Assembly: GCA_016195685.1 (NCBI GenBank)
Contig: JACPZE010000026.1
Span: forward strand, 1 to 60,063
Direction of reading: 5' to 3'
Length of the DNA stretch: 60,063 nt
DNA from: Candidatus Gottesmanbacteria bacterium
GTDB taxonomy: Bacteria > Patescibacteriota > Microgenomatia > 2-02-FULL-39-11
Shown: piece by piece, positions 1 to 60,063 of the stretch
How positions within the stretch are numbered: position 1 is the stretch's first letter
Layout of the letters: each line of letters begins with the position of its first letter
Position numbers and translations under genes: made by a program
The notes under the pieces: generated by a model
What the model was told of the DNA's origin: nothing
Databases searched by the model: none
Seen by the model: the letters and a program-made list of their open reading frames with translations, nothing else

Positions 1-780
1 GGTAATTAGGTACATTCTACCGAAAATCGATTAAGATAAATAGTAGAATGGATCGCCGGAAATGTATATTTTGTAGATACTACCGTGCACGGGGCAATTC
101 TTTGGGTAGAATTTACTGCCCGAGATGCAAAAGGAGATATTCCTTTAAGAGAGCTGAAAGACTTGGAAAGATCATTGAATACTTTGCTTTGGAGATACCA
201 GCTAATAAAGCCAGCAAAGTATTGCACCTTAACTACAAGACCGTATACAGAGTCTACCAAAGACTCAGAGAGAAGATCGCTGGAAAAACCAAAGAAGAGT
301 TTAGAAAACTTTCTGGAGAGATTGAGATTGATGATGCCTACTTTGGTGGAAGAAGAAAGGGAAACAGAGGAAGAGCAGCTTCTGGAAAAACTCTTGTTCT
401 TGGCATGCTGGAGAGAGATGGAAGAGTATTTACCACTCTCCCAGAGAATCTCGAACTTGGACAAGTACTTGATGCCATTAGCAGGCATGCCGAGAAAGGC
501 AGTGTATTCTATACTGATCAATTTAGAAGCTACAAGTCCCTGTTTATCTATGGCAGACATCTGAGTCTTAATCATGCTGAGAAGTTTGCCAATGGGAGAG
601 TCCATATTAATGGTCTTGAAGGTTTCTGGTCCTTTGCAAAAGAGAGGATGCTTAAGTATCATGGGATATCTAAGAAACACTTTGCTCTTTACTTGAAGGA
701 ACTTGAGTTTCGATACAATCATAGAAAACAAGATTTAATAAAAATATTTACCGAATTATGGTAAAAAGTACCTAATTACC
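1..780 (+). mobile_element. IS1595-family insertion sequence
   Basis: 21-bp terminal inverted repeats, 19/21 identical (ggtaattaggtacattctacc at 1-21; reverse complement of 760-780 is ggtaattaggtactttttacc), enclosing one transposase ORF. Left flank and target duplication lie outside the window. Confidence 0.93.
48..764 (+). CDS. IS1595 (ISXO2-like) DDE transposase
   Basis: N-terminal CxxC..CxxC zinc finger; motifs EIDDAYFGG, YTDQFRSY, HINGLEGFWS, YLKELEFRYN. Stop codon falls inside the right TIR. Confidence 0.93.
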   Translation: MDRRKCIFCRYYRARGNSLGRIYCPRCKRRYSFKRAERLGKIIEYFALEIPANKASKVLHLNYKTVYRVYQRLREKIAGKTKEEFRKLSGEIEIDDAYFGGRRKGNRGRAASGKTLVLGMLERDGRVFTTLPENLELGQVLDAISRHAEKGSVFYTDQFRSYKSLFIYGRHLSLNHAEKFANGRVHINGLEGFWSFAKERMLKYHGISKKHFALYLKELEFRYNHRKQDLIKIFTELW

Positions 781-783
781 AGG

Positions 784-977
784 GTGAATATGTGACGGAG
801 GCGAAACCGTAAAAGTCAGCAACGAGTGTCGGAAACGGAGCTCGTCAGAAACAAGATTTTCTTACTGACGTGTCCCGATTTGATCGGGACATTTTTGTAA
901 GACGATAAATCAAGGTGGCACCACGAATAATTCGTCCTTGAGTATCCCCGCTTAGCGGGGAGAAAGGGGATTTTTTT
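784..977 (+). promoter_or_regulatory. T-box riboswitch (trp), stem I absent
   Basis: T-box aatcaaggTGGCaccacg (908-925); caagg 911-915 pairs with ccttg 936-940. Alternative terminator ends in T7 at 971-977, directly before the trpE ATG. S-turn-like GAA 786-788 / AGCA 818-821, F-box-like CTCGTCA 841-847, stem III 861-901. UGGC fits a G73 discriminator. No UGG specifier between the IS and the T-box. Confidence 0.85.
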
Positions 978-2342
978 ATGGATAATTTATTACCGAAAAT
1001 TAAATTAGGAAAATACCAGGAAGAGAAACTAGATTTATCTATTTCTGCTTTTGAGGCATTCAAAAGACTTTATCCTTATTTTAAGGATATATTTCTTTTG
1101 GAGTCACTAGGGGAGGAGGGGAAATTTAACAGATTTTCCTATATAGGATTTTCTCCGAAACTTATCATTTCGGCCAAAAATAAGGAATTGTTTATAAACG
1201 GAAAACTGATAAGTATTGAAAACCCGTACTTCTTTCTTTCAAAGTTAATGGAAAAATTCAAAAGCGCTGGGAATGGTTACTGTGGCGGCTTGGTAGGATT
1301 TTTCACTCATGAAGCTACGAAATACTTTGAACTTGCATTTACCGGGTACGAAAATTACGATTTTCCGGATTTCTTATGCGGATTTTTCTTGGATGGATTT
1401 CGTTTTGATAAAAAAACTAAGGAGGCCTTTTATTTCCATCACGGTGAATCAAGGCTTAAAAAGGTTTATCATCTTTTTCATAAGGAAGGCAAATTAGACA
1501 GCTTCCAGTTTGAGAAGCTGCAAAGTGCTAAAACAGAAAGTGACCATAAAGATATGGTTTTGAAGGCAAAAGAACATATAAAAAAGGGAGATATTTTTCA
1601 GGTTGTTTTAGCACTTAAGACTTTCTATAAAATTTCCGGGGACATAAGAAGGTTTTATGCGGTCCTTCGGCAAGTAAATCCAGCTCCGTACACTTTTTAT
1701 ATTAAATTTGGGGAAAGGATAGTAATTTCGGCTAGTCCTGAACTTCTTATCGGGGTAAAGGGAGATAAAATTGAGCATTTTGGAACACTGGCCGGAACAA
1801 TCAGACGTGGGGGAAACGATTTAGAGGATAATTTGCTGGCAGAGAAACTTTTAGGAGATGAGAAAGAGAAAGCAGAGCATATGATGTTGGTGGATTTAGC
1901 TCGAAACGATTTGGGTAGAATTTGTGAATTTGGAAGCGTCACGGTGGAAAAGCTATCAATAGTGAAAAAATACAGCCATGTACAGCATCTATATTCAGAA
2001 GTCAGGGGGAAACTCAAAAAGGGCGAGAATGCCTTTTCGGCTTTGGCTGCCTGTTTTCCGGCTGGTACTTTAACTGGTGCTCCCAAGATTGAGGCGATGA
2101 AAATAATAAAAAATCTGGAAAAAGAAGCAAGAGGTCCTTATGGTGGGGTGGGCGGATATTTTTCGCTAAATGGTGAGGCCATGCAGGCTATCACTATTCG
2201 TTCTATTTTTATTAATGGTAAGACTGCCTACACACAGACAGGTAGCGGAATTGTAGCTGATTCTGAACCAGAAAAAGAATATCAGGAGATTATAAATAAA
2301 CAAAAGGCAATTGAGGAGGCATTAAAACTCGCTAGTATATGA
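978..2342 (+). CDS. trpE: anthranilate synthase component I
   Basis: Chorismate-binding motifs GDIFQVVL, SPELL, EHMMLVDLARNDL, FPAGTLTGAPK; first gene of the trp operon. Confidence 0.92.
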   Translation: MDNLLPKIKLGKYQEEKLDLSISAFEAFKRLYPYFKDIFLLESLGEEGKFNRFSYIGFSPKLIISAKNKELFINGKLISIENPYFFLSKLMEKFKSAGNGYCGGLVGFFTHEATKYFELAFTGYENYDFPDFLCGFFLDGFRFDKKTKEAFYFHHGESRLKKVYHLFHKEGKLDSFQFEKLQSAKTESDHKDMVLKAKEHIKKGDIFQVVLALKTFYKISGDIRRFYAVLRQVNPAPYTFYIKFGERIVISASPELLIGVKGDKIEHFGTLAGTIRRGGNDLEDNLLAEKLLGDEKEKAEHMMLVDLARNDLGRICEFGSVTVEKLSIVKKYSHVQHLYSEVRGKLKKGENAFSALAACFPAGTLTGAPKIEAMKIIKNLEKEARGPYGGVGGYFSLNGEAMQAITIRSIFINGKTAYTQTGSGIVADSEPEKEYQEIINKQKAIEEALKLASI

Positions 2343-2917
2343 GAACACTTATTATTGATAACTATGATTCTTTTACTTATAACCTATACCAGTATATTGG
2401 GGAGTTGGGAGGAGAGCCTGATGTTGTGAGAAATGATCAATTAACGTTGCAAGATATTCAAACTAGAAAATATTCTCATATTGTTATTTCTCCGGGCCCG
2501 GGGGACCCTTCTGACGTGGCATATTTTGGAGTCTGCAAAGACGTAATTTTGACCTTTGGTAAAAATATACCTCTTTTGGGGGTATGTCTGGGGCATCAAG
2601 GGATAATTTATGCCTTGGGTGGCAAAGTCATAAGGGCTCCACTTATCAAGCATGGCAAAACTAGTGTAATCAAACATAACCAAAAAGAAATTTTTGAAAA
2701 TGTCAAAAACCCGCTAGTAGGTATGCGTTACCACTCACTGATTGGAGAAAAAGTGAGTCTGCCGGATAGTTTGGAGATAATCGCAATTTCAGCTGATGAC
2801 AAAGCTATTATGGGCGTTGCACATAAAAAATTCCCCATATTCGGAGTACAGTTTCATCCAGAATCGATAGGAACAGAAGAGGGAAAGAAAATTCTTACGA
2901 ATTTTCTATCAATATGA
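2339..2917 (+). CDS. trpG: anthranilate synthase component II (glutamine amidotransferase)
   Basis: IDNYDSFTYNL, SPGPG, GVCLGHQ, QFHPES. Confidence 0.93.
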   Translation: MRTLIIDNYDSFTYNLYQYIGELGGEPDVVRNDQLTLQDIQTRKYSHIVISPGPGDPSDVAYFGVCKDVILTFGKNIPLLGVCLGHQGIIYALGGKVIRAPLIKHGKTSVIKHNQKEIFENVKNPLVGMRYHSLIGEKVSLPDSLEIIAISADDKAIMGVAHKKFPIFGVQFHPESIGTEEGKKILTNFLSI

Positions 2918-3924
2918 TCAATATACTTCTGAACAAACTAATTGAAACAAAAGATTTAACACAAGAAGAAGCCATATGTTTGATGGAAGAAATCTTGGAG
3001 GGAAATCTTACTTCGGCCCAGATTGCAGCCATTCTTGTAGCTTTAAGAATGAAAGAAGAGATACCCGAGGAAATATTAGGATTTATCAAAGTTATGAGAA
3101 AACATATGGTGAAAATTAAAACTAAGGGGTTAGTGATAGATACTTGCGGTACGGGTGGGGATGGGAAGGGAACTTTTAATATCTCAACCGCAGTTGCTTT
3201 TGTGATTGTCGGAGCAGGTGTTTCAGTCGCCAAACACGGCAACAGAAATGCCAGTTCTGCCTGTGGCAGTGCGGATGTACTTGAAGCATTGGGAGTCAAC
3301 ATCAACTTGACGCCAAAAGAGGCAGAAAAGATGCTTTCAAAAACTAAATTTACCTTTTTATTTGCGCCTCTCTATCATCCAGCCATGAGACATGTTGGGG
3401 AAGTCAGAAAAGAGCTAAAAATAAGGACAGTTTTTAATTTCTTAGGCCCGTTTGCCAGTCCGGCGAGTGTCAGGCGGCAAATCATTGGCGTTCCAAATAT
3501 AAAACTAGCCGGGAAACTAGCTAAGGTTGCCTCAAATCTGAATTACGATCATTTATTGTTAGTAACAAGTGAGGATGGATTGGATGAGATAAGTCTATCT
3601 TCCCCAACGCATATTTTTGAAGTTAAGGGAAAACAAGTTAAAAAAATGATTATTAATGGAAAGGACTATGGATTTGAAAAGTCCTCACTTGTCGAAATTA
3701 AAGGGGGAGATGCAAAAAGGAATGCTGAAATAATCAAAGATATTATGAAAGGTAAGAATGGACCTTGTAAAGATATTATCGTTTTAAATAGTGCAGTAGG
3801 ACTTTATGTAGCAGGTAAGGTAAAAAATATTGGTGAGGGACTTAAATTTGCTCAAAAATCAATAGAAGAAGGAAATGCAAAAAAAGTATTGGCAATGGTT
3901 ATCAAATATTCACGATATCTATGA
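2914..3924 (+). CDS. trpD: anthranilate phosphoribosyltransferase
   Basis: DTCGTGGDG, TFNISTA, KHGNR, RTVFNFLGP, GLDEIS. Confidence 0.96.
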   Translation: MINILLNKLIETKDLTQEEAICLMEEILEGNLTSAQIAAILVALRMKEEIPEEILGFIKVMRKHMVKIKTKGLVIDTCGTGGDGKGTFNISTAVAFVIVGAGVSVAKHGNRNASSACGSADVLEALGVNINLTPKEAEKMLSKTKFTFLFAPLYHPAMRHVGEVRKELKIRTVFNFLGPFASPASVRRQIIGVPNIKLAGKLAKVASNLNYDHLLLVTSEDGLDEISLSSPTHIFEVKGKQVKKMIINGKDYGFEKSSLVEIKGGDAKRNAEIIKDIMKGKNGPCKDIIVLNSAVGLYVAGKVKNIGEGLKFAQKSIEEGNAKKVLAMVIKYSRYL

Positions 3925-4661
3925 AAAACAAACTTACACAGATACTGGACAATAAAATGAAAGAAGTTTCCCAGAAAAAGAAAAAAAGAGATTTCTTAGG
4001 GGCAATAACAAATCCCAAAATGGGAGATATTTCAATAATTGCTGAGATTAAACTTGCATCTCCGACTGCCGGTAAGTTAGGAGAAGAAAAAGATATAGAA
4101 AAACAGGTATTAATGTATGAAAAAAGTTATGCTGATGGGATTTCCGTAGTAGTCGACAAAAAATATTTTGACGGAGAGTTGGAATTTATCAAACAAATTA
4201 AAAATACAGTTTCTCTTCCGCTCCTAGCCAAGGATTTTATCATCGATCCTTATCAGATTTATGAAGCAAAACTTTACGGAGCTGACGCAATATTATTGAT
4301 AGCAAAGATATTGACCAAAAAGAAACTCCAGAAATTTGTCAAACATTGTTTTGATGCTGGGTTGGAACCGGTAGTTGAAGTACAGAATAAAAAAGAGTTG
4401 GAAAAAGTGTTGAATATTGGTACTAGGATTATTGCTGTGAACGCACGAGGTCTGTCAACTTTTAAGGTAGACGTAGACGGAGCATGTCAGCTGATCAAAA
4501 GTATTCCAAAAGAGTTTGTAAGTTTGGGTTTTTCAGGAGTCTTGGGGATAAATGAGGTAGAACAATATAAGAAAGCCGGTGCAAAAGGAATATTGGTGGG
4601 AATAACCCTAATGAAATCAAAAAATCCCGGAAAAGTTATAAAGGAGTTTAAAGGATTATGA
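3921..4661 (+). CDS. trpC: indole-3-glycerol phosphate synthase
   Basis: IIAEIKLASPT, LLAKDFIIDPYQI, GADAILLI, VNARGL. Confidence 0.93.
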   Translation: MKNKLTQILDNKMKEVSQKKKKRDFLGAITNPKMGDISIIAEIKLASPTAGKLGEEKDIEKQVLMYEKSYADGISVVVDKKYFDGELEFIKQIKNTVSLPLLAKDFIIDPYQIYEAKLYGADAILLIAKILTKKKLQKFVKHCFDAGLEPVVEVQNKKELEKVLNIGTRIIAVNARGLSTFKVDVDGACQLIKSIPKEFVSLGFSGVLGINEVEQYKKAGAKGILVGITLMKSKNPGKVIKEFKGL

Positions 4662-5278
4662 AAGTAAAAGTAAAAATTTGTGGTGTCAAGACATTGGAAG
4701 CTGCACAGGCTAGTATTAACGCGGGAGCTGACTTTTTGGGATTTAATTTTGTGCCGACTTCAAAACGTTTAATGAGTAATGGAATCGCCAAGCAAATTAT
4801 CGATGAGTTGCCAAAAACAATAGCAAAAGTTGGAGTATTTATGGATGCGGATATTTTGGAAATCCATAAATTAATTAATTACTTGAAACTTGATTATGTT
4901 CAGTTGCATGGCAATGAATCACCTAAATACGTTTCATCGGTGCAGGGAGCTGGAATAATAAAAACTATTTCATTACCTATTGAGTTTGATGTCGAAAAAA
5001 CAAAACAGAAAATGAAAAAATATCAAGTTGATTATTTTTTATTAGACAGAGAAGAACAGGGAAGGGGAAAAATGTTAGATTTAGATATGGTAAAGGAGTT
5101 AACTTCAGCCTTCCCCATCATTTTAGCTGGAGGATTAACAGTTGAAAATGTTTCTCAAACGGTTAAATTAGCTCATCCTCAAGTCGTAGATGTGGCCGGC
5201 GGAGTAGAGGCAAATGGGGCAAAAGATAAAGAAAGAATCACCGAATTTATAAAAAACGCTAAACTTTATGATATTTGA
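4658..5278 (+). CDS. trpF: phosphoribosylanthranilate isomerase
   Basis: [32 protein letters not shown]. Confidence 0.94.
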
Positions 5279-6518
5279 TTTTCATACCAAATACGATGGT
5301 GACGGTAAAGGACATTTCGGAGAATACGGTGGCAGATTTGCTCCGGAAATGCTTATACCTGCCTTGGAAGAATTAGAGGCAGCATATAAAAATGCTAAAA
5401 AAGATAAAAAATTTGAGCAGGAATTTTTAGAATTGCTTCATAGTTTCGCCGGCAGACCTACTCCTTTAACTTTTGCCAAAAATCTCACAAAGAAATTAAA
5501 CGGCGCCAAAATTTACTTCAAAAACGAAGGACTAAATATAACAGGCGCCCATAAAATTACACACTGTTTAGGTCAGGCGCTACTGGCAAAAAAAATGGAT
5601 AAAAAGAGGATAATCGCAGAAACTGGGGCGGGTCAGCACGGAGTAGCTGCCGCCACAGTGGCTGCTAAATTTGGGTTTTCCTGCACTGTATATATGGGGG
5701 AAGTGGATGTTGCCCGACAAAGACCAAACGTTTTCTGGATGCAGCAGCTGGGGGCGGAAGTGATACCGGTGAAATTTGGCAGCAGGACTCTTAAAGACGC
5801 AGTCAATGCAGCATTGAAAGATTGGATAACGAATGTAGAGAGTACACATTATTTACTCGGTTCTACTGTAGGCCCTCATCCGTTTCCAACCATCAATCGT
5901 GATTTTCAATCAGTGGTCGGAATGGAAGTTAAAGAACAGATTAAGAAATCAGAAGGAAGGCTGCCGGATTATCTGATAGCCTGTGTGGGAGGAGGTAGTA
6001 ACGCAATAGGACTTTTTTACAGATTTTTGAATGATGGAAAAGTGAAAATGATAGGTGTTGAAGCAGGAGGTAGAGGTGTAGAAAAGATAGGAGATCATGC
6101 CACCAGATTTTACGGCGGAGAAACAGGAGTGGTAGAGGGGTATAAATCCGTATTTTTGCAGGATGAGTATGGCAATTTAGCACTAACTCACAGTGTCTCG
6201 GCAGGGTTGGATTATCCAGGAATAGGTCCGCAACTGGCATATCTGAAAGAGCAAGGCAGGGCCGATTTTACATATGCAACGGATAAAGAAGTACTGGATG
6301 CGTTTAAACTATTAGCAAAAACTGAAGGAATAATTTGCGCTTTAGAATCAGCTCACGCAGTGGCGGGAGCGATAAAACTTGTACCTACACTTTCTAAAGA
6401 CAAGATAGTTGTAGTAAATCTTTCAGGAAGAGGGGATAAAGATATTTTCATAGTGGCCGAGGCACTAAAAGATAAAGAGTGGAGAGATTTTATAAGGAGT
6501 AAAGTGTATGAATATTAA
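5268..6518 (+). CDS. trpB: tryptophan synthase beta chain
   Basis: GAHKI (PLP lysine), [37 protein letters not shown]. Confidence 0.97.
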
Positions 6519-6522
6519 TTTA

Positions 6523-6677
6523 CGGGTCTTGCATATTATTAAAAATATAAATTTTTCAGACTCTGCAGCTCGCGCTCGGTATATCCCTTACCTTCTGTCC
6601 ATGTACCTTATTATTCTCACGCTCAATTGCAGAGATCTTCAAAATTTCTATTTTTAAACATGATCTCGCGTCACCCG
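6523..6677. repeat. nested palindromic element: family A arms enclosing a family B element
   Basis: Arms cgggtcttg...ctcgcgtcacccg match copies at 39642, 43540 and 55562; inner 6545-6647 matches 26745-26853. Confidence 0.85.
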
Positions 6678-6694
6678 CTATTAAAATAAATGTT

Positions 6695-7495
6695 ATGAAT
6701 GCTATAGAAAAAAAACTAATTCAATTAAAAAAAGAAAATAGATTAGGTCTTATAGCTCATGCAGTTTTGGGTTATCCGAATATGGAGAAAAGTTTAGAGA
6801 TTATAAATAGTTTAATTTCAAATGGCAGCGATTTTTTGGAATTGCAAATACCATTTTCTGATCCGGTAGCGGATGGGGAGACAATTATGAAAGCTTGCGA
6901 AGTAGCCTTGAAAAGCGGAATGAATACAGATGAGGCTTTTGAACTTGTTGGTAATTTAAGAAGGGCTGTTAACGTACCTATATTACTTATGGCTTATTAC
7001 AATACGATTTTTCGATACGGAATAAAGAGATTTTGCAAAAAAGCAAAAGATTTAAGAGTTTCTGGGATAATTGTTCCGGATATTCCACCTGAGGAAGAGA
7101 TAGCAGAGAAATTTATAACTACTTCCTTAGAATATGATATTTATCCGATCCGTGTAGTTTCACCCTCAAGTAGTATTAATAGGTTGGAAATCAATGCACG
7201 ATTTGCCAGAGGATTTGTATATTGTATAAGTCATTTTGGGGTTACTGGAACAAAGACAGTAGTTGACGATCGGCTTACAAGATATTTGCAAAGAGTTAAA
7301 CAAATTATGAAATTACCCGTTGCAGTAGGATTTGGACTTTCAAAAGCAGAGCAGATAGAAGCATTAAAAGGTGTTGCAGATATTGTAATCGTGGGAAGCG
7401 CAATTATCAAAAATTATAATGAGGGAGGAATAAAGCAAGTAAGCTCGTTTATAAAAAGTTTAAAAGAAAGTACAATGGGGAAAGGATATATATGA
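6695..7495 (+). CDS. trpA: tryptophan synthase alpha chain
   Basis: LELQIPFSDPVADGETI, LLMAYYN, IVPDIPPEE, VGFGLS, VGSAII. Confidence 0.96.
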   Translation: MNAIEKKLIQLKKENRLGLIAHAVLGYPNMEKSLEIINSLISNGSDFLELQIPFSDPVADGETIMKACEVALKSGMNTDEAFELVGNLRRAVNVPILLMAYYNTIFRYGIKRFCKKAKDLRVSGIIVPDIPPEEEIAEKFITTSLEYDIYPIRVVSPSSSINRLEINARFARGFVYCISHFGVTGTKTVVDDRLTRYLQRVKQIMKLPVAVGFGLSKAEQIEALKGVADIVIVGSAIIKNYNEGGIKQVSSFIKSLKESTMGKGYI

Positions 7496-8193
7496 GAGGA
7501 TTAGGAACAATTTTCAACGTTATTACTGTACTAATTGGTGGCAGCCTGGGACTTCTTATCGGTTCACGATTTAATAAAGACTTAAATAAAGCAGTGATAG
7601 GGGTAAATGGATTCGTATCAATGGTTATTGGTATTCAGATGGCGTTTACCTCAAAGAATATTTTGATTGTTTTAATAAGTTTGGCATTGGGAGTAATTAT
7701 CGGTGAAATTATTGATATTGAAGGGCGACTGCAGAGGTTTAGTCAACATATGGAAGATAAATTCGGCCGCGGTGAGGAAGGAAAATTTGCCAAAGGATTT
7801 CTGACTACAAGTATCCTTTTTTGTGTGGGGCCACTCACAATACTGGGTTCTTTACAGGACGGACTTACGGGTGATATTAAACTACTTGCAACCAAATCGA
7901 TCCTTGATGGTTTTTCTTCTATAGTATTTGCTTCTGCATTTGGAGTAGGAGTGATGTTTACCATAATAACAATTATAGTCGTGCAGGGGAGTCTTACTCT
8001 TCTTGCTGGTACATTGAGTGGAATACTGACACAAGCAGTAATTGCCGAACTGACCGGAGTTGGTGGTATCATGGTAATATCAATCGGTTTGGGACTGTTA
8101 GAGATAAAAAAATACAAGACTGCCAACATGTTACCGGCACTTTTGATTGCGCCGATAATAGTTATGTTATTAACTTATTTTAAATTTATATGA
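7492..8193 (+). CDS. DUF554-family multi-pass membrane protein
   Basis: GTIFNVITVLIGGSLG start, LFCVGPLTILGSLQDGL, KSILDGFSS; mostly hydrophobic helices. Confidence 0.85.
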   Translation: MRGLGTIFNVITVLIGGSLGLLIGSRFNKDLNKAVIGVNGFVSMVIGIQMAFTSKNILIVLISLALGVIIGEIIDIEGRLQRFSQHMEDKFGRGEEGKFAKGFLTTSILFCVGPLTILGSLQDGLTGDIKLLATKSILDGFSSIVFASAFGVGVMFTIITIIVVQGSLTLLAGTLSGILTQAVIAELTGVGGIMVISIGLGLLEIKKYKTANMLPALLIAPIIVMLLTYFKFI

Positions 8194-9704
8194 CAGATCC
8201 AAAAGTAAAAAAATACAGTGAGGAGTTGAAAAAGTTGGGCATTGAACACGAAATTTTGAAACATCCACAACTGGTTTCAGTTGAGGCGGTACAAAAATAT
8301 CTAGGATATGGTTTGGAAGATGCTGGAGCAACGCTCGTAATTAAGGTAGATGATAAGTTTATTGCCATAATTAGAAGGGGAGATACGAAATTAGATAATG
8401 AAAGAGTAAAAAAATATCTGGGTGTTGCCAATCTTCGAATGGCAAATGAAGAAGAATTTACAAAACTTACCGGAGTTCCAAGCGGTGCGGCTAGCGTCTA
8501 TATTCCCAGTTTGCCGACATATATAGACAAAAAAATCTTTGAAAAAGAATACATAAACGCAGGATCAGGAAGTCTTCTCTATACTTTCCGATACAAGACT
8601 AGTGATTTGAAAAAAATTCCAGGTATCAAAGTAGTTGATTTCACATCGATAGAATCAGAAAAGAAGAGTTCTTTAATTGATATAAAGGGAAAAAGGATTC
8701 TCTCTGGCATAACACCAAGTGGTGATGGCACTTTGCATATCGGTAATTACTTGGGAGCAGTAAAGCAGTTTATTGAATTTGCGAAAAATGGTGATTGTTA
8801 TCTTATGGTTGCGGATCTGCATGCGCTTACAACCATACAAAATAAAGCACAACTACAAAAGAATACGGAAACGTTGATCTTAAACGAACTTGCTTTATTA
8901 GGAAACCTTACAAATATCGTCTTTTTTAGACAATCTGATGTGCCGATGCACGCGGAGTTGACTTGGATCTTAAATAACGTTACTCCTCTGGGACTTTTAC
9001 GTCGCGCTCATGCATACAAAGATAAACTTTCAAAGGACGTGATGGAAGATGAAATAAACTTGGGGCTTTTTAATTACCCGATTCTTATGGCATCAGATAT
9101 ACTACTTTATAAACCAGATTTTGTACCTGTCGGGCGCGATCAGAAACAGCATATAGAAATCTGTCGGGATATTGCGGGAAGATTAAATAAGACATATAAA
9201 TCTGACGTTTTAAAACTTCCGAAACCATATATCCCGGAAGATGTAGCAGTAGTCATGGGTACTGATGGAAAGAGAAAAATGAGTAAATCTTTGGGGAATA
9301 TCATAAGTATATTTGATGATGAAATTGTAATAAAAAAACAAGTGATGAGTACTTATACGGATCCTACAAGAATTCATTCGAATGATCTGGGACATATAGA
9401 AGGGAATATGGTATTTGCATACCTTGATTTCTTTGGTGAAAAAAACAAAGTTTCAGAACTGAAAGATTTATACAAAGAGGGTAAAGTAGCGGATGTGGAA
9501 GTGAAAAATTATTTATTTGAGTCGTTGATGAAAACATTTAAAGATGCGCGAGTCCGATATCAGGAGCTTAAAAATAACCCACAAAAAGTTACAAAGATAT
9601 TATCGAATGGAGCAGATAGAGCTCGAGAGGTAGCTGGAAAAACCATGATGGAGGTGCGGGATGCGATAGGGTTGACCAATAATTACTCGTTCTTCAAATA
9701 TTAA
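8190..9704 (+). CDS. trpS: tryptophanyl-tRNA synthetase with N-terminal YbaK/ProX-like domain
   Basis: HIGN and KMSKS motifs, VPVGRDQKQH. The first ~150 aa resemble YbaK/INS-type editing domains (LRMANEEEF, TGVPSGA, NAGSGS). Confidence 0.92.
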   Translation: MTDPKVKKYSEELKKLGIEHEILKHPQLVSVEAVQKYLGYGLEDAGATLVIKVDDKFIAIIRRGDTKLDNERVKKYLGVANLRMANEEEFTKLTGVPSGAASVYIPSLPTYIDKKIFEKEYINAGSGSLLYTFRYKTSDLKKIPGIKVVDFTSIESEKKSSLIDIKGKRILSGITPSGDGTLHIGNYLGAVKQFIEFAKNGDCYLMVADLHALTTIQNKAQLQKNTETLILNELALLGNLTNIVFFRQSDVPMHAELTWILNNVTPLGLLRRAHAYKDKLSKDVMEDEINLGLFNYPILMASDILLYKPDFVPVGRDQKQHIEICRDIAGRLNKTYKSDVLKLPKPYIPEDVAVVMGTDGKRKMSKSLGNIISIFDDEIVIKKQVMSTYTDPTRIHSNDLGHIEGNMVFAYLDFFGEKNKVSELKDLYKEGKVADVEVKNYLFESLMKTFKDARVRYQELKNNPQKVTKILSNGADRAREVAGKTMMEVRDAIGLTNNYSFFKY

Positions 9705-9768
9705 TACCCATTTCACTTCGCTTGGTTGTCATAGGACTGGAAGTAATATATAATGAATCACTTTCGAC

Positions 9769-10104
9769 ATGAAAGATGTTATTTCTTTTCCTGATTTTGA
9801 CAAATTGGACTTAAGAGTGGGGAGAGTGGTAAGCGCTGAAAGAGTAGAGGGGTCAGACAATCTTATAAGATTATTAGTCGATCTGGGAAAAGAATACGGT
9901 GAGCGGAAAATATTTACCGGAATTGCCAAATGGTATAAACAATCACAGCTTAAAGGGAAGAAATTTGTTTTCCTTGTAAATCTAGCTCCAAAACAAATGA
10001 TGAAAGAGATGAGCGAAGGCATGATTTTATGCGCTGATTTCGACCCAAAAGCAGTTATCATACCGGTTGATAAGAAGATACCAGAGGGAGGAGTTGTTAG
10101 ATAA
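9769..10104 (+). CDS. stand-alone OB-fold tRNA-binding protein (Trbp111/CsaA/MetRS C-terminal-like)
   Basis: FPDFDKLDLRVGRV, VDLG, VNLAPKQMM..SEGMIL. Confidence 0.88.
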   Translation: MKDVISFPDFDKLDLRVGRVVSAERVEGSDNLIRLLVDLGKEYGERKIFTGIAKWYKQSQLKGKKFVFLVNLAPKQMMKEMSEGMILCADFDPKAVIIPVDKKIPEGGVVR

Positions 10105-10130
10105 TTGATCTAATTAACCTCATTTCTAAA

Positions 10131-12026
10131 ATGCCAAATAATAAAAAAGTGAATCCAAAAAACGGGTATCCCAAAAACCTTAAGAAAATCTTCGAGTTTA
10201 AGGTCAACCTGACCCCGAAAAATATATTCCTGTGGCTGATAATTGGTTTTATCATACTTCTCATGTTTGTAGGAAGCCGTGATGTAACTAAACTTTTCCC
10301 AGAGAAGTCTCTTTCTACTTTAGTAGGTGATATTAAAAGTGGACAGGTGAAAAAAGTAGAAGTGATGGATACCAAACTATTGGCAACGTATAAAGATGAT
10401 AAGATTTATTCTTCGCACAAAGAAGGGCAGGATTCTTTTGACAAAACACTTTCAAACTTTGGAGTAGATCCAAAATCTGTGGAAATTAAAGTGAACGATA
10501 CTTCCGGAGGGGCTCTTTGGTTAAATATTTTATCCAACGTACTTCCATTGGTTTTGATGGTCGGGTTTTTCCTTTTTCTTATAAGACAAGCCAGAGGCGC
10601 ACAAGATACTCTTTTTTCTTTTGGGCAGTCCAGGGCAAAACTTTTCTCAAAAGATACTCCAAAAGTAACTTTTGCAGACGTAGCGGGTGTGGACGAAGCC
10701 AAAATGGAATTATCAGAAGTAGTGGATTTTCTGAAAAACCCCCAAAAATACCAAGCACTGGGAGCCAGAACCCCCAAAGGAGTGTTATTGGTAGGTCCCA
10801 GTGGTACTGGAAAGACGCTTTTAGCAAGAGCACTGGCCGGAGAAGCAAAGGCGCCATTTTTCTCCATGGCAGGATCGGAATTTATGGAAATGTTGGTAGG
10901 AGTGGGTGCTTCCCGAGTACGTGATCTTTTCAATACTGCCAAGAAAAATTCTCCAGCTATTATCTTTATCGATGAAATAGATGCAATAGGAAGGATGAGA
11001 TCTGTAGGAGTGATGGGCGGTCATGATGAAAGAGAACAAACTTTAAACCAGATATTAGTAGAGATGGATGGGTTTACTCAAAGTGAAAATGTGATAGTCG
11101 TAGCAGCGACCAACAGAGGTGATTTACTTGATCCGGCTTTACTTCGTCCGGGCCGTTTCGATAGAAGAGTAGTTTTGGATCTTCCCGATATAGAAGGAAG
11201 AAAAGCGATTTTAAATATTCATGTGAAGGGGAAGCCAGTGGCGAAAGATGTGGATTGGGACAAAGTAGCCAAAAGAACAGTTGGTTTTTCTGGTGCGGAT
11301 CTTGCCAATATGTTAAATGAGGCAGCAATTTTGGCGGCTCGTAAAAACCAGACGGAAATACTGATGGAGGATATGGAAGAAGCAGCGACGAAAGTCAAAC
11401 TAGGACCGGAAAAAAAGAGGTTGCAAACCGATTTAGACCGCAAAATGACAGCTTATCATGAAGCTGGTCATGCCATCGTGACACACATACTTCCGAATAT
11501 GGATCCTGTGCATCGAATATCGATAGTCTCTAGGGGTATGGCTTTGGGTTTTACCCTTATTCCTCCACAAAAAGACAGAATCCATGAGACCCGTACCCAT
11601 CTGTTGGAAGAGATTGCTTCCATGTTGGGTGGTCGTGCGGCAGAAGAGTTAATTTTTAATGAAATGACATCCGGAGCATCAAATGACATAGATAAAGCGA
11701 CCATGGTAGCCCGTGAAATGGTAGTGGAGTTTGGTATGTCAACACTTGGGCCGATAAACTTTGGACCAACTATGGATACTACTGAGTGGGGAGGCAGGTA
11801 TTATAACGAAACTCAGGTTTCCCAAGAAATGCAAAGTAAAATTGACCGCGAAGTGAAATTAATAATAGATGATTGTTATAAAAAGGCACAATTAATATTA
11901 AAGAAATTCAAAAATAAACTTGATTTGGTAGCTGAAGCACTCATCAAAAGAGAAACTTTGGAGCGTGAAGATTTCGAAAAACTGATTGGCTACCCCAAAC
12001 CTGCAATAATTCTTGCAAAAGCATAA
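10131..12026 (+). CDS. ftsH: ATP-dependent zinc metalloprotease FtsH
   Basis: Two TM helices, Walker A GPSGTGKT, Walker [24 protein letters not shown]. Confidence 0.97.
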
Positions 12027-12064
12027 AGTACCCCAAAAGCAACTTATGCTAAAATAAACCAACA

Positions 12065-13006
12065 ATGAAACGGCTTGTTGTAATCGATGGTCATGCTATT
12101 TTACATCGTGCCTATCACGCTCTTCCGCCTCTTACCACCTCCAAGGGACTGATTGTCAATGCAGTTTACGGGTTCGCATCGATATTGCTTCGGGTTATTG
12201 AAAGTTTACAACCAACCCATCTGGTAGTTGCTTTTGATACCCCGGAGCCTACTTTTCGAAACAAGTTATTTAAAGATTATCAGATACAAAGGCCGAAAGT
12301 AGATGATGAATTCATTCCTCAAATAAATCTTGTAAAAAAACTTGTACAAGAGATGGGTATCCCCACTTTTGAAAAAGTAGGATATGAGGCAGATGACGTG
12401 ATCGGTACAATTGCGAAGAAAGCAAATGCTGATGAAGTGATTATCGTCACTGGGGATCGCGATATTTTGCAGTTAGTCGATGATAAAGTAGGGGTTTATA
12501 TGCCCGTGAAAGGAATATCTGAATCAAAGCTTTACAAGAAAGAAGAGGTAGAAGAAAAATTTGGAGTAAGTCCATCACAAATAATTGACTATAAGGCTTT
12601 GGTAGGGGATCAATCTGATAATTACCCGGGAGTAGCAGGAATAGGACCTAAAACCGCAAGTACTCTTTTACAACGATTTCAGACTCTTGAACAGATTTAT
12701 AAGAACAAAAAAGATATAGAAAGTGAAAAGGTAAAAAAAGCCCTGGATGACTATCTGAAATCAGCCCAGATGGCAAAAAAACTAGCGACGATTGTTACCG
12801 ATGTACCGCTTGAGTTTAATGTAGATGAATGTAAATTACCCAATCTTGATAAACCCAATATTCATAGATTGTTTGAAGAGTTTGAATTCAGAACTTTGAT
12901 AACTAGGTTATCAGGAAATAAAACACAATCCCGCCGCAGCGGGATCCACGATGCTGTAATCCCGATTAAATCAGGAACAGCATCGGGACAAACGTCTCTT
13001 TTCTAA
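12065..13006 (+). CDS. stand-alone 5'-3' exonuclease / flap endonuclease (PolA N-terminal domain)
   Basis: IDGHAILHRAYHA, YEADDVIG, TGDRD, GDQSDNYPGVAGIGPKTA; no polymerase domain; ends QTSLF. Confidence 0.92.
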   Translation: MKRLVVIDGHAILHRAYHALPPLTTSKGLIVNAVYGFASILLRVIESLQPTHLVVAFDTPEPTFRNKLFKDYQIQRPKVDDEFIPQINLVKKLVQEMGIPTFEKVGYEADDVIGTIAKKANADEVIIVTGDRDILQLVDDKVGVYMPVKGISESKLYKKEEVEEKFGVSPSQIIDYKALVGDQSDNYPGVAGIGPKTASTLLQRFQTLEQIYKNKKDIESEKVKKALDDYLKSAQMAKKLATIVTDVPLEFNVDECKLPNLDKPNIHRLFEEFEFRTLITRLSGNKTQSRRSGIHDAVIPIKSGTASGQTSLF

Positions 13007-13009
13007 TTT

Positions 13010-14134
13010 ATGAAAGTTGCTATTGTCCACGACTACATTAAAGAATATGGAGGGGCGGAGAGGGTATTGGAAGTTCTACACGAAATATGGCCAGAGGCAC
13101 CTGTCTATACCACTGTTTATCTTCCGCAATTCTTAGGTCCTCATATGGAAAGATTTAAAGGCTGGGATATAAGGACTTCCTGGATGCAAAATATCCCATA
13201 TGTCGGGAAACTGATTAGTCCGATTAGACTTGTTACTCCTTGGTATTTTGACAATATAGATTTCCGTCAGTTTGATGTAGTGATAGTTTCTGCCACAGGT
13301 GCTTATTTCCCAAATTTGATTGTAAGAGACCCTGATACTTTACATATCTGCTATTGCCATACTCCCCCTCGTTATCTTTATGGTTATCCGACTGCCAGAA
13401 ACTGGCAAAATAGTGTAATCGGTAGGATTGCAGCAGGATTTTTCAATCACTCACTTCGTCAATGGGATTTTGTTTCTTATCAAAGGCCGGATTATATTAT
13501 TGCTAATTCCTATGAAGTGAAGAGAAGAATCGAAAAGTTTTACAGAAGAGACGCAATGGTAATTTATCCGCCGGTTAATGCTGAGTCAAAAATCAAAAAT
13601 CAAAAATCAAAAGTCCCAGGCAAAAGTAAAAATTATTTCTTGGCTGGAGGTAGATTGGCGAGGGCAAAAAGGATTGATTTAGCTATTGAAGTATGTAATA
13701 GACTCAAGTTTCCACTGAAGGTTTTTGGCCGGGGTTTTGCTGACTATGATAGTGAGCTTAGGAGAATTGCCGGTCCGACGATAGAATTTTTAGGAGAAGT
13801 AAGTGAGCAAGAACTTTCTAAGTTATACGCTGGTGCAACAGCACTTATTTACCCGTCTGAACAAGAGGATTTTGGTATCATGCCGGTTGAGGCGATGACT
13901 TTTGGTACTCCTGTGATCGCGTTAAACCAAGGAGGAGTGAAGGAAACAGTGATAGATGGTAAAACCGGTGTGTTTTTTGATGAACCAACGGTTAAAAGCC
14001 TAATGGAAGCTATGAAACGATTCAACAAACAAATAATCATGAGTGAAAACTGTATAGAACAAGCGAAAAAATTCAGTAAAGAGAGATTCAAGAAAGAAAT
14101 TACTAATTTTGTTAATTCGAAAATTAAATTATAA
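13010..14134 (+). CDS. GT4 glycosyltransferase
   Basis: KVAIVHDY..GGAERVL, EDFGIMPVEAM. Confidence 0.9.
   Translation: MKVAIVHDYIKEYGGAERVLEVLHEIWPEAPVYTTVYLPQFLGPHMERFKGWDIRTSWMQNIPYVGKLISPIRLVTPWYFDNIDFRQFDVVIVSATGAYFPNLIVRDPDTLHICYCHTPPRYLYGYPTARNWQNSVIGRIAAGFFNHSLRQWDFVSYQRPDYIIANSYEVKRRIEKFYRRDAMVIYPPVNAESKIKNQKSKVPGKSKNYFLAGGRLARAKRIDLAIEVCNRLKFPLKVFGRGFADYDSELRRIAGPTIEFLGEVSEQELSKLYAGATALIYPSEQEDFGIMPVEAMTFGTPVIALNQGGVKETVIDGKTGVFFDEPTVKSLMEAMKRFNKQIIMSENCIEQAKKFSKERFKKEITNFVNSKIKL
13586..13613 (+). repeat. heptamer tandem array (tcaaaaa x3 + tcaaaag) inside the GT4 CDS
   Basis: Read directly; encodes SKIKNQKSK. Confidence 0.85.
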
Positions 14135-14164
14135 TTTACTGATCCCCGAAGTTAAAATTAATGT

Positions 14165-15001
14165 ATGCCTGAACTTCCAGAAGTTGAAACACTAAAAAAT
14201 CAGTTTTCCCATCTTTTGATCGGACAAAAGATAAAATCTATCGATATAAAATCTTTAAAATCCTTTCAGGGTGGTAAAGATAAAGTATTGGGACAAGTGA
14301 TAGCAGATGTGAACCGTTTTGCCAAGATACTGGTTTTATCTCTCTCTAATAATAGATATTTAGCTATACATCTCAAACTCACAGGGCAACTAATTTATAG
14401 AGGAAAAAAACAACCGAAAAAATTAAAAATATTTGAAACTGATCTTTTACAACTGCCAAACATCTATACAAGAGTTATTATAAATTTCCAAAGCGGGGAT
14501 AAATTATATTTCAATGATCAAAGAAAATTTGGCTGGGTTAAGGTAGTCGATGATCTTGCCAGTCTAGTCAAGAAATTGGGACCTGACCCGTTGGCAAAAC
14601 TGGATAAAAAAAAGTTTTATGAAATTATTCACGCGAGTCGTAAACCGATAAAAGTTCTTCTTATGGACCAGGAGAAAATAGGGGGAGTAGGGAATATCTA
14701 TGCGAATGACTCCCTTTTTTTGTCTAAAATAAATCCCAAGGTGAAAGCGGACCAACTATCAATTAATCAGGCTGCGAAATTATTTGGAAATTTAGTGCGG
14801 GTTTTAACAGAGGGTATAAAATGGAGAGGTTCTTCGCAGGATAATTTCCGTGATGCATATGGTGTAAAAGGTGAGAAACAGGACCATTTTTATGTATATG
14901 GTAAAAGTAAAGAGAAATGTATCAATGGTTGTGGAGGAATCATAACTAGAATAGAACTTGGTGGCAGGGGTACCTTTTACTGCCCGATATGCCAAAGGTA
15001 A
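14165..15001 (+). CDS. mutM: formamidopyrimidine-DNA glycosylase
   Basis: N-terminal PELPEVE, H2TH GVGNIYAND, C-terminal zinc finger ending CPICQ. Confidence 0.95.
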   Translation: MPELPEVETLKNQFSHLLIGQKIKSIDIKSLKSFQGGKDKVLGQVIADVNRFAKILVLSLSNNRYLAIHLKLTGQLIYRGKKQPKKLKIFETDLLQLPNIYTRVIINFQSGDKLYFNDQRKFGWVKVVDDLASLVKKLGPDPLAKLDKKKFYEIIHASRKPIKVLLMDQEKIGGVGNIYANDSLFLSKINPKVKADQLSINQAAKLFGNLVRVLTEGIKWRGSSQDNFRDAYGVKGEKQDHFYVYGKSKEKCINGCGGIITRIELGGRGTFYCPICQR

Positions 15002-15025
15002 GATTTCTGCTATAATACGCTGTAG

Positions 15026-15772
15026 ATGGATATATCCCAACCTATTGTCCAGACTTATGACAAGTCCTTCGGATTATCAAAGGATAAACCTCTTGTAATC
15101 TCCCTAGGCGGATCATTGGTTATTCCCAATAGCGGGATGGATACCAAATTTTTGGCACAATTCAATAATTTCATAAGACAAAAAATCGCCCAAGGATGGC
15201 GATTTTTTATAGTAGTTGGCGGAGGAGCGACTGCCCGCCATTATATAGAAGAAGCGCAGAAAATTGCAGGTCATATAACCGACTGGGATTTGGACTTTTT
15301 AGGTATCCATGCAACTCGTCTGAACGCGCATCTTATGAGAACTATCTTTCAGGATGTTGCACATCCTAGGATCATAGCCAATTACGAAAAAAAGATTACC
15401 CAACTGAAACAACCTTTGGTCATTGCAGCGGGATGGAAACCCGGTTTTTCTACAGACTATGATGCTGTTATATTGGCAAGAGATTACGGTGCTCAGGCTG
15501 TAATCAATATGTCCAATATCACCCAGGTTTTTGAAAAAGACCCCAAAAAATTTCCGGACGCCAGGCCTCTACACAATCTGACGTGGGAAGAATTTGAAAA
15601 GATTGTAGGAAATAAATGGAGTCCGGGGAGCAATCTCCCTTTTGATCCTGTAGCTACAAAGTTAGCTAAGGAACTGAAAATATCAGTATACGTGGTGGGC
15701 AGTGATTTGAATAATTTAGAAAATGTGATTGCAGGAAAAATTTTTCTCGGCACCGTTATTTCTCCTTCATGA
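15026..15772 (+). CDS. pyrH: UMP kinase (archaeal-type)
   Basis: VISLGGSL, VGGGATARHY, PGFSTDYDA, DPKKFPDA, PFDPVA. Confidence 0.88.
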   Translation: MDISQPIVQTYDKSFGLSKDKPLVISLGGSLVIPNSGMDTKFLAQFNNFIRQKIAQGWRFFIVVGGGATARHYIEEAQKIAGHITDWDLDFLGIHATRLNAHLMRTIFQDVAHPRIIANYEKKITQLKQPLVIAAGWKPGFSTDYDAVILARDYGAQAVINMSNITQVFEKDPKKFPDARPLHNLTWEEFEKIVGNKWSPGSNLPFDPVATKLAKELKISVYVVGSDLNNLENVIAGKIFLGTVISPS

Positions 15773-16875
15773 TTTTATCCAGTCTTTCTTTACAAAATTT
15801 TCGCAAGTTTCCCAAAAAAATTTTTCATTTTTCATCAAATCAAACGATCATTATAGGGCCAAATGGAATAGGAAAGACCAATATTCTTGAGGCGATTTTT
15901 CTACTGGCGACAGGCAGAAGTTTCCGGGCGGAAAATGACAGGGAGATGATCGAATTCGGTAAAGAAACAGGAAGAGTATCGGCCGGAGTAAATATATCGA
16001 CTGATGAGAATACCGATCTGGAAGTTTTATTGACGTCCGGAATGGTAATAGGAATAAAGACCCAACTAAAACAATATAAATTAAACGGAGTGCCCAAGCG
16101 GATGTCGGATTTTGTGGGAATCTTAAAAGTCGTACTTTTCTGGCCGCAGGATCTGGAACTCGTGACTGATTCTCCATCTGTAAGGCGCCATTATCTGGAT
16201 TTTGTTTTAATGCAGGTAGATAGAGAATACAGAAGAAATTTACATTCATATGAAAAAGGATTGCGACAGAGAAATAAAGTACTAGAAGCTATACGGGATA
16301 CCGGTGCGCATCATCATCAGTTACTCTTTTGGAATCAATTGCTTATAAAAAGCGGGGAGCATATTATAAAGAAAAGAGAGGAATATATAGATTATATTAA
16401 TAACCATCAACGATCCCCGGCCTCGCCCGGCACGGGGCGAGTAACCATCAACGATCAACAGCTGCGTTACCAATTATTTTATGATAAAAGTATTATTTCC
16501 CAAGACAGATTAGATCAATACAGTCGAGAAGAAGTGGCGTCGGCAAATACTCTGGTTGGACCACATAGGGACGATTTTAGTTTTTCTCTGAGTTCAACCC
16601 CTGGGATTGAGGCTAGAAATCTTTCACACTACGGAAGCAGGGGAGAGCAAAGACTAGGTATACTTTGGCTGAAATTGAGAGAATTGGCATATATTAAAGA
16701 AACAACAAGAGAGAAACCAATATTACTTTTGGATGATATATTTTCTGAACTGGATCATGAACGCAGGAAAATAATTTTTGATATTATTGGTAATCAACAA
16801 ACTATCATGACTACAACTGACTTACATCTTTTGGAAAAAGCCAAAATTGAAAATGCAAAGATGATAGAATTGTAA
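15769..16875 (+). CDS. recF: DNA replication/repair protein RecF
   Basis: LQNFR, Walker A GPNGIGKTN, GPHRDD, GSRGEQR, LLLDDIFSELD. Confidence 0.95.
   Translation: MILSSLSLQNFRKFPKKIFHFSSNQTIIIGPNGIGKTNILEAIFLLATGRSFRAENDREMIEFGKETGRVSAGVNISTDENTDLEVLLTSGMVIGIKTQLKQYKLNGVPKRMSDFVGILKVVLFWPQDLELVTDSPSVRRHYLDFVLMQVDREYRRNLHSYEKGLRQRNKVLEAIRDTGAHHHQLLFWNQLLIKSGEHIIKKREEYIDYINNHQRSPASPGTGRVTINDQQLRYQLFYDKSIISQDRLDQYSREEVASANTLVGPHRDDFSFSLSSTPGIEARNLSHYGSRGEQRLGILWLKLRELAYIKETTREKPILLLDDIFSELDHERRKIIFDIIGNQQTIMTTTDLHLLEKAKIENAKMIEL
16401..16463 (+). repeat. heptamer array interrupted by a GC hairpin, inside recF
   Basis: taaccatcaacgatc at 16401-16415 and 16442-16456 flanks ctcgccc-ggcacg-gggcgag. 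Confidence 0.8.
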
Positions 16876-16878
16876 GTG

Positions 16879-17044
16879 CGGGTCCTGATAATTATAAGCT
16901 CGCATATAAATTTTTCTAGCTTACAATATTACAGTATTCCGTTAGTGCGTTGCCATTCTTATTTTATCTAAGAATCTTATTAGTTGATCCTGATTTATTT
17001 ACTTGATTTAAGCGTCCCGTGTGTGCGCTTCAAAAAATTCATAT
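16879..17044. repeat. degenerate family A/B composite element
   Basis: cgggtcctg at 16879, atataaatttttc at 16904-16916, gcgtcccgt at 17012, cttcaaaaaattcatat at 17028-17044. Confidence 0.6.
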
Positions 17045-17077
17045 TGCTGCGCTTCTTAACTTGGTTATGTAATAATA

Positions 17078-17935
17078 ATGTATATGGACAACTTTCTTAA
17101 AAATATTTATCTTCCCTCCAAAGATTCCCACAAAGGACAAAATGGGAGATTACTTATCATTGGTGGGTCGCATCTTTTCCATAGTGCTTCTTTGTGGTCA
17201 CTTAAAGTAGCCAGTCGTATTGTAGATTTGGTACATTACTCTTCAATTCCCGAGAACAATAAAATTGTTCAAAAGTTAAAGGAAGAGTTCCGGGATGGGA
17301 TTGTTGTCCCACGTTCGGAGATCGATAATTACATCCAAGAGGACGATTGTATATTAATTGGCCCGGGGATGGTCCGGACAGAAAATCCGAAATCCGAAAT
17401 CCGAAATCCGAATTTAAATGAAATATTAGAAATAGAAGATGAAGGATTACAGACTTATTATCTGACAAAATATTTACTGCAAAAATATCCACAAAAGAGA
17501 TGGGTGATAGACGCAGGAGCCCTGCAAATGATGGAACCGGCTTGGATTCCGGCAAATGCTATTCTTACTCCCCATCATTTGGAATTTAAACGATTATTTG
17601 GTAGAGATTACACACCGCAATTAGTAGGTGAAGAAGCGAAAAAACATAATTGCATAATATTAGTTAAAGGAAAACAGGATATTGTTTGTTCGCCTAAAGA
17701 ATGTAAAACAATTAAAGGAGGAAATGCCGGTATGACAAAGGGAGGCACAGGAGATGTTCTTGCAGGTTTGGTTTCCGCACTTTATTGTAAGAACGATCCA
17801 TTTCTGTCCGCCACAGCGGCTTCTTATATCAACAAAAAAGCAGGAGAAGATTTATTCAAAAAGATGGGTTATTTTTTCAATGCCTCAGATTTGGCTGACC
17901 AGATTCCCCAGACGATGAATAAATTGCTTTTATGA
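17078..17935 (+). CDS. nnrD: NAD(P)H-hydrate dehydratase (YjeF C-terminal)
   Basis: HKGQNGRLLIIGGS, IGPG, VIDAGAL, LTPHHLEF, GGTGDVLAG. Confidence 0.9.
   Translation: MYMDNFLKNIYLPSKDSHKGQNGRLLIIGGSHLFHSASLWSLKVASRIVDLVHYSSIPENNKIVQKLKEEFRDGIVVPRSEIDNYIQEDDCILIGPGMVRTENPKSEIRNPNLNEILEIEDEGLQTYYLTKYLLQKYPQKRWVIDAGALQMMEPAWIPANAILTPHHLEFKRLFGRDYTPQLVGEEAKKHNCIILVKGKQDIVCSPKECKTIKGGNAGMTKGGTGDVLAGLVSALYCKNDPFLSATAASYINKKAGEDLFKKMGYFFNASDLADQIPQTMNKLLL
17383..17410 (+). repeat. heptamer tandem array (aaatccg x4) inside nnrD
   Basis: Four perfect copies; encodes NPKSEIRNP. Confidence 0.9.
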
Positions 17936-18462
17936 TAGAAAAACGAGCAATAATTCTCCATGCCTGGTATGAAAATCCTAATAGCCAATGGTATCAGTGG
18001 CTAAAAAAAGAGTTGGAAAAGAAAGATTATTCAATATTGATTCCGGATCTTCCAACTATGAATTCTGATTTACCGGATATGGAGAAAATGATTGAAAAAG
18101 TTAAAAGCTTGGTTGATGAAAATACCATAATTGCTGGTCACAGTTTAGGTGCTGTTTTAGCCTTAAGAATCGCGGAGAGAATAAAATATAAGAAAGCAAT
18201 TCTTGTGGCCGGATGGGATTTTAATGACCTTTGTGAAGAGCACCGATTATTTTGGAAAAATATGATAGATCATAAAAAGATTAAAAGTAACGTAAGAGAA
18301 ATTTATTGCTTATCATCTGGTAATGATATTTTTTTTACCGCCAATCAAACGGAGAATATGAGTAAGAGGTTGGGGGCAAAATTTATTCTTATTAAAGGTG
18401 CTGGACATTTTACAAGGAAAGATGGGATTACGGAAGTTCCTAAGATTCTTCAGTTTATCTAA
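17932..18462 (+). CDS. RBBP9/YdeN-family alpha/beta hydrolase
   Basis: GHSLG nucleophile elbow, S..D, GAGHF. Confidence 0.85.
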   Translation: MIEKRAIILHAWYENPNSQWYQWLKKELEKKDYSILIPDLPTMNSDLPDMEKMIEKVKSLVDENTIIAGHSLGAVLALRIAERIKYKKAILVAGWDFNDLCEEHRLFWKNMIDHKKIKSNVREIYCLSSGNDIFFTANQTENMSKRLGAKFILIKGAGHFTRKDGITEVPKILQFI

Positions 18463-19304
18463 AAGAAATTTAAAAGAATTATGCCGAGCACACAGAGAAG
18501 GGAACCAGCTAGTTTTTTGCTGATGTTTTTTCTTTCTCCAAGAAATAGTATTCCTATCAACACACTAGATAGTAAAAAAACAGTCGTAAAATTTACATTC
18601 GCTACAGCTATTTTGCTTCTTTGATAGGTCCAAAGAAGAAGATAAAATGCCGATACCGCAGTAAACCTAGAGAGTATTATTTTTTTCTTATATTTTCCAA
18701 AAATTGTTTTAATATCCTTATAAGTTTTGGGAATAAAAAGCAGTATAGAAACGATAAAAAAATCAAAAATAAAAACAAAGGATAAAGGATCAACGAGCGA
18801 TAGCGCAAGTTTTTGAAAAACAGCTGAAATGCCAAAAGATAAACCAACAACCAATGCTAAGAAGAGTCCAAAAGAGAGTCTGAGCTTTTTGCCTTCATAG
18901 AAAATGATTAATATGCCACAAATTATTGCCAAAAAACCGACAATATTGATCATATTTATTTTTTCGTGTAAAAATACTATTCCCGATGTGAAGGTGACAA
19001 GAAGACTTGATTGTAAAAGTATTGTGATGTTGGATATATCTTCAGTTTTGTAAGCTTTGATCAGAGATAAATTTCCAAGGAATGTGGCTAGAACAGCAAG
19101 AAAAATATATAAATAGACAATAGATAATTTAGGAAATGATCCAAATAATAGAAAAGGAATTAGAAAAAGTAGTCCGTTGAGTGAAAGCTGAAGAAAAAAA
19201 TAGGAGAAAGAAGAATATTTTTTTTCAGTTATACTTTTATTTATGCTTTCTGTAACTCCTGAGGAAATACCAGCAAGTATTGAGACAAAATAGACAAAAA
19301 TCAT
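18459..19304 (-). CDS. EamA/DMT-family transporter
   Basis: About 10 TM helices in two repeats. Reads on the minus strand (CAT at 19302-19304; stop at 18459-18461). Confidence 0.82.
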   Translation of the reverse strand: MIFVYFVSILAGISSGVTESINKSITEKKYSSFSYFFLQLSLNGLLFLIPFLLFGSFPKLSIVYLYIFLAVLATFLGNLSLIKAYKTEDISNITILLQSSLLVTFTSGIVFLHEKINMINIVGFLAIICGILIIFYEGKKLRLSFGLFLALVVGLSFGISAVFQKLALSLVDPLSFVFIFDFFIVSILLFIPKTYKDIKTIFGKYKKKIILSRFTAVSAFYLLLWTYQRSKIAVANVNFTTVFLLSSVLIGILFLGERKNISKKLAGSLLCVLGIILLNFF

Positions 19305-19564
19305 TCATCCAGCCTTTCAACGATCTTGGTTAATTGGTAGGTGATAATTACTGCAAGGATAGTAATAAGGATTGCGTAGATAAGAAGTGAGATAACACCG
19401 CTACCAACTGAAAGATATTTTTTCACATATTCGTTCACGAATTCCTGTATTACATTATTCCAAGCCAAAGCGGCAACCAGTCCAAAACCTGATGTGGTCA
19501 AAGTAATCATTTGCTTCACAATTGCCGTATGAAGTTTTCTTTCGCTTGGATTTTTGTCCGCCAT
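19301..19564 (-). CDS. DUF5654-family small membrane protein
   Basis: TSGFGLVAALAWNNVIQ motif; two TM helices. Confidence 0.8.
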   Translation of the reverse strand: MADKNPSERKLHTAIVKQMITLTTSGFGLVAALAWNNVIQEFVNEYVKKYLSVGSGVISLLIYAILITILAVIITYQLTKIVERLDE

Positions 19565-19583
19565 AATGAGATAATTATACCAA

Positions 19584-20633
19584 ATGTACTCTCCAAAATT
19601 TTCAATTACGAATAAAATCCTAAAAAATATTGGCCTGATTGAGGCCTCCCGGGAAGTGATTATGAATGCCCCGCTTGTGCCTGCTTATGAAAAGAAGTTT
19701 CGGGAGGAAGCAATTGTAAGGACAGTCCATCATGGTACTCATATCGAAGGAAATGAATTAAATATTACGGAAGCCTCAGCTGTACTAAAAGGTGAACAAA
19801 TCGTCGGCCGTGATCGGGATATACAAGAGGTCATAAATTATAGAAATGTCATAAATTTTTTGGATTTTGTGGCGACAGGGGAGGTGTCACAGGGGAAAAT
19901 TACTGAAGCAGTGGTGAAGAAGATTCACGCTCTGACGGTCGATAAATTATTACCTGATGAACAATGCGGTGAGTATCGCAAGACGCAGGTTGTAGTAAAA
20001 AATTCAATCACAGGTGAAATTACTTTTCGTCCTCCGCCGGCTATTGAAGTACCTTATCAGGTGTCGGACTTTTTAGAGTGGATAAATAGCCTCAAAAAGG
20101 ATGAGATGCATCCAGTCCTTGCAGCCGGTATCACTCATTATGAACTTGTCAAAATCCATCCTTTTGTCGATGGAAACGGTAGGATGGCTCGTGCCACGGC
20201 TACTTTGGTTCTATTTTTGGAGAATTATGATATAAAAAAGTTTTTTTCTCTTGAGGAGTATTACGATAAAGATGCTTCTCGTTACTACGAAGCGCTCAAA
20301 TCAGCTTCCGGTGGTGATTTGAGTCACTGGACGGAATATTTTACCGAAGGCTTAGCAATTGAAATTACACGTGTAAAAGAAAAGGTATTGCGTCTTTCTA
20401 CAGATGTACATCTGAAAGAAAAGCTGGGTGGAAAGCAGGTATTTTTAACCGAGAGGCAGATTGCGATAATGGAATATATCCAAAGAGTGGGATATCTGAA
20501 TAATGAAGGTTTTACAGATCTTTTCCCTAAAATATCAGAGGATACAGTGCTTCGTGATCTTCATGATCTTTTGCAAAAAGGAATTATCAAAAAAGAGGGA
20601 AGGACAAAGGCAGCTAGGTATAGGTTAAGGTAA
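19584..20633 (+). CDS. Fic-domain protein with C-terminal winged HTH
   Basis: Fic motif HPFVDGNGRMAR; N-terminal GTHIEGN resembles the inhibitory helix motif; C-terminal SEDTVLRDLHDL. Confidence 0.92.
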   Translation: MYSPKFSITNKILKNIGLIEASREVIMNAPLVPAYEKKFREEAIVRTVHHGTHIEGNELNITEASAVLKGEQIVGRDRDIQEVINYRNVINFLDFVATGEVSQGKITEAVVKKIHALTVDKLLPDEQCGEYRKTQVVVKNSITGEITFRPPPAIEVPYQVSDFLEWINSLKKDEMHPVLAAGITHYELVKIHPFVDGNGRMARATATLVLFLENYDIKKFFSLEEYYDKDASRYYEALKSASGGDLSHWTEYFTEGLAIEITRVKEKVLRLSTDVHLKEKLGGKQVFLTERQIAIMEYIQRVGYLNNEGFTDLFPKISEDTVLRDLHDLLQKGIIKKEGRTKAARYRLR

Positions 20634-20634
20634 T

Positions 20635-22407
20635 ATGATTTTTAAACGACTTTCTGAATATTTAGGGAAACTTGAAGAAACCACTCTTCGCAACAAAATC
20701 ACACAGATTCTAGCGGAACTTTTCCATGAATCCACCCCGGATGAGATAGGAAAACTTTGCTATCTGTTGCAAGGGAGGGTAGCGCCACTTTTTACCGCAA
20801 TAGAATTCGGCATGGCTGACAAAATGATGATAAAAGCGATAACGTATGGAATGGGAGTTGAAGATGGAAGGGTATTAAAAGTATTTCAGGAGGAAGGAGA
20901 TTTGGGGAAAGCGGTGGAAAAAATCAAAAACCAAAAATCAACAACCAAAAATACATATAAAAAATTAAATATTAATAAAGTCTATGAAATTTTATATCAA
21001 GTTGCTACATCAGGTGGATCTGGTTCCCAGGATAAAAAAATTACTCTTCTTGGTAATTTATTACACGATGTAGATGCTCTCTCTGCACGATACATAGTTC
21101 GGATTACTCTAGCCAAACTGCGTATGGGATTTTCTGACATGACAATACTGGATAGTCTTTCCTGGATGATTAAAGGCTCCAAACAATTAAGACCGGAGAT
21201 AGAGAGAGCTTATAACGTCCGCCCTGATTTGGGTTTTATAAGTGAAACCGTGCAGAAACATGGTATCGAAGGGCTAAAATCTACAGAACCTAAAGTAGGT
21301 ATCCCCATACTTATGGCAAGAGCTGAGAGGATGGCAAACAGCGAAGATATAATATTAAAAATTGGCAAATGTGCTATCGAACCCAAATACGACGGGTTTC
21401 GTCTGCAAATCCATTACGACGGAAAAGATGTCAAATTATTTTCCCGAAATTTGGAAAATGTTACAAATATGTATCCGGATATAATTAAAGGCATAAAAAA
21501 ACAAATTCACAAGCCGGCAGTTATTGAGGGAGAGGCGATAGGAATAAATTTAAAAACAGGTGAATATCTGCCTTTTCAAGAAACAGTTCAGAGAAAGAGG
21601 AAATATGACGTTGAACTAAAAGCCAAAGAAATCCCTCTTCATCTTTTTGCTTTTGATTGTTTGATTGTAGGTAGAGAAAATTTGTTGGTTAAATCTTACG
21701 TTGAAAGAAGAAATTATTTGGAAAAGTTGATAGGTAAAGGAGAGACAGTGTATATAGCCCAGTTGGAAGTTGTTTCTAACCCAATTAGACTTGAGGAATT
21801 ATTTCAGGATGCGGTTACAAGAGGGATTGAAGGTGTGATGGCAAAAAAGCTCGAAGGAATTTATCGTGCTGGAGCAAGGGATTTTAACTGGATAAAATAC
21901 AAAAGAAGTTATTCCGGTAAACTTGCCGATACTATAGATGCAGTAGTGATGGGTTATGACTTGGGGCAGGGGAAAAGGTCCGGATTTGGGATAGGAGATT
22001 TTCTGATTGGAGTATATGATGAAAAACAGGATAAATTTGGTACTGTCACAAAAATTGGTACGGGTCTCACAGATGAGGAGTGGAGGGAAATAAAAATAAG
22101 AAGTGACAAATTAAAAGTCAAAACCCAGCCCAAAAATTATGAAGTGGATAAAATCATGAGTTGTGACATCTGGATTACACCTCAGATTGTGGTAGAGATA
22201 AGAGCTGATGAGATTACCCGTTCGCCTGTACATACAGCAGGAAGAGTTATGGGCCCGTCTGAATCTGGAAATTCCAAAGAGGTAAAAGTCGCAGGTTTTG
22301 CTCTGAGATTTCCCCGTCTTGAAAAGTTTCGAGACGACAAAAAGCCACAAGATGCAACAACCCTATCTGAAGTTGAAAAGATGTATAAACTGCAAGAGAA
22401 GAAATGA
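20635..22407 (+). CDS. ATP-dependent DNA ligase (archaeal-type)
   Basis: N-terminal DNA-binding domain, KYDGFR, EGE, FAFD, EGVMAK, WIKYK, LRFPR. Confidence 0.93.
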   Translation: MIFKRLSEYLGKLEETTLRNKITQILAELFHESTPDEIGKLCYLLQGRVAPLFTAIEFGMADKMMIKAITYGMGVEDGRVLKVFQEEGDLGKAVEKIKNQKSTTKNTYKKLNINKVYEILYQVATSGGSGSQDKKITLLGNLLHDVDALSARYIVRITLAKLRMGFSDMTILDSLSWMIKGSKQLRPEIERAYNVRPDLGFISETVQKHGIEGLKSTEPKVGIPILMARAERMANSEDIILKIGKCAIEPKYDGFRLQIHYDGKDVKLFSRNLENVTNMYPDIIKGIKKQIHKPAVIEGEAIGINLKTGEYLPFQETVQRKRKYDVELKAKEIPLHLFAFDCLIVGRENLLVKSYVERRNYLEKLIGKGETVYIAQLEVVSNPIRLEELFQDAVTRGIEGVMAKKLEGIYRAGARDFNWIKYKRSYSGKLADTIDAVVMGYDLGQGKRSGFGIGDFLIGVYDEKQDKFGTVTKIGTGLTDEEWREIKIRSDKLKVKTQPKNYEVDKIMSCDIWITPQIVVEIRADEITRSPVHTAGRVMGPSESGNSKEVKVAGFALRFPRLEKFRDDKKPQDATTLSEVEKMYKLQEKK

Positions 22408-23108
22408 AAATTTCAGTTGTCATTCCAGCTTATAACGAAGAGAAATATATTGCGAAAACCCTTGAATCGGTTAAAAATGCTGATAGGGATGATAATCCAG
22501 TGGAAATACTAGTTATAGATGGAGGGTCGGGAGATAAAACTGCAGAAATAGCCAAAAAATTTGGCGCCAAGGTAGTAGTAATTCCTCACCGTGGGATAGG
22601 TTTTGCTCGTCAGAAAGGTATAGAAAATGCATCAGGAGAAATAATCATCTATACCGATGCAGACTCAATAGTCCCATATGATTGGATGAAAGTACACGTT
22701 GATGCTTTATTAAAATCTGATGTCGTATTATCCTACGGGCCATTCAAAGTAAAAGACGGTAGTTTTGCCTATAAATTGTTCATCAATTATTTACAATATT
22801 ACGGATGGTTTATAACACATTATATTTTCAATACGATACTCTCTGTAGGTCAAAATACAGCTTTTTGGAGGGAAAAGGCACTGTTCGTAGGAGGATATGA
22901 CACTAAATTAGGAATAATGGAAGATATAGACTTTTCCCAAAGGTTGTCTAAGCAAGGTAAGGCGATATATCATCCAAACCTTATAGTTTACGCTTCAGGC
23001 AGAAGATCCAAAGAGGGATGGAGATTTTTTACCCGTACCGCATTGATCTCAATAAAATATTTTTTATTTGGCGATAAAAATTTGGGGGGTTTTCCCGATT
23101 TCCGCTGA
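22404..23108 (+). CDS. GT2 glycosyltransferase
   Basis: ISVVIPAYNEE, DGGSGD, TDAD, EDIDF. Confidence 0.9.
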   Translation: MKISVVIPAYNEEKYIAKTLESVKNADRDDNPVEILVIDGGSGDKTAEIAKKFGAKVVVIPHRGIGFARQKGIENASGEIIIYTDADSIVPYDWMKVHVDALLKSDVVLSYGPFKVKDGSFAYKLFINYLQYYGWFITHYIFNTILSVGQNTAFWREKALFVGGYDTKLGIMEDIDFSQRLSKQGKAIYHPNLIVYASGRRSKEGWRFFTRTALISIKYFLFGDKNLGGFPDFR

Positions 23109-23153
23109 ATTTTCTATATTCTCTTCCCTGTGATATGATTTAAACCAAATTTA

Positions 23154-24416
23154 ATGGCAAAAGTACTATTTTTCCCAGCTGGTGTAGGTCTTGCGCATGT
23201 TGGTAGAACTATTGAAGTGGCACATGCTTTACAAAAAGAAAACATTGATATCATATTTGGAGCAGGATGTGATGCTCCGGCTATTTTAGAAAAAGAAAAA
23301 TTACCGTATGAGATTATTCCGGAATTTGATCGTTCTACTTATGATAACAAAATTAAGCAGAATAATTGGTCAATCTATACCATCCGACTAATCAATAAAT
23401 TTGTTAAAAAAGAAGTGGAATTAGTTCGAAGTTATAAACCGGACTTGATTGTCAATGATGTAAGACTGACAGCAAAAATTACCTCAATTCTTACAGGTAT
23501 TCCTCTGGTATCCATAACCAATGTAGATGCATCAAAGTACTATGATTACTCCAAAATCAGAATGCCTTACAAAACTTATTTAGGTAAATTTTTACCGCCA
23601 AGAGTCCTATCATTTTTTGAGAAAGAAAAAGGTCAAAAAGTTTTAAGGAAAGTAAGTTTCAAGTTTTTGCAAACATTATTTTTACGTGAGCTTTTTAAAT
23701 TCAATATAATTCTTGGCAGGTATGGGAGAAGGCCATTTATTGATCCATTTGATCTTTTGACGGGGGATCTGACAATTCTCACTGATATACCACAATTTAG
23801 GCCTATTAGAAAGCTTCCTGAAAGCTTTAAACTAGTGGGCCCAATTTTTTGGAAAGGCGTCAAAAAATTACCCAAGTGGAGTACCGAAATCGATTCTAAA
23901 AAGAAAATTATCTACGTGACGGCTTCCGGTACGGGAGATAAAGATTTATTTATAAATATTTTAAAATATCTCAAAGATACTTCTTATACGGTTATCGCAA
24001 CATGTGGTAATACTTTGTCACAAAAAGAAGTAAAAATAAAAAATCCAAGACTGTTTTTGACAGATTATTTGCCGGGAGAGTGGATCATGAAACGAGCGGA
24101 TTTAGTAATATTTCCAGGCGGAAATGCTACAGCCTATCAGGCTCTTAGTTTTGGAGTACCACAAATAGGTACCCCCCTTCATCTGGATCAGGAGGACAAT
24201 ATGAATCAGTTAGTTCGGCTCGAAACTGGCATTATGTTAAATCCGAGAAAAGATTTTAATCGCAAAGTTCTTATAAATTCCGTAGAACATATTATGAGAA
24301 ATAAATCTTACAGAGATAATGCATTAAAGATAAGTAGGGAAATGAAGAAATATCATGGAGCAAAACAGGCGGCAAAAGAAATAATAAATTTTCTAAGGAT
24401 TCGTTCGTCCCGCTAA
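23154..24416 (+). CDS. GT-B glycosyltransferase (GT1/GT28-like)
   Basis: GVGLAHVGR, FPGGNATAYQALSFGVP, HLDQ. Confidence 0.8.
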   Translation: MAKVLFFPAGVGLAHVGRTIEVAHALQKENIDIIFGAGCDAPAILEKEKLPYEIIPEFDRSTYDNKIKQNNWSIYTIRLINKFVKKEVELVRSYKPDLIVNDVRLTAKITSILTGIPLVSITNVDASKYYDYSKIRMPYKTYLGKFLPPRVLSFFEKEKGQKVLRKVSFKFLQTLFLRELFKFNIILGRYGRRPFIDPFDLLTGDLTILTDIPQFRPIRKLPESFKLVGPIFWKGVKKLPKWSTEIDSKKKIIYVTASGTGDKDLFINILKYLKDTSYTVIATCGNTLSQKEVKIKNPRLFLTDYLPGEWIMKRADLVIFPGGNATAYQALSFGVPQIGTPLHLDQEDNMNQLVRLETGIMLNPRKDFNRKVLINSVEHIMRNKSYRDNALKISREMKKYHGAKQAAKEIINFLRIRSSR

Positions 24417-24478
24417 GCGGGACGACTACGGCCCTTTGTGCCACGCCGATATATTCAAACGATTATCGGATGCGGCCT
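24393..24478 (+). repeat. two-hairpin dispersed element (family E), copy 1
   Basis: Aligns along its length with the reverse complement of 51855-51939; supplies the last codons and stop of the GT-B gene. Confidence 0.8.
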
Positions 24479-24544
24479 AAGCAGTAAAAATATACATTAA
24501 TTCAGTACTGTTTATGGTAAAATAATTAAGTTTTTTCAAATTAC

Positions 24545-25354
24545 ATGAAGCCGTTTTTTTCAATAATAATTCCTACCCTTAATGAAGGAAAATATTTACC
24601 TACGATTCTTCAATCTCTAGCTAAACAGACGTTCAAGAATTTTGAACTTATCTTGGTAGACGGATACTCCAAAGACAAGACACTGGAAGTATTTAACAGT
24701 TTCAAGAATCGATTGCCTTTTTCAGTTTCTATTTTAAGTGACAAAACCAATGTGGGACTTCAGAGAAATATCGGTGCAGATAAGGCGAGGGGAAGTTATC
24801 TAATCTTCTTTGATGCAGATGTAGAGATAGGCCCTACATTTCTTGAAGAAATACATGTGCAAGCGATAAAAAAACCATTTCTGCTGGCTACGACCTGGAT
24901 GACTGCGGACAGTAAAAACCCTGTTGATCAGTTGATGGTGAAATTAGCTAACTTCGGATGGGAGATAGCAAAAAGCGTGAACCAACCATTTTTGGGTGGA
25001 TTTAACGTAATCATAAAAACTGAAACTTTTAAGATTTTAAAAGGTTTTCGTGAGGATTTAACTATCGGTGAAGATCGTGATTTAGCTAAACGCGCTCTTG
25101 CGAATAATATTGAATTGGCGATTTTAACTGAACCGAAATTAGTAGTTTCTCTTCGCCGATTTCGCTCAGAAGGAACATTAGAGGTATTACGCAAATATAC
25201 AAAAGCAGAAGTTTATGCATTTATAAATGGGCCTATCACAACTCAACTGTTTGATTACCCCATGGGTGGGCATGTACATAACAAAAAAAGAAAAAATAGT
25301 AGTTTTAAATCTTTGAAAAAAATTATAAAAAAATTCAATAAACTATTATCATAA
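24545..25354 (+). CDS. GT2 glycosyltransferase
   Basis: FSIIIPTLNE, DGYSKD, FFDAD, GEDRDL. Confidence 0.9.
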   Translation: MKPFFSIIIPTLNEGKYLPTILQSLAKQTFKNFELILVDGYSKDKTLEVFNSFKNRLPFSVSILSDKTNVGLQRNIGADKARGSYLIFFDADVEIGPTFLEEIHVQAIKKPFLLATTWMTADSKNPVDQLMVKLANFGWEIAKSVNQPFLGGFNVIIKTETFKILKGFREDLTIGEDRDLAKRALANNIELAILTEPKLVVSLRRFRSEGTLEVLRKYTKAEVYAFINGPITTQLFDYPMGGHVHNKKRKNSSFKSLKKIIKKFNKLLS

Positions 25355-25357
25355 ACT

Positions 25358-26725
25358 ATGCAAGTAATAACTGATCTGCAAATCCATTCCAAATATTCCA
25401 GAGCGGTTTCTCCACAGATGACAATCCCCTTTATATGGCAGTGGGCCAAAAGAAAAGGAATAGGACTTATGGCTACCGGTGATTGGACTCATCCTTTGTG
25501 GAATAGGGAGATCAAGGCAAATTTGGAGGAAACAGGGAATGGACTACTTAAATTAAAAAACAATGAAACAATGAAACAATGGAACAATGGAGAGATGGGT
25601 CCGTTATTTCTCCTAGCGACAGAAATCTCAAGCATTTATTCCCAAGGTGGGAAGGGCAGGAGAATCCATACCCTTATCTGGGCGCCCACTCTTGATACTG
25701 CTGATAAAATCAACAAAGAGCTTATAAGACGCGGTGCCAATCTGTATTCCGACGGGCGTCCAATAATAGGACTTAGTAGTATCCAGGTGGCAGAGTTAGT
25801 TTTCTCAATTGACCCCAAATGTTTAATAATTCCTGCTCATGCCTGGACACCCTGGTTTTCTATGTATGGTAGCCAATCCGGATTTGACTCGATAGATGAA
25901 TGTTACGGCCAATTTGGAGAAAATATCTATGCAATTGAGACAGGATTATCGAGTGATCCTTCTATGAATTGGAGGATAAAAGAGTTGGATAATAGAAGTA
26001 TTGTTTCTTTTTCTGACGCACATTCTGGTCCAAAGCTGGGTAGGGAAGCAACAGTTTTTGAATTGCCAGAATTAAGTTATAAAAACATACGGGAAGCAAT
26101 CATGAAGCCTGGCATGGATAATTCACAAATTTCCCAGGGAGCAAAAATTGCATTTACGACAGAGTTTTATCCGGAGGAAGGTAAATATCATTACACAGGG
26201 CACAGAGATTGCGGAGTAAAACAAACGCCTGTTGAAACGAAACAAAAAGGCACAACCTGTCCAGTTTGCGGTAGAAAACTTACCGTTGGAGTGATGCATA
26301 GAGTAGAGGAATTATCAGGAAGAAGCGAGGAAGATTTAAAACTTAAAACTTCCGAAATAGCAGGAACAAAACTGAAAGGCATTGTTTCAGCTTTGTTTCC
26401 AAATAGACCCGCCTTTATCAAACTTGTTCCCTTACAAGAAATAATAGCCGAAGTATTTGGAAGCTTACCAACGACACAGAAGACTCAAGATGAGTATAAT
26501 AAGTTGGTTGATAATTTCGGCAGCGAATTTAAGATTTTACTGGAAACTTCTCTTGAGGATATAACTAAAATATCAGGACCCAAAATCGCAGATGCCCTTC
26601 ACAAGGTACGCATAGGGGATATATTTATCGACCCAGGATACGATGGAGTGTTTGGGAAAGTGAAAATTTGGAGTGAAGAAAAAAAAGAAGAGGATTCACA
26701 GAAAGAGCAGATGAGTTTATTTTAA
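25358..26725 (+). CDS. endonuclease Q-family PHP protein
   Basis: DLQIHSKYSRA, TGDWTHP, HAWTPW, SDAHS, zinc ribbon HRDCG..CPVCG; ends QMSLF. Confidence 0.85.
   Translation: MQVITDLQIHSKYSRAVSPQMTIPFIWQWAKRKGIGLMATGDWTHPLWNREIKANLEETGNGLLKLKNNETMKQWNNGEMGPLFLLATEISSIYSQGGKGRRIHTLIWAPTLDTADKINKELIRRGANLYSDGRPIIGLSSIQVAELVFSIDPKCLIIPAHAWTPWFSMYGSQSGFDSIDECYGQFGENIYAIETGLSSDPSMNWRIKELDNRSIVSFSDAHSGPKLGREATVFELPELSYKNIREAIMKPGMDNSQISQGAKIAFTTEFYPEEGKYHYTGHRDCGVKQTPVETKQKGTTCPVCGRKLTVGVMHRVEELSGRSEEDLKLKTSEIAGTKLKGIVSALFPNRPAFIKLVPLQEIIAEVFGSLPTTQKTQDEYNKLVDNFGSEFKILLETSLEDITKISGPKIADALHKVRIGDIFIDPGYDGVFGKVKIWSEEKKEEDSQKEQMSLF
25561..25592 (+). repeat. octamer tandem array inside the EndoQ CDS
   Basis: caatgaaa caatgaaa caatggaa caatggag; encodes NNETMKQWNNGE. 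Confidence 0.8.
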
Positions 26726-26744
26726 TCTATTTATAAATAACAGA

Positions 26745-26853
26745 ATATAAATTTTTCAGACTCTGCAGCTTCCTTCGTCGCTTTTGCTCCTCAGGACAAG
26801 CGCGTTTACCCTGAGTTTTACGAAGGGCTCAATTGCAAAGGTCTTCAAAATTT
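26745..26853. repeat. family B palindromic element carrying an inverted pair of family C REP-like units
   Basis: Left arm 26/26 and right arm 25/27 identical to 6545-6647; the cargo differs. Confidence 0.88.
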
Positions 26854-26894
26854 ATATTTCTTGTTAAAATGAGCGCGAATCATTCATAGATTTT

Positions 26895-27860
26895 ATGTTA
26901 ACGATTAAAGAAATAAAGTTAGAAGATCATCTCTCTTGGGATGATTTAATTAAAGAAAGCAGTACCGCAACTTTTTTCCAGACAAAAGAGTGGTTAACGC
27001 TTTGGGTTAAGCATTGGTGCAAAAGCGGTGAAGTAGTGATATATGGTGTATTTGATAAGTATGAGTTGATCGGTATCGCCCCTTTTCATATCAGCGATAA
27101 AATTAATATATTAGGAGTCCCTGATCCATCTCTTGGTGGTTCTTTAAGCGATTTTGGAGATATTATCGCTAAGATTTCTTATGAGAAAATTATATGGCAA
27201 TCAATTTTAGCTAAACTCAACACTCATCCGTCAGCTGGCGGATCAAAACTCAAAACTGAACTGAATTATATAAGAGAGGAATCGCCAAGTCTTAAGATAC
27301 TTAGGGAATTAGGAGGACAGATAGAAAATATGGAAGTATCTCCATTTATAGATCTGCCAAAAACGTGGGATGAATATATGTCTTCACTTACTCGGCATGA
27401 TAGGCATGAAATTAGAAGAAAAACAAGAAAAATAGAAGAGGAGAATATCACAAAAATCTGCGATGAAATTAATCCTCAAAATATCAATGACTTTTTCAGA
27501 CTTATGGTTTCCTCAAAGGAAAAGAAAAGTGATTTCTTATCTTCCAAGATGAGAGTTTTCTTAAGCGAAATGATAATACAACTGGAACAGAAAAAACTTT
27601 TGACCTTGTGTTTTTTAAAGTATGAAAACGTAAATATTGCAGCAATCCTTTTATTATTCCAAAAAGATGAAGTGTTATTGTATAATTCCGGTTTTGAGAA
27701 GAAATACTCCTATCTTTCACCTGGACTTATATTAAATATTTATGCTATAAAACAAGCAATTGAAGAGAGGAAAAGTAGATTTGATTTCTTACGCGGAGGA
27801 GAAAAATATAAATACGATTTGGGAGGCAAAAATAGGAAGCTATATAAAGTCACTTTTTGA
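26895..27860 (+). CDS. GNAT-family protein (BcsL/FemAB-like)
   Basis: ATFFQTKEWL..W, LYNSGF..KY..LSPG, FDFLRGGEKYK. Confidence 0.82.
   Translation: MLTIKEIKLEDHLSWDDLIKESSTATFFQTKEWLTLWVKHWCKSGEVVIYGVFDKYELIGIAPFHISDKINILGVPDPSLGGSLSDFGDIIAKISYEKIIWQSILAKLNTHPSAGGSKLKTELNYIREESPSLKILRELGGQIENMEVSPFIDLPKTWDEYMSSLTRHDRHEIRRKTRKIEEENITKICDEINPQNINDFFRLMVSSKEKKSDFLSSKMRVFLSEMIIQLEQKKLLTLCFLKYENVNIAAILLLFQKDEVLLYNSGFEKKYSYLSPGLILNIYAIKQAIEERKSRFDFLRGGEKYKYDLGGKNRKLYKVTF
27214..27260 (+). repeat. heptamer array interrupted by an atccgtcagctggcggat hairpin, inside the GNAT CDS
   Basis: aaactca acactca [hairpin 27226-27243] aaaactc aaaactg; encodes KLNTHPSAGGSKLKTE. Confidence 0.75.
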
Positions 27861-28606
27861 TTTTTATGGATAAAAAAATTCTTGCAGTGTTTGCCCATCC
27901 GGATGATGAAGCTTTTGGTCCCGGAGGAACTCTTGCTCGATATGCAGCAGAAGGTACAGAGATTCATATTCTGACTGCAACGCGTGGCGAGGCAGGTTTG
28001 TGGGATGAAAACTCAAAACTCAAATCTCAAAACTCAAATCTAAAAATACACAATATTAGAGAAAAAGAATTACTTAATTCCGCAAAAATATTAGGAATAA
28101 AGAAAGTAGAATTCTTGGATTTTGTCGATGGGACGCTTTCTAACTCTATCTATCACAAGCTAGCAGATAAAATTATTCAAAAAATAGATGATTTTAAACC
28201 TCAAGTGATACTTACAACAGAAAGGTTAGGGATTTCGGGTCATCTTGATCATATCGCTGTTTCTATGACTACGACATATGCATACCTTCATTCCAAATAT
28301 GCCGCTAACAAACTTTATTACGACTGTTTGACAAAAGACAGAAGGACGAAAGATCTGAATGATTATTTTGTCTATTTCCCCGAAGGATACGACAAAGAAG
28401 ATGTCACTACCGTCATAGATTTCACTCCTTACTGGGATAAAAAAGAAGCCGCTATGAAATGTCATCAAAGCCAATTCCATGACGTGAGAAGGATATTAAA
28501 AAGATGGGAAGGACGAGAAAGGACAGATCATTTCATACTTCAATTCCATAGAGGTATAAACGTGCAACTTCCAGAAACTGATCTTTTTGCTGGAATTACT
28601 CATTGA
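27857..28606 (+). CDS. PIG-L family deacetylase (MshB/BshB-like)
   Basis: AHPDDE, TRGEAG, GHLDH, HQSQ. Confidence 0.9.
   Translation: MIFMDKKILAVFAHPDDEAFGPGGTLARYAAEGTEIHILTATRGEAGLWDENSKLKSQNSNLKIHNIREKELLNSAKILGIKKVEFLDFVDGTLSNSIYHKLADKIIQKIDDFKPQVILTTERLGISGHLDHIAVSMTTTYAYLHSKYAANKLYYDCLTKDRRTKDLNDYFVYFPEGYDKEDVTTVIDFTPYWDKKEAAMKCHQSQFHDVRRILKRWEGRERTDHFILQFHRGINVQLPETDLFAGITH
28008..28042 (+). repeat. heptamer tandem array (aaa(a/t)ctc x5) inside the PIG-L CDS
   Basis: aaaactc aaaactc aaatctc aaaactc aaatcta; encodes NSKLKSQNSNLK. Confidence 0.85.
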
Positions 28607-28657
28607 CTAAAAAAATCCAGGAGTGTTATTCTGAAATAAGAGAGTGGGTGATATTTT

Positions 28658-29005
28658 ATGGTAGATACAACAGGAAATAATGAAAAAATGATGGGAGCAG
28701 TTGCTTATCTTGTGGGTCCGCTGACCGGTATTTTACTGCTTGTGACAGAAAAGAAAAATGCTTTTGTAAGATTTCATGCTATGCAGTCTACTTTGGTTTC
28801 AGGAGGTTTCATACTGTTATATGTTGTGTTAGCAATTATACCAATCATAGGGTGGCTGATACTTACTATACTTTCGTTTATTATGCCTTTGTTATCATTT
28901 ATACTCTGGATAGTTCTCATGTGGAAGGCATATAGTGGTGAAAAATATAAACTACCTTATTTTGGTGATTTAGCTGAAAAACAACTGGAGAAATTGGGAA
29001 AATAA
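28658..29005 (+). CDS. DUF4870-like membrane protein
   Basis: AVAYL, FVRFHAMQS, KAYSGEKYKLP; three TM helices. Confidence 0.8.
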   Translation: MVDTTGNNEKMMGAVAYLVGPLTGILLLVTEKKNAFVRFHAMQSTLVSGGFILLYVVLAIIPIIGWLILTILSFIMPLLSFILWIVLMWKAYSGEKYKLPYFGDLAEKQLEKLGK

Positions 29006-29643
29006 TGTTTCAAAACAGAGAAGAAGCAGGGAAATTATTAGCGGCTGAACTTTCCAAGTATAAAAATAATCAAGATGCGGTTGTGTTGGCTATTCCCAGA
29101 GGTGGAGTAGTAGTTGGTAGACAAATAGCAGATAAATTATCTCTTCCTTTAATACTTGCTGTTGTAAAGAAAATAGGAGCCCCAGGAAATCCTGAATTAG
29201 CAATTGGCGCCTTAGCTCCATCTAATACAAAATTTATAGATTGGGATTTAGTATTTCGCAGCAATGTTGGACAAGACTATTTGGATGCAGAATTGGATGC
29301 AAAAAGAAATGAGATAGAAGAAAGGGTGCAAAAGTTCAAAATCCGCAATCTTAAATCCGTCATCCGAAACAAAAAAATCATAATATTAACAGATGATGGA
29401 ATTGCCACCGGTGCAACTACTCGAGCAGCAATTAATTACATAAAAATAATAACCAAAAACCAAGAAACAATAGCCAAAATCATATTAGCCATTCCGGTAA
29501 TTGCCAAAGAAACATATGATAAAATAAAAAAAGAAGTGAACAAAATCTTTGCTTTAGAAATCCCTCAATCATTTAATGCAGTAGGGCAGTTTTACAAGGA
29601 ATTTCCACAGGTCTCTGATGAGGAGGTAATGGAACTTTTATGA
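29005..29643 (+). CDS. type I phosphoribosyltransferase-family protein
   Basis: FQNREEAG, LAIPRGGV, DDGIATGAT, AVGQFY..F.QVSDEEV. Confidence 0.88.
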   Translation: MFQNREEAGKLLAAELSKYKNNQDAVVLAIPRGGVVVGRQIADKLSLPLILAVVKKIGAPGNPELAIGALAPSNTKFIDWDLVFRSNVGQDYLDAELDAKRNEIEERVQKFKIRNLKSVIRNKKIIILTDDGIATGATTRAAINYIKIITKNQETIAKIILAIPVIAKETYDKIKKEVNKIFALEIPQSFNAVGQFYKEFPQVSDEEVMELL

Positions 29644-30239
29644 AACTAATAGTAGGCTTAGGCAATCCCGGTCCCAAATTTGAGTACACAAGACATAATA
29701 TAGGTTTCATGGTAGCTGAGCGATTGGTAAAGGATAAATTCTCACTCTTACCATCACTTAAAGCTTGGAAAATGGAGAAAAGATATCCTGCGGAAGTGTG
29801 CAAAAAAGATGAACTAGTAGTTATAAAACCCCAAACCTATATGAATCTGTCGGGACTTGCGGTAAAAAGGGTTATGGATTTTTTCAAAATAAACATTGAT
29901 GACCTTTGGGTAATCCACGATGATATTGATTTGCCGATTGGGAAAATAAGGATAAGAAAAGGAGGAGCATCAGCAGGACATCATGGGATTGATTCAATTA
30001 TCAAAAATCTCAACAGAGATGACTTCGTCCGTTTCAGATTGGGAATAGGTCGAGGCAAACTTGATAAACCCCATGGTGAAGGACATAACTTACACCGTCA
30101 TGAAGTGGAAAAATTTGTAGTTTCACCATTTCGTGACAATGAAGGGGGAGAAGTGAAGAAACTGATAAAAAATGCGGTTACCGCTCTAGAAATAGCTTCG
30201 GATAAAGGAATTCATGCAGCAATGAACAGATTTAATTAG
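29640..30239 (+). CDS. pth: peptidyl-tRNA hydrolase
   Basis: LIVGLGNPG, TRHNIGF, KPQTYMNLSG, HDDIDL, GGASAGHHG. Confidence 0.96.
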   Translation: MKLIVGLGNPGPKFEYTRHNIGFMVAERLVKDKFSLLPSLKAWKMEKRYPAEVCKKDELVVIKPQTYMNLSGLAVKRVMDFFKINIDDLWVIHDDIDLPIGKIRIRKGGASAGHHGIDSIIKNLNRDDFVRFRLGIGRGKLDKPHGEGHNLHRHEVEKFVVSPFRDNEGGEVKKLIKNAVTALEIASDKGIHAAMNRFN

Positions 30240-30885
30240 GAAGATGTTTTTTTAAGGTTATAAAAGGAACAAATATTTTTTGTTTCGAAAGTACCTTTAG
30301 CATTGAAGTTAATACCACATAAGAAATAGAGATCCCTGCTGCCATAAGTGTTCTTTCGATTATTACCTGAGGAATCAAAGTAAGCCAAATTGTTTTGGAT
30401 AGTCCAAAAGCCCAAACCCACAAGGCTCCACCAACTGCATGGGCGGTAAATGTAGCCCCTAAACTTCTTGCAAAAATATTTTTATGAAAGAAATGGGCAG
30501 CAACTGGGATAAGCCAAAACATAGAAAACTGCCATGCGCTTCGGCCGATGGGATTAATGTTAAAAGCAATGATTGCAAGTATTGGGACTATAACATTGAA
30601 AGTCCGTTTTTTCGCAAAGTAAGCAACAGCAAAAAGGGTGGGGAAGAGTCTTATAATTCCTCCGATATCAAACTTGGATCCATGAACTAAGTAATTAATT
30701 CCCTGCATTAGAAATACTGAAATTACTCCGGGTAATGTACCTAAAAATGCTCCTGCAGTGGGAGCAAAGAAATCAAAAAGAGTAAATTTTACATTTGACC
30801 CAAGAAGACGGGTGAAGGGGATTTGTAAAGCAATAAGACCGAGGATAGTAAAAATGGAAACAAAAATAAGTTGTTGTTTTTTCAT
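30232..30885 (-). CDS. probable ECF-type S-component membrane protein
   Basis: About 6 TM helices in ~215 aa, with an S-component-like FTLFDFFAPTAGAFLG pattern. Start taken at MKKQQL; substrate unknown. Confidence 0.55.
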   Translation of the reverse strand: MKKQQLIFVSIFTILGLIALQIPFTRLLGSNVKFTLFDFFAPTAGAFLGTLPGVISVFLMQGINYLVHGSKFDIGGIIRLFPTLFAVAYFAKKRTFNVIVPILAIIAFNINPIGRSAWQFSMFWLIPVAAHFFHKNIFARSLGATFTAHAVGGALWVWAFGLSKTIWLTLIPQVIIERTLMAAGISISYVVLTSMLKVLSKQKIFVPFITLKKHLPN

Positions 30886-30966
30886 TTTCCCCATTTTAGC
30901 AAATACTTGCAACCTGTCAACCCCAAAATTCTATTATTGACAGCAATCGGCTATAATGCAAACGAA

Positions 30967-32289
30967 ATGATCAAAACGTTTCCAAATGCGGTCAAATTCT
31001 TGGAAAAATATATTCCCACTCCAGATAAAAAACATCCGGGAGAGTTGGGGCTGAAAAGAATGGAATATTTAATGGAATTGTTGGGTAATCCGCAGTTAAA
31101 ATATCCAACAATTCATGTAGGCGGAACATCGGGTAAAGGATCGACATCTACCTTTATTGCTTCAATGTTAGCCACCAAATATAAAGTCGGGCTGACTACT
31201 TCTCCACATTTGGTGAAGATAAATGAACGGATTAAACTGAATGGAATGGATATAACGGATACGGATTTTGTTAGATTAATTAATAAAATAAAACCACTTG
31301 TAGAAAAAATAGAGAAGAATAAATTAGGTGCGCCTAGTTATTGGGAAATCGTCACTGCAATAACATTTTTATATTTTGATCGACAAAAAGTAGATATTGC
31401 CATAATCGAAGTAGGACTAGGAGGTAAATTTGATGCGTCAAATGTGATTAAACCGGTAGTTGCAGTAATCACCAATGTGGGACTCGATCATACTGATATT
31501 CTTGGAGATACCGTTGAGAAAATTGCCAGAGAAAAAGCAGGAATTATTAAGCAGGGTATAAAAGTCGTTTCAGCCGCTAGGCAACAATCAGTAATAAAAA
31601 TTATTGAAGAAAAATGTAAGAAAGAGAAAGCAAAGTTATCTCTTCTTCACGGAGATTTTTCATATAAAGTTGAAAAGTTGACAGAGTCTGGGATTATCTT
31701 TGATTATTTCGGCAAATTGAAGCCGAAAAACTTAAAAATTTCCCTTTTAGGAGAACATCAAATCGAAAATGCCGCATTGGCGATAAGAGCAATTGAACAT
31801 TTAACATTTAACAATCAACAATTAACAATTGACAATATACGAAAAGGACTTTTGTCTGCTTATATTCCTGGGCGATTAGAGATTATTCAAAAAAAGCCGT
31901 TAGTTGTGTTAGATGGTGCGCATAATCCGGATAAAGTGAGAGCGTTGGTAGCCTCAATTAAGAAGATTTTTCCCGGAAAAAAAATTATTGCTATTATAGC
32001 CATCAAAAATGACAAAAATGCCAGAGAAATGCTCACTCAATTATTAAAGATAAGTCATAAAGTCATATTTACCAAATTCCAATTGACTGCAGATATCGGC
32101 ATTATCAACTCCTATGATCCAGAAGAGTTACTCAAGATATCTCAAACGATTGATAAAAAGAAACAGATGATGATTATTAAAAATGCCCAAAAAGCTCTTG
32201 AAAAAGTGATAAAATCTGCAAAATCAGATGATGTGATTTTAATTACAGGATCGTTATACTTAGTAGGAGAGATAAAAAGAGAGTATTAA
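30967..32289 (+). CDS. folC: folylpolyglutamate synthase / dihydrofolate synthase
   Basis: HVGGTSGKGS, TSPHL..INERI, EVGLGGKFDASN, DGAHNP, TGSLYLVG. Start moved to ATG 30967, 9 nt after TATAAT. Confidence 0.93.
   Translation: MIKTFPNAVKFLEKYIPTPDKKHPGELGLKRMEYLMELLGNPQLKYPTIHVGGTSGKGSTSTFIASMLATKYKVGLTTSPHLVKINERIKLNGMDITDTDFVRLINKIKPLVEKIEKNKLGAPSYWEIVTAITFLYFDRQKVDIAIIEVGLGGKFDASNVIKPVVAVITNVGLDHTDILGDTVEKIAREKAGIIKQGIKVVSAARQQSVIKIIEEKCKKEKAKLSLLHGDFSYKVEKLTESGIIFDYFGKLKPKNLKISLLGEHQIENAALAIRAIEHLTFNNQQLTIDNIRKGLLSAYIPGRLEIIQKKPLVVLDGAHNPDKVRALVASIKKIFPGKKIIAIIAIKNDKNAREMLTQLLKISHKVIFTKFQLTADIGIINSYDPEELLKISQTIDKKKQMMIIKNAQKALEKVIKSAKSDDVILITGSLYLVGEIKREY
31794..31835 (+). repeat. heptamer tandem array (6 degenerate t(t/c/g)aaca(a/t) units) inside folC
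   Basis: tgaacat ttaacat ttaacaa tcaacaa ttaacaa ttgacaa = 42 nt; encodes EHLTFNNQQLTIDN. Confidence 0.85.
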
Positions 32290-32305
32290 GTAATAAGTAT
32301 CAAGT

Positions 32306-32638
32306 ATGAAAAAAATAACTCAATCTTCTTCCATGCAAAAAGTAGGGGATGTCTTGGTGAAATTTAATCCTTTGGAGGATAAATACATTTCCCGTGAGTT
32401 TCAATCATATGGGTATTATCTGTCTGAGACGCTAAATGATCTAAAACATAGAGGTATCTATATGAGATTGGCCAAAACTATGCCCCGGGCTCTTTTGGAA
32501 AAAGCTTTATCCTATGTAAAGGATGCAAAAGTAACGAGAAAAGGGGCTCTTTTTATGTGGAAGTTAAAAGAACTTGGAGCATGGCCGAAAAAGGAAAAAC
32601 TTACCAAAAGAAAGCAAGTAGAAGATATACCTTTTTAA
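32306..32638 (+). CDS. hypothetical helical basic protein ending EDIPF
   Basis: 110-aa ORF in the same direction as folC; no family recognised with certainty. Confidence 0.75.
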   Translation: MKKITQSSSMQKVGDVLVKFNPLEDKYISREFQSYGYYLSETLNDLKHRGIYMRLAKTMPRALLEKALSYVKDAKVTRKGALFMWKLKELGAWPKKEKLTKRKQVEDIPF

Positions 32639-32793
32639 CTCCTCATTTACACTCTCTATCCTTATCTATTATGCTAAGGAGACGGGTCTAAATAACATAC
32701 TCATATTATTTAGATTGCGCTCCTTTGTGGCGCAAGGCAATAAGTAACATGGACTTACATTATTTACGTCAGCGCCCTAAATAGACAGGTATT

Positions 32794-33066
32794 ATGAACA
32801 AACGGGCCCATATTTTTATAAGAGGAGATGTCGTTGGAGTAGGATTCCGCTCCTGGATAGCGTCAAACGCAAAGGAATTAAAACTCACGGGCTGGGTAAA
32901 AAATGCTGACCAAAGATTGGTTGAAGCAGTTATTGAAGGGTCAGAGGAAAACGTGAAGCAAATGGTTGAGCGGTGCAATGATGGTCCTGAAGTGGCATGG
33001 GTGGAGAAAGTAGATGTGCAATGGGAAGAAGTAACAGATGAATTTGAAGGGTTTGAGGTAGAATGA
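32794..33066 (+). CDS. acyP: acylphosphatase
   Basis: GDVVGVGFR, GWVKN, VEAVIEG. Confidence 0.92.
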   Translation: MNKRAHIFIRGDVVGVGFRSWIASNAKELKLTGWVKNADQRLVEAVIEGSEENVKQMVERCNDGPEVAWVEKVDVQWEEVTDEFEGFEVE

Positions 33067-33070
33067 GAAC

Positions 33071-33124
33071 CAGCCTCGATATCGAATTATCTCGGGTCCT
33101 GTCACCCGTTGGTATCTTCGGCTG
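33071..33124. repeat. hairpin whose apex is the joined family A arms (empty-site form)
   Basis: cgggtcctgtcacccg at 33093-33108 inside a cagcc...ggctg stem. Confidence 0.7.
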
Positions 33125-33133
33125 CTTTGATAC

Positions 33134-33817
33134 TTGATACCCTATGATAAACGTGTTTACAATATAATTGTGAAGCATCAGGTTTTCATAGTCTGGTTTA
33201 TCATTTTCCTCGCTTGGGCATTTTATCGGGCCAATTTTTTCTTTCCTGAAGGAGTAGATGAATTTCTCATAAAGCCACTTATATTTGTTCTTCCCGTACT
33301 CTACGTTGTTTTAATCCGTGAAAAAAAGAAACTAGGTGATCTTGGGTTATTGCCAAAACAAAAAGATCTTTTTGTAGATCTTTATATTGGAGTAGTAATA
33401 GGAGTTTTATTTGCTCTTGAAGGTCTTTTGGTAAATTATCTGAAGTATTCAAGATTTTCTTTCTCTCCGATTATGGCGAGTAGGATCAGCGGGGGATTAG
33501 GATGGTTTTTTCTTCTGAATATGGCTACATCACTTTGGGAAGAGATTTTAGGTCGGGGTTATCTTTACCAAAGACTTTATAAATTAAGCAATAATCAGTT
33601 TGGAGCCGCTTTTACATCCAGTTTTCTGTTTCTTCTTCTTCATGTGCCGATACTTTTTACTAGACTTCATTTAACCGATACTTCTTTGATAGTTTATCCT
33701 CTTTCAATTTTAATCTTGGGGATTACAAATAGTTATATTTTTACCCTACGCAAATCATTAACACTTCCCATTCTCATCCATACCTTCTGGAATATGACTG
33801 TGGCGCTTTATTTATAA
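33134..33817 (+). CDS. CPBP (Abi/CAAX) intramembrane metalloprotease
   Basis: EEILGRG, FLLLH, HTFWN. Confidence 0.9.
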   Translation: MIPYDKRVYNIIVKHQVFIVWFIIFLAWAFYRANFFFPEGVDEFLIKPLIFVLPVLYVVLIREKKKLGDLGLLPKQKDLFVDLYIGVVIGVLFALEGLLVNYLKYSRFSFSPIMASRISGGLGWFFLLNMATSLWEEILGRGYLYQRLYKLSNNQFGAAFTSSFLFLLLHVPILFTRLHLTDTSLIVYPLSILILGITNSYIFTLRKSLTLPILIHTFWNMTVALYL

Positions 33818-33845
33818 TGTTATTCAGCGTATAATCTGAGTAAAG

Positions 33846-33899
33846 ATGAATCTGTGGACGATATTTTTAACAGGACTTCTTACAGGCGGACTGACTTAG
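33846..33899 (+). pseudogene. 5' remnant of a DsbD/TauE-cupredoxin paralog
   Basis: Encodes MNLWTIFLTGLLTGGLT*; the gene at 36176 begins MNLWTVFFTGLFTGGLT. Confidence 0.85.
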
Positions 33900-33916
33900 G
33901 CGCCAGGTGGAATCTA

Positions 33917-33954
33917 TTGACTTGAATAGAATATTGGTACTACAATATGTAGTA
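33917..33954 (+). promoter_or_regulatory. sigma70-type promoter with a BlaI/CopY-type operator
   Basis: TTGACT-18-TACAAT; palindrome TACTAC-AATAT-GTAGTA at 33938-33954 overlaps the -10 and the ATG. Confidence 0.8.
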
Positions 33955-34334
33955 TGAAAGCGAAATCTCTTGGAGAGCTTGAACAGCAGATAATGGATAT
34001 TGTATGGGAATACAAGCATTGTTCAGCACGAGATATTTTAAATAGATTAGAAACTGAAAAAAAACTTGCCTATACAACTATTGCTACTATTCTTCATCGG
34101 CTACATGGTAAAGGACTTGTTGAGAGAAAAGGAGATGGGCTAGCATATATTTATTCTCCTAAACTTACAAAAGAATCCTACAGTAAAAATCTTGCGCAGT
34201 CATTTTTAAAGAAATTCATCCACTCGTTTGGTGACGTCGCTATTGCTTCATTTGCTGCAAGTATAGATCGACTTCCTAAGGGAAAACGTGAATATTTTCT
34301 TACGCTCTTAGAAAAATATGATAAAACCAAATAA
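33954..34334 (+). CDS. BlaI/MecI/CopY-family repressor
   Basis: LGELEQQIMDIVW, LAYTTIATILHRL..KG, YIYSP; no CopY C-terminal CxC. Confidence 0.92.
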   Translation: MKAKSLGELEQQIMDIVWEYKHCSARDILNRLETEKKLAYTTIATILHRLHGKGLVERKGDGLAYIYSPKLTKESYSKNLAQSFLKKFIHSFGDVAIASFAASIDRLPKGKREYFLTLLEKYDKTK

Positions 34335-35310
34335 AAATCTACTTACATTTTTAAGTCTGGCACTTTTCTTAGGTTTAAGCGTTTTTACAGCATCACAAAG
34401 GATTTTACCTTTACTTCTAGAACATAGCGTTTATTATTGCCAAACTTTTATTCACTCTCTGTCTCTGCGTATACCCCATCAAATAGGACTTATTATTCCA
34501 ATACTACTTGCAGTATTGGTATCGGTCGCAGCAATGAAATTCTTTATCATTTATATCCAAACATATCGATTAAGAAAGAAATTGATTGCAAAATCTAAAT
34601 CACAAAAAGATTTTTCAGATCTTCTTAAAAAGTTAGGACTTGCCAATCAAGCATATCTTGTTAAAAGTGATAAACCCTTTGCTTTCTGTTTCGGGATTCG
34701 CAGACCTAAGATTTATGTATCAACAGCTACTGTTTCCCTCATGAACGAGGCAGAATTGGAAGCAATTTTACTTCATGAGAAGTATCATCTGGATAATAAA
34801 GATACTCTCACTATGTTGCTGGCCTCCATTTGTCAATCGCTTTTTCCTTTTTTCCCACTTATCTCGGATCTTTTACGAAATTTCCGAATTGAGCGAGAAA
34901 TTGCCGCAGATCAAGAAGCAATACGTAAACTTGGTGATTCAGAAGTGCTTATTTCTGTACTGAAAAAGTTTCTTACCGCGCCTTCGATTGCTATTGCTAC
35001 TGCACCAGCAATTGCTGATTTTGATACCTTAGAATTACGGATTAAGGCGCTTGTAAAACATGATTTTTATTTTAGAAAGTTTCGCATGGTTAACATAATT
35101 CTTAGTATAATTGCAGTGGTAACACTTAGTACTTTGATATTAGTGCCTGTACATGCAGTAGAACTTCATGCTGATAATCAGGATGTGATGATGGTTTGCC
35201 TACAAGGGGATGCATGTTCAGCATGGTGTAAAGACCATAACACGGTAAAACCATATTCTCAAATACAGAATGCTTCATATCCGTATACTCCTGTGGCACC
35301 TCGGATGTAA
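34318..35310 (+). CDS. M56-family (BlaR1-like) membrane metallopeptidase with a Cys-rich C-terminus
   Basis: PFAFCFG..RPKIYVS, HEKYH, EIAAD; ends CLQGDACSAWC; no penicillin-binding domain. Confidence 0.88.
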   Translation: MIKPNKNLLTFLSLALFLGLSVFTASQRILPLLLEHSVYYCQTFIHSLSLRIPHQIGLIIPILLAVLVSVAAMKFFIIYIQTYRLRKKLIAKSKSQKDFSDLLKKLGLANQAYLVKSDKPFAFCFGIRRPKIYVSTATVSLMNEAELEAILLHEKYHLDNKDTLTMLLASICQSLFPFFPLISDLLRNFRIEREIAADQEAIRKLGDSEVLISVLKKFLTAPSIAIATAPAIADFDTLELRIKALVKHDFYFRKFRMVNIILSIIAVVTLSTLILVPVHAVELHADNQDVMMVCLQGDACSAWCKDHNTVKPYSQIQNASYPYTPVAPRM

Positions 35311-35318
35311 TTTGACAC

Positions 35319-35358
35319 TTGACAAAACAAGCAAATCTCTACTACATTAAGTAGTAGA
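35319..35358 (+). promoter_or_regulatory. second promoter/operator of the same type, upstream of dsbA
   Basis: TTGACA-18-TACATT; palindrome TCTACTAC-ATTAA-GTAGTAGA at 35338-35358. Confidence 0.82.
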
Positions 35359-35395
35359 TATTATTTATTAGGGCGAAGTTAAGGAGACATTTCCT

Positions 35396-36166
35396 ATGTT
35401 AGAAGAAACAAAAAGTACAAGCAATTTCAATATGACAACTATCCTTATTGGTCTTCTTATCGTTGCTTCTTTTGTACTCGGGTCCTTGTGGACAAAAGTG
35501 CAAGTGTTAGAAAAAGGAAATGCAGCAGTTCCCAGCGCACAAGTGGGTACTGTGGGAAAAAACGCAGGTACAGGTGCAGCAGTAGCTCAACAACCTCCAC
35601 CTGCTCAGCAAGCTACTAAAAAGCCTGAACTTACAAGCGATGATCGTATACGGGGAAATAAAAATGCGAAGATTGCTCTCATTGAATATTCTGATTACGA
35701 ATGTCCATTCTGTAAACGGTTTCATCCCACTATGCAGCAAGTCATGAAAGAGTATGGCGATAAAGTGAAATGGGTCTATCGAGATTTTCCCTTAAACTTT
35801 CACCAAAATGCTCAGAAAGAAGCAGAGGGAGGTCGATGTATAAATGAACTGGGAGGCAATGATGCATTCTGGAAATACACTGATGCTATTTTTGACCGCA
35901 CCACCTCAAACGGTACAGGGTTTGCGCTTGATAAACTTGGACCACTTGCAGCTGAAGTGGGTGTAAATCAGGCAAAGTTTCAATCTTGTCTTGACTCTGG
36001 TAAATACACTAAAGCAGTACAAGATCAAGAAGCATTGGGATCATCAGAAGGCGTGACAGGTACACCGGGAACGATTATACTCACTGCCAACGGTGATACG
36101 CAGCTTATACCTGGCGCATTGCCTTTTGAGCAAGTGAAGCCAATGATTGATAAAGCATTACAATAA
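35396..36166 (+). CDS. membrane-anchored DsbA-family oxidoreductase
   Basis: N-terminal TM helix, EYSDYECPFC, YRDFPL, GVTGTP cis-Pro loop. Confidence 0.9.
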   Translation: MLEETKSTSNFNMTTILIGLLIVASFVLGSLWTKVQVLEKGNAAVPSAQVGTVGKNAGTGAAVAQQPPPAQQATKKPELTSDDRIRGNKNAKIALIEYSDYECPFCKRFHPTMQQVMKEYGDKVKWVYRDFPLNFHQNAQKEAEGGRCINELGGNDAFWKYTDAIFDRTTSNGTGFALDKLGPLAAEVGVNQAKFQSCLDSGKYTKAVQDQEALGSSEGVTGTPGTIILTANGDTQLIPGALPFEQVKPMIDKALQ

Positions 36167-36175
36167 GAAGTATCT

Positions 36176-37219
36176 ATGAATTTGTGGACAGTTTTCTTTA
36201 CAGGACTTTTTACTGGTGGTTTAACCTGTCTTGCTGTACAGGGAGGACTCTTGGCGGCAACATTAGCCCAGCGTGAAGAGCAACGACTGGAGAGTGAAAC
36301 AAAAAAAACTGGCAACGCACTTCCCATTCTTTTCTTTTTAGGAGCAAAACTCATCGCCTATACCATTTTAGGATTTCTTCTTGGAGGCTTAGGTTCAGTG
36401 TTCCAATTATCACTTACTGCATCAATAATTATGCAATTTGCAGTGATTATCTTCATGTTTGGTACAGCCGGAAATCTTCTCAACCTTCACCCAATCTTTC
36501 GCTACTTTGTGATCCAGCCTCCACGATTTTTAACTCGGTTAGTACGTGACCAGTCAAAAAGTAACGATTTTTTTGCTCCAGCCCTTCTAGGAGCGTTTAC
36601 CGTATTTATTCCCTGCGGTACAACACAAGCGATGATGGCGCTTGCCATAGCATCTGGTAAGCCAATACTTGGCGCTCTTATTCTGTTTATTTTCATTTTG
36701 GGAACTTCACCTATCTTTTTTATCTTAGGATATTTTACGACGAAACTGGGAGATGCGATGCACCAAAGATTTGTAAGGATTGCAGCATATGCAATTATCC
36801 TTATTGCTTTATTTAATTTAGATGGAGCACTCGCTCTTTCTGGAAGCCCTTTTACCTTTAAAGGGACATTTACTGACGTCTATTGCACAATCTCATGGTG
36901 TGATAATTCTATAGCATATGCAGCAAGCGGCCAAGCTGCTGGAGCTACGACTCAAGAAGCAACCATTAATATCGAATCGTCCGGATATAATCCTGCTCAA
37001 CTTGCAATAAAAGCAGGGTCTCAAGTTACTTTGAAACTCGTTAATACTGGCGGCGGTGGTTGTACATCAGCTTTCACGATACCAAGCTTAGGTATAAGAA
37101 AAATTGTTCCTATAGGCAGTTCAGATACAGTAACTTTTACAGCGCCAAATGAGCCAGGAGGAGAACTAGCATTTATGTGTAGTATGGGAATGTTTAGAGG
37201 TAAACTGAAATTGGTTTAA
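36176..37219 (+). CDS. DsbD/CcdA-like (TauE/SafE) membrane protein with a C-terminal cupredoxin domain
   Basis: TM cysteines GGLTCLAVQGG and FIPCG; C-terminal GGCT..MCSMGMFRG. Confidence 0.85.
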   Translation: MNLWTVFFTGLFTGGLTCLAVQGGLLAATLAQREEQRLESETKKTGNALPILFFLGAKLIAYTILGFLLGGLGSVFQLSLTASIIMQFAVIIFMFGTAGNLLNLHPIFRYFVIQPPRFLTRLVRDQSKSNDFFAPALLGAFTVFIPCGTTQAMMALAIASGKPILGALILFIFILGTSPIFFILGYFTTKLGDAMHQRFVRIAAYAIILIALFNLDGALALSGSPFTFKGTFTDVYCTISWCDNSIAYAASGQAAGATTQEATINIESSGYNPAQLAIKAGSQVTLKLVNTGGGGCTSAFTIPSLGIRKIVPIGSSDTVTFTAPNEPGGELAFMCSMGMFRGKLKLV

Positions 37220-37227
37220 ATGATTAT

Positions 37228-37455
37228 ATGACAACACAAAAAAAACTTCTTAAAATAAATGGTATGCACTGCACTAGTTGTGCTATGAATATAGACGGTG
37301 AGCTTGAAGATACAAAAGGAGTTATCCAGTCAAATACAAACTACGCAAAACAGGTAACAGAAGTAGAATTTGAGGTAGGTAAGATAAATCACGAGAAAAT
37401 AATAGAGATTATTGAAACTGTTGGATACGAAGCGAAACTCATAGATGAAAAATGA
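37228..37455 (+). CDS. CopZ-like heavy-metal chaperone
   Basis: GMHCTSC HMA motif. Confidence 0.9.
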   Translation: MTTQKKLLKINGMHCTSCAMNIDGELEDTKGVIQSNTNYAKQVTEVEFEVGKINHEKIIEIIETVGYEAKLIDEK

Positions 37456-38150
37456 ATGCGCAGGTGAAAAAATTACTAATTCTTACGGGATTACTCCTCG
37501 TTACTCTCGTGGTTGGTTACTTTATAATTGCCCCAGTACAAGTTCTAGAGCGCATAATTCATCCACAAGCTAGAAATAAATTTCAGACAATAGTAGATAA
37601 AATACCGACACAAGCTGGAAAAGCCTTATTTCTTCGGCAAAGCAATAACTTAACAAGAGCGGTTGATCCTGAGCTTGTTGACTTAGATAGTCAAATTATT
37701 TCATGTAACCCAGATGTGACAGGACTTTTCTCGAGTAATCCCACCATTGGTGGCAGTTGTCTTGCAGGGTCAACGACACTTCAGACAACAAAAGGCATGT
37801 ATTTAGGAGGACAGTGCTGTGGTGCTTTAACAGACACGAAAGAATATCATCAGCATTTAGAAGCACTACAAAAGTATAAAAATATTCCTGATATAGTGCT
37901 TGATCCTTATAAAACACCCATAACTCTTGCAAAAAAATGGATCGATTATGATAACCAAACTACACTCAGTGATAAAGATCAGCAAATATATAAACAAGCA
38001 CTTACAGTTTCTCATGAAGGGCCATGCTGTTGTAAATGTTGGCATTACTACGTCAATGAAGGCATTGCCAAGAAACTGATTAAGGATTATGGCTATTCTG
38101 CCCAACAAGTAGCTGATTTTTGGGATGTTTCAGATATTTGCGGGGTATAA
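37452..38150 (+). CDS. membrane-anchored Cys-rich hypothetical protein
   Basis: N-terminal TM helix; GGQCCG, HEGPCCCKCWH, terminal DICG. Confidence 0.8.
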   Translation: MNAQVKKLLILTGLLLVTLVVGYFIIAPVQVLERIIHPQARNKFQTIVDKIPTQAGKALFLRQSNNLTRAVDPELVDLDSQIISCNPDVTGLFSSNPTIGGSCLAGSTTLQTTKGMYLGGQCCGALTDTKEYHQHLEALQKYKNIPDIVLDPYKTPITLAKKWIDYDNQTTLSDKDQQIYKQALTVSHEGPCCCKCWHYYVNEGIAKKLIKDYGYSAQQVADFWDVSDICGV

Positions 38151-38214
38151 GATTTATATGTCATTATGAAGTATAACTGGATGGTTAACGAACGTTGATA
38201 CTATTGCTCGTAAG

Positions 38215-38280
38215 ACTCCGGGTCAATTGACATTTATGTGCGGGATGGGCATGTATAAAGGCAGGATACATATCATTTAA
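38215..38280 (+). pseudogene. 3' remnant of a cupredoxin-tailed gene
   Basis: Startless frame TPGQLTFMCGMGMYKGRIHII*, homologous to the end of the 36176 protein (GELAFMCSMGMFRGKLKLV*). Confidence 0.8.
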
Positions 38281-38282
38281 TT

Positions 38283-38504
38283 ATGCTCAAGAAATCTGTT
38301 TTTAAAATCAGCGGTATGCATTGCAATACTTGTTCTTTAAATATAGATTGGGAATTGGAAGAAACAGATGGGGTAAAGGAAGTAAAGACAAGCTATGCAG
38401 CTCAAAAAACAGAGTTGACATTTGACGACGACTTAATATCTTCAAAGAAAATTATAGAGATTATAAAAAAGACCGGTTACGAAGCTAATTTAATTAAAGA
38501 ATAG
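38283..38504 (+). CDS. second CopZ-like chaperone
   Basis: GMHCNTC HMA motif. Confidence 0.9.
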   Translation: MLKKSVFKISGMHCNTCSLNIDWELEETDGVKEVKTSYAAQKTELTFDDDLISSKKIIEIIKKTGYEANLIKE

Positions 38505-38515
38505 TAGTTCTTAAA

Positions 38516-39223
38516 TTAGAAGTCATTGGGATTCAATGGTGCGTAATTTCCCAAAGAATCTTTACACCGCAGTTCCTTACGAATATCCTGTGGACATTTA
38601 CCATCACCTCCACCGGTAAAGCCTCCGGAAGGAGAACAAAAATAAGTGCCATCTAATCTATATAATGGGTGCATTTGATCGCAACATGGTACTTGGTTAC
38701 GGAAATATAATTTCTCATTGTTATAGGTACATTCTTTTGATCCTCCCCAAAGAATAGATTTTAAAGCAAGAAGCATGCCTATTAAGACAAAGATAAAAAA
38801 AGTAATCAATGCCTTTACTGTACTTTTGATAAGTCTTCTGAGAGCTAATCCTCGTTTTTCGTTGTTTTTGATAAAGAAAACAAATGAGAATACGCAGAAG
38901 ATTAATTCGATAATGAACCAGTTGATTACGCAAAGAAGAAAAAAGACAATATATGTACTTTGATGAAGAAGACCTGATAATTGTCCTATTTCTTTTATTA
39001 TTGAAGATGAAAACCATATAATCCAAAAGACCGTGAGCACGATGAATATGATCAATGTTTTTTTGAGTCTTTTTATCAGAGAAAATTCTTCTTTCTTGAT
39101 TTTCGAGTAAATGAAGTGAAATATTCCAAAAAATATCTCTATAAATGACCAATTCCACAAAAATATAAGTGGGAAGAGGAAAATTCCTAACAAGATATCC
39201 ATCATGTCCAGTCTATTGCTCAA
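38516..39223 (-). CDS. hypothetical membrane protein with a Cys-rich C-terminal domain
   Basis: About 4 TM helices, then a tail with six Cys. Confidence 0.7.
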   Translation of the reverse strand: MSNRLDMMDILLGIFLFPLIFLWNWSFIEIFFGIFHFIYSKIKKEEFSLIKRLKKTLIIFIVLTVFWIIWFSSSIIKEIGQLSGLLHQSTYIVFFLLCVINWFIIELIFCVFSFVFFIKNNEKRGLALRRLIKSTVKALITFFIFVLIGMLLALKSILWGGSKECTYNNEKLYFRNQVPCCDQMHPLYRLDGTYFCSPSGGFTGGGDGKCPQDIRKELRCKDSLGNYAPLNPNDF

Positions 39224-39262
39224 GACTAATAATGTAAAGCTTTTGAAGATTAAAATGGAAGT

Positions 39263-41632
39263 CTAAACTTTCGATCTTTTCAGAAGTAGGGAATTAGATA
39301 CTACTGATATTGAAGAAGTAGCCATCGCAAGAGAAGCAAACATAGGATTTAAAAGTATTCCCCAGATAGGATAAAGGATTCCCATTGCTATAGGAATAAG
39401 TACTACATTATAAGCAAAAGCCCAAAATAGATTGAATTTAATAGTTCGCATAGTTTTTTTGGAAAGATTTATCGCTATAGCTACGGATTTCAATTCTTTA
39501 TTTATAAGTGTAATATCCGCCGCCTCGATAGCTACATCAGTCCCGCTACCCATGGCAATTCCTACATCGGCGGAAGCAAGTGCAGGTGCATCATTTATAC
39601 CGTCACCGACAAAAGCAATTACATTTTTAGATTTTAATTTACGGGTCCTGCCGCTCAGGTATCCCAAGCGACGATACATCTCCGCTTGGGACCCCTCCTT
39701 CGCGTCACCCGTAGTTAAAATTATTGTTTTATCTCTTAAATTCTGCACGATTTTCTCTTTCTCCTGAGGTAAAACTTCAGCAAAAACCTTATCTTTATCT
39801 ATTCCTGCAAGTTTTCCTATAGCTTGGGCTGTTTGAGTATTGTCTCCTGTGACCATATAAACATCGATTTTCATCTTCTTGAGTGTATTTACGGCCTCTC
39901 TTGCATCGGGTTTAAGAGTATCGGCTATAGCAAAGAGAGCAACATTTTTCTTATTGATAGCTACATAGGCTAAAGTTTTTCCTTCTTTAGCCCACAGATT
40001 TGCTTTTTTATCCAGTTCACTGCAACGCATGACTTTTTCCTTTTCCATAAGCTTCTTATTACCCACAAGAATATTGACTCCATCTGCCCTTCCTTGTATT
40101 CCATGTCCTTCAATTGCATAAACTTTATCAGTTTTTAATTCCCTGGCTTTATTTTTTAAATATTCAATGATAGCAAAAGATAATGAGTGCTCTGAGTGTT
40201 TTTCCAGAGAATAGATTAATGAAGAAATATAATCGTGAATTGATAAATTATTAGGGATATTAATACCTAAGTCAGTCCCAACATCATCAAGCTTTTCCAT
40301 GAAAGAGAAATCAGTGACTTTGGGTTTTCCGGATGTCAAAGTACCGGTTTTGTCAAAAATAACAGCGTTTATCTTATGTGCAAGTTCCAGACTTTCAGCA
40401 TCTTTAATAAGTATTCCATGTTGGGCACCTAATCCTGTTCCTACCATAATTGCAGTAGGGGTAGCCAGACCCATCGCACAGGGACAGGCAATGATCAAAA
40501 CTGCAATAGCATTAAGCATGGCAAATAGAAAAACAGGTGTTGGACCAAAAATGTACCATACAACGAAAGTAAAAATGGCCAGCATAATCACAATTGGTAC
40601 AAAGTAAGAAGATATTATATCTGCAATTCGTTGTATTGGCGCTTTACTTCCTTGGGCTTCTTGGACGAGCTTAATTATCTGGGCGAGCATGGTGTCGCTT
40701 CCGATTTTAGTTGCCTTGAAAGTAAAAGAGCCTGTTTTATTGATAGTTGCCCCAATTACGTTATCTTCTTTACCTTTCTCAACGGGAATACTTTCTCCGG
40801 TAACCATGGATTCATCGATCGATGATTGGCCTTCAATAATAATTCCGTCAACTGGAATTTTTTCTCCGGGACGAACGCGGATCAAATCTCCGATCATAAC
40901 TTCTTCTATCGGAATATCAATTTCTTTACCGTTTCGAATTACTCGAGCTGTTTTTGCCTGAAGGCCTATCAATTTCTTAATCGCTTCAGATGTTCCGGCT
41001 TTTGCCCGCGCTTCTAAATATCGGCCCAAGAGTATTAGAGAGATTATGATGGTGGCTACGTCGAAGTAGGGAAGGGGTTCTATACCGGTATTTTTTATAA
41101 ACTGTGGTAAAAAAGTTACAAATACCGAGTATCCATAGGCTACAGTAGTACCGAAGGCAACCAATGTATCCATGTTGGCAGTTCGATGACGTAGGGCTGG
41201 AATTGTAGCGCGGTAAAAGATGGAGCCGATCCAAAACTGGACAGGAGTAGCCAAAAATAATTGGAAGTAGAAATTTTTTAGGATAAATGGTGCAGTATCC
41301 ATGAGTCCCGGGAAGCTGCCCCAAAGTATAAGTCCTCCAATAATCAGGCTGAAAATTACTTTATCCCGTAATTCAATTAATTCCTTTTTCTTTTCTAACT
41401 CTTCCGAAGACTTATTATTTTCTTCAGCTAGTATCGCTTTATAACCGACATTCACAACTGCCGTTTCCAGATCAATATCTTTGACTTTTTGAGGATCGAT
41501 AGTAACTGTAGCTTTCTCGGTAGCTAGATTGACGTTGGCATCTGTGACACCAGCTACTCTCCCTAAGGATTTCTCCAATACTCTAACGCACGATGCGCAA
41601 TGCATGCCTTTGATGGTAAAAATTTTTTTCAC
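39263..41632 (-). CDS. copA: P1B-type copper-translocating ATPase carrying a repeat-derived insertion
   Basis: GMHCASC, TGES, CPC, DKTGT, GDGIND, YN; ~30-aa insert before NVIAFVGDG. Confidence 0.95.
39642..39711. repeat. family A palindromic element in frame inside copA
   Basis: 62/70 identical to the intergenic copy at 43540-43609. Confidence 0.92.
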
Positions 41633-41639
41633 ATTCGCT

Positions 41640-41683
41640 CCCTTCGTTCCTCAGGATAAACCCTTCGGTTGCTCAGTGTAAAC
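41640..41683. repeat. two tandem family C REP-like units
   Basis: cccttcgttcctcaggataaac then cccttcggttgctcagtgtaaac. Confidence 0.75.
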
Positions 41684-41689
41684 ATATTT

Positions 41690-42043
41690 TTATTTAACAA
41701 TAATTTTTCCATGAAACATACTCATACCGCAGGAGAAGGGGAACGTACCAGTTGATTTAGGCGTTATGACAACGCTTACTTTTTCATTCAGCGGCAGATA
41801 TTTTTTAATCTTAAACTCCGGTAAAATTACTTCCTCAAGACAAGAATTCTGGTCTTTTCTTATAAAATTTAGAGTCGTGGCTTGGTTTTGTTTCAATGCT
41901 ATATTGGAAGGATTATATCCGCCGTCAACTGTAATATCTATTTCATCTTTTGCCTCTACAGCTTCCTCTTTTTTGCCAAAGAAAAACCAGTAGGTGAAAA
42001 TTACTCCAATCAAACCGGTTATTATAACGATGAATTTATCCAT
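41690..42043 (-). CDS. membrane-anchored cupredoxin (CupA-like)
   Basis: TM helix, GGYNP, SCLEEV, FSCGMSM. Confidence 0.88.
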   Translation of the reverse strand: MDKFIVIITGLIGVIFTYWFFFGKKEEAVEAKDEIDITVDGGYNPSNIALKQNQATTLNFIRKDQNSCLEEVILPEFKIKKYLPLNEKVSVVITPKSTGTFPFSCGMSMFHGKIIVK

Positions 42044-42308
42044 TTTTTTGCGATTTTTTAAATACTGCCATCACTTCATCTATGACTTCTTTTGAGTTTC
42101 CCTTCTTGATGGCATCAACGACACATGTATTTAAATGATTATTAAGAACCAATGAATCAATTTCCTTCAGCGCAGCTTCTACCGCTTGTAGTTGATGAAG
42201 TACATCTATACAGTAAACATCTCTCTCTACCATTTCCCGGACTTTTTTCAGATGTCCTTCGGTGATCTGCAGTCTTCTGATAATTGATGATCTATTACCA
42301 TTTCTCAT
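42036..42308 (-). CDS. csoR: CsoR-family copper-sensing repressor
   Basis: RLQITEGHL, YCIDVLHQ, NHLNTCV (Cys-His-Cys ligands). Confidence 0.9.
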   Translation of the reverse strand: MRNGNRSSIIRRLQITEGHLKKVREMVERDVYCIDVLHQLQAVEAALKEIDSLVLNNHLNTCVVDAIKKGNSKEVIDEVMAVFKKSQKNG

Positions 42309-42312
42309 CTTA

Positions 42313-42366
42313 TATCCCCTAGGGGGGGATAGGGATAATATAACAGAGTCAACAACCGGATGTCAA
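42313..42366 (-). promoter_or_regulatory. csoR-cupA-copA promoter with a CsoR-type operator
   Basis: Minus-strand TTGACA-18-TATATT; G/C-tract palindrome TATCCCC-TAGGG-GGGGATA at 42313-42331. Confidence 0.78.
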
Positions 42367-42400
42367 GTATATACTTTATGCTTTATACTGAAAGTGAGAG

Positions 42401-42715
42401 ATGAATTATCTTATCTGGTTATTTATTTTCGTTTGGATCCCTACAATAGTTCTTTGGACATTTAAATTCCCACTACTTTGGAGATACAAAAAAACCCTTC
42501 TTTATGCCATGATTTTTGCTGTTGTATTTAGTTTCCCCTGGGATGTTATCGCTATACATCTCCGTATCTGGTACTTCCCGAATGGGAAAAATCTAGGAAT
42601 AAAAATATTTGAAGTGCCTTTGGAGGAATTGTTATTTATGATGACGGTGACATTATTGATAGGTTCAATCACCATATTACTTAAATATAAAAAGGACTAT
42701 AAAAGAGGGGATTAA
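42401..42715 (+). CDS. lycopene-cyclase-domain membrane protein (CrtYc/d-like)
   Basis: PWDVIAI..RIWYF..LGIKI..VPLEELLF. Confidence 0.8.
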   Translation: MNYLIWLFIFVWIPTIVLWTFKFPLLWRYKKTLLYAMIFAVVFSFPWDVIAIHLRIWYFPNGKNLGIKIFEVPLEELLFMMTVTLLIGSITILLKYKKDYKRGD

Positions 42716-42717
42716 TA

Positions 42718-43122
42718 ATGGTGAATATACAATTTGCATATCTTATATCTATAATGATTTTTGCCGGATTTCCATTAATACTGGAAATAATTTTTGGATA
42801 TCATTTGATTAAACAATTTTTGAGAAAATTGTTTGTTCCAATTATTATTGCTTTAATTCTTACCCCAATTTTGGAAAATGTAGCTTTCTTTTTAGACGTA
42901 TGGCATTTTAATCCTGAGAGAAATTTAAAAATAGTAATATTTGGGGATGTTTTGGAGACTTATATTTTTGCAGTTTTGGTTTTATCGGCAGTTTATTTTG
43001 CTGTCTGTTCCTGGACTTTTTATGAAGATAGGGGTAAACCGATTATAAGAACGAGTCTTTATGATTTATTCCATGGGACTTATGCGATTTGGAGAAAAAA
43101 TAAGACTTCAAAATGTAAATAA
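42718..43122 (+). CDS. second, degenerate lycopene-cyclase-domain membrane protein
   Basis: Same topology (LENVAF..DVWHFNP..LKI..DVLETYIF); PxEE motif altered. Confidence 0.55.
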   Translation: MVNIQFAYLISIMIFAGFPLILEIIFGYHLIKQFLRKLFVPIIIALILTPILENVAFFLDVWHFNPERNLKIVIFGDVLETYIFAVLVLSAVYFAVCSWTFYEDRGKPIIRTSLYDLFHGTYAIWRKNKTSKCK

Positions 43123-43191
43123 CTACTTTTCAAAAGGATCATTTTCTGATAATATTCAATTATGAATTCAATAAAGTAAAAGAGGGATTAT

Positions 43192-43515
43192 ATGTCAGAC
43201 GTTACAGTTACTGATTCCACATTTGATACAGAAGTCGTTAAATCCACTACACCAGTATTAGTTGATTTCTGGGCAGTTTGGTGCGGACCATGCCGTATGC
43301 AGGATCCGATTCTTGAAGAAATTATAAAAGAGTACAAGGGGAAAGTGAAAATTACGAAGTTAAATGTAGATGAGAATCCACAGTCAGCAGCAAAATATGG
43401 AGTTATGAGTATCCCCACATTGCTACTTTTCAAAAATGGAGAGATAGTCAAACAGATGATAGGGGTGCAGAGTAAAGAGACGTTGGTAGAGGAATTTAAA
43501 AAAGTTGTGAGTTAA
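43192..43515 (+). CDS. trxA: thioredoxin
   Basis: [17 protein letters not shown]. Confidence 0.96.
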
Positions 43516-43539
43516 TATTTAAGCTCGCATTATGATTTA

Positions 43540-43609
43540 CGGGTCCTGCCGCTCGGGTATCCCATACTACGATACATCTCCGTCTGGGATCCCTCCCTCG
43601 CGTCACCCG
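43540..43609. repeat. family A palindromic element (intergenic), followed by a degenerate heptamer run at 43627-43680
   Basis: 62/70 identical to the copA copy. Confidence 0.92.
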
Positions 43610-43682
43610 TTGTTAAAACTAATGTTTGAAAATTAAGCATTGTAAATTCATTAAAAATTGAAAATTTAAAATTAAAAATTGT

Positions 43683-44630
43683 GTGAATATGTACGACATA
43701 ATTATTCTCGGTTCCGGCCCTGCAGGACTCACTGCTGGAATTTATGCAATACGGGCGGGGCATAAAACTCTGCTTATTCCCGGCATCCGCTGGGGTGGGC
43801 AACTCATGTTGACAACACTGGTTGAAAACTATCCTGGATTTGTAGATGGTATCCAAGGACCAGATCTGATGATGGATATGCGTAAACAGGCAGAAAGGCT
43901 TGGAGTAGAGTTTTTGAATACTGATTTTACCCAGGCAGATTTTTCATCAAAACCCTTTAAAATTACTGCAGATGGGAAAGTTTATGAGGCAAAGTCGGTG
44001 ATTATCGCCACCGGTGCAGACAGTATTTGGTTAAATATCCCAGGTGAGATGCAACTGAGGGGAAGAGGAGTATCTACTTGTGCTGTATGCGATGCGTTTT
44101 TCTTCAAAGGGCGCGATACAGTGGTTGTAGGAGGAGGGGACAGCGCTATGGAAGATGCATTGGTCCTCTCTAAGGTAGCAAAATCGGTAACCATAATTCA
44201 CAGGCGTGATAAATTCCGCGCCTCCAAAGCGATGCAGGATAGAGTTTTTAAAGAAGCAAAAATTAAAGTTTTATGGAATAAAACAGTCATCAAATATATA
44301 GGTACGGATCATGTTGCCGGAATAATTTTAAAGGATATTCAAACAGGCAAAGAGGAAGAATTTAAAACAGATGGAGTATTTTTAGCAATTGGACATAAAC
44401 CCAATACGGAAAAGTTTGTGGGGTTAGAATTGGATAGTAAAGGATATATAGTCAGAAAAGAAATAAAAGATGAGTCAGGACTCCTGGGGTATAGAACGGG
44501 AACGAGTGTTCCTGGTGTATTTGTGGGGGGAGACGTACATGATTACCGTTACAAACAGGCGATTACAGCAGCAGGTTTTGGCTGCATGGCGGCTCTAGAC
44601 GCGGACCGATGGCTCCAGGAAAATAAATAA
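43683..44630 (+). CDS. trxB: thioredoxin reductase
   Basis: GSGPAG, CAVCD, GGGDSA, GDV..Y.QAITAAG; ATG at 43689 is the likely start. Confidence 0.95.
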   Translation: MNMYDIIILGSGPAGLTAGIYAIRAGHKTLLIPGIRWGGQLMLTTLVENYPGFVDGIQGPDLMMDMRKQAERLGVEFLNTDFTQADFSSKPFKITADGKVYEAKSVIIATGADSIWLNIPGEMQLRGRGVSTCAVCDAFFFKGRDTVVVGGGDSAMEDALVLSKVAKSVTIIHRRDKFRASKAMQDRVFKEAKIKVLWNKTVIKYIGTDHVAGIILKDIQTGKEEEFKTDGVFLAIGHKPNTEKFVGLELDSKGYIVRKEIKDESGLLGYRTGTSVPGVFVGGDVHDYRYKQAITAAGFGCMAALDADRWLQENK

Positions 44631-44650
44631 TCTTCTTCATAAACATGTAG

Positions 44651-44679
44651 TTGACAAAGCATTTTAAATGTTTTAATAT
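44651..44679 (+). promoter_or_regulatory. sigma70-type promoter
   Basis: TTGACA-17-TAATAT. Confidence 0.65.
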
Positions 44680-44685
44680 AAGTGA

Positions 44686-44763
44686 TGTATATCACACAAA
44701 GTTGTGTGAACAAGACTGAGAAGTCTTCCAACGGTCTGAGGAGACCAGAGGGAGATTTTTTTT
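44686..44763 (+). ncRNA. candidate structured RNA: three hairpins, twin UGAG(A/G)A loops, alternative terminator
   Basis: tcacaca-aagt-tgtgtga, agac-tgagaa-gtct, ggtc-tgagga-gacc; gtcttcc can instead pair with gggagat ahead of T8. Confidence 0.5.
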
Positions 44764-44823
44764 ATGCAATTTGGTATGTATTTAAAGAAATTTTTTCGCA
44801 TCGTACTTTGGATTCTTTTTTAA
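44764..44823 (+). CDS. candidate 19-aa small ORF MQFGMYLKKFFRIVLWILF
   Basis: ATG follows GAGGGAG plus a T tract; may be a relic or not translated. Confidence 0.3.
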   Translation: MQFGMYLKKFFRIVLWILF

Positions 44824-44870
44824 GAAATAAATGTCTTCTTCTGTCCTAAGACTGTCTTTTCTATTGGTCG

Positions 44871-44899
44871 TTGACCATTAAATCTAAAGTTGCTAAACT
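44871..44899 (+). promoter_or_regulatory. promoter of the ser operon
   Basis: TTGACC-17-TAAACT with extended -10 TG. Confidence 0.75.
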
Positions 44900-44905
44900 A
44901 GTGGA

Positions 44906-45119
44906 CAAATTATAAAGACGTATAATACCGAATTCCATCGGTAGAGTCGCTTTACGAAAATCCCGCTCAGCGGGAATTAAGTAAAGCCGGGTATTCCCGT
45001 TACAGAAGAAATAAGAAAGTAATCAGAAATAACTGATTATTTAATTTAGGTGGTACCACGGAAGATAACTTTCGTCCTGAAATTCCGAGTTTTATCGTCG
45101 GAAAGTAAGGACTTTTTTT
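44906..45119 (+). promoter_or_regulatory. T-box riboswitch (ser) with an ultrashort stem I
   Basis: T-box aatttaggTGGTaccacg 45043-45060 with 3' strand ttcgtcct; AGTA 44980-44983; F-box CCCGTTA 44996-45002; hairpin taccga-atTCCa-tcggta 44926-44943; terminator gtcct...aggac plus T7 abutting the ATG. Confidence 0.87.
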
Positions 45120-47009
45120 ATGGATAAAACATATTTCATCATCGATTTTGACAGTACTTTTGTACAGGTAGAGACGCTGGAAGTTTTAGCAGAAGTTGCT
45201 CTTTTGAAAAACCCGAAGAGAGATTTCATATTGGAAAAAATAAGAAAGATAACAGAGCAGGGGATGAATGGTAAGATCAGTTACGAGAAATCATTGGGAG
45301 AAAGGTTGAAATTATTTCAAGCCAGCCAAAAAAATGTGGATGATCTGGTAAAGATATTGAAAAAGAAGATCACTCCATCCATAACGCGCAATAAAGAGTT
45401 TTTCAAAAAATATAAAGACAAGATATATATCATTTCCGGCGGATTTAAGGAATACATGGTACCACTTTTTAAAACTTTCAAGATAGAAAAAGATCATATT
45501 TTGGCTAATAATTTTATTTTTGACAAAAAAGGTTACATCGTGGGTGTTGATAAAAAAAATCCCCTGTCTCATGCCAGAGGCAAAGCGGCAATAATAAAGT
45601 CATTGCAGCTTAAAGGTAAAATTTATGTGATCGGTGATGGCTACACAGATTATGAAATCAAAAAAGCAGGACTCGCAGATAAATTTTTTGTCTTTCACGA
45701 AAATGTGAAAAGAGAAGCTGTAATCGGTAAGGCAGATCATCTTTTGCCGAACTTCGATGAATTTTTGTACCAGTTGGATTTGCCAAGGGCGTATTCTTAT
45801 CCCAAAAGTAAAATAAAAGTATTATTGTTGGAAAATATCCATAAAAATGCTTTTGAAATATTTCAAAAGGAAGGATATCAAGTGGAGTCACTAACTGGCT
45901 CTTTTGACGAGGAAGAACTAATAAGGAAACTCCAAGATGTAAATATAGTCGGCATAGGATCCAGAACGCAGATTAGCAAAAAAGTGATAGAGGAGGTTCC
46001 TAGACTTCTATCTGTAGCAAGATTTGGAATAGGAGTAAATAACATAGATCTGAAAACCTGTGCTGGGGCTGGTGTTGCGGTATTTAACGCACCATATAGT
46101 AATACTCGCAGTGTGGTGGAATTAGCATTGGGTGAGATAATCATGCTTTACAGGCGTGTTTTTGAAAAAAGCGATAAGCTACATCGCGGAATTTGGGATA
46201 AATCCGCCAAAAATTGTCATGAATTGAGAGGTAAGAAACTTGGTATCGTGGGTTATGGAAACATCGGGTCACAAATTTCTGTACTAGCTGAGATGCTGGG
46301 AATGGAGGTATATTTTTATGATATTTTGGAGAGATTGCCTCTTGGAAAAGCAATAGTCTGTACTTCTTTAAATGAGCTTTTGCGAATTTCAGATGTCATA
46401 AGTATCCATGTAGATGGTAGACGTGAAAACACAAACCTTATTGGCGAGAAAGAATTTAAGTTTATGAAAGATGGAGTCTTGTTTATAAATACCAGCCGGG
46501 GGTCGGTAGTAGATTTAGAGGCATTAGCGAAGTTTGTAAAAAGTGGCAAAGTGTTGGGTGTTGCATTGGATGTTTTCCCCAAAGAACCCAAAAGTAACGA
46601 TGAGAAGTTTGTCTCGATAATCCAAGGGTTGCCGAATGTTATACTCACGCCTCATATAGGCGGCAGATCAGAGGAAGCCCAGGCAGATATGGGTAAGTTT
46701 GTGCCAGAGAAAGTTATAAGTTTTATCAACACTGGTAATACTACATTGAGTCTTAATTTTCCCAACTTGCAACTGCCGCAGCTTAGAAACGCCCATAGAC
46801 TTATACATATACATCATAACGTGCCGGGAGTTTTGGCAAAGATAAACAATGTTTTAGCTGCGAATAAGATTAATATCGAGGGGCAGTACTTAAAAACTAA
46901 TGAGGAGATAGGATATGTGATTACCGATGTCGATAAGTCCTACGACAAGGATGTTTTACAAAAATTACGCCAGATTCCCGAAACAATCAAATTCAGGGTT
47001 TTATATTGA
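45120..47009 (+). CDS. serA: phosphoglycerate dehydrogenase with an N-terminal HAD phosphatase (SerB-SerA-ACT fusion)
   Basis: DFDST, ISGG and GDGYTD HAD motifs; GYGNIG, NTSRG, TPHIGG; C-terminal ACT domain HHNVPGVL. Confidence 0.92.
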   Translation: MDKTYFIIDFDSTFVQVETLEVLAEVALLKNPKRDFILEKIRKITEQGMNGKISYEKSLGERLKLFQASQKNVDDLVKILKKKITPSITRNKEFFKKYKDKIYIISGGFKEYMVPLFKTFKIEKDHILANNFIFDKKGYIVGVDKKNPLSHARGKAAIIKSLQLKGKIYVIGDGYTDYEIKKAGLADKFFVFHENVKREAVIGKADHLLPNFDEFLYQLDLPRAYSYPKSKIKVLLLENIHKNAFEIFQKEGYQVESLTGSFDEEELIRKLQDVNIVGIGSRTQISKKVIEEVPRLLSVARFGIGVNNIDLKTCAGAGVAVFNAPYSNTRSVVELALGEIIMLYRRVFEKSDKLHRGIWDKSAKNCHELRGKKLGIVGYGNIGSQISVLAEMLGMEVYFYDILERLPLGKAIVCTSLNELLRISDVISIHVDGRRENTNLIGEKEFKFMKDGVLFINTSRGSVVDLEALAKFVKSGKVLGVALDVFPKEPKSNDEKFVSIIQGLPNVILTPHIGGRSEEAQADMGKFVPEKVISFINTGNTTLSLNFPNLQLPQLRNAHRLIHIHHNVPGVLAKINNVLAANKINIEGQYLKTNEEIGYVITDVDKSYDKDVLQKLRQIPETIKFRVLY

Positions 47010-47010
47010 A

Positions 47011-48087
47011 ATGAAAAATATATTTTTCACTCCAGGACCGACGCAGTTGTATCCTACCGTCGCCAGGCACCTTCAAAAGGCCATAAAGGAGGATATCGCC
47101 TCTATATCTCATCGAGGAGAGAAATTCCATGAAATTTATGATGATACTCAGAACGCTTTGAGGAAATTGTTAAAAATCCCAAAAGACTTCCAAATTTTCC
47201 TTCTTTCATCCGGCACGGAAGCGATGGAGCGGATTATAGAAAATACAGTTGGAGAAAGTAGTCTTCATCTTGTCGGCGGTGAATTTTCCAAAAGATTTTA
47301 TGAAACAGCGAATTTTCTACACAAAAAAGCCGAAAAAGTCGAGGTTGCCCCCGGGCTAGGATTTGATTTTGGTCAAATTGATATCGGCAGGCAAGTAGAA
47401 TTGGTTTGCTTTACCCATAACGAGACAAGTACAGGTGTAGCATTGCCGATGAATGAAATATATGGGATTAAAAAAAGATTTCCAGACAAACTGATTGCGC
47501 TGGATACCGTATCCTCATCTCCATACGTAGATGTAGATTTTGGATATGTTGATCTGTGTTTCTTTTCCGTACAGAAAGGATTTGGTTTGCCAGCCGGTTT
47601 GGGAATAGTGATAGTAAGCCCGACAGCAATGAAAATAAACGAGAGTCTGGAGCGGAAAAATTATATGGTAGGTACTTATCATAGTTTCGGTGAACTTTTA
47701 AAATATAGCGAGAAATTTGAAACTCCTGAAACGCCGAATGTCTTGGCAATTTATCTATTGGGGAAAGTAGCCCAGGATATGCTCAAAATAGGTATACAAA
47801 AGATAAGAAAGAATACCAAAGAGAAAGCCGATCTTTTGTATAATTTTTTCGAAAAACAAGAAGGATTTAGGCCATTTGTGAAAGAGAAGAAATATCGCTC
47901 AAATACTGTGATCGTAGTGGAGACGGATAATGATTCATCGGTGTTTATAGAAAAGTTGAAAAAGAGAGGGCTGGTAGTAGGGAATGGCTATAAGGATTTT
48001 AAAAACAAGCAGTTGCGTATCGCTAATTTCCCGGCACATTCAACAACTGATGTAAAAAGATTGATAAGAGAAATTAAAAATATATAA
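47011..48087 (+). CDS. serC: class V aminotransferase, probable phosphoserine aminotransferase
   Basis: FFTPGP, HNETSTG, DTVSS, SVQKGFG (PLP Lys), TPETP; lies between serA and serS. Start taken at ATG 47011. Confidence 0.82.
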   Translation: MKNIFFTPGPTQLYPTVARHLQKAIKEDIASISHRGEKFHEIYDDTQNALRKLLKIPKDFQIFLLSSGTEAMERIIENTVGESSLHLVGGEFSKRFYETANFLHKKAEKVEVAPGLGFDFGQIDIGRQVELVCFTHNETSTGVALPMNEIYGIKKRFPDKLIALDTVSSSPYVDVDFGYVDLCFFSVQKGFGLPAGLGIVIVSPTAMKINESLERKNYMVGTYHSFGELLKYSEKFETPETPNVLAIYLLGKVAQDMLKIGIQKIRKNTKEKADLLYNFFEKQEGFRPFVKEKKYRSNTVIVVETDNDSSVFIEKLKKRGLVVGNGYKDFKNKQLRIANFPAHSTTDVKRLIREIKNI

Positions 48088-48094
48088 TAAAACT

Positions 48095-49366
48095 ATGCTA
48101 GATATAAAATTTATACGGGAAAACTTAGAGCTTGTCAAAAAGGCAGCTGAAGATAAAAATCGCGAAGTGGATTGGGAGAAATTATTAGTGCTTGATGAGA
48201 AGAGGCGGAAATTGATTGTTGATATTGAAAGCTTACGCGCACAGCGGAATAAATGGTCAGATCTTAAACCACCAAATTTGAAAACAGGATTGACAGAGGG
48301 AAATAAAATCAGAGAGCAAGGAAAGAAATTAAAAGAGGAGATAAAAAAGTTAGAAGAAGAATTAAGTAGTGTTGAGAAAGAATTTACTACATTGATGCTC
48401 TTAGTACCCAATGTGCCCGATAAGAGCGTTCCAATAGGAAAAGATGCATCAGGAAACAAAGAAGTGAAGCAGTGGGGGGAAGTACCGAAGTTTGATTTCA
48501 AGCCTCTTGATCACATTGAGCTTGGTAAAAAATTGGATCTCATAGATTTTGAGCGAGGAGTGAAAGTGGGAGGATTTCGGACTTATTTTCTGAAAAATGA
48601 GGCAGCGCTTTTGGAAATCGCCGTATTAACATATGCATACCAAAAGTTAGCTAAAAAAGGATACATTCCGCTAGTTGCCCCATCACTAGTTCGTGGATTT
48701 ACTCTTTTTGGCAACGGCCAGTTTCCATGGGGTAGGGAAGAAGTTTATCATCTTGAAAAAGATGATATGTATATTGCAGGTACAGCTGAAGTCCCTGTGA
48801 CTGCTTATTTTGCCAATGAAATTTTAAACGAAAAAGAAATGCCTAAAAAATTTGTGGCATTTTCCCCTTGTTTCAGACGAGAAGCCGGAAGTTACGGGAA
48901 AGATACGAAAGGGCTTTACAGATTACATCAGTTTAACAAAGTAGAGCAGGTGATTATTACCACCAATGATTACGAAAATTCATTAAAACTCCACGAAGAA
49001 TTATTGGAAAACTCTGAAGAAGTTTTGCAGGATCTGAAGCTTCCTCACAGAGTGATGCTGATGTGTACTGGAGATATGGGTGAGCCTCAGGTGAAAAAAT
49101 ATGATGTAGAAACCTGGATGCCGGGAAGAAACGCATATGGTGAGACGATGTCTAATTCTTTCATGGGTGATTTCCAGGCGCGCAGATTAAACATTCGCTA
49201 CAAATCATCAGACGGTACTACTAAAGTTGCTCACACATTAAACAATACCGCCGTCGCCTCACCCCGAATTCTTATTGCCATCCTCGAAAATTATCAGCAA
49301 GCAGACGGCTCGGTAGTAGTGCCGGAAGTTTTACGGGACTTTGTGGGAGAAGAAGTAATAAAATAA
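48095..49366 (+). CDS. serS: seryl-tRNA synthetase
   Basis: MLDIKFIREN, GTAEVP, FRREAGSYG, HQFNKVEQ, HTLNNT. Confidence 0.97.
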   Translation: MLDIKFIRENLELVKKAAEDKNREVDWEKLLVLDEKRRKLIVDIESLRAQRNKWSDLKPPNLKTGLTEGNKIREQGKKLKEEIKKLEEELSSVEKEFTTLMLLVPNVPDKSVPIGKDASGNKEVKQWGEVPKFDFKPLDHIELGKKLDLIDFERGVKVGGFRTYFLKNEAALLEIAVLTYAYQKLAKKGYIPLVAPSLVRGFTLFGNGQFPWGREEVYHLEKDDMYIAGTAEVPVTAYFANEILNEKEMPKKFVAFSPCFRREAGSYGKDTKGLYRLHQFNKVEQVIITTNDYENSLKLHEELLENSEEVLQDLKLPHRVMLMCTGDMGEPQVKKYDVETWMPGRNAYGETMSNSFMGDFQARRLNIRYKSSDGTTKVAHTLNNTAVASPRILIAILENYQQADGSVVVPEVLRDFVGEEVIK

Positions 49367-49419
49367 TTCGAATCAAGCCATAATCAACCCCAGGGGTTAA
49401 AAACTGGCTGCGAGATATT

Positions 49420-50358
49420 TCATACAACAAGTGGAAGACTGGAAGGTCCAGCCGGAAGCACATGGCTGAAAGCCAGTTTTACTGCATGATTTTGCTCCAA
49501 TATCCTTTGCATTCCAGCCGGGTCGTTTAATAAATCGGCTATTGGCTGCATTCGACCGGCTGTGTATACTGTATGCGTTATGGCGTTAATATTATTTACC
49601 AATACTGGGTTTTTTGGGTTTCCACTCCCGTCAGGGGCAAGCGCATCCATCATTACTTCCCAGTCAATTGGAAGCCTGCCGCACATTCCAACCAGTCTTC
49701 CTAAGCCACCTAAAAGTGGATATTCATGTCTTTTCAGGACAATCTCTCTTTCGCCAATGTCCTGCGGGATGCCTGGGAGTTCAAGTCTCGTTTCAGGTTT
49801 AGGAAACAATCCAAACGCCACGATAAGATGAGGTAGACTGTTTCTGTCTTGGGGAGGAAGGTGTGAGATCCTATCTTGAATCAACGCATAAGCATCAGAA
49901 TACGCATCCTGGCTTCCTGCCATTATAGGAACAATGATATTAGAGATATCTCTATATTTTCCGTTTGAACCCATATGCTGCATCGCCTCAGCAGCATTTT
50001 CAAATACCGCATCGCAGACACCAAGATTTTTTGCAGTTTCACGCCGCCAGCCGGATTGTTCTATGCCAATTACAGGAAAACCGTAGTGATTGGCGATAAT
50101 AGCTAGGGGTAAACCGGTTGCGCCAAGACCCATAATAACCATAACGTTTTTATTGCCTTCACCTTTATATCCTCTTTCTTTCAATCCATTTATTATTCTC
50201 CAGAGATTTCCTAGACTTTCACATCTGTTTAGATCGCTAAAATAATTAAGCATCCGTTCATCTTCAACTACATGCCCAATTGCCGATGCTTCAACGTTAG
50301 CTACATTTGATCCGTAGCCGGGTAAGTGATAGGTAAAAATAGTTTCATCATGCGCCAC
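49420..50358 (-). CDS. C-terminal part of a split medium-chain dehydrogenase/reductase
   Basis: Rossmann motif VIMGLGATG, GIEQSGWRRETAKNLG; begins with a GTG 11 nt inside the upstream ORF. Confidence 0.7.
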   Translation of the reverse strand: MAHDETIFTYHLPGYGSNVANVEASAIGHVVEDERMLNYFSDLNRCESLGNLWRIINGLKERGYKGEGNKNVMVIMGLGATGLPLAIIANHYGFPVIGIEQSGWRRETAKNLGVCDAVFENAAEAMQHMGSNGKYRDISNIIVPIMAGSQDAYSDAYALIQDRISHLPPQDRNSLPHLIVAFGLFPKPETRLELPGIPQDIGEREIVLKRHEYPLLGGLGRLVGMCGRLPIDWEVMMDALAPDGSGNPKNPVLVNNINAITHTVYTAGRMQPIADLLNDPAGMQRILEQNHAVKLAFSHVLPAGPSSLPLVV

Positions 50359-50905
50359 GGGCTACTCTGGGTGTGACACCGGCTACAATAGTGTCGCAAC
50401 CAAGTGGAGCACATTGAGCATAGGAATCTGTATGGTATTCCAAATCGCCATCTTTCACTATAAAATGGTTTCCTGAAGCGTGCGAGTCCAAAATTACAAG
50501 TTTTTTATGCAATCTATTGGGAACATCTCCTCCCACACTTACAGCTACGCCATACCCTTCGTGAATAGTAACGACATCAGCAACATCTTCCCGTCTGCCT
50601 GCTTTAAACTCTTGGACTATACTAAGATCAGTATTACATACGCTGTTACCAAGCATAAAAAGAGTGACCTGATTGTCAAAAGGACGGCTAATAAATACCT
50701 GGTTCACAACCATTTGTCTTGGACCAAAACTGCTGAATTTGACAGCAGGGGACATTCCGAGAAATTCTGCGGTTACTAAACTATGTCGGCCTGAAAGATC
50801 AAAATCCGGCTGAGAATTGGCTCTTAAATGAGAAAGAACTTGTTGAACTGTACGGGCCTGTTTCCCGTCAAAAAAAACATCATGAAGTCGATTTGGCAAC
50901 TGCAC
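50348..50905 (-). CDS. N-terminal GroES-like part of the split MDR
   Basis: Catalytic-zinc motifs VCNTDL and HEGYGVAVSVG; ends in tandem TGA TGA. Confidence 0.7.
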   Translation of the reverse strand: MQLPNRLHDVFFDGKQARTVQQVLSHLRANSQPDFDLSGRHSLVTAEFLGMSPAVKFSSFGPRQMVVNQVFISRPFDNQVTLFMLGNSVCNTDLSIVQEFKAGRREDVADVVTIHEGYGVAVSVGGDVPNRLHKKLVILDSHASGNHFIVKDGDLEYHTDSYAQCAPLGCDTIVAGVTPRVARGA

Positions 50906-51061
50906 CCATATTCCAGGTCCAGACCGGTTCTCGGCATAATAGCTGATCTTGCGTGATATGTTCTTGTTTCTGCAATCATCGTCGTTAGCTGATTAGGGCA
51001 AGTATTGTCAGCGCGAATAATATACCCGAATTAGGAGATAAAGTCAAAAAGGTGAAAATCA

Positions 51062-51090
51062 TTGACATCAATGCATCATGATGCTATGAT
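51062..51090 (+). promoter_or_regulatory. vapBC promoter with a palindromic operator
   Basis: TTGACA-17-TATGAT; perfect palindrome GCATCATGATGC at 51073-51084; ATG 8 nt after the -10. Confidence 0.8.
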
Positions 51091-51098
51091 GATGCCAT

Positions 51099-51356
51099 AT
51101 GGACACAATTCGAACCACTATTAGTCTCCCTGTAGATTTACATGAAGAATTAAGACTGCTTTCCATCAAGAAAAAAAAGTCCCTTGGAGATCTTATTGAA
51201 GAGAAATTCAGGGGTAAAAAGAAAAAATCAAAGAAAATAAGTATTTCGGAGCAAATTAAAAAAGATTTTGCACTTTTTGATGCAACCGCCAGGTCATCTG
51301 TAAAATATGATGCTGTCCGCGCTGTAAGAGAGGATAGAGATAGGGATAATGCTTAG
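51099..51356 (+). CDS. VapB-like antitoxin (ribbon-helix-helix N-terminus)
   Basis: RTTISLPVDLHEELR; overlaps the PIN gene. Confidence 0.75.
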   Translation: MDTIRTTISLPVDLHEELRLLSIKKKKSLGDLIEEKFRGKKKKSKKISISEQIKKDFALFDATARSSVKYDAVRAVREDRDRDNA

Positions 51357-51783
51357 AATCATCATAGATGCAAGTGTCGTTTTGAAGTGGATTCCAGGGG
51401 AGGATGAAGAATTGGTTTCGGAGGCAAGACAAATATATGAAATGATGATGGATGATAAGTTGGAAGTTTATGCTCCCACTTTTTTGTTAATTGAGGTACT
51501 AAATATTTTGACTAGGAAAAGAAAAGCAAAATCTTCGTTAGTCAAAAAAGATATTAAACTACTAAGTGGCGGTAAAATAAAACTGGTAGATTTGAATGAT
51601 TATAATTTTAATGGAATAGTAGAATTAATATATAAATACAAGCTGACTGCCTACGACGGGCTTTATTGTTATCTAGCCAAAGTGAAGAACTGTAAACTTC
51701 TAACTGCAGATAAACAACTACTTAAGCTTCACGATTTAACAATTGATATAGGTCGTTTTTTGAAACTAATGAAATCCAATTAG
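51349..51783 (+). CDS. VapC-like PIN-domain toxin
   Basis: IIIDASV, EVLN, YDGLY, LLTAD. Confidence 0.88.
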   Translation: MLRIIIDASVVLKWIPGEDEELVSEARQIYEMMMDDKLEVYAPTFLLIEVLNILTRKRKAKSSLVKKDIKLLSGGKIKLVDLNDYNFNGIVELIYKYKLTAYDGLYCYLAKVKNCKLLTADKQLLKLHDLTIDIGRFLKLMKSN

Positions 51784-51854
51784 ATGAAACCTGAATTTAA
51801 ACCATCTTGACTTTCCCTATAGGATCTTTAATATATGATAAGATGAGAGTGTTT

Positions 51855-51939
51855 GGGCCGCACACGAAAAATATTGAAAATTCGGTGCGGCACAAAGAGC
51901 CGTAATTGTCCCGTTTAACGAGACAAACGAGCTCTTAGC
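51855..51939 (-). repeat. two-hairpin dispersed element (family E), copy 2
   Basis: Reverse-complement homolog of 24393-24478 with compensatory base changes; lies in the 5' UTR of the PP-loop gene. Confidence 0.8.
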
Positions 51940-51944
51940 AAAGC

Positions 51945-53324
51945 ATGAGTTTGAAAAACGGTCATATATACATATATAGGACTATCACTAGAAACGGAAT
52001 CCAAATCGATGTAGGCAGAAAATCATACGATATAAGTTATCCTACTCACATCTGGCAACTGTTCCCCGAAGTTTATCGCCAAACATTTGCTGACTCCCTG
52101 ACTTATTTTATGACTATGCATTTGGCACTTCTAAATAGTCATAAGATAGTTTATGATTTTCCACCACCTCCCACAGAACCGTTTTTCCTAAAGGGTCTTC
52201 TTAATTCTCTTCCAGAGACAGTACTTACAGATGAGAAGAAAACGGTGAAGATGAGTGATTTGGTAAAACTTTTATATAACAGCCAATACCGGACAGAGTT
52301 TGTGGGAAGGCCCAGATATGCCAGGTTTAAAAACGTGAACAGGAATAGTTGGACCCGCTCGATAATCCCTTTTTCCTTCGGTAAAGATTCACTTTTGACT
52401 TTTGCACTCTCACAAGAACTCGGGATAAAGCCTTATCCAGTATTTTTCCGTGAACCGAGACAACCTTTTGAAAATCGGCATAAAACTAGGTTGGCAGAGA
52501 GATTCTTTGATGAGTTTGACGTGGATGTGAACTTTTTCCCGCTCTCTGCCGGATGGCTGAGGCAAGTGGAAGATAAGTATTGGGGATGGGATCTTCTTCT
52601 TACACAATATACATTACTTCTAATCCCTTTTATATTTGGTATGAGGAGTCGTTATCTTTTTTGGGCACATGAACAAAGTTGTAATGAGACATTCATGGAC
52701 AAAGAAGGATTTATCGTAAATCCTGTATATGAACAGAGTGCCAATTGGTTGCTTATGTCCAACGCCACAGCCAGGATGCTCGGATGTAACGCGATATTTG
52801 CCTCACTTATCGAGCCTATTCATGAATTAGCAATTATGAAAATACTACACTCACGTTATCCTGAGATAGGTAAATACCAGTTATCATGTTTCGGAGACGA
52901 AGAAGTCGCCAAAAACAAGCGCTGGTGCGGAATTTGTTCTAAGTGTGCAAGGATGTACATATTCCTTTTAGCATTGGGTATATCTCCCAAGAGAGTGGGT
53001 TTTACTACAAACATGCTTACCCGGAGAAAGAAATATCTTTTTGCCGTATTTCCTGAAAGAAAAAGCAGGATGGACAGTGCTTTTGATCAAAGTAGCGCGG
53101 CTCGTGAGGAACAACTTTTGGCTTTTACCATGGCAACAAGAAGAGGAATGAAAGGAGATCTTATTTCCGAATTTAAGAAACATTATTATAAAGAAGGCAG
53201 AAAAAGGGAAAATAAACTCCGGGAGAAATATTTCGGCATCCATACCTCTAATTCCTTGACATATGAACTGAAGAAGCCCTTACTTTCTATCTTTGAAGAT
53301 GAGCTACGGGGAATGAGGAGGTAG
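51945..53324 (+). CDS. PP-loop (AANH) protein, MurL-like
   Basis: SFGKDS PP-loop, HEQS..VNPVYEQS, SC...WCGICSKC zinc motif. Confidence 0.6.
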   Translation: MSLKNGHIYIYRTITRNGIQIDVGRKSYDISYPTHIWQLFPEVYRQTFADSLTYFMTMHLALLNSHKIVYDFPPPPTEPFFLKGLLNSLPETVLTDEKKTVKMSDLVKLLYNSQYRTEFVGRPRYARFKNVNRNSWTRSIIPFSFGKDSLLTFALSQELGIKPYPVFFREPRQPFENRHKTRLAERFFDEFDVDVNFFPLSAGWLRQVEDKYWGWDLLLTQYTLLLIPFIFGMRSRYLFWAHEQSCNETFMDKEGFIVNPVYEQSANWLLMSNATARMLGCNAIFASLIEPIHELAIMKILHSRYPEIGKYQLSCFGDEEVAKNKRWCGICSKCARMYIFLLALGISPKRVGFTTNMLTRRKKYLFAVFPERKSRMDSAFDQSSAAREEQLLAFTMATRRGMKGDLISEFKKHYYKEGRKRENKLREKYFGIHTSNSLTYELKKPLLSIFEDELRGMRR

Positions 53325-53343
53325 TTAATTCTAGGTAAATCAA

Positions 53344-54840
53344 TCAGACTAAGGTAGGTACAACTCGCATAAAATTTTGTTGGGGATTTTCAATAGTATT
53401 TTTAGAAATCATCTGCTTATAATCTCCAAAGGTTGCTATAAGTTTACTTATAGAAAATCCCGCCGCCGCCGATGGTTCAACACCTTCTGTCACAGCAGTG
53501 TATAAAATCGGATTATTAAATTGTCCTACCAAAGCAAGTACGTTTAAAAGTACAGCACTTAGATCGCTGGCATGCATAAGTGAACCTCGTACAGGATGAC
53601 TTTTCATCGCTTCTTTAGCCTCTTTTTTATCATGAGTTGCATTTTCTCCTGCAAGGTAAGATTGTTCGCCTGTTCTAGTAGTGAAAATTGTTGGAACAAG
53701 GATGGATAATCCAAGCATTGCTGCCGCAGCTAAATCCATACCAGCTTCCTGAAATTTGACCGCAATTGATCCTCCCACTGCAGATGAGACAAGCCCGGTA
53801 CTGATTGCTTTCTTATATTTTCGCATAAGAATACTGCCTAGTTCTTTTAGTTTTTCTGAACGAGGTTGACCTTCTTTTACGTCAACCCAGGCAGCAGAAG
53901 CATTCGTAGCTAAATCTGCAATAACGATAGGAATAACCCTTTTTACTGCTTCCAAAAGCGCATTTCCAGAATTTTCTAACCCTGCCTGGGAAAGAATCAA
54001 AGCAACTCCTGCCGAGATACCAAGAGCTACTGTTGCCATTTGGACATCACCCTTCACCGCCTCTAATGTATGCTGCCATATCGCGTAATACTTTACTAAG
54101 TGCTTATCGATTAGTGAGCTTAACTCGTTATTCAAGGTAGTAGTTTGCTCGTTTGCTTCTGAGGATATAATTCTACATTTTATAAGATGACCAGAACCTG
54201 CTCGTATAAGATTAATATCTTCTTTTATGGTTTCGTCATCCTGTTCTTTTACTAAAACTTCTGGCTGTCCATTTTGTTCATGGTAAATTTCTCTAATCGC
54301 TCTATTTGTGTCTCCTTTATAATAATCGACTACCCGATGAAGAGCATTGAGCATATCTGGTGGCAGACGAGTTTCTTTAAGGAATACAAGATATCCATCT
54401 CTTTTCATAATCTGATGGACGTCATTAATGAGTTTTTCACCTCCAAGTCCTAAAACGATTTGCAACTCAATAGGAAGACTTTTCGCTTTCTCAAAAGAAT
54501 CTATAATAGTGATTTCTGTAGAATCTAATATTTTTTTAGCACCTTCTCCTACCGGAGTGTTATGATTGCGGCTTAGAGTATCAAAGAGATTCAAAAGCCC
54601 TTCTTTTCCTTTTGCCAAATTAAACCAATAATGGTTTTTATCATTTTTAAGAAATTTATCAATACCCTGACAAAATTTTTCACCTTCTTGTTTAGAAAAA
54701 AGTGGTAGATCACAGCATGCCTTAGCGAAACCAGAGATAAGTGGTCGGTTTAATGTAGTCCATCCGAATTCTTTATCTAAAATTTGATTAGAATTCAGAT
54801 CGACTCTAGGTTTTGGTTCTTCGGATGTCATCATATACAC
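53344..54840 (-). CDS. orphan 498-aa protein with a hydrophobic helical C-terminal half
   Basis: Long open frame; no family recognised. Confidence 0.75.
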   Translation of the reverse strand: MYMMTSEEPKPRVDLNSNQILDKEFGWTTLNRPLISGFAKACCDLPLFSKQEGEKFCQGIDKFLKNDKNHYWFNLAKGKEGLLNLFDTLSRNHNTPVGEGAKKILDSTEITIIDSFEKAKSLPIELQIVLGLGGEKLINDVHQIMKRDGYLVFLKETRLPPDMLNALHRVVDYYKGDTNRAIREIYHEQNGQPEVLVKEQDDETIKEDINLIRAGSGHLIKCRIISSEANEQTTTLNNELSSLIDKHLVKYYAIWQHTLEAVKGDVQMATVALGISAGVALILSQAGLENSGNALLEAVKRVIPIVIADLATNASAAWVDVKEGQPRSEKLKELGSILMRKYKKAISTGLVSSAVGGSIAVKFQEAGMDLAAAAMLGLSILVPTIFTTRTGEQSYLAGENATHDKKEAKEAMKSHPVRGSLMHASDLSAVLLNVLALVGQFNNPILYTAVTEGVEPSAAAGFSISKLIATFGDYKQMISKNTIENPQQNFMRVVPTLV

Positions 54841-54903
54841 TTGTATTACAGTAATGGGAAATCTCTACTATTTATATTCCTTTTTATTCTATAATAACAC
54901 CAG

Positions 54904-55968
54904 ATGACATATGATCTTATAATTATCGGTGCTGGTCCCGCAGGGTTAACGGCTTCTATCTACGCTTCTTGTTATCACCTTTTACATATAGTTATTGGTA
55001 GGGAATTAGGAGGACAACTTCAATTGGCTCCAGATATCTTAAATTATCCGGGTTTTGAAAAAATTTCCGGCAAAGAATTGACGGAAAGAATAATAAATCA
55101 ATTAAAAAAACGTGGAGGTGAATTAACTATTGGTTCTGTAGTTAAAATAAAAAGTAATAATGGTTTATTTGAAATAGAAATACAGGAGGGGAATAAATAC
55201 CAAGCAAAAGCCATTATTTTGGCTACAGGTACCGAGAGAAGGAAGCTAAACGTGCCTGGAGAAGGGGAATATACCTCTAAAGGAGTCCATTACTGCGCTA
55301 CGTGTGAAAAGTTTGACTATGAAGGGAAAGTTTGTGGAGTAGTAGGAGGGGCAAATAGTGCCGTACAGGCTGCTGTTGAACTCTCCCAAGCAGCAAGTAA
55401 GGTATACATTATATATAGGGGTACACAGCTTCGGGGAGATGCGGTATGGCTAGAACAGGTGGAGAAACACCCAAATATCGAGGCTATTTATAATACTGTT
55501 GTGACTGAGATTATAGGAGATGGAGAGAAGGTGACGGGAGTAAAAATAAAATCTACATCTGCGGGTCCTGCCGCTCGCGTATCCCAAGGTGACGCTTCAA
55601 GTCGCTCGCCTCAGGCGAGCTCTCCCAACGGTAGCGCATCACTTGGGAGTTCCTCGCTCGCGTCACCCACTGATAACTTGTTACAACTTGATAAGTTATT
55701 TATAGAAATAGGTGGAGTACCGGGGACAGCATTAGTGATACCTTTGGGAGTAGAAGTGGATCCGGGGGGATTTATAATAACTGATCAGAAATTAGCCACG
55801 AATGTGCCAGGAATTTTTGCAGCAGGAGACTTAGTGACTTTTGGTTATAATCTCGAGCAAATCTCATCTGCGGTAGGACTGGGAGCCCGTTCTGCTGCTT
55901 CTGCTTTTGCCTATCTTAAAGGCGACAAAGCCCCAACTGTCTGGGGAGGGAGTCAGATAAAAAGATAA
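54904..55968 (+). CDS. second thioredoxin reductase-like flavoprotein carrying a repeat-derived insertion
   Basis: GAGPAG, CATCE, GGANSA, FAAGD; Ser/Ala/Pro-rich insert SAGPAARVSQGD...SLASP. Confidence 0.9.
   Translation: MTYDLIIIGAGPAGLTASIYASCYHLLHIVIGRELGGQLQLAPDILNYPGFEKISGKELTERIINQLKKRGGELTIGSVVKIKSNNGLFEIEIQEGNKYQAKAIILATGTERRKLNVPGEGEYTSKGVHYCATCEKFDYEGKVCGVVGGANSAVQAAVELSQAASKVYIIYRGTQLRGDAVWLEQVEKHPNIEAIYNTVVTEIIGDGEKVTGVKIKSTSAGPAARVSQGDASSRSPQASSPNGSASLGSSSLASPTDNLLQLDKLFIEIGGVPGTALVIPLGVEVDPGGFIITDQKLATNVPGIFAAGDLVTFGYNLEQISSAVGLGARSAASAFAYLKGDKAPTVWGGSQIKR
55562..55668. repeat. family A element with expanded cargo, in frame inside the second trxB
   Basis: Same arms as 39642 and 43540; 57-nt centre that contains a gctcgc-ctcag-gcgagc hairpin. 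Confidence 0.9.
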
Positions 55969-57027
55969 TTAAATCAGCTTTTCCTGTAGATCCTTTTTCT
56001 TTTGGGGTTTACCCTGAGCGGAGTCGAAGGGAATATTTAGATGCTGGTAAGCTTTTTCTGTGGCTTCTCTTCCGCGAGGTGTGCGTTTGAGAAATCCTAT
56101 TTGCATAAGATATGGTTCGATAACTTCTTCCAAAGTTCCGATATCTTCGGATAATGTAGCAGCAAGAGTTTCTATCCCTACGGGTCCCCCTTCATGTTTT
56201 TCGATCAGTGCCTTCAGTAATCTTCTGTCTGAGTCATCCAATCCCATATGGTCTATTTCCAAAAGTCCAAAAGCATCTCGTAAAACCTGTTCGTCTACGT
56301 CTTTTTTGTTTTTCACTTCAGCAAAATCGCGGGCGCGTTTGAGAAGTTTCAAAGCGATTCTTGGTGTTCCACGGGCACGTTTGGAGAGAGAGATAAGGGA
56401 AGGGGATTGGATTTGGATCTTTAATTTCTTTGCCCCATTTTCAATAATTTTTTCTAACTCTTTTGGTCCGTAGAAATTAAGCCTTTGAATTATTCCAAAC
56501 CTGTCTCGAAGCGGAGCAGACATAAGTCCTATTCGGGTAGTAGCACCGACAAGGGTAAATTTTGGCAGATCCAACCTCAAAGTGCGGGCAGAAGGTCCTT
56601 TTCCAATCACGATATCCAGAGCAAAATCTTCCATGGCAGGGTATAAAGTTTCTTCTACTACTTTATTTAAGCGGTGTATTTCGTCGATAAAAAGAATATC
56701 TCCCGGTTCAAGATTGGTTAGTATCGAAGCTAGATCACCGGATCTTTCTATTGCCGGACCTGACGTAATGCGTATATTTACTCCTATTTCTTTTGCAATA
56801 AGATGGGCAAGGGTAGTTTTTCCCAATCCCGGAGGTCCATAAAGAAGTATATGCTCGATAGGTTCTTTTCTTTTCTTCGCAGCAGTAAGGGCTACATGGA
56901 GAGATTGCTTCACTTTTTCCTGACCATGGAATTCATTCCATTCAGACGCTCTTAAAGAAATGAAAAGTTTTTCCTCTTCTGGAGTTTCTGTAGAATTTGT
57001 TGATTTAATGTTTTTTACTTCTGCCAT
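55969..57027 (-). CDS. ruvB: Holliday junction helicase RuvB
   Basis: GPPGLGKTT, FIDEIHR, GATTR, RGTPRIA, RTPRGR. Confidence 0.97.
   Translation of the reverse strand: MAEVKNIKSTNSTETPEEEKLFISLRASEWNEFHGQEKVKQSLHVALTAAKKRKEPIEHILLYGPPGLGKTTLAHLIAKEIGVNIRITSGPAIERSGDLASILTNLEPGDILFIDEIHRLNKVVEETLYPAMEDFALDIVIGKGPSARTLRLDLPKFTLVGATTRIGLMSAPLRDRFGIIQRLNFYGPKELEKIIENGAKKLKIQIQSPSLISLSKRARGTPRIALKLLKRARDFAEVKNKKDVDEQVLRDAFGLLEIDHMGLDDSDRRLLKALIEKHEGGPVGIETLAATLSEDIGTLEEVIEPYLMQIGFLKRTPRGREATEKAYQHLNIPFDSAQGKPQKKKDLQEKLI
56007..56031 (-). repeat. family C REP-like unit in frame in the RuvB C-terminus
   Basis: cccttcgactccgctcagggtaaac; encodes PFDSAQGK. Confidence 0.8.
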
Positions 57028-57035
57028 AAGTTAAT

Positions 57036-57413
57036 TTATTTTTTCGAGATCTTCCGATAAACGACTTTAATAAATATAGATAAACCAGAACAAGTGATTA
57101 AATAGAAAATAAAATTGAGGAAAATAGCGAGATAATCATCACCCAGGATCATGCTAAATAATTCTTCATTAATATATGGAATAGGATATGTTGGAAAAGT
57201 AGTTCGTCCGCCAAAAATATCTTTTGTTCTGGTGTTTAGAGGAAATCCATAGAATGTCATCGGTGGAGGGCATACACCAGAAATCCCATTATCATAATAG
57301 CATTTTTGGGGGTTTCCAGTATAAATACTGATATTATTGGTGATTATAGTTAATCCCAAAGATATAAGGAAGATTACAAGTATTTTCTTCAATGAAAAAT
57401 GTTTTAAAATCAT
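57036..57413 (-). CDS. hypothetical small membrane protein between ruvA and ruvB
   Basis: Two TM helices around a loop containing C-x8-C. Confidence 0.65.
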   Translation of the reverse strand: MILKHFSLKKILVIFLISLGLTIITNNISIYTGNPQKCYYDNGISGVCPPPMTFYGFPLNTRTKDIFGGRTTFPTYPIPYINEELFSMILGDDYLAIFLNFIFYLITCSGLSIFIKVVYRKISKK

Positions 57414-57422
57414 ATTTTATTA

Positions 57423-57998
57423 TTACTTCTTCCCAAGATATTTCAGTGCTGATTTAATTTTTGTAGATGTATCTCCCTCAATATCTTTTATAAACTTCAG
57501 TGCGTCTTTGGCTTCGCTTTGCGAAAATCCAAAAGTTTTTAGTGCTTCAATGATTTCCTTCGATTCACTGCCTTCGGCGGTCAAATCCAAGTCAGCAAGA
57601 GAACCAAGTTTAGACCGCAGTTCTATAATTATTTTTTGTGCATTTTTTCTGCCCAGACGGGGGACAGTGGTGAAAAAATCCACGTCACCTTTCACAATTG
57701 CTTCTTTAATTTTGGCCAGTTTGCCATTGGAAAATATATTTAGAGCAGTTTTCGGACCAATCCCAGATACTCCCAAGAAAAGTTCAAACATAGCGAGGTC
57801 TTCTTGTGTGGGGAAGCCATATAAATCCAATGCATCTTCTTTTACGTGAGTATGGATAAAAAGAGAAGCGGGTTTATCTAAAAGTGCCGATGTAATAATA
57901 TCGGCAGGTACAAATACTTTGTAACCTACTCCATTTATTACAATAATGAGATTGTTAACGCCTTTAAATTTTAAAATGCCTTCAAGGTAAGAAATCAT
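57423..57998 (-). CDS. ruvA: Holliday junction DNA-binding protein RuvA
   Basis: MISYLEG, GVGY, VSGIGPKTA, VPRLGRKNAQKI. Confidence 0.96.
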   Translation of the reverse strand: MISYLEGILKFKGVNNLIIVINGVGYKVFVPADIITSALLDKPASLFIHTHVKEDALDLYGFPTQEDLAMFELFLGVSGIGPKTALNIFSNGKLAKIKEAIVKGDVDFFTTVPRLGRKNAQKIIIELRSKLGSLADLDLTAEGSESKEIIEALKTFGFSQSEAKDALKFIKDIEGDTSTKIKSALKYLGKK

Positions 57999-58501
57999 GA
58001 TTGGAAATTTGTATGCAGTATACTGCTTTTCATCTTATATGAAAAGCAATGAGTGAGAGCTATAGCTGCAGCATCTGCTACATCATCCGGGGTGAGGATT
58101 TTTGGCAAATTCAAAATGGTTTTTACCATCTGCTGAATTTGATTTTTATCCGCCCTGCCATAACCCGTCAGGGCCATTTTCACCTGCAGGGGAGTGTATT
58201 CTATGATGGGAATTTTTTGTTGTGATAGCGCCAACTGTACTACCCCGCGTGCTTGGCCGACTATGAGAGCAGTTTTGGCATTTGTGTTGAAAAACAAACT
58301 TTCCAAAGAAGCTGCATCTAACTTTTCTTTCTTGATAAGTCTACTTAGGTTTTCAGAGAGCATTTCCAATCTTTCTGCGGTAGAACTCTTTGAAGTAGAA
58401 GTGAAAGCTCCACTTGATAGTAGTTTTACTTTGCCTTTTTCCTCAGAAACAATTGCCCAACCTGCTATGGCAATTCCTGGATCAATCCCAAGTACGATCA
58501 T
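57995..58501 (-). CDS. ruvC: Holliday junction resolvase RuvC
   Basis: LGIDPG, ESLFF, GYGRADK, DDVADAAAIA. Confidence 0.96.
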   Translation of the reverse strand: MIVLGIDPGIAIAGWAIVSEEKGKVKLLSSGAFTSTSKSSTAERLEMLSENLSRLIKKEKLDAASLESLFFNTNAKTALIVGQARGVVQLALSQQKIPIIEYTPLQVKMALTGYGRADKNQIQQMVKTILNLPKILTPDDVADAAAIALTHCFSYKMKSSILHTNFQS

Positions 58502-58566
58502 ACAAAGGGATTATAGCATGCAAATAAGATGGTATTTTTATTGGGGAAAAATATATAATTAAGTAA

Positions 58567-59427
58567 ATGAATTGGCAATCAGCACTTATTCTAAGTATAG
58601 TTTTTGCTGTAATCAGAGGCTTTTTGGAAAAGAAATTGGTAGCAAAAGTCCCACCTTTTCTCACATTTTTCTACGTGGTTTTCTGGAGTACGATCATTTT
58701 TCTTATCTTTTATTTTATCCGACATTTCAGCTTGCCAGTTGTCTATCCTGAAATGATGCTTCTGGGTATTCTTTTCGCTTTTGGCTATGGTAGCTTTCTT
58801 GAAGCGATGAAGATAAACCTTTCACAATCTGTGATTGCTGCTTCTTTTTACTTATTAATACCTTTAGTTCTCTCAGTTTTTTATCTTTCTGAATGGAAGT
58901 TATTTGATCCAATGACATTAGTTGGTCAAAAGAACATTATCGGTATTCTACTGACATTCGTCTCTATGTATATGTTTGTCAAACAAGATAAAAAGAAAGG
59001 AATAATAAACAATAAATGGTTATTTTTTATGATTGTAGATGTAATTTTAGTTGGTATAGGTACTTTTTGGGGAAAAACGTTTATAGACAGTCATGGCCCG
59101 CTCGAGACCCTTATATCACAATCTCTGGGTGGATTGCCTGTATTGTTTATCATAAATGTATTAAAAAAAGAAAATTTTAAAATAGGCAATTTTAATCAAA
59201 TACTGGCTGTAATTGATGGATTAGTAATCGTAGGAACTGTTACTTTTTTCTATGTAGCGTTAAAAAACGGTCCTCTATCAGTGGTCTTACCAATACAGAC
59301 ACTGGTAATTACTATAGCGATAACTTTAGTAGGTCTTTTTGCTTTTAAAGAAGCACAAAATATGACAAGAAGGAAAATTGCCGGGATGGTATTGGGGATA
59401 TTAGGAGTAGTACTACTTATGATTTGA
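58567..59427 (+). CDS. EamA/DMT-family transporter
   Basis: About 10 TM helices in two repeats; GPLSVVLP. Confidence 0.8.
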   Translation: MNWQSALILSIVFAVIRGFLEKKLVAKVPPFLTFFYVVFWSTIIFLIFYFIRHFSLPVVYPEMMLLGILFAFGYGSFLEAMKINLSQSVIAASFYLLIPLVLSVFYLSEWKLFDPMTLVGQKNIIGILLTFVSMYMFVKQDKKKGIINNKWLFFMIVDVILVGIGTFWGKTFIDSHGPLETLISQSLGGLPVLFIINVLKKENFKIGNFNQILAVIDGLVIVGTVTFFYVALKNGPLSVVLPIQTLVITIAITLVGLFAFKEAQNMTRRKIAGMVLGILGVVLLMI

Positions 59428-59942
59428 TTATGACAACAACCGACAACCAAAATGAAATATTTGATATCGTGGATGAGGATGATAATGTGGTGGGACAAGC
59501 AAAGAGGGGAGAAGTGCATAAAGATAAAAATTTAATCCACAGGAGTATCGGGGTGGCGGTATTTAACGGTAAAGGAGAATTATTTTTGCAAAAAAGAAGT
59601 ATGACTAAAGATACAGAACCAGAAAAATGGACTATATCTTGTTCCGGACATGTAAATTCCGCTGACACGTACGCAAATACTGCAAGAAGAGAATTGCAAG
59701 AGGAATTAGGAGTAGATTTGGTAATTAAACCATTTGCCAAATATATCTGCCGTGCACCACACGAAACGGAAATGGTGATGCTATTTAAAGCTTATTGTGA
59801 AGGTCCTTTTCAATTACATCTTCAGGAAATCAGCGAGGGTAAATTTATTACCCGAATACAGTTGAAAACGCTCGTCACATCGAAAGAAATAGAGTTGAGT
59901 TTTATGGGAAAATTAGCTCTTGAGAAGTTGGGATGGTTATAG
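59424..59942 (+). CDS. NUDIX hydrolase (IPP-isomerase type 1-like)
   Basis: DIVDEDD, HRSIGV, LQKRS..K..P.KW, SGHV..ARRELQEELG. Confidence 0.82.
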   Translation: MIMTTTDNQNEIFDIVDEDDNVVGQAKRGEVHKDKNLIHRSIGVAVFNGKGELFLQKRSMTKDTEPEKWTISCSGHVNSADTYANTARRELQEELGVDLVIKPFAKYICRAPHETEMVMLFKAYCEGPFQLHLQEISEGKFITRIQLKTLVTSKEIELSFMGKLALEKLGWL

Positions 59943-59954
59943 TATAGAAAATAT

Positions 59955-60063
59955 ATGAGTCGTAAGGTATCGTACAAACCTAACCTTGATGGGATGCGTG
60001 CAGATATAATAGTAGTAGGAGGGGGAGCGGCTGGGTTTGGAGTTGTCGCCGCTTTGGAAAAAA
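59955..60063 (+). CDS. FAD-dependent oxidoreductase, 5' part only
   Basis: DIIVVGGGAAG dinucleotide-binding motif; runs off the window. Confidence 0.7.
   Translation, partial: MSRKVSYKPNLDGMRADIIVVGGGAAGFGVVAALEK

Follow-up and report, generated by a model that had tools for sequence, protein, structure and literature searches.

To our knowledge about half of the aminoacyl-tRNA synthetases have a known editing domain, and tryptophanyl-tRNA synthetase (TrpRS) is not among these; nor do we know of any need for editing in this enzyme. The TrpRS described here carries at its N-terminus a domain of the YbaK/INS fold. Among its closest described counterparts is the INS domain of bacterial ProRS (E. 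coli K279; structures 5znj and 2j3l), which clears Ala-tRNA-Pro. The two have the same fold, are both attached in cis to a synthetase and share the R-G-D/H, E89, loop-Gly, D113 and G125 motifs. The ProRS domain is however inserted inside a class II enzyme whereas the TrpRS domain is N-terminal on a class I synthetase, and it has a strict Lys and a GxxxP loop while the Lys position of the TrpRS domain is Ala, Ser or Pro. Position 62 differs as well, being Val, Leu or Ile in ProRS INS and Arg or Lys in the TrpRS domain. The closest structures are those of free ProX/YbaK proteins (APE2540, 1wdv; T. thermophilus 2cx5/2z0k; H. influenzae 1dbu; E. coli 2dxa). They are similar to the TrpRS domain in size and, like it, patchy and accessory, but they carry the Lys and work in trans on tRNA-Pro species whereas the TrpRS domain is lysine-less and in cis.

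Every characterised INS-superfamily deacylase uses two elements, a conserved lysine and a GxxxP loop (PMC11286415). This includes the N-terminal ProXp-ala-ProRS fusions of Plasmodium and Trypanosoma (PMC11286415), in which an INS-superfamily domain is joined N-terminally via a flexible linker, as on this TrpRS; unlike the lysine-less TrpRS domain they keep both elements and edit Ala-tRNA-Pro, on a ProRS. The cytosolic TrpRS of P. falciparum likewise has an appended editing-type domain, an N-terminal AlaX-like domain whose editing role is doubtful (PMC3680381), but there the fold is that of AlaX and AlaRS editing domains and not YbaK, the body is eukaryotic and the origin unrelated. The PF01588 module of Trbp111, the MetRS C-terminal domain and CsaA is found fused to a synthetase C-terminus or separate, as in the present case, with MetRS as the partner in the known system and TrpRS here. 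For the same lineage, Mukai et al. 2017 treats the archaeal-type TrpRS-A/ORF1 system and mentions the bacteria-type TrpRS of Microgenomates; the fused domains are neither identified nor analysed there (PMC5370408), and beyond a figure-legend remark in that paper, the searched literature gave no description of them.

The trpS locus and its products

The window is a stretch of 60,063 nucleotides from a Candidatus Gottesmanbacteria contig (JACPZE010000026.1). The reading frame of the trpS fusion is free of stops, and its start codon shares bases with the stop codon of the DUF554 gene before it (ATGA; Table 1). A DUF554 gene occupies the same slot between trpA and trpS at locus L023, and the fused trpS follows trpB-trpA in this window and at loci L019, L023, L025-L027 and L040. 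No T-box or other RNA family was found with Rfam at gathering threshold in positions 1-13000.

Table 1. Features of the trp-trpS region of the window
Feature	Positions	Strand	Description and basis
trpE-trpG-trpD-trpC-trpF-trpB-trpA	978..7495	+	tryptophan biosynthesis, upstream of and co-oriented with trpS; NCBIfam matches, ORF layout
DUF554 membrane protein between trpA and trpS	7492..8193	+	PF04474, E 4.7e-76; overlaps both neighbours
trpS fusion gene, 504 aa	8190..9704	+	INS/YbaK-fold domain, flexible linker, bacterial-type TrpRS
N-terminal INS/YbaK-fold domain, residues 1-155	8190..8654	+	PF04073, AlphaFold model, Foldseek, column statistics
Linker, residues 156-168	8655..8693	+	predicted flexible; pLDDT <50 at residues 156-162
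Bacterial-type TrpRS catalytic and anticodon-binding body, residues 169-504	8694..9704	+	TIGR00233, fold, motifs
Trbp111/MetRS-C-terminal-type tRNA-binding protein P0002, 111 aa	9769..10104	+	PF01588

The first-pass annotation had claimed a YbaK-like N-terminus, and both a profile search and a structure model bear this out. PF04073 (tRNA_edit) matches residues 25-142 with E 5.5e-20 and 72.1 bits (cut-off 25.5), covering profile positions 1-122 of 123, and the best sequence match of the domain is bacterial ProRS INS (profile E 3.3e-15). The AlphaFold model of residues 1-160 has a pLDDT of 93.5 and superposes on ProX/YbaK structures, 2cx5, 1dbu and 2dxa among them, with TM scores of 0.78-0.89 and an rmsd of 1.7-2.5 Å; for ProX APE2540 (1wdv) the Foldseek E-value is 7e-13, TM 0.84/0.89 and rmsd 1.7 Å. 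The ProRS INS structure 5znj is matched as well. On this profile match and predicted model, residues 1-155 are confirmed as a true YbaK/INS-fold domain.

The remainder of the protein matches PF00579 at residues 169-451 (Pfam, E 3.5e-59) and TIGR00233 trpS with 286.2 bits (cut-off 176.75). The class I signatures are in place, the HIGH-type TLHIGN at about residues 181-186 and KMSKS at residues 363-367, and H183, K363, M364 and K366 are invariant across the TrpRS fusion family. Compared with the C. jejuni TrpRS 3tzl the body gives a target-normalised TM of 0.92, an rmsd of 2.3 Å and 41% identity. The best explanation is an ordinary TrpRS body of bacterial type, which would do the charging. The host is a groundwater bacterium with a tiny genome. 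In the genome (1.19 Mb, 93% complete) the fusion protein is the sole TrpRS-type match and there is a single tRNA-Trp(CCA), with the A1-U72 and G73 of bacterial identity; judged by gene content, the fused TrpRS appears to be the housekeeping enzyme, paired with a tRNA-Trp of bacterial identity.

The gene that follows trpS had been described as a free tRNA-binding protein next to TrpRS. That it is an adjacent tRNA-binding gene holds, since P0002 matches PF01588 (tRNA_bind) with E 5.3e-24 and 84.6 bits (cut-off 27) over profile positions 1-94 of 96; its score against TIGR00399 metG_C_term, 103.9 bits, is under the equivalog cut-off of 116.65. The word "free" does not hold, as a Trbp111-like domain 38-55% identical to P0002 is fused to the TrpRS C-terminus in 20 relatives. 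A Trbp111-like gene adjoins trpS at L023, L027, L040, L062, L064 and L066. Because of the C-terminal fusions, P0002 is probably best seen as the third module of this type of TrpRS, here encoded apart from it. A complex prediction with the TrpRS body (165-504) and P0002 scored 0.00, a value that counts neither for nor against binding.

Distribution and modular variants of the fusion

The first-pass annotation had suggested surveying how widely the fusion occurs. More than 100 database proteins, from independently sampled relatives in Microgenomatia (CPR), have it, as do 19 further genomes of this class. This recurrence of the same continuous ORF, with no in-frame stops, refutes a stop-loss or assembly artefact that would have joined a free YbaK-like gene to trpS, a reading to which we give practically no weight. 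Relatives carry one or two INS-fold domains. In P0003, P0008, P0011 and P0035 a second, paralogous one is found at the linker position, and the tandem domains are of two distinct paralogous subtypes. Free-standing copies are rare (P0108, P0123-P0134); in a search for them most short matches were fragments on contigs below 2 kb and few were genuine (G012, L038).

Mean pairwise identity is 0.55 for the domain and 0.50 for the TrpRS body. Where identity between bodies falls to 37%, it is still 53% between the domains, a pattern that points, at the level of sequence comparison, to retention of the domain across an exchange of TrpRS body type. Conversely, sister genera have a plain orthologous TrpRS in the same slot after trpA, 74-79% identical and indel-free, so the body would need no such domain for tRNA binding and the N-terminal domain is, as far as these alignments indicate, accessory. 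Compensation for a defective TrpRS body can be rejected too, as the plain orthologues align over the full length at this identity.

A general link to tryptophan synthesis is rejected as well. trpA is found in only 6 of the 20 domain-bearing genomes (G000 included), and 12 genomes in which the domain has no strong match have trpA too. Where the trp operon is absent, the genes upstream of the fused trpS mostly code for proteins without a Pfam family. Locus L039 lies on a Levybacteria chromosome and also has a TrpR-like gene.

The lysine position, the loop and Arg62

Alignments to ProRS INS (5znj), ProX APE2540 (1wdv) and 3op6 agree with the earlier reading that the usual lysine motif has become A-T-L and the GxxxP loop GAASV. 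In DAGATLVIK (residues 44-52, nt 8319-8345), Ala47 (nt 8328-8330) falls under the strictly conserved Lys (K279 of E. coli ProRS, K46 of YbaK, K45 of ProXp-ala). In a set of 100 first and 15 second domains column 47 is A in 72%, S in 19% and P in 6%, and never K; divergent fused members likewise have no Lys at this position. GAASV (residues 99-103, nt 8484-8498) is aligned under GSLGP, the GxxxP loop. Its Gly99 is invariant and its end is Val here. The loop-end column is V in 66%, I in 26% and P in 3% of first domains and P in 80% of second domains, with P or L in divergent fused members; in the main subclade Val or Ile takes the place of the loop proline.

The domain had been called degenerate, which is misleading, as the core motifs are kept, conservation equals that of the TrpRS body and there is a clade-specific basic residue at position 62. 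Indeed H25, E89, G99, D113, G125 and G127 are invariant in the 100 first and 15 second domains, a set in which conservation of R63 and D65 is 98% or higher. The columns lining the pocket hold mostly small residues (A47, A100, A101, G125, S126, G127, S128). Arg62 (nt 8373-8375) lies on the strand neighbouring position 47. Essentially all fused members, those of 28-32% identity included, have Arg or Lys at position 62, the share being 99% among first domains and 100% among second domains. In the DSSP assignment of the model a two-residue turn connects strands 45-53 and 56-63; from these secondary-structure strings, residues 47 and 62 should be cross-strand partners, with Arg62 opposite position 47 across a beta-hairpin.

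In a set of 147 cluster representatives, position 62 is basic in 34 of 58 lysine-less sequences (the other 24 have no basic residue there) and in 0 of 89 lysine-bearing ones. On a tree, about 5 changes of the basic state fall within the lysine-less clade and none beyond it. Since essentially a single clade takes in all the lysine-less sequences, the correlation between positions 47 and 62 reflects few independent events.

Candidate functions of the domain

We propose, with a probability of roughly 0.45, that the domain is a rewired post-transfer checkpoint on tRNA-Trp, with a putative activity deduced from sequence and model. Arg62, across the hairpin from position 47, would give the positive charge that is normally the lysine's and hold the A76 phosphate. 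With the charge replaced in this way the CCA end of aminoacylated tRNA-Trp could still enter the pocket once this end has left the synthetic site, and the retained Gly99-loop backbone and the substrate ribose would act as in other INS enzymes. The domain would then serve as an optional checkpoint hydrolysing wrong aminoacyl-tRNA-Trp, the candidate substrates being bulky near-cognates (Tyr, Phe, Trp analogues) or D-Trp. The YbaK/INS fold with its retained core motifs, a conservation on a par with that of the TrpRS body and the basic residue at position 62 speak for such a role. Its accessory status, by analogy with trans-editing factors, may do so too, and tandem paralogous subtypes and rare free-standing copies would suit catalytic modules with their own specificity. 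Against the checkpoint stand the absence of the family lysine throughout and the Val or Ile at the loop proline in the main subclade. The few independent events behind the correlation of positions 47 and 62, the 24 lysine-less representatives with no basic residue at position 62 and the absence of any known need for editing in TrpRS count against it as well. The genome moreover already has a D-aminoacyl-tRNA deacylase (DTD) and a canonical lysine-bearing free ProX-like protein (176 aa, GAKAILAK, GALPP). A role as stand-in for a missing D-aminoacyl-tRNA deacylase is rejected since DTD is present, and the domain is unlikely to replace an INS domain missing from ProRS, since the ProRS of this genome is of the INS-less type but the ProX-like protein is there. 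The more specific proposal of a working TrpRS editing domain, a new INS branch with INS-fold chemistry without the lysine, an arginine moved one strand over and a substrate that is bulky or a D-amino acid, we regard as tentative and somewhat doubtful.

The main rival to the checkpoint is a non-hydrolytic binder of the tRNA end that has lost deacylase chemistry and holds the acceptor end of charged or uncharged tRNA-Trp. Together with Trbp111 it could strengthen tRNA binding, shield the labile Trp ester or assist hand-off to EF-Tu. The lysine missing in all members and the loop proline missing in most would fit this, as would the independent gain of Trbp111, a general tRNA-binding module, by the same enzymes and a tandem copy serving avidity. 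There is precedent in the AlaX-like domain of P. falciparum TrpRS, thought to bind tRNA and not to edit (PMC3680381), and in the YbaK folds of the non-editing proteins SadB (9qzk) and Maqu_0641 (3mem). We consider it somewhat less likely than the checkpoint: the plain orthologues manage with no such domain and their bodies have not changed to compensate, the pocket motifs, the loop glycine among them, are invariant and not relaxed, and free-standing copies occur away from trpS.

A sensor that tunes TrpRS through a ligand in its pocket, be it free tryptophan, an indole compound or some other metabolite, seems improbable. YbaK-like folds are known in signalling proteins, the pocket is lined by small residues and trpS stands at the end of the trp operon here and at the six loci listed above, but 13 of the 19 other domain-bearing genomes have no trpA and the conserved motifs are those INS enzymes use for the aminoacyl-A76 end. 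Removal of D-tryptophan charged by TrpRS, a special case of the checkpoint reading, draws on the general knowledge that bacterial TrpRS charges D-Trp and on an Asp/Glu-type racemase gene directly upstream of the fused trpS at L039 and in G020 (L058). Of about 24 loci examined, however, only 2 have the racemase beside trpS, the only PF01177 gene of the present genome is on another contig and its DTD is normal, all of which makes a dedicated D-Trp-tRNA-Trp deacylase a poor bet.

A conserved domain of a proofreading fold dedicated to TrpRS would be informative whichever reading holds. If it edits, it would point to a hidden fidelity problem at tryptophan codons; if not, it would show how an editing fold is converted to tRNA handling. 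The clade that lacks the lysine and has a basic residue one strand away represents a natural experiment in active-site rewiring, and a test of how essential the lysine of the INS superfamily is. Close relatives mix their modules freely: TrpRS is plain or bears one or two editing-fold domains, and Trbp111 may be absent, fused or encoded separately, which shows domain accretion on a synthetase under way in very small genomes.

Domain make-up of the TrpRS fusion and its genomic setting

The fusion of a lysine-less YbaK-fold domain to TrpRS is confirmed. Pfam assigned residues 25-142 of the 504-aa protein to PF04073 tRNA_edit (E 5.5e-20) and residues 169-451 to PF00579 (E 3.5e-59), and NCBIfam scored the body as trpS (286 bits, cut-off 176.75). 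The full-length AlphaFold model (pLDDT 87.5) showed two confident domains with a disordered linker at residues 156-162, and its TrpRS body superposes on bacterial TrpRS structures (TM 0.92 and 41% identity with C. jejuni 3tzl). A separate AlphaFold model of residues 1-160 (pLDDT 93.5, pTM 0.86) matched ProX APE2540 (1wdv; TM 0.84/0.89, rmsd 1.7 A) as well as T. thermophilus ProX (2cx5 and 2z0k), YbaK (1dbu and 2dxa) and ProRS INS domains (5znj and 2j3l). The YbaK-like N-terminus (N-domain, residues 1-155) proposed in the first-pass annotation is thus upheld by both profile and fold, and the tRNA-binding gene that it placed 3' of the fusion is indeed there as a Trbp111-like protein with a PF01588 tRNA_bind match (E 5.3e-24). 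No Rfam family, T-box included, reached gathering score within positions 1-13000 of the window.

Features of the window and of the other loci discussed
Feature	Location	Strand	Remarks
trpE-G-D-C-F-B-A	978-7495		co-oriented with following genes
DUF554 membrane protein	7492-8193		same orientation as trp genes
TrpRS fusion ORF, 504 aa	8190-9704		ATG overlaps DUF554 stop
111-aa ORF	9769-10104		64 bases after 504-aa ORF, different frame
Ornithine-cyclodeaminase-like ORF (340 aa, putative), CsaA-type tRNA-binding protein (108 aa), compact INS-less ProRS (401 aa)	contig C7 of the same genome, L016:282-2863	-	head to tail
Free-standing lysine-less proteins	L030:4840-5328; L038:3866-4450		
Further synthetase-like gene of class I (Trp/Tyr type), 392 aa	L063:7855-9036 (G027)		PF00579, E 1e-31
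PALP-family protein, 469 aa	L064:2564-3973 (G036)		34% identical to TrpB
Small ORF	L040:5867-6292 (Gottesmanbacteria RIFCSPHIGHO2_02_FULL_39_14)		between fused trpS and its Trbp111 gene
Stretch with an Asp/Glu-type racemase directly upstream of fused trpS	L039:2564-5467 (Levybacteria chromosome OY970292.1); L058:3845-6105		

The fusion is the sole TrpRS of its genome (1.19 Mb, 93% complete), the one other class Ic match being a 409-aa frame on another contig, and the single tRNA-Trp(CCA) has a bacterial A1-U72 pair and a G73 discriminator. ProRS is of the INS-less type, and DTD is present. Another contig encodes a free-standing ProX-like protein of canonical type, which has the lysine and a GALPP loop. 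Apart from the window, PF01588 occurs only in the CsaA-type gene between the ornithine-cyclodeaminase-like ORF and proS, where the layout of amino-acid synthesis genes, synthetase and tRNA-binding protein mirrors that of the window.

Loss of the family lysine and the basic residue at position 62

The strings DAGATLVIK (residues 44-52) and GAASV (residues 99-103), singled out from the sequence in the first-pass annotation, both lie in the N-domain. In pairwise and profile alignments Ala47 falls under the conserved Lys, and GAASV under the GxxxP loop, of 5znj, 1wdv, 3op6 and 2dxa, in agreement with the altered loop and missing lysine described earlier. The lysine loss is family-wide: in an alignment of 100 first and 15 second domains from relatives, some of which carry two tandem paralogous lysine-less domains, the column holds A (72%), S (19%) or P (6%) and never K, and divergent members of 28-32% identity have LATM (G094), VPTI (G033) or VANI (G265) at this site. 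The conserved lysine and the GxxxP loop serve in every INS-superfamily member characterised (PMC11286415), so that the lysine-less TrpRS clade, though clearly part of the fold family, lacks a defining feature of the mechanism known for that family.

The domain had also been described as degenerate, which is misleading; it shows no sign of decay. L13, H25, E89, G99, D113, G125 and G127 are invariant among relatives and R63, D65, T94 and S128 nearly so, largely at motifs common to ProRS INS, and pairs of relatives share on average 0.55 identity over the N-domain versus 0.50 over the body. Two body types, 37% identical to each other, occur in the fused family, and their N-domains are 53% identical (relatives P0012-P0106). 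In a midpoint-rooted FastTree tree of N-domains, lineages with the other body type surround those with the body type of the window, whose best PDB match is C. jejuni TrpRS. The nesting tentatively suggests a synthetase body swap or recombination with the N-domain kept.

DSSP of the residues 1-160 model gave two strands, 45-53 and 56-63, with a two-residue turn between them; judged from these strings, residue 47 should pair with residue 62 across the strands, both side chains pointing to one face. First domains have R (83%) or K (16%) at position 62, second domains R in 100% of cases, and the divergent members G094, G033 and G265 R as well. The 150 best cluster representatives of a profile search run exhaustively over 1.84 billion proteins yielded 147 domain copies scorable at both columns. 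R/K at column 62 was found in 0 of 89 copies with Lys at column 47, which have L, V or I there, and in 34 of 58 copies without it, numbers that overstate independent events since the lysine was lost about once, 50 of 51 lysine-less sequences forming essentially one clade in the tree of representatives. In that tree the basic-62 state changed about five times within the lysine-less clade and never outside it. The pattern nonetheless fits a phosphate-binding charge relocated to the next strand.

Distribution and modularity among relatives

Surveying its distribution showed the fusion to be recurrent. By word-indexed search 106 proteins were retrieved, nearly all with PF04073 plus PF00579 and 20 with a further, C-terminal PF01588, from sources named, among others, Microgenomates, Roizmanbacteria and Patescibacteria; the closest relatives by named records are Gottesmanbacteria and Levybacteria. 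Within the class, 288 of 301 genomes have TrpRS, mostly as plain frames of ~330-380 aa (a tally that takes in one unpublished genome, G068, with plain TrpRS, on which no conclusion draws). A strong N-domain match (E 3e-37 or better) was found in 20 genomes including that of the window, 19 times in frames of 479-784 aa and once free-standing in a 169-aa frame (G012), where the gene adjoins an SNase-type nuclease gene near sigma-70 and dnaG and away from trpS. Free-standing lysine-less proteins close to the N-domain (147-162 aa; P0108, P0123-P0134), with LPTL, VPTL or IASL at the Lys site and a GAARV loop, are uncommon, and most come from short contigs of soil metagenomes.

In the family to which the window belongs, 8 of the 18 other genomes have the N-domain. 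Sister genera have a plain TrpRS (339-346 aa) directly 3' of trpA that is 74-79% identical to the window's body and alignable end to end; the N-domain is thus an accessory gained and lost among close kin. Since a Trbp111 gene also follows some plain trpS genes, the two add-ons are independent of each other. A tie to tryptophan synthesis was rejected because trpA is present in only 6 of the 20 N-domain genomes. Fused trpS and the Trbp111 gene are adjacent in the window, unlike at L040, where the N-terminus of the intervening ORF looks like a putative PIN-domain protein. The synthetase-like gene at L063, possibly the TrpRS-A system described by Mukai et al. in 2017, lies just upstream of a 780-aa TrpRS built of four modules, with two editing-fold domains, the body and Trbp111. 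At L064 a trpS that also has two editing-fold domains follows immediately after the PALP-family protein, which may be TrpB2-like; that genome has no trpA match.

Possible roles of the N-domain

The first-pass annotation offered either an editing TrpRS of new specificity or a dead domain reused for binding; the fold and missing lysine support it in part, and the retained core motifs speak against degeneration. Our preferred reading, at a probability of about 45%, is that the N-domain is a post-transfer checkpoint that is optional and whose site has been rewired. Its pocket would still accept the CCA end of acylated tRNA-Trp, Arg62 would stand in for the lost lysine and the backbone of the Gly99 loop would be retained, with bulky near-cognates and D-Trp on tRNA-Trp as candidate substrates. 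A thin lead towards D-amino acids comes from the two loci with an upstream racemase, L039 and L058, and is without support in the genome of the window; neither locus has a trp operon beside fused trpS, and at L039 a Trp-repressor-family gene precedes the racemase.

The main rival, a non-hydrolytic acceptor-end binder, has a precedent in P. falciparum, whose TrpRS carries an AlaX-like domain (PMC3680381), and seems to us less likely than the checkpoint; a role as ligand sensor is less likely still. A predicted complex of the free Trbp111 protein and the TrpRS body gave no verdict on binding.

Full-text searches, with most subscription journals outside their coverage, returned no paper on an INS/YbaK domain on bacterial TrpRS; the nearest mention in the literature searched was a figure-legend remark in Mukai et al. 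2017 (PMC5370408). The INS fold itself is known, and what seems new is a lysine-less, putatively rewired INS-fold domain dedicated to TrpRS.

Follow-up and report, generated by a model that had tools for sequence, protein, structure and literature searches.

Tandem repeats with a 7-nt unit are a known, unexplained feature of prokaryotic genomes. According to the account of Mrazek, Guo and Shah (2007 PNAS) given in PMC4692102, heptamers are over-represented in many bacteria, and one proposal explains them by slippage that depends on how much duplex the polymerase binds; in the intergenic DNA of prokaryotes at large, no other tandem repeat is as abundant (Mori et al., SPADE, bioRxiv 10.1101/309039). 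Defined units have been reported from Xanthomonas and Nostoc (GGGNATC; PMC4692102) and from Beggiatoaceae (TAACTGA; PMC4679880), and neuO of E. coli K1 contains a coding heptanucleotide (AAGACTC; 3-53 copies) that is hypervariable both from strain to strain and inside a strain and is translated only if the number of copies is divisible by three (PMC13001214). The cyanobacterial STRR, named as precedent in a preliminary description of the DNA studied here, are related heptamers, although the excess has been described for prokaryotes far more widely.

Conserved enzymes of Plasmodium falciparum carry hydrophilic, N/K-rich inserts in surface loops, credited to slippage in A/T-rich DNA; these are mostly 3-nt or irregular repeats and much longer than those described below. 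Rickettsia palindromic elements (RPE), of ~100-150 bp, occur in frame within protein-coding genes, and among the REP/BIME palindromes the REPs are intergenic.

Here we analyse a window of 60,063 nt from an uncultivated, Gottesmanbacteria-like bacterium of the Microgenomates (CPR/Patescibacteria, candidate phyla radiation), together with related loci. Its arrays are a clear new example of the prokaryotic heptamer excess and not a new kind of element; with at least 3 head-to-tail copies, a period-7 excess and an intergenic preference, they are heptanucleotide SSRs. They share with the general excess the many 7-nt units, the over-representation against other periods, the richness in intergenic DNA and the lack of a known function, but differ from it in their occurrence in CPR/Microgenomates, in that more than half lie in genes for conserved enzymes and show a footprint of selection, in their preference for a TCAAA core and in that some enclose GC-rich palindromes. 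Our literature search found no report of a heptamer excess for CPR bacteria or of a footprint in coding sequence. The STRR, GGGNATC and TAACTGA repeats are similar in their period and in having from a few to tens of copies at many loci, often near starts and sometimes as inverted pairs; however, each family is built from a single fixed unit or a small set of them (G-rich or TAACTGA) and lies mostly between genes, whereas here no unit is shared throughout, more than 120 A/T-rich units occur and many arrays are coding. Likewise, the neuO repeat is a coding 7-nt unit, in frame at multiples of three and giving a 7-aa peptide repeat that uses three frames, but it is a switch in a surface-modification gene, while the arrays described here have 3-7 copies, are stable among strains and lie in housekeeping genes. 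Unlike the Plasmodium inserts, they have a DNA period of 7, and the peptide runs through all frames.

An excess of period 7 in the window and in related genomes

Arrays were called with TRF and by lag-7 self-match, and counts refer to arrays of at least 2.8 copies. The window contains nine period-7 arrays, where order-3 Markov shuffles predict 0.38, and at most one TRF array of any other period; the lag-7 match was 0.71-1.0 at eight window sites listed as period-7 arrays. Among relatives (80 Microgenomates loci, 1.36 Mb, composition-matched null) we found 239 period-7 arrays where 12.0 were expected, a ~20-fold enrichment, compared with 2-6-fold at periods 6 (24 observed, 11.6 expected), 8 (44 and 15.6) and 9 (41 and 7.0). 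A second sample of 0.7 Mb agrees, with 127 period-7 arrays versus 14, 45 and 30 at periods 6, 8 and 9. The preliminary description had noted a shared period of 7 and had proposed comparing the period spectrum with a null; in the window and the relatives, that comparison makes period 7 stand out over 6, 8 and 9. The weaker excess at these neighbouring periods suggests lengths scattered around 7 and not one fixed length. The excess is spread across the Microgenomates lineage, with densities of 0 to ~10 arrays per 10 kb in related genomes.

Arrays and related sites in the window

The ORFs concerned were identified by Pfam (GT4, RecF-like SMC_N, NnrD, Lig1-type ligase, FemAB/GNAT, PIG-L, PRTase and FolC) and, for EndoQ, by its match to PDB 5zb8 (E 4e-50), confirming the identities first given to the array-bearing genes. 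Arrays in the following list are TRF calls.

13586-13612, + strand: array (TCAAAAA) x3.9, 100% match, lag-7 1.0; GT4 glycosyltransferase ORF 13010-14134, aa 193-201, SKIKNQKSK
16401-16441, + strand: insert with a GC-rich hairpin at 16422-16441, stem CTCGCCC/GGGCGAG, lag-7 0.48; RecF (RecF-like SMC_N), peptide RSPASPGTGRV
17383-17412, + strand: array (AAATCCG) x4.3, 100% match, also by lag-7; NnrD (NAD(P)HX dehydratase, Carb_kinase) ORF 17078-17935, aa 102-112, NPKSEIRNPN
20919-20952, + strand: array (AAAAATC/AAAAACC) x4.7, 14-nt superperiod, match 0.95 at lag 14 and 0.78 at lag 7; ATP-dependent DNA ligase (Lig1-type) ORF 20635-22407, aa 95-106, EKIKNQKSTTKN
25558-25589, + strand: array of an 8-nt unit, (AAACAATG) x4, lag-8 match 0.96; EndoQ ORF 25358-26725, aa 67-78
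27229-27257, + strand: 16-nt palindrome TCCGTCAGCTGGCGGA (27229-27244) overlapping (TCAAAAC) x2.1 (27243-27257); FemAB/GNAT-like ORF 26895-27860, peptide HPSAGGSKLKTE
28008-28046, + strand: array (AAAACTC/AAATCTC) x5.6, 14-nt superperiod, lag-14 match 0.92; PIG-L deacetylase ORF 27857-28606, aa 51-64, ENSKLKSQNSNLK
29338-29372, + strand: weak periodicity in the PRTase gene, lag-7 0.50 (P = 0.016 for a random window), no TRF array
29451-29479, + strand: array (AACCAAA) x4.1, diverged, lag-7 0.71; phosphoribosyltransferase (PRTase) ORF 29005-29643, aa 149-159, ITKNQETIAK
31790-31836, + strand: array (CAATTAA/AACATTT) x6.6, lag-7 0.82; FolC ORF 30871-32289, aa 307-322, EHLTFNNQQLTIDN
32282-32307, + strand: array (AGTATTA) x3.7, lag-7 0.84; covers the stop codon of FolC as well as the start of ORF 32306-32638
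42370-42389, no strand assigned: intergenic array (TATACTT) x2.9; the flanking ORFs diverge, and 11 nt separate it from the start at 42401
43650-43680, + strand: intergenic array (ATTAAAA) x4.4, also by lag-7; ends 2 nt ahead of the start of ORF 43683-44630

Two-copy arrays were also called by TRF at 15820, 26336 and 27243. The sites first listed as heptamer arrays in GT4, NnrD, ligase, PIG-L, PRTase (29451) and FolC and at 32282 and 43650 were recovered, as was the 8-nt version in EndoQ, whereas three others were rejected: the one in RecF (16401) is a hairpin insert, that in GNAT (placed at 27214) is the palindrome plus two copies of TCAAAAC, and the PRTase segment at 29338 has the same length in orthologs and is not an insertion. 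A heptamer array had also been placed next to a CopA insert; the repeat at 41640-41683, immediately 5' of where CopA starts (41632), has a period of 22. The palindrome TCCGTCAGCTGGCGGA has a single copy within the window, and the FemAB/GNAT ortholog of a relative (L004) carries the canonical palindrome in the corresponding loop.

Array sites are loops of variable length and high turnover

The loops that hold the arrays differ in length from one ortholog to another, and many arrays of housekeeping enzymes occupy surface loops in frame; mapping the inserts to such loops had been proposed at the outset. That they are inserted is true of several arrays, while several others are no net insertions. 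At its array, GT4 is ~3-6 aa longer than most orthologs, at the junction of two Rossmann domains (Pfam limits 13-192 and 196-354); PIG-L is 6 aa longer than its solved homologue PDB 8bgn, in a loop that orthologs have at different lengths, and PRTase at 29451 is 5-6 aa longer than more distant orthologs. The NnrD array is part of an 18-40 aa insert common to Gottesmanbacteria-like orthologs and missing in other Microgenomates. The EndoQ segment corresponds to a 13-aa gap in the alignment with Pfu EndoQ, in a loop whose length differs among orthologs, and the FolC loop is highly variable in the three orthologs identified, with a far longer insert in L001. The RecF hairpin insert is an insertion of 8-14 aa relative to 16 orthologs. 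The ligase, however, shows no net insertion, all 35 of 35 orthologs having a K/N/Q/S linker of about equal length; in the AF2 model, its array spans the end of helix 90-101 and the low-confidence coil 102-111 (block pLDDT 66).

Other genomes too carry arrays at the matching GT4, NnrD and ligase loops, with unit sequences that are not conserved. The ligase linker is wholly remodelled between genomes with 87% DNA identity, and is unchanged between strains that are 99.2-99.9% identical. Ten near-identical strain contigs of a relative showed zero indels across at least 12 arrays, and none of four arrays had changed in a pair of relatives at 99.2% identity.

Coding arrays carry a footprint of selection

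With coding and non-coding DNA separated by crude ORF-based gene calls, array density was 1.1 per 10 kb in coding and 5.5-8.7 per 10 kb in non-coding sequence, that is, arrays are 5-8x rarer in coding DNA. Of the coding units, 98/137 are stop-free, versus 27/104 non-coding ones, and where the consensus predicts a TAA, variant copies occupy that position. The coding strand is the A-rich one in 124 of 142 genic arrays, compared with 34:34, hence no bias, for arrays in the spacers of co-directional genes. Since 7 and 3 share no factor, every 21 nt are read in three frames, which results in cycling peptides; both the A-richness of the coding strand and this cycling, noted earlier, were seen in all coding arrays of the window, for instance in SKIKNQKSK.

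Coding arrays most often measure 32 nt, which fits a seed with three added units. Arrays of the +3-unit length class are in a ratio of 71:28 in genes versus 20:27 in intergenic DNA (Fisher p = 0.001), where copy numbers are spread over 2 to 6 added units. The proposed selection is supported by this length class, by the stop-free units and by the lower density in coding DNA; a pre-planned, stricter test of in-frame versus out-of-frame arrays gave p = 0.08, and ~40% of coding arrays fall outside the length classes of a seed plus three or six units. In all, coding arrays have passed through a filter of selection.

Unit sequences are diverse but not random

The 248 arrays compared comprise 124 distinct units, and the window alone has at least eight, in keeping with the claim of different sequences; yet five of the seven coding arrays of the window are variants of one motif, containing TCAAA or its one-base variant CCAAA. 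The further claim that the units are unrelated does not hold, and they are not random local sequence. TCAAA-containing units exceed expectation 2.6x in coding and 4.3x in non-coding DNA (outside genes, 15 arrays versus 3.5 expected), AAATCCG was found again in four genomes (P about 1e-6), and units are weakly genome-specific (p = 0.01). Units without TCAAA make up about three quarters of the arrays. Sharing of units tends to occur between genes of one genome and not between orthologous sites of different genomes: the relative L215 has GAATTAA at both GT4 aa 192 and ligase aa 96, versus TCAAAAA and AAAAATC at the two sites in the window.

Origin of the arrays

We favour, with a probability of roughly 0.55, the view that the arrays are heptanucleotide microsatellites produced by slippage-type local duplication with a register of ~7 nt, followed by selection. 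A slippage-type process in replication or repair would yield local tandem duplications, with a register strongly around 7 nt and a bias to A/T-rich sequence containing TCAAA, and would be active genome-wide on both strands. Selection then filters what is produced: outside genes, arrays accumulate freely; within genes, only part of them survive, which keep the frame, most often as a seed plus three units (~32 nt), lack stops across seven codon offsets and encode hydrophilic K/N/Q/S peptides in loops or linkers that tolerate changes in length. A process that duplicates 7 nt of local sequence had already been proposed, and the period-7 excess, the 124 units and the 14-nt superperiods at 20919 and 28008, a sign that already diverged copies were duplicated by multiples of 7, argue for it; the TCAAA bias argues against purely local sequence as the source. 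We infer the local duplication itself, since none of the orthologs searched shows a single-copy seed and no pair of close strains differs in copy number, and we likewise infer slippage as the mechanism and the reason for 7. In an essential gene, single-unit slippage has to go through +7 and +14 frameshift states, so several units would have to change at once, or compensating indels would have to occur.

Some arrays contain GC-rich palindromes at unit boundaries, perfect and 16 and 21 nt long in an A/T-rich genome. In L008, a palindrome at position 65 has CGAAATC on either side, another at 5155 has AAAAGTC on either side, and AAATCCG units flank a 21-nt palindrome within 37-90. Of 115 distinct copies, 60 fall within open frames of 120 codons or more and are read as NPPAGG (23), IRQLAD (17), QSASWR (10) or from the other strand (10), in all three frames. 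Like RPE and REP, these are short palindromic repeats dispersed in the genome, and like RPE they are tolerated within ORFs, here in several frames; they differ in being perfect, GC-rich, only 16-21 bp long instead of the ~100-150 bp of the Rickettsia type, read in three frames and often within heptamer arrays. In family 1, 19 of 107 asymmetric metagenome copies have a 10-nt direct repeat, CAAAnnTCAA, equivalent to a 19-nt element plus a 7-nt repeat, and a further 36 of 107 have a repeat of 3-4 nt, versus 6/105 in the control.

It is conceivable, though improbable, that small mobile GC-rich palindromic elements (TCCGCCAGCTGGCGGA; CCTGCCTnGCCGGCAGGCAGG), inserting with a 7-bp direct repeat or carrying heptamer flanks, gave rise to the arrays as their flanks or footprints, palindrome-free arrays being left by hairpin loss or by repeated insertion and excision. 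The palindromes placed exactly between identical heptamers and the direct repeats of family 1 fit such an origin, as do the weak genome specificity of units, the recurrence of AAATCCG arrays alongside family 2 and the fact that arrays flanking palindromes are always of the TCAAAnn type, which is the over-represented array family. One EndoQ loop is known in filled and empty states, but an array of four copies is already present at the empty site, so that arrays or TCAA may just be what the palindrome targets. Moreover, only 9 of 90 GC-rich hairpins have an array no more than 25 nt away and ~4% of arrays are accompanied by a hairpin, the window has at least nine arrays and one palindrome copy, flanking repeats are missing from half of the exact-match palindrome copies, and about three quarters of the arrays have units that lack TCAAA. 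The raised periods 6, 8 and 9 fit a length distribution and not a fixed target duplication, and we identified no transposase, RAYT-like or other propagating enzyme.

We also consider doubtful an origin by one-step templated repair, in which repeated rounds of microhomology-primed synthesis at a break or a stalled fork (alternative end joining or template switching) would make an array in a single event, sometimes by copying another array of the same genome, with survival in genes limited to in-frame products. Frameshifted intermediates would not be required, and the perfect four-copy arrays in essential genes (13586, 17383) and the sharing of units between genes of one genome would be accounted for; the full replacement of the ligase linker between 87%-identical genomes is also compatible with it. 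This scheme is conjectural, however, and the intergenic spread of 2 to 6 added units is that predicted by stepwise slippage, while the 14-nt superperiods imply more than one event.

That the arrays are selected cis-elements, either binding sites or RNA signals such as translation-initiation enhancers or sites for repeat-binding proteins, seems unlikely. Many non-coding arrays end ~12 nt or less from a start codon (2 nt at 43650, 11 nt at 42370), recalling the TAACTGA repeats of Beggiatoaceae, but such closeness is expected by chance because intergenic spacers are short. Arrays do recur at the same GT4, NnrD and ligase loops across genomes; against this stand the number of units, the unconserved unit sequence at orthologous sites, the absence of strand preference between co-directional genes, the fast turnover and an Rfam search of the window that gave no match. 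Finally, although a 7-nt array in any gene is in principle a frameshift hotspot and neuO offers a precedent, it is very improbable that coding arrays are phase-variable on/off switches working by gain or loss of 7 nt, given the lack of copy-number variation in the close relatives compared above, the short arrays of 3-7 copies, their location in housekeeping genes (ligase, FolC, NnrD, PRTase) and not in surface or host-interaction genes, and the fact that no window gene is visibly split at an array.

Under slippage-type duplication followed by selection, the arrays are probably functionless in themselves and would be a mutational by-product that remodels the surface loops of conserved enzymes.

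Period-7 arrays in the window

TRF detected tandem arrays at the window positions listed below. With at least 2.8 copies, nine period-7 arrays were observed against 0.38 expected from 100 order-3 Markov simulations run under the TRF settings used for the real sequence, and every other period was observed at most once.

Tandem arrays detected by TRF in the window
13586, period 7, GT4
17383, period 7, NnrD
20919, period 7, ligase
28008, period 7, PIG-L
29451, period 7, PRTase
31790, period 7
32282, period 7
42370, period 7
43650, period 7
15820, period 7, two copies
26336, period 7, two copies
27243, period 7, two copies
25558, period 8, EndoQ

Lag-specific self-match upheld period 7 at eight window sites (0.64-1.0) and revealed a superperiod of 14 nt at 20919 and 28008. 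Most of the period-7 arrays proposed in the preliminary description are real, as is the 8-nt version in EndoQ, and the gene identities are backed by Pfam or, for EndoQ, by PDB 5zb8 (E 4e-50). Three of the proposed arrays had to be discarded. The RecF segment (16401-16441), with a lag-7 match of 0.48, is a GC-rich, hairpin-forming in-frame insertion of 8-14 aa (RSPASPGTGRV...) that is missing from 16 orthologs; the GNAT site at 27214 is actually a 16-nt palindrome plus two heptamers; and the PRTase segment at 29338 shows weak periodicity (0.50) and a length conserved among orthologs.

We also observed, in the spacer immediately preceding the CopA start at 41632, two copies of a 22-nt direct repeat (CCCTTCGGTTCCTCAGGATAAA, 41640-41683). 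At 18758-18779, a run of A-rich near-heptamers (AAAAATCAAAAATAAAAACAAA) lies inside a minus-strand ORF (18459-19304); if this ORF is real, the run would be a T-rich, F/V/I-rich array on the coding strand, an exception to the A-richness of genic arrays.

Genomic context and relatives

With 35-41% G+C, the window is A/T-rich, and its GC skew is positive from end to end; its + strand holds nearly all genes and ORFs up to ~38 kb, and both GC and AT skew are steadily positive over 1-38000. A published paper (PMC7143001) reportedly addresses how composition differs between the strands of a complete Microgenomates genome. No Rfam match was found in the window, and neither an exact-protein look-up nor a single-protein genome scan retrieved close relatives of it from the collections, the best match to its ligase being 75% identical. 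The best relatives of this ATP-dependent, Lig1-type ligase (56-75% identity) occur in metagenome-assembled genomes named Candidatus Gottesmanbacteria, Microgenomates or Patescibacteria.

Synteny is kept in several relatives and was the basis of our ortholog alignments. The neighbourhood of RecF-like, NnrD, Lig1-type ATP-dependent DNA ligase and EndoQ genes (window 15769-26725) is conserved in L001, L002, L004, L005, L006, L011 and L020 (L plus a number designates a compared locus or contig from another genome), and extends to GNAT, PIG-L, PRTase and FolC across Microgenomates. We report the linked RecF-like, NnrD, ligase and EndoQ genes as encoding archaeal-type repair enzymes.

A lineage-wide excess of period 7

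A ligase-alignment scan of species-representative genomes yielded 80 Microgenomates loci (1.36 Mb), for which expected counts were obtained from per-locus Markov models.

Tandem arrays by period in 80 Microgenomates loci
Period 6: 24 observed, 11.6 expected
Period 7: 239 observed, 12.0 expected
Period 8: 44 observed, 15.6 expected
Period 9: 41 observed, 7.0 expected

As anticipated in the preliminary description, period 7 stands above the neighbouring periods. The same holds for 120 further metagenome contigs (0.7 Mb), gathered for another purpose and scored away from the selecting motif, with 127 period-7 arrays against 14, 45 and 30 arrays of periods 6, 8 and 9. The Markov-null counts in the window and its relatives rule out an effect of chance or composition, and the identity of the arrays in ten independent assemblies of one population rules out an assembly artefact; arrays occur in NCBI, JGI and ENA records alike. 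Overall density in the lineage is ~175 arrays per Mb and is very uneven, from 0 to ~10 per 10 kb, with no arrays in 24 of the 80 loci.

Intergenic heptamer arrays are often inverted pairs, such as (GAATCAT)n followed by (CATGATT)n, which would form long heptamer-built hairpins. The intergenic arrays of the window had no inverted partners.

Inverted-pair arrays
L055:16753-16818
L034:14147-14259
L042:340-462
L070:11887-12078
L078:2854-2919

A heptamer excess in prokaryotes has been noted since 2007 (Mrazek 2007, as cited in PMC4692102), and PMC4692102 mentions a tentative link to the stretch of DNA that the polymerase holds. Heptamer families with defined units are described in Xanthomonas and Nostoc (PMC4692102), in Beggiatoaceae (PMC4679880) and in cyanobacteria. 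For CPR bacteria, our literature searches turned up no report of heptamer repeats. The arrays described here are a real, strong and lineage-wide case of the known prokaryotic excess.

Arrays fall in variable-length segments of proteins

Ortholog alignments placed every clear array in a segment of variable length, and the in-frame insertions postulated earlier were partly borne out. The GT4 array, at the junction of two Rossmann domains, makes the protein ~3-6 aa longer than most orthologs; that of NnrD lies within a clade-specific insert of 18-40 aa; PIG-L gains six residues relative to PDB 8bgn at its array; the EndoQ array segment corresponds to a 13-aa gap in Pfu EndoQ; and the PRTase array at 29451 adds 5-6 aa relative to distant orthologs. 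The ligase array brings no net insertion: a K/N/Q/S linker of equal length is present in every ortholog, and several of these linkers include the KIKNQK peptide as well. In an AlphaFold model (mean pLDDT 85), this peptide comprises the end of a helix (90-101) and a coil (102-111), with a pLDDT of 66 versus ~91 in the blocks on either side.

Selection filters the arrays within genes

Among 248 arrays, 142 were within genes, 39 at gene ends and 67 intergenic; with our crude, ORF-based gene calls (91% coding), density was 1.1 per 10 kb in coding versus 5.5-8.7 per 10 kb in non-coding DNA. The coding strand was the A-rich one in 124 of the 142 genic arrays, confirming the A-richness described before, while arrays between co-directional genes were split 34:34. 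This even split excludes mutational strand bias as the source of the A-richness in genes, which we therefore ascribe to a filter.

Because 7 and 3 are coprime, each 21 nt uses all seven offsets and a coding unit must be circularly stop-free. Consensus units were stop-free in 98 of 137 coding versus 27 of 104 non-coding cases, and coding units that are not stop-free have variant copies where the stop would fall. The orientation of TCAAAAN is partly explained by its reverse complement containing TGA.

The length of genic arrays peaks at 32 nt, and 71 of the 142 span 29-34 nt, which fits a seed with three added units; among the intergenic arrays, 27 fell in the seed-plus-two class and 20 in the seed-plus-three class. 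The difference in these two classes between genes and intergenic DNA gave a Fisher p = 0.001 in this narrower, post hoc comparison, and only p = 0.08 when length classes were grouped broadly as in-frame or out-of-frame. For an origin by slippage, the main obstacle is that an essential gene gaining one unit at a time goes through frameshifted states; this would favour gains of several units at once, or changes that compensate. The coding heptanucleotide repeats of neuO are translated only in multiples of three (PMC13001214).

Units are diverse, with recurrent motifs

The units had been regarded as unrelated, which is supported by the presence of 124 units among the 248 arrays but not by their distribution. 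Permuting the letters of each unit while keeping stop-freeness, units containing TCAAA were in excess both in genes (42 observed, 16.1 expected) and outside them (15 observed, 3.5 expected), and TCAAA or its one-base variant CCAAA occurs in five of the seven coding arrays of the window (GT4, ligase, GNAT, PIG-L and PRTase 29451). Likewise, the NnrD unit AAATCCG recurs in four coding arrays from different genomes (0.08 expected), and pairs within one mismatch are slightly more frequent within the same genome than between genomes (15.8% versus 12.6%, p = 0.01). Units differ between orthologous sites: in L215, arrays of the GAATTAA type are located at aa 192 of GT4 and aa 96 of the ligase, where the window has TCAAAAA (GT4 aa 193) and AAAAATC (ligase aa 95). 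This pattern is not what one would predict if random local sequence were simply duplicated.

Unit families are to a weak degree specific to a genome. Within single loci, GAATTAA-type arrays appear in three different genes of L215, among them GT4 and the ligase (1459-1489, 2130-2162 and 8998-9029), and AAAGTTC/AAAAGTT make up seven of the ten arrays of L025.

Arrays are unchanged among close strains, and a linker is replaced at 87% identity

Ten Levybacteria contigs from one population, with 4-10 SNP columns per 7.7-10.3 kb aligned and at least 12 period-7 arrays, showed no indels at all, and a Gottesmanbacteria pair with 99.2% DNA identity showed a single indel, outside all four arrays in the compared span; hypervariability was thus not seen in either set. 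At 87% DNA identity, the ligase linker is wholly different, consisting of (AAGTATN) x5 in L004 and of an A-rich stretch, a 21-nt palindrome and (CATATAA) x2 in L081. Strain stability together with this replacement indicates that arrays are no hypermutable switches, yet turn over much faster than the surrounding gene. The L213/L214 (89% identity) and L010/L015 (81%) lineages contain few arrays, and their indel spectra are therefore uninformative.

Two palindrome families associated with arrays

Some arrays enclose perfect GC-rich palindromes of two families, TCCGCCAGCTGGCGGA (family 1) and CCTGCCTnGCCGGCAGGCAGG (family 2); our literature searches found no paper containing these sequences.

Palindrome families and their locations
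Family 1, 16 nt, centre CAGCTG: window 27229-27244; L003, L004, L011, L013, L029, L048, L072; L082-L201
Family 2, 20-21 nt, centre GCCGGC: L008:58-78 and 5147-5167; L005:4438; L081 ~1500; L003, L012, L042, L050, L053, L072, L073

Copies of family 1 are scattered through A/T-rich CPR-like contigs; scanning metagenomes with TCAATCCGCCAGCTGGCGGA retrieved at least 115 distinct contexts, and the single copy in the window, in GNAT, carries one substitution. Among the matches listed, 60 of 115 copies lie in long open frames, in three frames and on both strands (NPPAGG, IRQLAD and QSASWR). In many cases the palindrome lies within a (TCAAAnn)n array and has flanking direct repeats of 3, 4 or 10 nt: among the matches listed, the 10-nt repeat CAAAnnTCAA flanks 19 of 107 asymmetric copies and repeats of 3-4 nt flank 36, with 6 of 105 in the control. 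It occupies the equivalent GNAT loop in the window and L004, and one ligase loop in L003, L004, L081 and the distant L048. One EndoQ loop reads TCAAAGA TCAAAGT TCAAAGA TCAAAGA in L081 and TCAAAGA TCAA[TCGCCAGCTGGCGGA]TCAAAGA TCAAAGA in L004, where a 15-nt variant adds a net 12 nt and keeps the frame. Family 2 lies exactly between two identical heptamers, repeatedly with AAATCCG/GAAATCC, the unit of the NnrD array of the window.

A general link between GC-rich hairpins and arrays is weak: the main data set has 90 such hairpins, of which only nine lie close to an array. Just two palindrome families are involved. Hairpin counts, flanks, the excess at periods 6, 8 and 9 and the EndoQ loop make it unlikely that a 7-bp target duplication lies behind all arrays. 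On the hairpin, flank and EndoQ evidence, the palindromes are regarded here as a feature in its own right that prefers TCAA-rich arrays, with which they possibly share a common origin.

Other repeats were also observed. Four TCCCGC-N3-4-GCGGGA hairpins of the window (945-961, 12928-12945, 24405-24425 and 44961-44975) may be terminators or a REP-like family, since they are mostly at gene ends or spacers. A MITE-like insert of ~90 nt with 11-nt terminal inverted repeats (TGTCATTGCGA...TCGCAATGACA) is present at L004 ~3830-3920, L003 ~6400 and L072 ~11250, and missing at ~4324 of L081, which is 87% identical to L004; the 16-nt palindrome is found inside such elements too.

Origin and significance of the arrays

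Our best reading is that tandem duplication of a slippage type, its register centred on 7 nt, gives rise to the arrays, and that the selection described above then filters those in genes. The weaker excess at periods 6, 8 and 9 points to a distribution of lengths and not the fixed duplication of a transposase. Rival explanations are one-step templated repair, element-borne arrays, selected cis-elements and phase variation, the last being at odds with arrays that are no hypermutable switches.

It is doubtful, though conceivable, that heptamer arrays and the perfect GC-rich palindromes of 16-21 nt are two faces of a single CPR-specific process. The process may rest on a small palindromic element that propagates itself and exploits or generates 7-nt repeats, or on a repair pathway that may write several 7-nt copies per event, sometimes templated by other arrays. 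If so, it would continually rewrite the surface loops of essential enzymes in all three reading frames, and would also give a specific way to account for the long-puzzling 'prime-number' periodicity of heptamers in prokaryotes.

Returning to slippage-type duplication followed by selection, the footprint of the arrays in coding sequences is well resolved, and some extras are unexplained. Mutation and selection can be separated in one data set because arrays occur in both neutral DNA and genes, and the range in density among relatives makes a comparative search for a replication or repair factor feasible. The palindromes, which occur in enzymes in all three reading frames, may turn out to be a more original lead than the arrays. 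The arrays account for part of the length variation and of the K/N/Q/S-rich inserts of CPR proteins, inserts that affect homology searches, alignments and structure prediction.

Follow-up and report, generated by a model that had tools for sequence, protein, structure and literature searches.

The DNA analysed here, which we refer to as the window, is a 60,063-nt stretch of contig JACPZE010000026.1 from a Candidatus Gottesmanbacteria assembly. A covariance model revealed three copies of a short element in this 60-kb window. Copy A, on the forward strand at positions 24393-24480 with its flanking CTAA included (79.5 bits, E ~5e-19), lies between a GT28-like gene and a GT2 glycosyltransferase gene. 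Copy B, on the reverse strand at positions 51853-51938 (CTAAG ... GCGGCC-CAA; 78.4 bits), has a PIN-domain gene (51349-51783) on one side and an ORF coding for a 459-aa protein (51945-53324) on the other, and is antisense to both. The diverged copy C, on the forward strand at positions 32674-32780 (51 bits, E ~1e-11), is located between an ORF at 32306-32638 and an acylphosphatase gene (32794-33066). A preliminary description of this DNA had recognised two copies, at 24393-24478 on the forward strand and in the reverse complement of 51855-51939. Both are real and align over their full length with 80% column identity, flanks included, but the unit extends from CTAAG to CC-TAA, so that their boundaries shift to those given above, and a third copy exists.

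Exact matches to a core 16-mer occur in the window in copies A and B only, and none of 100 shuffled sequences reached that number of matches. Two weak core matches, at 49332 and 55350, fall within coding sequence and were rejected as copies. Copies A and B adopt the same pair of hairpins, with folds more stable than those of shuffled sequences (z = −3.6 and −6.5). A 27-kb composite transposon, or an invertible segment, with copies A and B as its borders was considered and rejected: copy C sits within the interval, and in many genomes the family occurs as dispersed single units. The window also contains a second repeat family, located in frame within a P-type ATPase gene.

Hairpin 1 of copy A (24395-24436) is made of an outer stem AAGG/CCTT followed by CG/CG and by an inner stem TCGTCCCGC/GCGGGACGA, with the loop TAA at 24414-24416. 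The comparison of this hairpin between the two copies made previously (tcgtcccgc-taa-gcgggacga versus ttgtctcgt-taa-acgggacaa, with two C-G to T-A swaps and one C-G to T-G) is exact, and the stem it describes was confirmed, but the hairpin is longer than claimed by the extra outer stem. The conserved junction CCTTTGTGCC (24433-24442) comprises the end of hairpin 1, the linker and the start of hairpin 2 (GCCACG-CCGATA ... TATCGG-ATGCGGC; 24440-24476), whose outer stem is disrupted in this copy by A.C and C.A mismatches. Copies A and B do share the linker TACGGC.CTTTGTGCC and the closing TGCGGCC. The CTAA at the 5′ flank of copy A (24393-24396, forward strand), a putative target-site duplication, has its partner at the 3′ flank (24477-24480, forward strand). 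The first 24 nt of copy A form the last 8 codons of the ORF at 23154-24416, which ends at the TAA of the hairpin-1 loop, confirming that this copy supplies the stop codon of a gene. Copy B had been proposed to fill the 5′ UTR of a MurL-like gene. While it does fill most of the 161-nt gap before the ORF at 51945-53324, it is antisense to that ORF, and the MurL-like label is without support, the 459-aa protein having no Pfam match. In copy C, both stems have undergone compensatory swaps (AAGGAG/CTCCTT; GGCGC/GCGCC), the linker CCTTTGTG is retained and CTAA is present at each end.

Extent of the family and anatomy of the element

About 60 further copies were found in metagenome-assembled genomes (MAGs) of Microgenomates, namely Gottesmanbacteria and Roizmanbacteria, with up to 8 copies per genome. 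An exact-pattern scan yielded 48 real copies in Microgenomates MAGs. The exact pattern alone gave 8 loci in Gottesmanbacteria GW2011_GWC1_43_10 (LCEX01) and 3 to 4 in several other MAGs. A scan with the 3′ end alone added approximately 13 further distinct copies in metagenome contigs, some of which correspond to MAG loci. The family is previously undescribed. BLAST of a consensus copy against plasmid and phage collections returned no match, a scan of viral contigs returned no copy of the element, and nothing relevant was found in the literature on MITEs or repetitive elements in CPR, Patescibacteria or Microgenomates.

The element measures about 50-130 nt, typically 85-110 nt, and contains no ORF of its own. 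Its 5′ end is GGGCTCGTYCRT and its conserved 3′ end is GTTATTAACGGATGCGGCC. Two palindromic modules, hairpin 1 with a hypervariable apex and hairpin 2, are separated by the invariant junction TACGGCCCTTTGTGCCGCA. The hairpins are unlike one another in sequence, stand in direct order and are both subterminal on one strand. The central junction CCCTTTGTGCC is the best-conserved part of the family, above the termini, and CCTTTGTG persists even among copies retrieved by a pattern from which it was absent. When paralogous copies are compared, homology begins exactly at CTAAG and stops at CCTAA.

Several derivatives retain one or both ends. A 50-nt derivative at positions 7503-7553 of locus L003 consists of the two element ends only, unit 1 of L004 has the same ends around a different interior, and in L057 a solo 3′ end truncates an EamA-like gene. 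A 27-nt module formed by a hairpin and CCCTTTG is duplicated within the linker in L007 and L068. Some copies overlap stop codons or truncate genes. PIN-domain genes adjoin copies in four loci, an adjacency that we treat as coincidence because these genomes are rich in toxin-antitoxin genes.

Base pairing and strand symmetry

Across the family, 97.9% of the stem cells are paired and 13 pairs are changed on both sides, and none of 500 shuffles performed as well. The covariance model and the further copies show that structure is kept by compensatory change, as previously proposed from copies A and B, well beyond these two copies. The stem cells comprise 1124 Watson-Crick pairs versus 17 G.T and 7 A.C pairs on the sense strand; G.U accounts for 1.5% of the cells, and nearly all stem changes convert one Watson-Crick pair into another. 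The predominance of G.T over A.C on the sense strand hints, weakly, at a single-stranded form specific to one strand. Folding does not clearly favour either strand: the antisense is the more stable in 40 of 59 copies, by a mean of about 1 kcal/mol, and G.U counts are alike on both strands. Relative to flanking ORFs, 18 elements are in sense and 14 in antisense orientation. No promoter or terminator was predicted for the element, and no upstream promoter is conserved, since homology among copies begins at the first base of the element. In keeping with the earlier remark that the element matches no known riboswitch or ribozyme consensus, searching Rfam 15 gave no match at the gathering score across the whole window, and around copy A gave chance-level matches alone at E up to 10.

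Terminal inverted repeats and flanking direct repeats

The ends of the element form terminal inverted repeats: in the consensus, 14 of 18 positions of GGCTCGTCCGTAAATAAC agree with the reverse-complemented 3′ end, GCCGCATCCGTTAATAAC. Averaged across 59 copies, 9.1 of 18 positions match, compared to 4.65 in shuffled controls, and the best copies reach 13 of 18. These inverted repeats are short and imperfect, extending over only about 12 nt in many subfamilies, and a 12-nt core is common to all subfamilies. The 4-mers that flank the element are identical on both sides in 36 of the 59 copies (permutation P = 5e-5), CTAA being the usual repeat, and flanks that match each other without being the consensus were observed 5 times compared to 0 in 20000 shuffles. 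Two copies that belong to one subfamily and reside in one MAG have different repeats, CATAGG on both sides in L038 and CTTAG on both sides in L042, and in L004 each of the three junctions of a tandem pair reads TTAAGG. The flanking repeat is a putative target-site duplication of 3-5 bp specific to each insertion, judging from these flanks. The idea that the interior of hairpin 2 acts as a guide matching the flank repeat was rejected, as the CATAG in L038 is not general to other copies.

Empty sites and conservation of individual copies

Two contigs of related Gottesmanbacteria, L090 and L094, lack the element at the site of copy B and keep the gene order, with a gap of 42 nt in L090. At the site of copy C, the related contig L092 lacks the element and 7 nt separate the same two genes. 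The covariance model found no match in 100 kb of related Gottesmanbacteria. Removal of copy B makes the window collinear with L094, in which TTTAG occurs once at the position of GTTTG[element]CTTAG in the window. As these empty sites are seen between species only (SerRS is 78-82% identical), the base-level boundary of copy B rests on one noisy alignment. The assembled contigs of the source metagenome showed no joints of the two flanks, and look-ups of identical proteins returned same-strain contigs only, with the element present.

An orthologous copy shared by three MAGs in the efp leader shows 97-99% identity, compared to 83-85% for the coding flank, which suggests constraint on individual copies. 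The orthologous pair L051/L058 differs at about 4 of 90 positions outside the hairpin-1 apex, with flanks that are 84-87% identical. Some copies may have been co-opted, and neither the conserved central linker nor the efp-leader copy is explained by plain selfish spread.

A probable MITE-like mobile repeat

We consider that the element is probably a small, non-coding, non-autonomous mobile repeat of the MITE type, as opposed to a riboswitch or ribozyme, specific to Gottesmanbacteria and related Microgenomates, tiny bacteria of groundwater within the CPR. This reading is drawn from the dispersal of the family, its inverted ends, the copy-specific flank repeats, the empty sites, the derivatives that keep the ends, and the fact that the element behaves neither as an RNA gene nor as a cis-regulator. 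The hairpins are DNA-level palindromes, and their covariation is no sign of RNA function. The interpretation as a structured non-coding RNA put forward in the preliminary description is not supported in view of the mobile-repeat signature, the random orientation, the lack of strand preference in folding, the lack of a promoter or terminator and the empty orthologous sites. The alternative offered there, a single-stranded DNA recognition element, is disfavoured given the target-site-duplication signature and the different palindromes that flank Y1 transposase genes (see below).

A transposase acting in trans would bind the ends of the element, and a staggered cut at CTAA-like AT-rich sites would allow its insertion with duplication of 3-5 bp. 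Insertion could take place in either orientation, mainly in the short intergenic spacers and at the gene ends of these small genomes. The window would then represent three insertions, with copy A replacing the last codons and the stop codon of the glycosyltransferase gene. The covariation of the hairpins might reflect a mobilising machinery that needs hairpin or cruciform ends, arm-to-arm copying through template switching or gene conversion, or both. The family, its covarying structure, the inverted ends, the flank repeats, the random orientation and the empty orthologous sites are direct observations; the type of transposase, and the present activity or co-option of any copy, are points that we infer. 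The rigour with which stem pairing is kept is unusual in a plain MITE, and the conservation of the junction above that of the termini also runs counter to this reading.

Search for a mobilising partner and alternative explanations

No autonomous partner with the same ends was found in approximately 560 kb of element-bearing loci, and clustering of all ORFs from these loci revealed no recurrent DDE transposase. Loose versions of the end motifs gave only chance matches in coding DNA. Inverted end pairs 0.4-4 kb apart were found in L003 only, and this candidate was rejected, as it consists of a membrane-protein gene between two separate copies.

The sole transposase-like family that recurs in element loci is Y1_Tnp (PF01797), with two genes in L068 and one in L044 situated about 0.9 kb from a copy. 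The Y1 family occurs widely across Gottesmanbacteria, element-bearing genomes among them, and the same genomes have a single-copy, syntenic Y1 gene with inverted flanking palindromes. It is conceivable, though unlikely, that an HUH transposase of the Y1 type moves the element as single-stranded DNA in the manner of REP/REPIN-RAYT or of IS200/IS605-derived elements, reading the shape of the hairpin and the CCTTTG at the foot of hairpin 1. The sequences of the hairpins vary while their pairing and the adjacent single-stranded motif are fixed, as in REP and IS200/IS605 ends; both hairpins are subterminal on the same strand, and the excess of G.T over A.C, together with the duplication of the hairpin-CCCTTTG module in L007 and L068, points in the same direction. 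Furthermore, inverted copies of T(A/T)AGGGACGGTCCTTTG flank the Y1 genes, and this mini-hairpin with TTTG after it resembles the TAAGGGC...ACGGCCCTTTG of the element. However, HUH transposition occurs without target duplication, whereas the flank repeats observed here are specific to each copy, as in L038 and L042. The palindrome flanking the Y1 genes, GGGACGGTCC, differs in sequence from the element and is not dispersed, and GGGACGGTCCTTTG, which also flanks Y1 genes, was found beside Y1 genes only. The element is absent from all 8 further Y1 loci examined, and finding Y1 genes at 2 of about 45 independent loci is compatible with chance. Moreover, the element combines two dissimilar hairpins, in contrast to the similar hairpins of IS200/IS605 ends, and there is no orientation bias relative to genes. 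Overall, following the Y1 lead through homologues, five contexts, inspection of flanks and a model search produced no support past the short motif resemblance.

The strict pairing and the conserved junction could also belong to a structured module specific to the CPR, in which the hairpins and CCTTTGTG would be read as single-stranded nucleic acid. Such a module, which we hold to be quite unlikely, would be either a REP-like substrate for the syntenic Y1 (RAYT-like) transposase, in an HUH system that recognises hairpins yet produces target duplications, or a domesticated RNA or DNA element under purifying selection in leaders such as that of efp.

A functional structured RNA, whether a multi-copy small RNA or a cis-acting mRNA module (a processing site, a stability element or a protein-binding platform) for which spread would be secondary, appears very unlikely. 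The strong covariation and invariant linker are what such an RNA would offer, as are the efp-leader copy, far more conserved than the adjoining coding sequence, the near-identity of the L051/L058 pair outside the hairpin-1 apex and the mild excess of G.U over A.C. Against these stand the lack of an Rfam family even at E up to 10, the random orientation relative to genes, an antisense strand that folds equally well or better, the rarity of G.U intermediates (1.5% of cells), the lack of a conserved upstream promoter or a predicted terminator, and the copies that overlap stop codons and truncate genes. Finally, conservative site-specific recombination through an att-like core common to a circular form and its target, as in small integrative elements, IS607/IS110-type insertion or integron-cassette-like elements, would account for the identical short sequence at both junctions as a shared core, for TTAAGG at the three L004 junctions as expected of repeated att-site integration and for the strong target bias to CTAA, but it is highly improbable given that none of the copies has a gene for an integrase, a serine recombinase or a DEDD transposase in its vicinity, that the repeat varies between copies of one subfamily, which a fixed core forbids, and that no single-orientation cassette arrays occur.

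Discussion

The MITE-like reading places the element beside several known families. ERIC/IRU of enterobacteria, Correia/NEMIS of Neisseria, and RUP and BOX of Streptococcus pneumoniae are bacterial MITEs with stable secondary structure. In its general traits, the element is like ERIC/IRU, Correia, RUP and BOX in being about 100 nt long, non-coding, present in tens of copies per genome, and intergenic or at gene ends in either orientation; in having terminal inverted repeats, short AT-rich target duplications and a conserved fold; and in its indel-defined subfamilies and, possibly, occasional co-option in transcripts. Sequence similarity was not seen, the element having no match in plasmid or phage collections or in Rfam. 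Unlike these families, the element resides in a CPR lineage of about 1 Mb genome size, consists of two hairpins and an invariant linker instead of one long end-to-end hairpin, and has short, imperfect inverted ends with the centre best conserved.

Tourist-like MITEs and the IS5 family (PIF/Harbinger-related) duplicate TNA/TWA or YTAR targets. As a lead only, the CTAA/TTAG-like target of the element and its 3-4 bp duplication resemble YTAR/TWA; however, no IS5-family transposase was found, and the variants CATA and CTAT do not fit YTAR. With REP/REPIN-RAYT and IS200/IS605 palindromes the element shares short dispersed palindromes in which pairing is kept while sequence drifts, and a conserved motif adjacent to the hairpin. 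It departs from REP/REPIN-RAYT by its target-duplication signature and inverted ends, by hairpins that differ and stand in direct order instead of forming an inverted doublet of one palindrome, and by the fact that the dispersed element is not the palindrome flanking the single-copy Y1 gene. Palindrome-associated elements derived from IS200/IS605 have fixed cleavage motifs and lack both inverted ends and target duplications; the element likewise departs from them by the significance of its inverted ends and copy-specific flank repeats. Like Rickettsia palindromic elements, it is a small palindromic repeat of a reduced genome that can join coding sequence (8 codons and a stop codon for copy A), but the family is mainly intergenic and has no sequence relation to them. 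Integron attC sites are single imperfect hairpins with R''/R' core sites, located 3′ in cassettes of one orientation close to an intI gene. Unlike them, the element has two hairpins and occurs in both orientations, with no cassette array and no integrase nearby.

Genomes in the Candidate Phyla Radiation are very small, and the general view is that they contain little mobile DNA. A MITE-like family common to Gottesmanbacteria and Roizmanbacteria, with several copies per genome, would indicate that miniature transposons persist in the CPR and reshape gene ends. Given how strictly pairing is kept, how invariant the linker is and how strongly the efp-leader copy is conserved, there is a modest possibility that certain copies serve the host or are mobilised in an unusual way. 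The family also accounts for several conserved GC-rich hairpins that might otherwise be annotated as riboswitches or terminators, and it likely breaks MAG assemblies. In the window itself, one copy supplies a stop codon and another lies 6 nt from a start codon.

A dispersed two-hairpin element in the window

The preliminary description aligned two inverted copies of a short two-hairpin element, and 24393-24478 (+) and the reverse complement of 51855-51939 indeed align end to end, with 80% column identity including flanks. Hairpin 1 of these copies, here A (24393-24480, +) and B (51853-51938, −), differs as reported by two C-G to T-A swaps and one C-G to T-G, and extends beyond the stem originally drawn, being enclosed by an additional outer stem (AAGG/CCTT in copy A, AAGAGC/GCTCTT in copy B). 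Exact occurrences of the 16-nt core TACGGC.CTTTGTGCC in the window are restricted to both copies, and the near-match count was equalled in none of 100 shuffles; two weaker hits, at 49332 and 55350, are within coding sequence and unrelated. For both copies, folding is more stable than in shuffled controls (z = −3.6 and −6.5). A covariance model built on 46 copies of the family revealed a third, diverged window copy, C (32674-32780, +; 51 bits, E ~1e-11), which retains the linker CCTTTGTG and carries compensatory swaps in both stems (AAGGAG/CTCCTT; GGCGC/GCGCC).

Copy A supplies a stop codon as proposed, ORF 23154-24416 terminating at the TAA of the hairpin-1 loop. Copy B does occupy the 161-nt spacer preceding ORF 51945-53324 (+), whose 5′ UTR it was said to fill, but is antisense to it (−); this ORF, previously called MurL-like, had no match in Pfam. 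PIN-domain (VapC-like) genes directly adjoin copies at four independent loci: window 51349-51783 (copy B) and, among loci from other genomes or metagenome contigs (L-numbers), L001 7409-7828, L022 6976-7401 and L040 6283-6918. This adjacency may reflect chance in toxin-antitoxin-rich genomes or a preference for such regions.

The family is carried mainly by Microgenomates

In a search of one genome per species, an exact pattern matched at 54 loci. Of these, about 48 are genuine copies and six (L025, L030, L033, L046, L049 and L054) are chance matches in GC-rich genomes. Hosts of genuine copies are nearly all Microgenomates MAGs (Gottesmanbacteria, Roizmanbacteria, "Patescibacteria group"), with up to eight loci per MAG (Gottesmanbacteria GW2011_GWC1_43_10) and three to four in several others. 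Scanning metagenome contigs with the 3′ end only (GTTATTAACGGATGCGGCC) yielded 17 loci, comprising 15 full elements (some being loci already found in MAGs), one solo 3′ end and one chance match; these copies share the family core, though the pattern did not demand it. The consensus reads cTAAGGGCTCGTyCRT-[variable stem-loop]-AYGRtTACGGCCCTTTGTGCCGCAyC-[variable]-caWGTTATTAaCGGATGCGGCC-taa.

The title "uncultured Gammaproteobacteria" is attached to many of the MAGs that carry the element (e.g., L002, L003, L005 and L007; accessions CAY.../CAZ...). They have low G+C, and their gene content and element are Microgenomates-like (L043, for instance, shares 68% DNA identity with window 10533-11858); the title is probably wrong. 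The window itself derives from a groundwater metagenome, and its seryl-tRNA synthetase is 72-82% identical to Gottesmanbacteria counterparts.

Pairing is maintained, probably at the DNA level

Maintained pairing was rightly surmised from copies A and B, and the whole family supports it far more strongly than two copies could. Across 60 copies, standard pairs fill 97.9% of cells compared to 83.7% after shuffling, 13 of the 20 pairs show changes on both sides, and 154 cells carry such double changes where 41 are expected; neither any of 500 shuffles nor any slid register comes near these values. The proposed selection on an RNA, however, was not supported. Nearly all changes replace one Watson-Crick pair by another (1124 Watson-Crick, 17 G.T and 7 A.C cells), the mean fold is slightly more stable for the reverse strand, and the two strands have similar numbers of G.U pairs; this does not look like RNA-level selection. 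In the orthologous pair L051/L058, the hairpin-1 apex has been swapped as a block for another palindrome while about 4 of 90 positions differ elsewhere, which looks more like arm-to-arm or copy-to-copy copying than stepwise compensation.

Ends, target repeats and empty sites point to a MITE-like transposon

The element is best read as a non-autonomous, MITE-like transposon. Paralogous copies in the source metagenome share homology exactly from CTAAG to CCTAA. The consensus ends form imperfect terminal inverted repeats, GGCTCGTCCGTAAATAAC matching the reverse complement of the 3′ end GCCGCATCCGTTAATAAC at 14/18 positions; 59 copies average 9.1/18 against 4.65 in shuffled arms, with up to 13/18 in the best single copies. 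The hairpin-2 "loop" GTTATTAAC owes its conservation to being the counterpart of the 5′ end. Both junctions carry a short, copy-specific direct repeat, mostly CTAA: junction 4-mers are identical in 36/59 copies (p = 5e-5), and the five non-consensus matches (CTTA three times, CATA, CTAT) lie beyond all 20000 permutations. L038 (CATAGG/CATAGG) and L042 (CTTAG/CTTAG) belong to one subfamily in one MAG and have different repeats, indicating that the repeat is a property of the insertion, not of the subfamily. Orientation relative to flanking ORFs is random by approximate gene calls (18 copies are sense and 14 antisense, 6 lie between divergent genes and 6 between convergent ones), and no promoter or terminator was predicted in or at the element.

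Related Gottesmanbacteria contigs preserve sites without the element. At the copy B site, L090 has 42 nt between the PIN gene and a 458-aa gene, versus the 161-nt spacer of the window; at the copy C site, L092 has 7 nt between a 111-aa gene and acylphosphatase, versus 155 nt including copy C. L094 retains the 459-aa gene and lacks the element, and the covariance model found no match in 100 kb of these relatives. With copy B excised in silico, the window upstream region is collinear with L094, where a single TTTAG faces GTTTG[element]CTTAG; the junctions are consistent with a duplicated CTAAA target, though the alignment is noisy at this divergence.

Derivatives of the element retain its ends. 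They include a 50-nt unit consisting of both ends and nothing else (L003), a tandem pair in which the usual ends of one unit enclose a different interior and the other unit is normal, TTAAGG occupying all three junctions (L004), and a solo 3′ end truncating an EamA-like gene (L057). In L007 (2975-3010) and L068 (~2590-2625, −), the linker has gained a 27-nt palindromic module (GAAGGTACCGTCTGGTACCTCCCTTTG) together with a CCCTTTG duplication, apparently a "hairpin + CCTTTG" unit capable of repetition.

A candidate mobilising enzyme

A transposase acting in trans would recognise the 12-20 bp ends and make a staggered cut at CTAA-like sites, a target resembling that of IS5/PIF-type elements. No end pair encloses a transposase in the fetched loci, and no DDE transposase recurs near copies. 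The sole transposase-like family that does recur there, Y1 (IS200-like, PF01797; L044, and twice in L068), is an unlikely mobiliser. Although TAAGGGAC-GGTCCTTTG in the Y1 flank still resembles TAAGGGC...ACGGCCCTTTG of the element, the inverted GGGACGGTCCTTTG bracketing every Y1 gene is not dispersed, eight further Y1 loci lack the element, and HUH enzymes leave no target duplication.

The Y1 genes (~220 aa; L044 4116-4778, −; L068 6154-6810, +, and 8041-8685, −; L074, L078 and L081 2501-3166) are widespread and syntenic in Gottesmanbacteria, and look like a domesticated RAYT-like gene. Their neighbourhood is conserved, with a Ser_hydrolase gene adjoining in L074 and L081. Their flanks always carry inverted (T/A)AGGGACGGTCCTTTG, the upstream one followed by a TTGACA-type promoter-like sequence; the second gene of L068 has another flanking palindrome, CGATCCTGGATCG.

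The element departs in defining features from REP/RAYT, IS200/IS605-derived elements and integron attC sites, and, as anticipated by the remark that it resembled no familiar riboswitch or ribozyme consensus, it fits no Rfam model. In behaviour it seems closest to structured bacterial MITEs such as ERIC, Correia, RUP and BOX. No prior description was found in Rfam, plasmid and phage collections or the literature searched. The MITE-like family is ordinary in kind, yet its host lineage is considered poor in mobile DNA.

Conservation beyond plain MITE behaviour

There may be more behind a few features of the family. The termini are less conserved than the invariant junction CCCTTTGTGCC, and a transposase that binds double-stranded ends would not need pairing this strict. 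Orthologous copies in three MAGs (L014 3038-3142, L040 7085-7189, L052 3476-3580) lie ~25 nt upstream of the efp start codon and are 97-99% identical, versus 83-85% in the adjoining efp coding sequence. Ahead of each lie a conserved TGGGATAAT and a hairpin resembling a terminator (ACTCCCG...CGGGAGTTTTT); this may be a co-opted leader. The junction, strict pairing and efp copy together suggest that mobilisation demands a certain structure (cruciform or hairpin ends, or a linker site for a host factor), that arms or copies often convert one another, that the host may have co-opted some copies, or any combination of these.

Other repeats in the window

A second, unrelated GC-rich family of ~100-120 nt (ACGGGTCCTGCCGCTC...CTCGCGTCACCCGT; 87% identity between two copies) occurs at 39631-39729, 43529-43627 and 55557-55676, and partially at 6660-6694 and ~33080-33115. 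P-type ATPase ORF 39263-41632 (−) contains the 39631-39729 copy in frame; this copy adds ~33 residues immediately before the conserved VGDGINDAP motif, in the manner of Rickettsia palindromic elements. The repeat finder also reported short A-rich heptamer runs (CAAAAAT/CAAAAAC) at three places ~7 kb apart (13581-13626, 20919-20964 and 28008-28039).

Follow-up and report, generated by a model that had tools for sequence, protein, structure and literature searches.

How a 4.3-kb operon comes to lie between the two ends of a gene of which it carries its own version is the question raised by a locus in an uncultivated groundwater bacterium, a Gottesmanbacteria-like member of the Candidate Phyla Radiation (CPR). 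The window is the full 60-kb stretch that was analysed; coordinates are counted from its first letter, and all features given below lie on the plus strand. The L-numbers denote comparison loci, of which L014-L019, L020, L021 and L022 are of the resident, cassette-free type, while L001, L004, L005, L008, L023, L024, L025 and L026 are cassette-type loci or were compared for their cassette genes. The best overall explanation, in which confidence is high, is that a copper/thiol-stress operon with its own regulation was acquired from a distant lineage and lies within a resident DsbD_2-cupredoxin gene, which was displaced in place by a xenologue from the incoming operon. The operon has a DsbD_2-cupredoxin gene of its own, and the function was therefore displaced where it stood. 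The locus is a clean but ordinary example of a gene displaced in place by a foreign homologue, a kind of event that is already known.

The first line of evidence is provided by the two remnants of the resident gene. The 5' remnant (33846-33896) comprises codons 1-17, begins with the ATG at 33846, reads MNLWTIFLTGLLTGGLT, and is followed by a TAG at 33897-33899. The preliminary description had recognized it as the first 17 amino acids of a paralogue of the gene at 36176, and all 17 residues are indeed those of the intact CPBP-adjacent genes of L020, L021, and L017, as against 14 of 17 residues, and 39 of 54 nucleotides, in the cassette copy at 36176. The DNA of the remnant scores 55-70 against the resident orthologues, which none of 300 shuffles equalled. 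It differs from the orthologues of L020, L021, and L017 by 7-10 nucleotides, every one synonymous, an indication that the disruption took place late compared with the separation of this lineage from those relatives. The 3' remnant (38215-38280) consists of the last 21 codons and the stop, reading TPGQLTFMCGMGMYKGRIHII from 38215 to 38277, with a TAA at 38278-38280. It shares 14-16 of its 21 residues with the resident orthologues (0-1 of 300 shuffles as good), resembles the resident-type C-termini, such as TAGQLAFMCGMGMYRGVITII (16/21), and fits these better than the C-terminus of the cassette copy, ...GGELAFMCSMGMFRGKLKLV. This match to the resident clade confirms its proposed identity as the last 21 amino acids of the gene, with copZ following. 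In a ranking of 123 family members, the best combined match to both remnants was given by three CPBP-adjacent orthologues; the two remnants thus trace to one gene, the resident DsbD_2-cupredoxin gene, and not to different genes, which had been named as a possible refutation.

The state of the site before the event can be read from its relatives. The resident CPBP (Rce1-like) intramembrane protease gene at 33170-33817 (Pfam PF02517, E 1e-14) is the conserved left anchor, with orthologues 72-84% identical in amino acids in Gottesmanbacteria-type contigs, and over 7 kb, from 26920 to 33895, the left flank runs collinear with that of L014. Five related lineages have an intact DsbD_2-cupredoxin gene right after the same CPBP gene and no cassette, the arrangement predicted for relatives and found in L014-L019, L020, L021, and L022; copZ comes next wherever the contig reaches far enough, that is, in all but L019 and L022. 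At these empty sites, the DsbD_2-cupredoxin genes encode 345-348 amino acids (with a frameshift in L022), and are followed by an HMA gene of 72-73 amino acids. The ancestral state of the lineage was, then, a CPBP gene followed directly by a DsbD_2-cupredoxin gene abutting copZ, as if translationally coupled. Homology to the cassette-free relatives ends at 33895-33897 and resumes at 38215 in a local alignment to L020 (from 38233 in BLASTN), which places the proposed breakpoints within 1-2 nt of the true limits. The resident gene has lost about 0.92 kb, from codon 18 to about codon 324; a 17-codon stub, a 21-codon tail, and an intact resident copZ' remain, and a 4.3-kb operon with predicted promoters and operators of its own, and no mobility genes, is joined into codon 17/18. 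Other contents occur at the same place: in L084, different metal and sulfur genes take up 7.2 kb there, and in L027 the whole region is absent. A scan of species-representative genomes with the FolC-like protein returned Bacteroidota matches of 33-35% identity only, and no close relative.

The resident copZ' (38283-38504, 73 aa, Pfam PF00403) begins 2 nt after the stop of the 3' remnant, with its ATG at 38283. It is 68-73% identical in amino acids and 74-76% in nucleotides to the resident copZ genes of the relatives, with which it groups, and 53% identical in amino acids to the cassette copZ, which is itself 58-64% identical to the cassette-linked copZ of L004 and L005. The earlier proposal that a resident dsbD-cupredoxin-copZ unit was overwritten by a larger regulated version holds for the dsbD-cupredoxin gene, given the empty sites of the relatives and the remnants, but not for copZ, since copZ' is intact. 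Synteny stops at copZ': the right flank beyond it (a DUF6970 gene and copA) is shared with none of the relatives retrieved, so that no empty site with both flanks of the window was seen among them. Metagenome scans gave no match for the DUF6970 membrane protein and, for CopA, relatives at 60% identity or less only, none with the same right flank. An RPE-like palindromic element is inserted in frame in copA and in other genes.

Metagenome assemblies carry a general possibility of chimerism, and remnants might also have travelled with the cassette from a previous host. Nothing beyond that general possibility speaks for either reading, and both are extremely improbable here. The two junctions are spanned, at 100% identity, by independently assembled contigs from four groundwater metagenome runs, and no alternative joint was found at either junction in these runs, as judged from assembler contigs, which hide rare variants. 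The 5' stub carries on the conserved intergenic region between the CPBP gene and the resident gene of the relatives, and the cassettes of L001 and L005, when remnants were sought beside cassettes in other genomes, had none flanking them.

The cassette encodes, in order, a BlaI/PetR-like repressor, an M56 protease, a DsbA-like protein, a DsbD_2-cupredoxin protein, CopZ, and the Cys-rich orf232. The winged-helix repressor (33954-34334, 126 aa; Pfam PF03965, E 2.7e-25) is not a CopY-type copper repressor, as the C-terminal CxCx4-5CxC motif is absent from all five aligned repressors, which end in ...LLEKxDKTK with no Cys cluster. Its gene is overlapped by 17 nt by that of the M56/M48 membrane metalloprotease (34318-35310, 330 aa; Pfam PF05569, E 5e-19), in which a HEKYH motif, invariant in the aligned M56 proteins, is accompanied by a C-terminal tail of about 60 amino acids rich in Cys, His, and Met. 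BlaR1 proper, the beta-lactam sensor, was rejected, there being no penicillin-binding domain and only M56/M48 Pfam matches in the 330 residues. The DsbA-like thioredoxin-fold protein (35396-36166, 256 aa; Pfam PF13462, PF01323) has an N-terminal transmembrane segment and a CPFC motif, and is followed by the incoming DsbD_2-cupredoxin fusion (36176-37219, 347 aa; Pfam PF13386, PF13473), the xenologue of the displaced gene, the CopZ-like HMA metallochaperone (37228-37455, 75 aa; Pfam PF00403), and orf232 (37452-38150), a conserved protein with no Pfam match. In L023 and L026, homologues of orf232 form part of operons of the repressor-M56-DsbA type; in L024 and L025, where the contigs begin too far downstream for regulator genes to be visible, the homologue comes immediately after the DsbA-like gene. 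The gene is also shared, at 55-65% identity, with Thaumarchaeota and Pacearchaeota. The cassette is associated in the genome with copZ, copA, and csoR, and its regulation by copper, like the biochemical roles of all its proteins, is suggested by domain content and analogy.

A promoter scan found two promoter-like sites in the cassette, each overlapped by a CTACA-N3-TGTAG-type palindrome. The first has its -35 hexamer, TTGACT, at 33917-33922, and the operator-like palindrome O1 (TACTACAATATGTAGTA, 33938-33954) overlaps both its -10 hexamer, TACAAT (33941-33946), and the start codon of the repressor; the same motif stands before the repressor gene in L001, L005, L008, L023, and L026. The second palindrome, O2 (TCTACTACATTAAGTAGTAGA, 35338-35358), overlaps the site TTGACA-18-TACATT (35319-35348), and its equivalent precedes the DsbA gene in every cassette locus. 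The sites that O1 and O2 overlap are the two best promoter-like sites; the palindrome occurs nowhere else in the window, and was absent from the resident-type loci checked (L014, L020, L021, L022, and L027). A repressor, an M56 protease with an HExxH motif, and a predicted operator of the TACA/TGTA type are thus all present, the apparent components of a proteolytic switch of the BlaI/BlaR1 (PetR/PetP) type. In Synechocystis, PetR and PetP form a copper-dependent BlaI/M56 pair encoded by overlapping genes, with a GACA-N3-TGTC operator, and copper triggers the proteolysis of the PetR repressor (10.1101/2020.07.31.226407). The cassette shares with this pair a BlaI-family repressor, an M48/M56 protease without a beta-lactam sensor, overlapping genes, and an inverted-repeat operator of the form xACA-N3-TGTx, but its half-site is TACA rather than GACA, and its putative targets are envelope genes for thiol and copper handling rather than petE/petJ. 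By analogy, the repressor would bind both palindromes over the -10 hexamers, and the M56 protease would remove it once copper or thiol stress is sensed in the envelope, which would induce the DsbA-like protein, the DsbD_2-cupredoxin protein, CopZ, and orf232. An apparently unregulated resident function would in this way become inducible.

The cassette copy of the DsbD_2-cupredoxin gene belongs to another clade than the remnants. It is 84-88% identical in amino acids to the cassette-linked copies found elsewhere and 63-65% identical to the resident clade, within which identity is 76-80%; the internal gene is thus of the cassette clade and the remnants of the resident clade, as expected of displacement by a gene from a different clade. 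These values also weigh against a local duplication, in which the internal gene would be a paralogue of the resident gene that arose within this genome. The two copies are members of one family, with a copZ gene after each (repeat families D1-D3), as a duplication would have it, but the copies closest to the internal one lie in unrelated contigs, and the whole five-gene module recurs elsewhere with its operators, so that this origin is hardly credible. The same module is found in unrelated contexts, after a Fic gene in L001 and before a DUF3105 gene, a Cu-oxidase gene, and mer genes in L005. In nucleotides, the cassette is 80% identical to its counterpart in a host with which the housekeeping proteins share only 30-51% of their amino acids (in L001, cassette proteins 69-88%, HPRT 51%, Ser hydrolase 30%), whereas the syntenic relative L014 reaches 66-80% in such proteins; this disparity suggests horizontal acquisition of the cassette from a CPR bacterium of distant relationship. 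The comparison of codon usage with the surroundings, which had been put forward as a check, gave no transfer signal, the GC3 of the cassette, 0.22-0.30, departing by no more than about 2 sd from the mean of the window (0.31, sd 0.04). A donor sequence with its own flanks was not found.

The join itself would be illegitimate, given the lack of a recombinase and of flanking homology. As had been stated in the preliminary description, no integrase or transposase is present: Pfam scans of all the ORFs from 32.3 to 44.6 kb found no transposase, integrase, or recombinase, and there are no terminal inverted or direct repeats at the ends of the cassette. The GACT found at both junctions is not a target-site duplication, because the two target positions are about 0.92 kb apart in the intact gene, and a transposon, an IS, an integron cassette, and an integrative island were all rejected. 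An Rfam search of the whole window at the gathering threshold returned no matches. The suggestion of homeologous replacement fails: the cassette starts with a promoter and the repressor gene and ends with orf232, and neither end resembles the resident gene, so that the internal paralogue did not supply the crossover points. At the left junction, the 40-nt spacer (33897-33936), which holds the -35 hexamer of the first promoter-like site, has no significant match to the resident gene, and BLASTN homology to the other cassettes begins at 33937; at the right junction, the 64-nt spacer (38151-38214) matches neither the resident gene nor other loci. Measured against shuffles, similarity to the resident gene was not significant in 33897-33953 or in 38151-38214, and the search for the origin of the spacers gave the operator as the sole match to other loci. 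A "DTI..." extension of the 3' remnant back to 38197 in tblastn was marginal.

Either both ends were joined in a single event, or insertion of the cassette came first and a later deletion removed the 3' part of the resident gene, dead by then. In the single event, a linear donor fragment would have been joined at GACT on both sides, with codons 18-324 deleted at once. The presence of GACT at 33893-33896 and 38214-38217, within 1 nt of both breakpoints, and the in-frame join of the remnants, both confirmed here, speak for it, but as evidence of a microhomology join the repeat is weak, having been picked post hoc, and a shared 4-mer falls within 1-2 nt of two random positions in 2-7% of trials. 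The agreement in frame is a 1-in-3 event, without selective meaning for a 38-codon relic. Standard models of illegitimate joining, in addition, would have donor and recipient share microhomology at either junction, and do not predict one 4-mer common to the two; the G at 38214 falls beyond the limit to which resident homology can be detected, and the missing donor flanks also count against this course, which is rather unlikely.

A history in two steps fits equally well, and is a serious possibility, if short of even. The cassette would have been inserted after codon 17, and the 3' portion, possibly together with further cassette genes, would later have been deleted to a point short of the copZ' initiation region. 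This is consistent with the further genes that cassette relatives have after orf232 (a 326-aa ORF, with DUF3105 next in L023), with the unmatched 64-nt spacer, and with two substitutions in the tail, A to T and R to K, at positions that do not vary in either clade, as under relaxed constraint. Besides the closeness of the copZ' start to the stop of the remnant, AAAGGCAGGA lies about 15 nt upstream of the copZ' ATG, inside the remnant, and the 3' tail may have been spared as the carrier of the copZ' ribosome-binding region. Against these two steps, the intermediate was not found, and what might be a truncated start of the next gene, at 38166, shows no convincing homology to the 326-aa family, so that 38166-38198 was rejected as a stub of that gene.

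The concept of xenologous gene displacement in situ, and of mosaic operons, is reportedly that of Omelchenko et al. (2003). As in such displacement, a resident gene was replaced at the same position by an acquired homologue from another clade and the flanking genes were kept; unlike the usual case, the displacing gene came in a larger operon with its own regulator, and the displaced gene has left both of its ends behind, so that the breakpoints can be mapped and the direction of the event is settled. Homology-facilitated illegitimate recombination (HFIR) in natural transformation, which needs a homologous anchor at one end, with a microhomology joint at the other (PMC3240628), likewise integrates foreign DNA without a recombinase, deletes recipient DNA, and leaves joints with short or no homology, but no anchor is detectable at either end of the cassette; one may lie in or beyond copZ'. 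In the T6SS effector modules of Vibrio cholerae, sequential displacement leaves orphan immunity genes (PMC5361080), and there too the module that arrives takes the place of the resident one at a fixed locus, with old relics left downstream; in Vibrio, however, the exchange is driven by conserved homology in the flanks, and selection keeps the relics, which are whole genes, whereas here they are gene ends and an intact copZ'. The Scs (suppressor of copper sensitivity) system combines a DsbD-like ScsB with a DsbA-like ScsC (PMC10907172, PMC5524982), and the cassette, as far as its genes suggest, likewise pairs a DsbD/CcdA-type membrane protein with a thioredoxin-fold protein resembling DsbA, in a setting linked to copper. 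The membrane protein here differs from ScsB in being a DsbD_2 protein (PF13386) with a fused cupredoxin domain and without the periplasmic domains of ScsB, and its host is a CPR bacterium.

In this lineage, the position downstream of the CPBP gene is a variable metal/redox islet. A broader idea, speculative and probably too far-reaching, is that operons led by repressor, M56, and DsbA genes with twin operators are recombinase-free, self-regulated "plug-in" modules for envelope copper/thiol stress, exchanged among CPR bacteria with an orf232 cargo shared with archaea, and that they insert by preference into resident homologues, or next to them, at a hot spot that follows the CPBP gene. The repressor, the protease, and the two conserved predicted operators would represent a PetR/PetP-like regulon in CPR bacteria, and with it a handle on genes whose routine mis-annotation is "sulfite exporter TauE/SafE". 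The locus provides a clearly polarised, breakpoint-resolved case of operon-level transfer and in-place displacement in a CPR/Patescibacteria genome, without mobile-element machinery. It bears on the exchange of accessory functions among the small genomes of the CPR, which may plausibly proceed by the uptake of free DNA and its illegitimate joining.

Downstream of a gene for a CPBP (Rce1-like) protease, which ends at 33817, a DsbD_2-cupredoxin gene is represented by a 5' remnant, which starts with an ATG at 33846, encodes MNLWTIFLTGLLTGGLT, and is closed by a TAG at 33897. The 3' remnant, from 38215, encodes TPGQLTFMCGMGMYKGRIHII and ends in a TAA (38278-38280), two bases before an intact gene for a 73-aa HMA/CopZ protein, referred to here as copZ' (38283-38504). 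Six genes, characterised with Pfam, separate the two remnants and form the cassette. Five of these genes encode a Penicillinase_R repressor (33954-34334), an M56/M48 protease (34318-35310), a DsbA-like protein (35396-36166), a DsbD_2-Cupredoxin_1 fusion, the internal copy (36176-37219), and an HMA/CopZ protein (37228-37455), while the sixth, orf232 (37452-38150), encodes a cysteine-rich protein of 232 aa with no Pfam family. Reading of the region confirmed the gene ends placed on either side of the cassette in the preliminary description, and a repeat finder independently returned the paralogy of the remnants and copZ' with the internal gene and its copZ (families D1-D3).

The CPBP protein, used as a query, placed the host close to Candidatus Gottesmanbacteria, and the contigs with CPBP orthologues were used as the comparison set for the empty site. 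In L014-L019 (CPBP identity of 79% to the window), L020 (83%), L021 (82%), and L022 (81%), an intact DsbD_2-cupredoxin gene of 345-348 aa follows CPBP directly, an HMA gene of 72-73 aa comes next wherever the contig is long enough (L014-L018, L020, L021), and the cassette is absent. The cassette-free order of CPBP, dsbD/cupredoxin, and copZ that had been predicted for the relatives was thus found in full in L014-L018, L020, and L021, and without a visible copZ in L019 and L022. The resident gene of L022 (3759-3959) has an apparent frameshift (its ORF has 66 aa, and the homology extends beyond it downstream), which could instead be an assembly error.

The 5' remnant is identical to these resident orthologues at 17 of 17 residues, versus 14 of 17 for the internal copy, and the 3' remnant matches them at 14-16 of 21. 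Three resident orthologues gave the top combined match to both remnants among 123 family members, and the DNA-level score of both remnants was above all or nearly all of 300 shuffles. The BLASTN homology to the cassette-free loci stops at 33895-33897 and restarts at 38233 (38215 in a local alignment), and the cassette-side sequence next to each breakpoint, 33897-33953 and 38151-38214, has no similarity to the resident gene above chance in a shuffle test. The 5' stub also prolongs the CPBP-to-gene intergenic region conserved in the relatives. These matches to intact genes, the breakpoints, and the intergenic continuity indicate that both remnants share a single source, the orthologue inherited by vertical descent, which upholds the single origin proposed initially. 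The intact arrangement is ancestral, given that the interior of a gene cannot be regenerated.

The region is covered at 99-100% identity by Logan contigs of four groundwater metagenome runs, all from a single study, and both junctions are spanned independently in all four; no alternative joint was found among these contigs, a level at which rare variants are invisible. The event is shared only by the same population (the 100% identical contigs L011-L013). All the 7-10 nucleotide differences between the 5' stub and its orthologues are synonymous, and the 3' tail has changes at two residues that are otherwise invariant, which suggests that the disruption took place recently compared with the divergence from the relatives of 79-83% identity, and was followed by relaxed constraint.

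The internal DsbD_2-cupredoxin protein has relatives at 83-88% identity, and the repressor-M56-DsbA-DsbD_2/cupredoxin-HMA module was recovered in unrelated settings in the contigs of two protein matches (P0002 and P0004), after a Fic gene in L001-L003, and upstream from DUF3105, a multicopper oxidase gene, and mer genes in L005-L008. Nucleotide homology to the copies of L001 (80%) and L005 (66-74%) spans 33937-37433, and the 7.7 kb of flank in L001 has no nucleotide match anywhere in the window. The cassette proteins are 69-88% identical to those of L001, whereas the two comparable housekeeping proteins are only 51% and 30% identical; the housekeeping proteins of the syntenic relative L014 are 66-80% identical to those of the window. 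The DsbD_2-cupredoxin copies linked to cassettes are 84-88% identical to one another, and the resident copies 76-80%, with 63-65% between groups, and copZ splits into the same two groups. Taken together, the shared module, its unrelated contexts, the contrast with the housekeeping proteins, and the two clades argue that the cassette is a horizontally acquired, xenologous, larger operon. The proposal that a larger regulated version overwrote a resident unit is sustained by the relatives and the clade split for the DsbD_2-cupredoxin gene, copZ' having stayed intact. The suggested comparison of codon usage did not set the cassette apart from its flanks: neither base composition nor GC3 marks it, as expected if the donor were another low-GC CPR organism.

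Mosaicism is also seen within the cassette family. Compared with L005, identity is 84% for the DsbD_2-cupredoxin protein and only 59% for the M56 protease, while both are 85-88% identical to their L001 counterparts, an unevenness which implies putative recombination between modules within the family.

No integrase or transposase was found by Pfam from 32.3 to 44.6 kb, as originally reported, and there are no terminal repeats at the cassette ends. The defining features of a transposon, integron cassette, or island were sought and not found, so the cassette is none of these, nor were remnants found next to the cassettes of other genomes. Homeologous replacement, as first envisaged, was not borne out, since the cassette ends lack homology to the resident gene, and the internal paralogue did not guide such an exchange. 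The tetramer GACT, proposed as microhomology, does lie within 1 nt of both breakpoints, and the join is in frame. A shared 4-mer has a 2-7% chance at random position pairs, and an identical one at both junctions would be expected only from a target-site duplication, which is excluded by the distance of approximately 0.92 kb between the two target positions in the intact gene, so both features are probably coincidental. Insertion of the cassette followed by deletion is at least as plausible as a one-step double illegitimate joining: it fits a deletion-prone reduced genome, and the surviving tail holds the likely ribosome-binding region of copZ', which would account for the endpoint of such a deletion.

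The position downstream of CPBP is a variable metal/redox islet. In L084 (CPBP identity of 72%), CPBP is separated from a DsbD_2-cupredoxin-HMA pair by 7.2 kb of other genes for metal, sulfur, and redox functions, and in L021, a 23S-rRNA-IVP (bAvd-like) gene (1831-2190) separates the resident DsbD_2-cupredoxin gene from copZ. In L027, the closest relative found (84% CPBP amino acid identity), trxA-trxB, equivalent to 43190-44627 of the window, directly follows CPBP. In the corresponding interval of L027 (800-865), the 9.4-kb copper region of the window (33819-43189) is absent as a whole: there are no remnants, no cassette, and no copZ', and the genes for DUF6970, CopA, a cupredoxin of 117 aa, CsoR, and two TM proteins are missing as well.

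A further copper system, a resident one, is encoded on the minus strand (39263-42308), with genes for a CsoR-type repressor (42036-42308) and a stand-alone TM-anchored cupredoxin (41690-42043), the third Cupredoxin_1 domain, with a FSCGMSMFHGKIIV tail, followed by copA (39263-41632). The cassette adjoins this csoR-cupredoxin-copA operon, so that two differently regulated copper modules stand side by side.

No counterpart of orf232 is present in L001-L008. In CPR bacteria, homologues occur in repressor-M56-DsbA operons (L023, L026) or directly after a DsbA-like gene (L024, L025), and orf232 therefore belongs to the same modular family. The protein has CC and CCCKC motifs, and homologues at 55-65% identity in Patescibacteria, Thaumarchaeota (Nitrosotalea, Nitrosopumilales), and Pacearchaeota, a cross-domain conservation that is unusually high and suggests inter-domain transfer.

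The region also contains a structured, GC-rich palindromic element of approximately 85-125 nt with conserved ends (ACGGGTCCTGCCGCTC...CTCGCGTCACCCGT), which is found in both orientations and has no Rfam family. The three copies in the window are located inside copA (39631-39729, minus strand; strong fold, z -6.3), between trxA and trxB (43529-43627), and inside a TrxB-like ORF (55561-55668 within 54904-55968), with one more in the FolC gene of L022 (1198-1304). The element makes in-frame insertions of some 28-35 codons in CopA (residues 634-661 relative to A. fulgidus CopA), the TrxB paralogue (approximately 34 aa), and the FolC of this relative (+105 nt). Rickettsia palindromic elements (RPEs) are selfish DNA found inside protein-coding genes, and these insertions recall them, here in a CPR bacterium. 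This element may be of more interest than the gene displacement itself.

Two promoter-like sites stand out as the best of the 5-kb region, TTGACT-18-TACAAT (33917-33946) and TTGACA-18-TACATT (35319-35348); they are overlapped by the operator-like palindromes O1 (TACTACAATATGTAGTA, 33938-33954) and O2 (TCTACTACATTAAGTAGTAGA, 35338-35358), respectively. A motif search found this type of palindrome only at O1 and O2 in the 60-kb window. It also precedes both the repressor and the DsbA genes in L001, L005, L008, L023, and L026, and the DsbA gene in L025, where the contig begins too late for the repressor gene. None of the resident-type loci that were checked (L014, L020, L021, L022, L027) has such a palindrome. 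The -10 hexamer at O1 (33941-33956 region) ends 7 nt upstream from the repressor ATG, with no Shine-Dalgarno sequence, and the repressor mRNA is probably leaderless.

The cassette repressor lacks the CopY cysteine motif, and the protease retains HEKYH and has no penicillin-binding domain; three of the five aligned proteases have an extracytoplasmic C-terminal tail rich in Cys, His, and Met. Among characterised systems, PetR/PetP of Synechocystis comes closest; there, a BlaI-family repressor is degraded by an M48/M56 protease when copper is present, with overlapping genes and a GACA-N3-TGTC operator (10.1101/2020.07.31.226407). The cargo, a DsbA-like protein and a DsbD-type membrane protein with CopZ, beside the csoR-cupredoxin-copA operon, resembles the logic of Scs copper tolerance (PMC10907172), and DsbD_2-cupredoxin and copZ genes are frequent at CPR copA loci.

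The event is a well-resolved case of xenologous gene displacement in situ, in which the incoming gene arrived within an operon that has a PetRP-like switch. Events of this kind are already known, and the value of this case lies in its clean polarity, its CPR host, and its defined regulon, through which, we infer, the displaced gene shifted from unregulated to copper-inducible.
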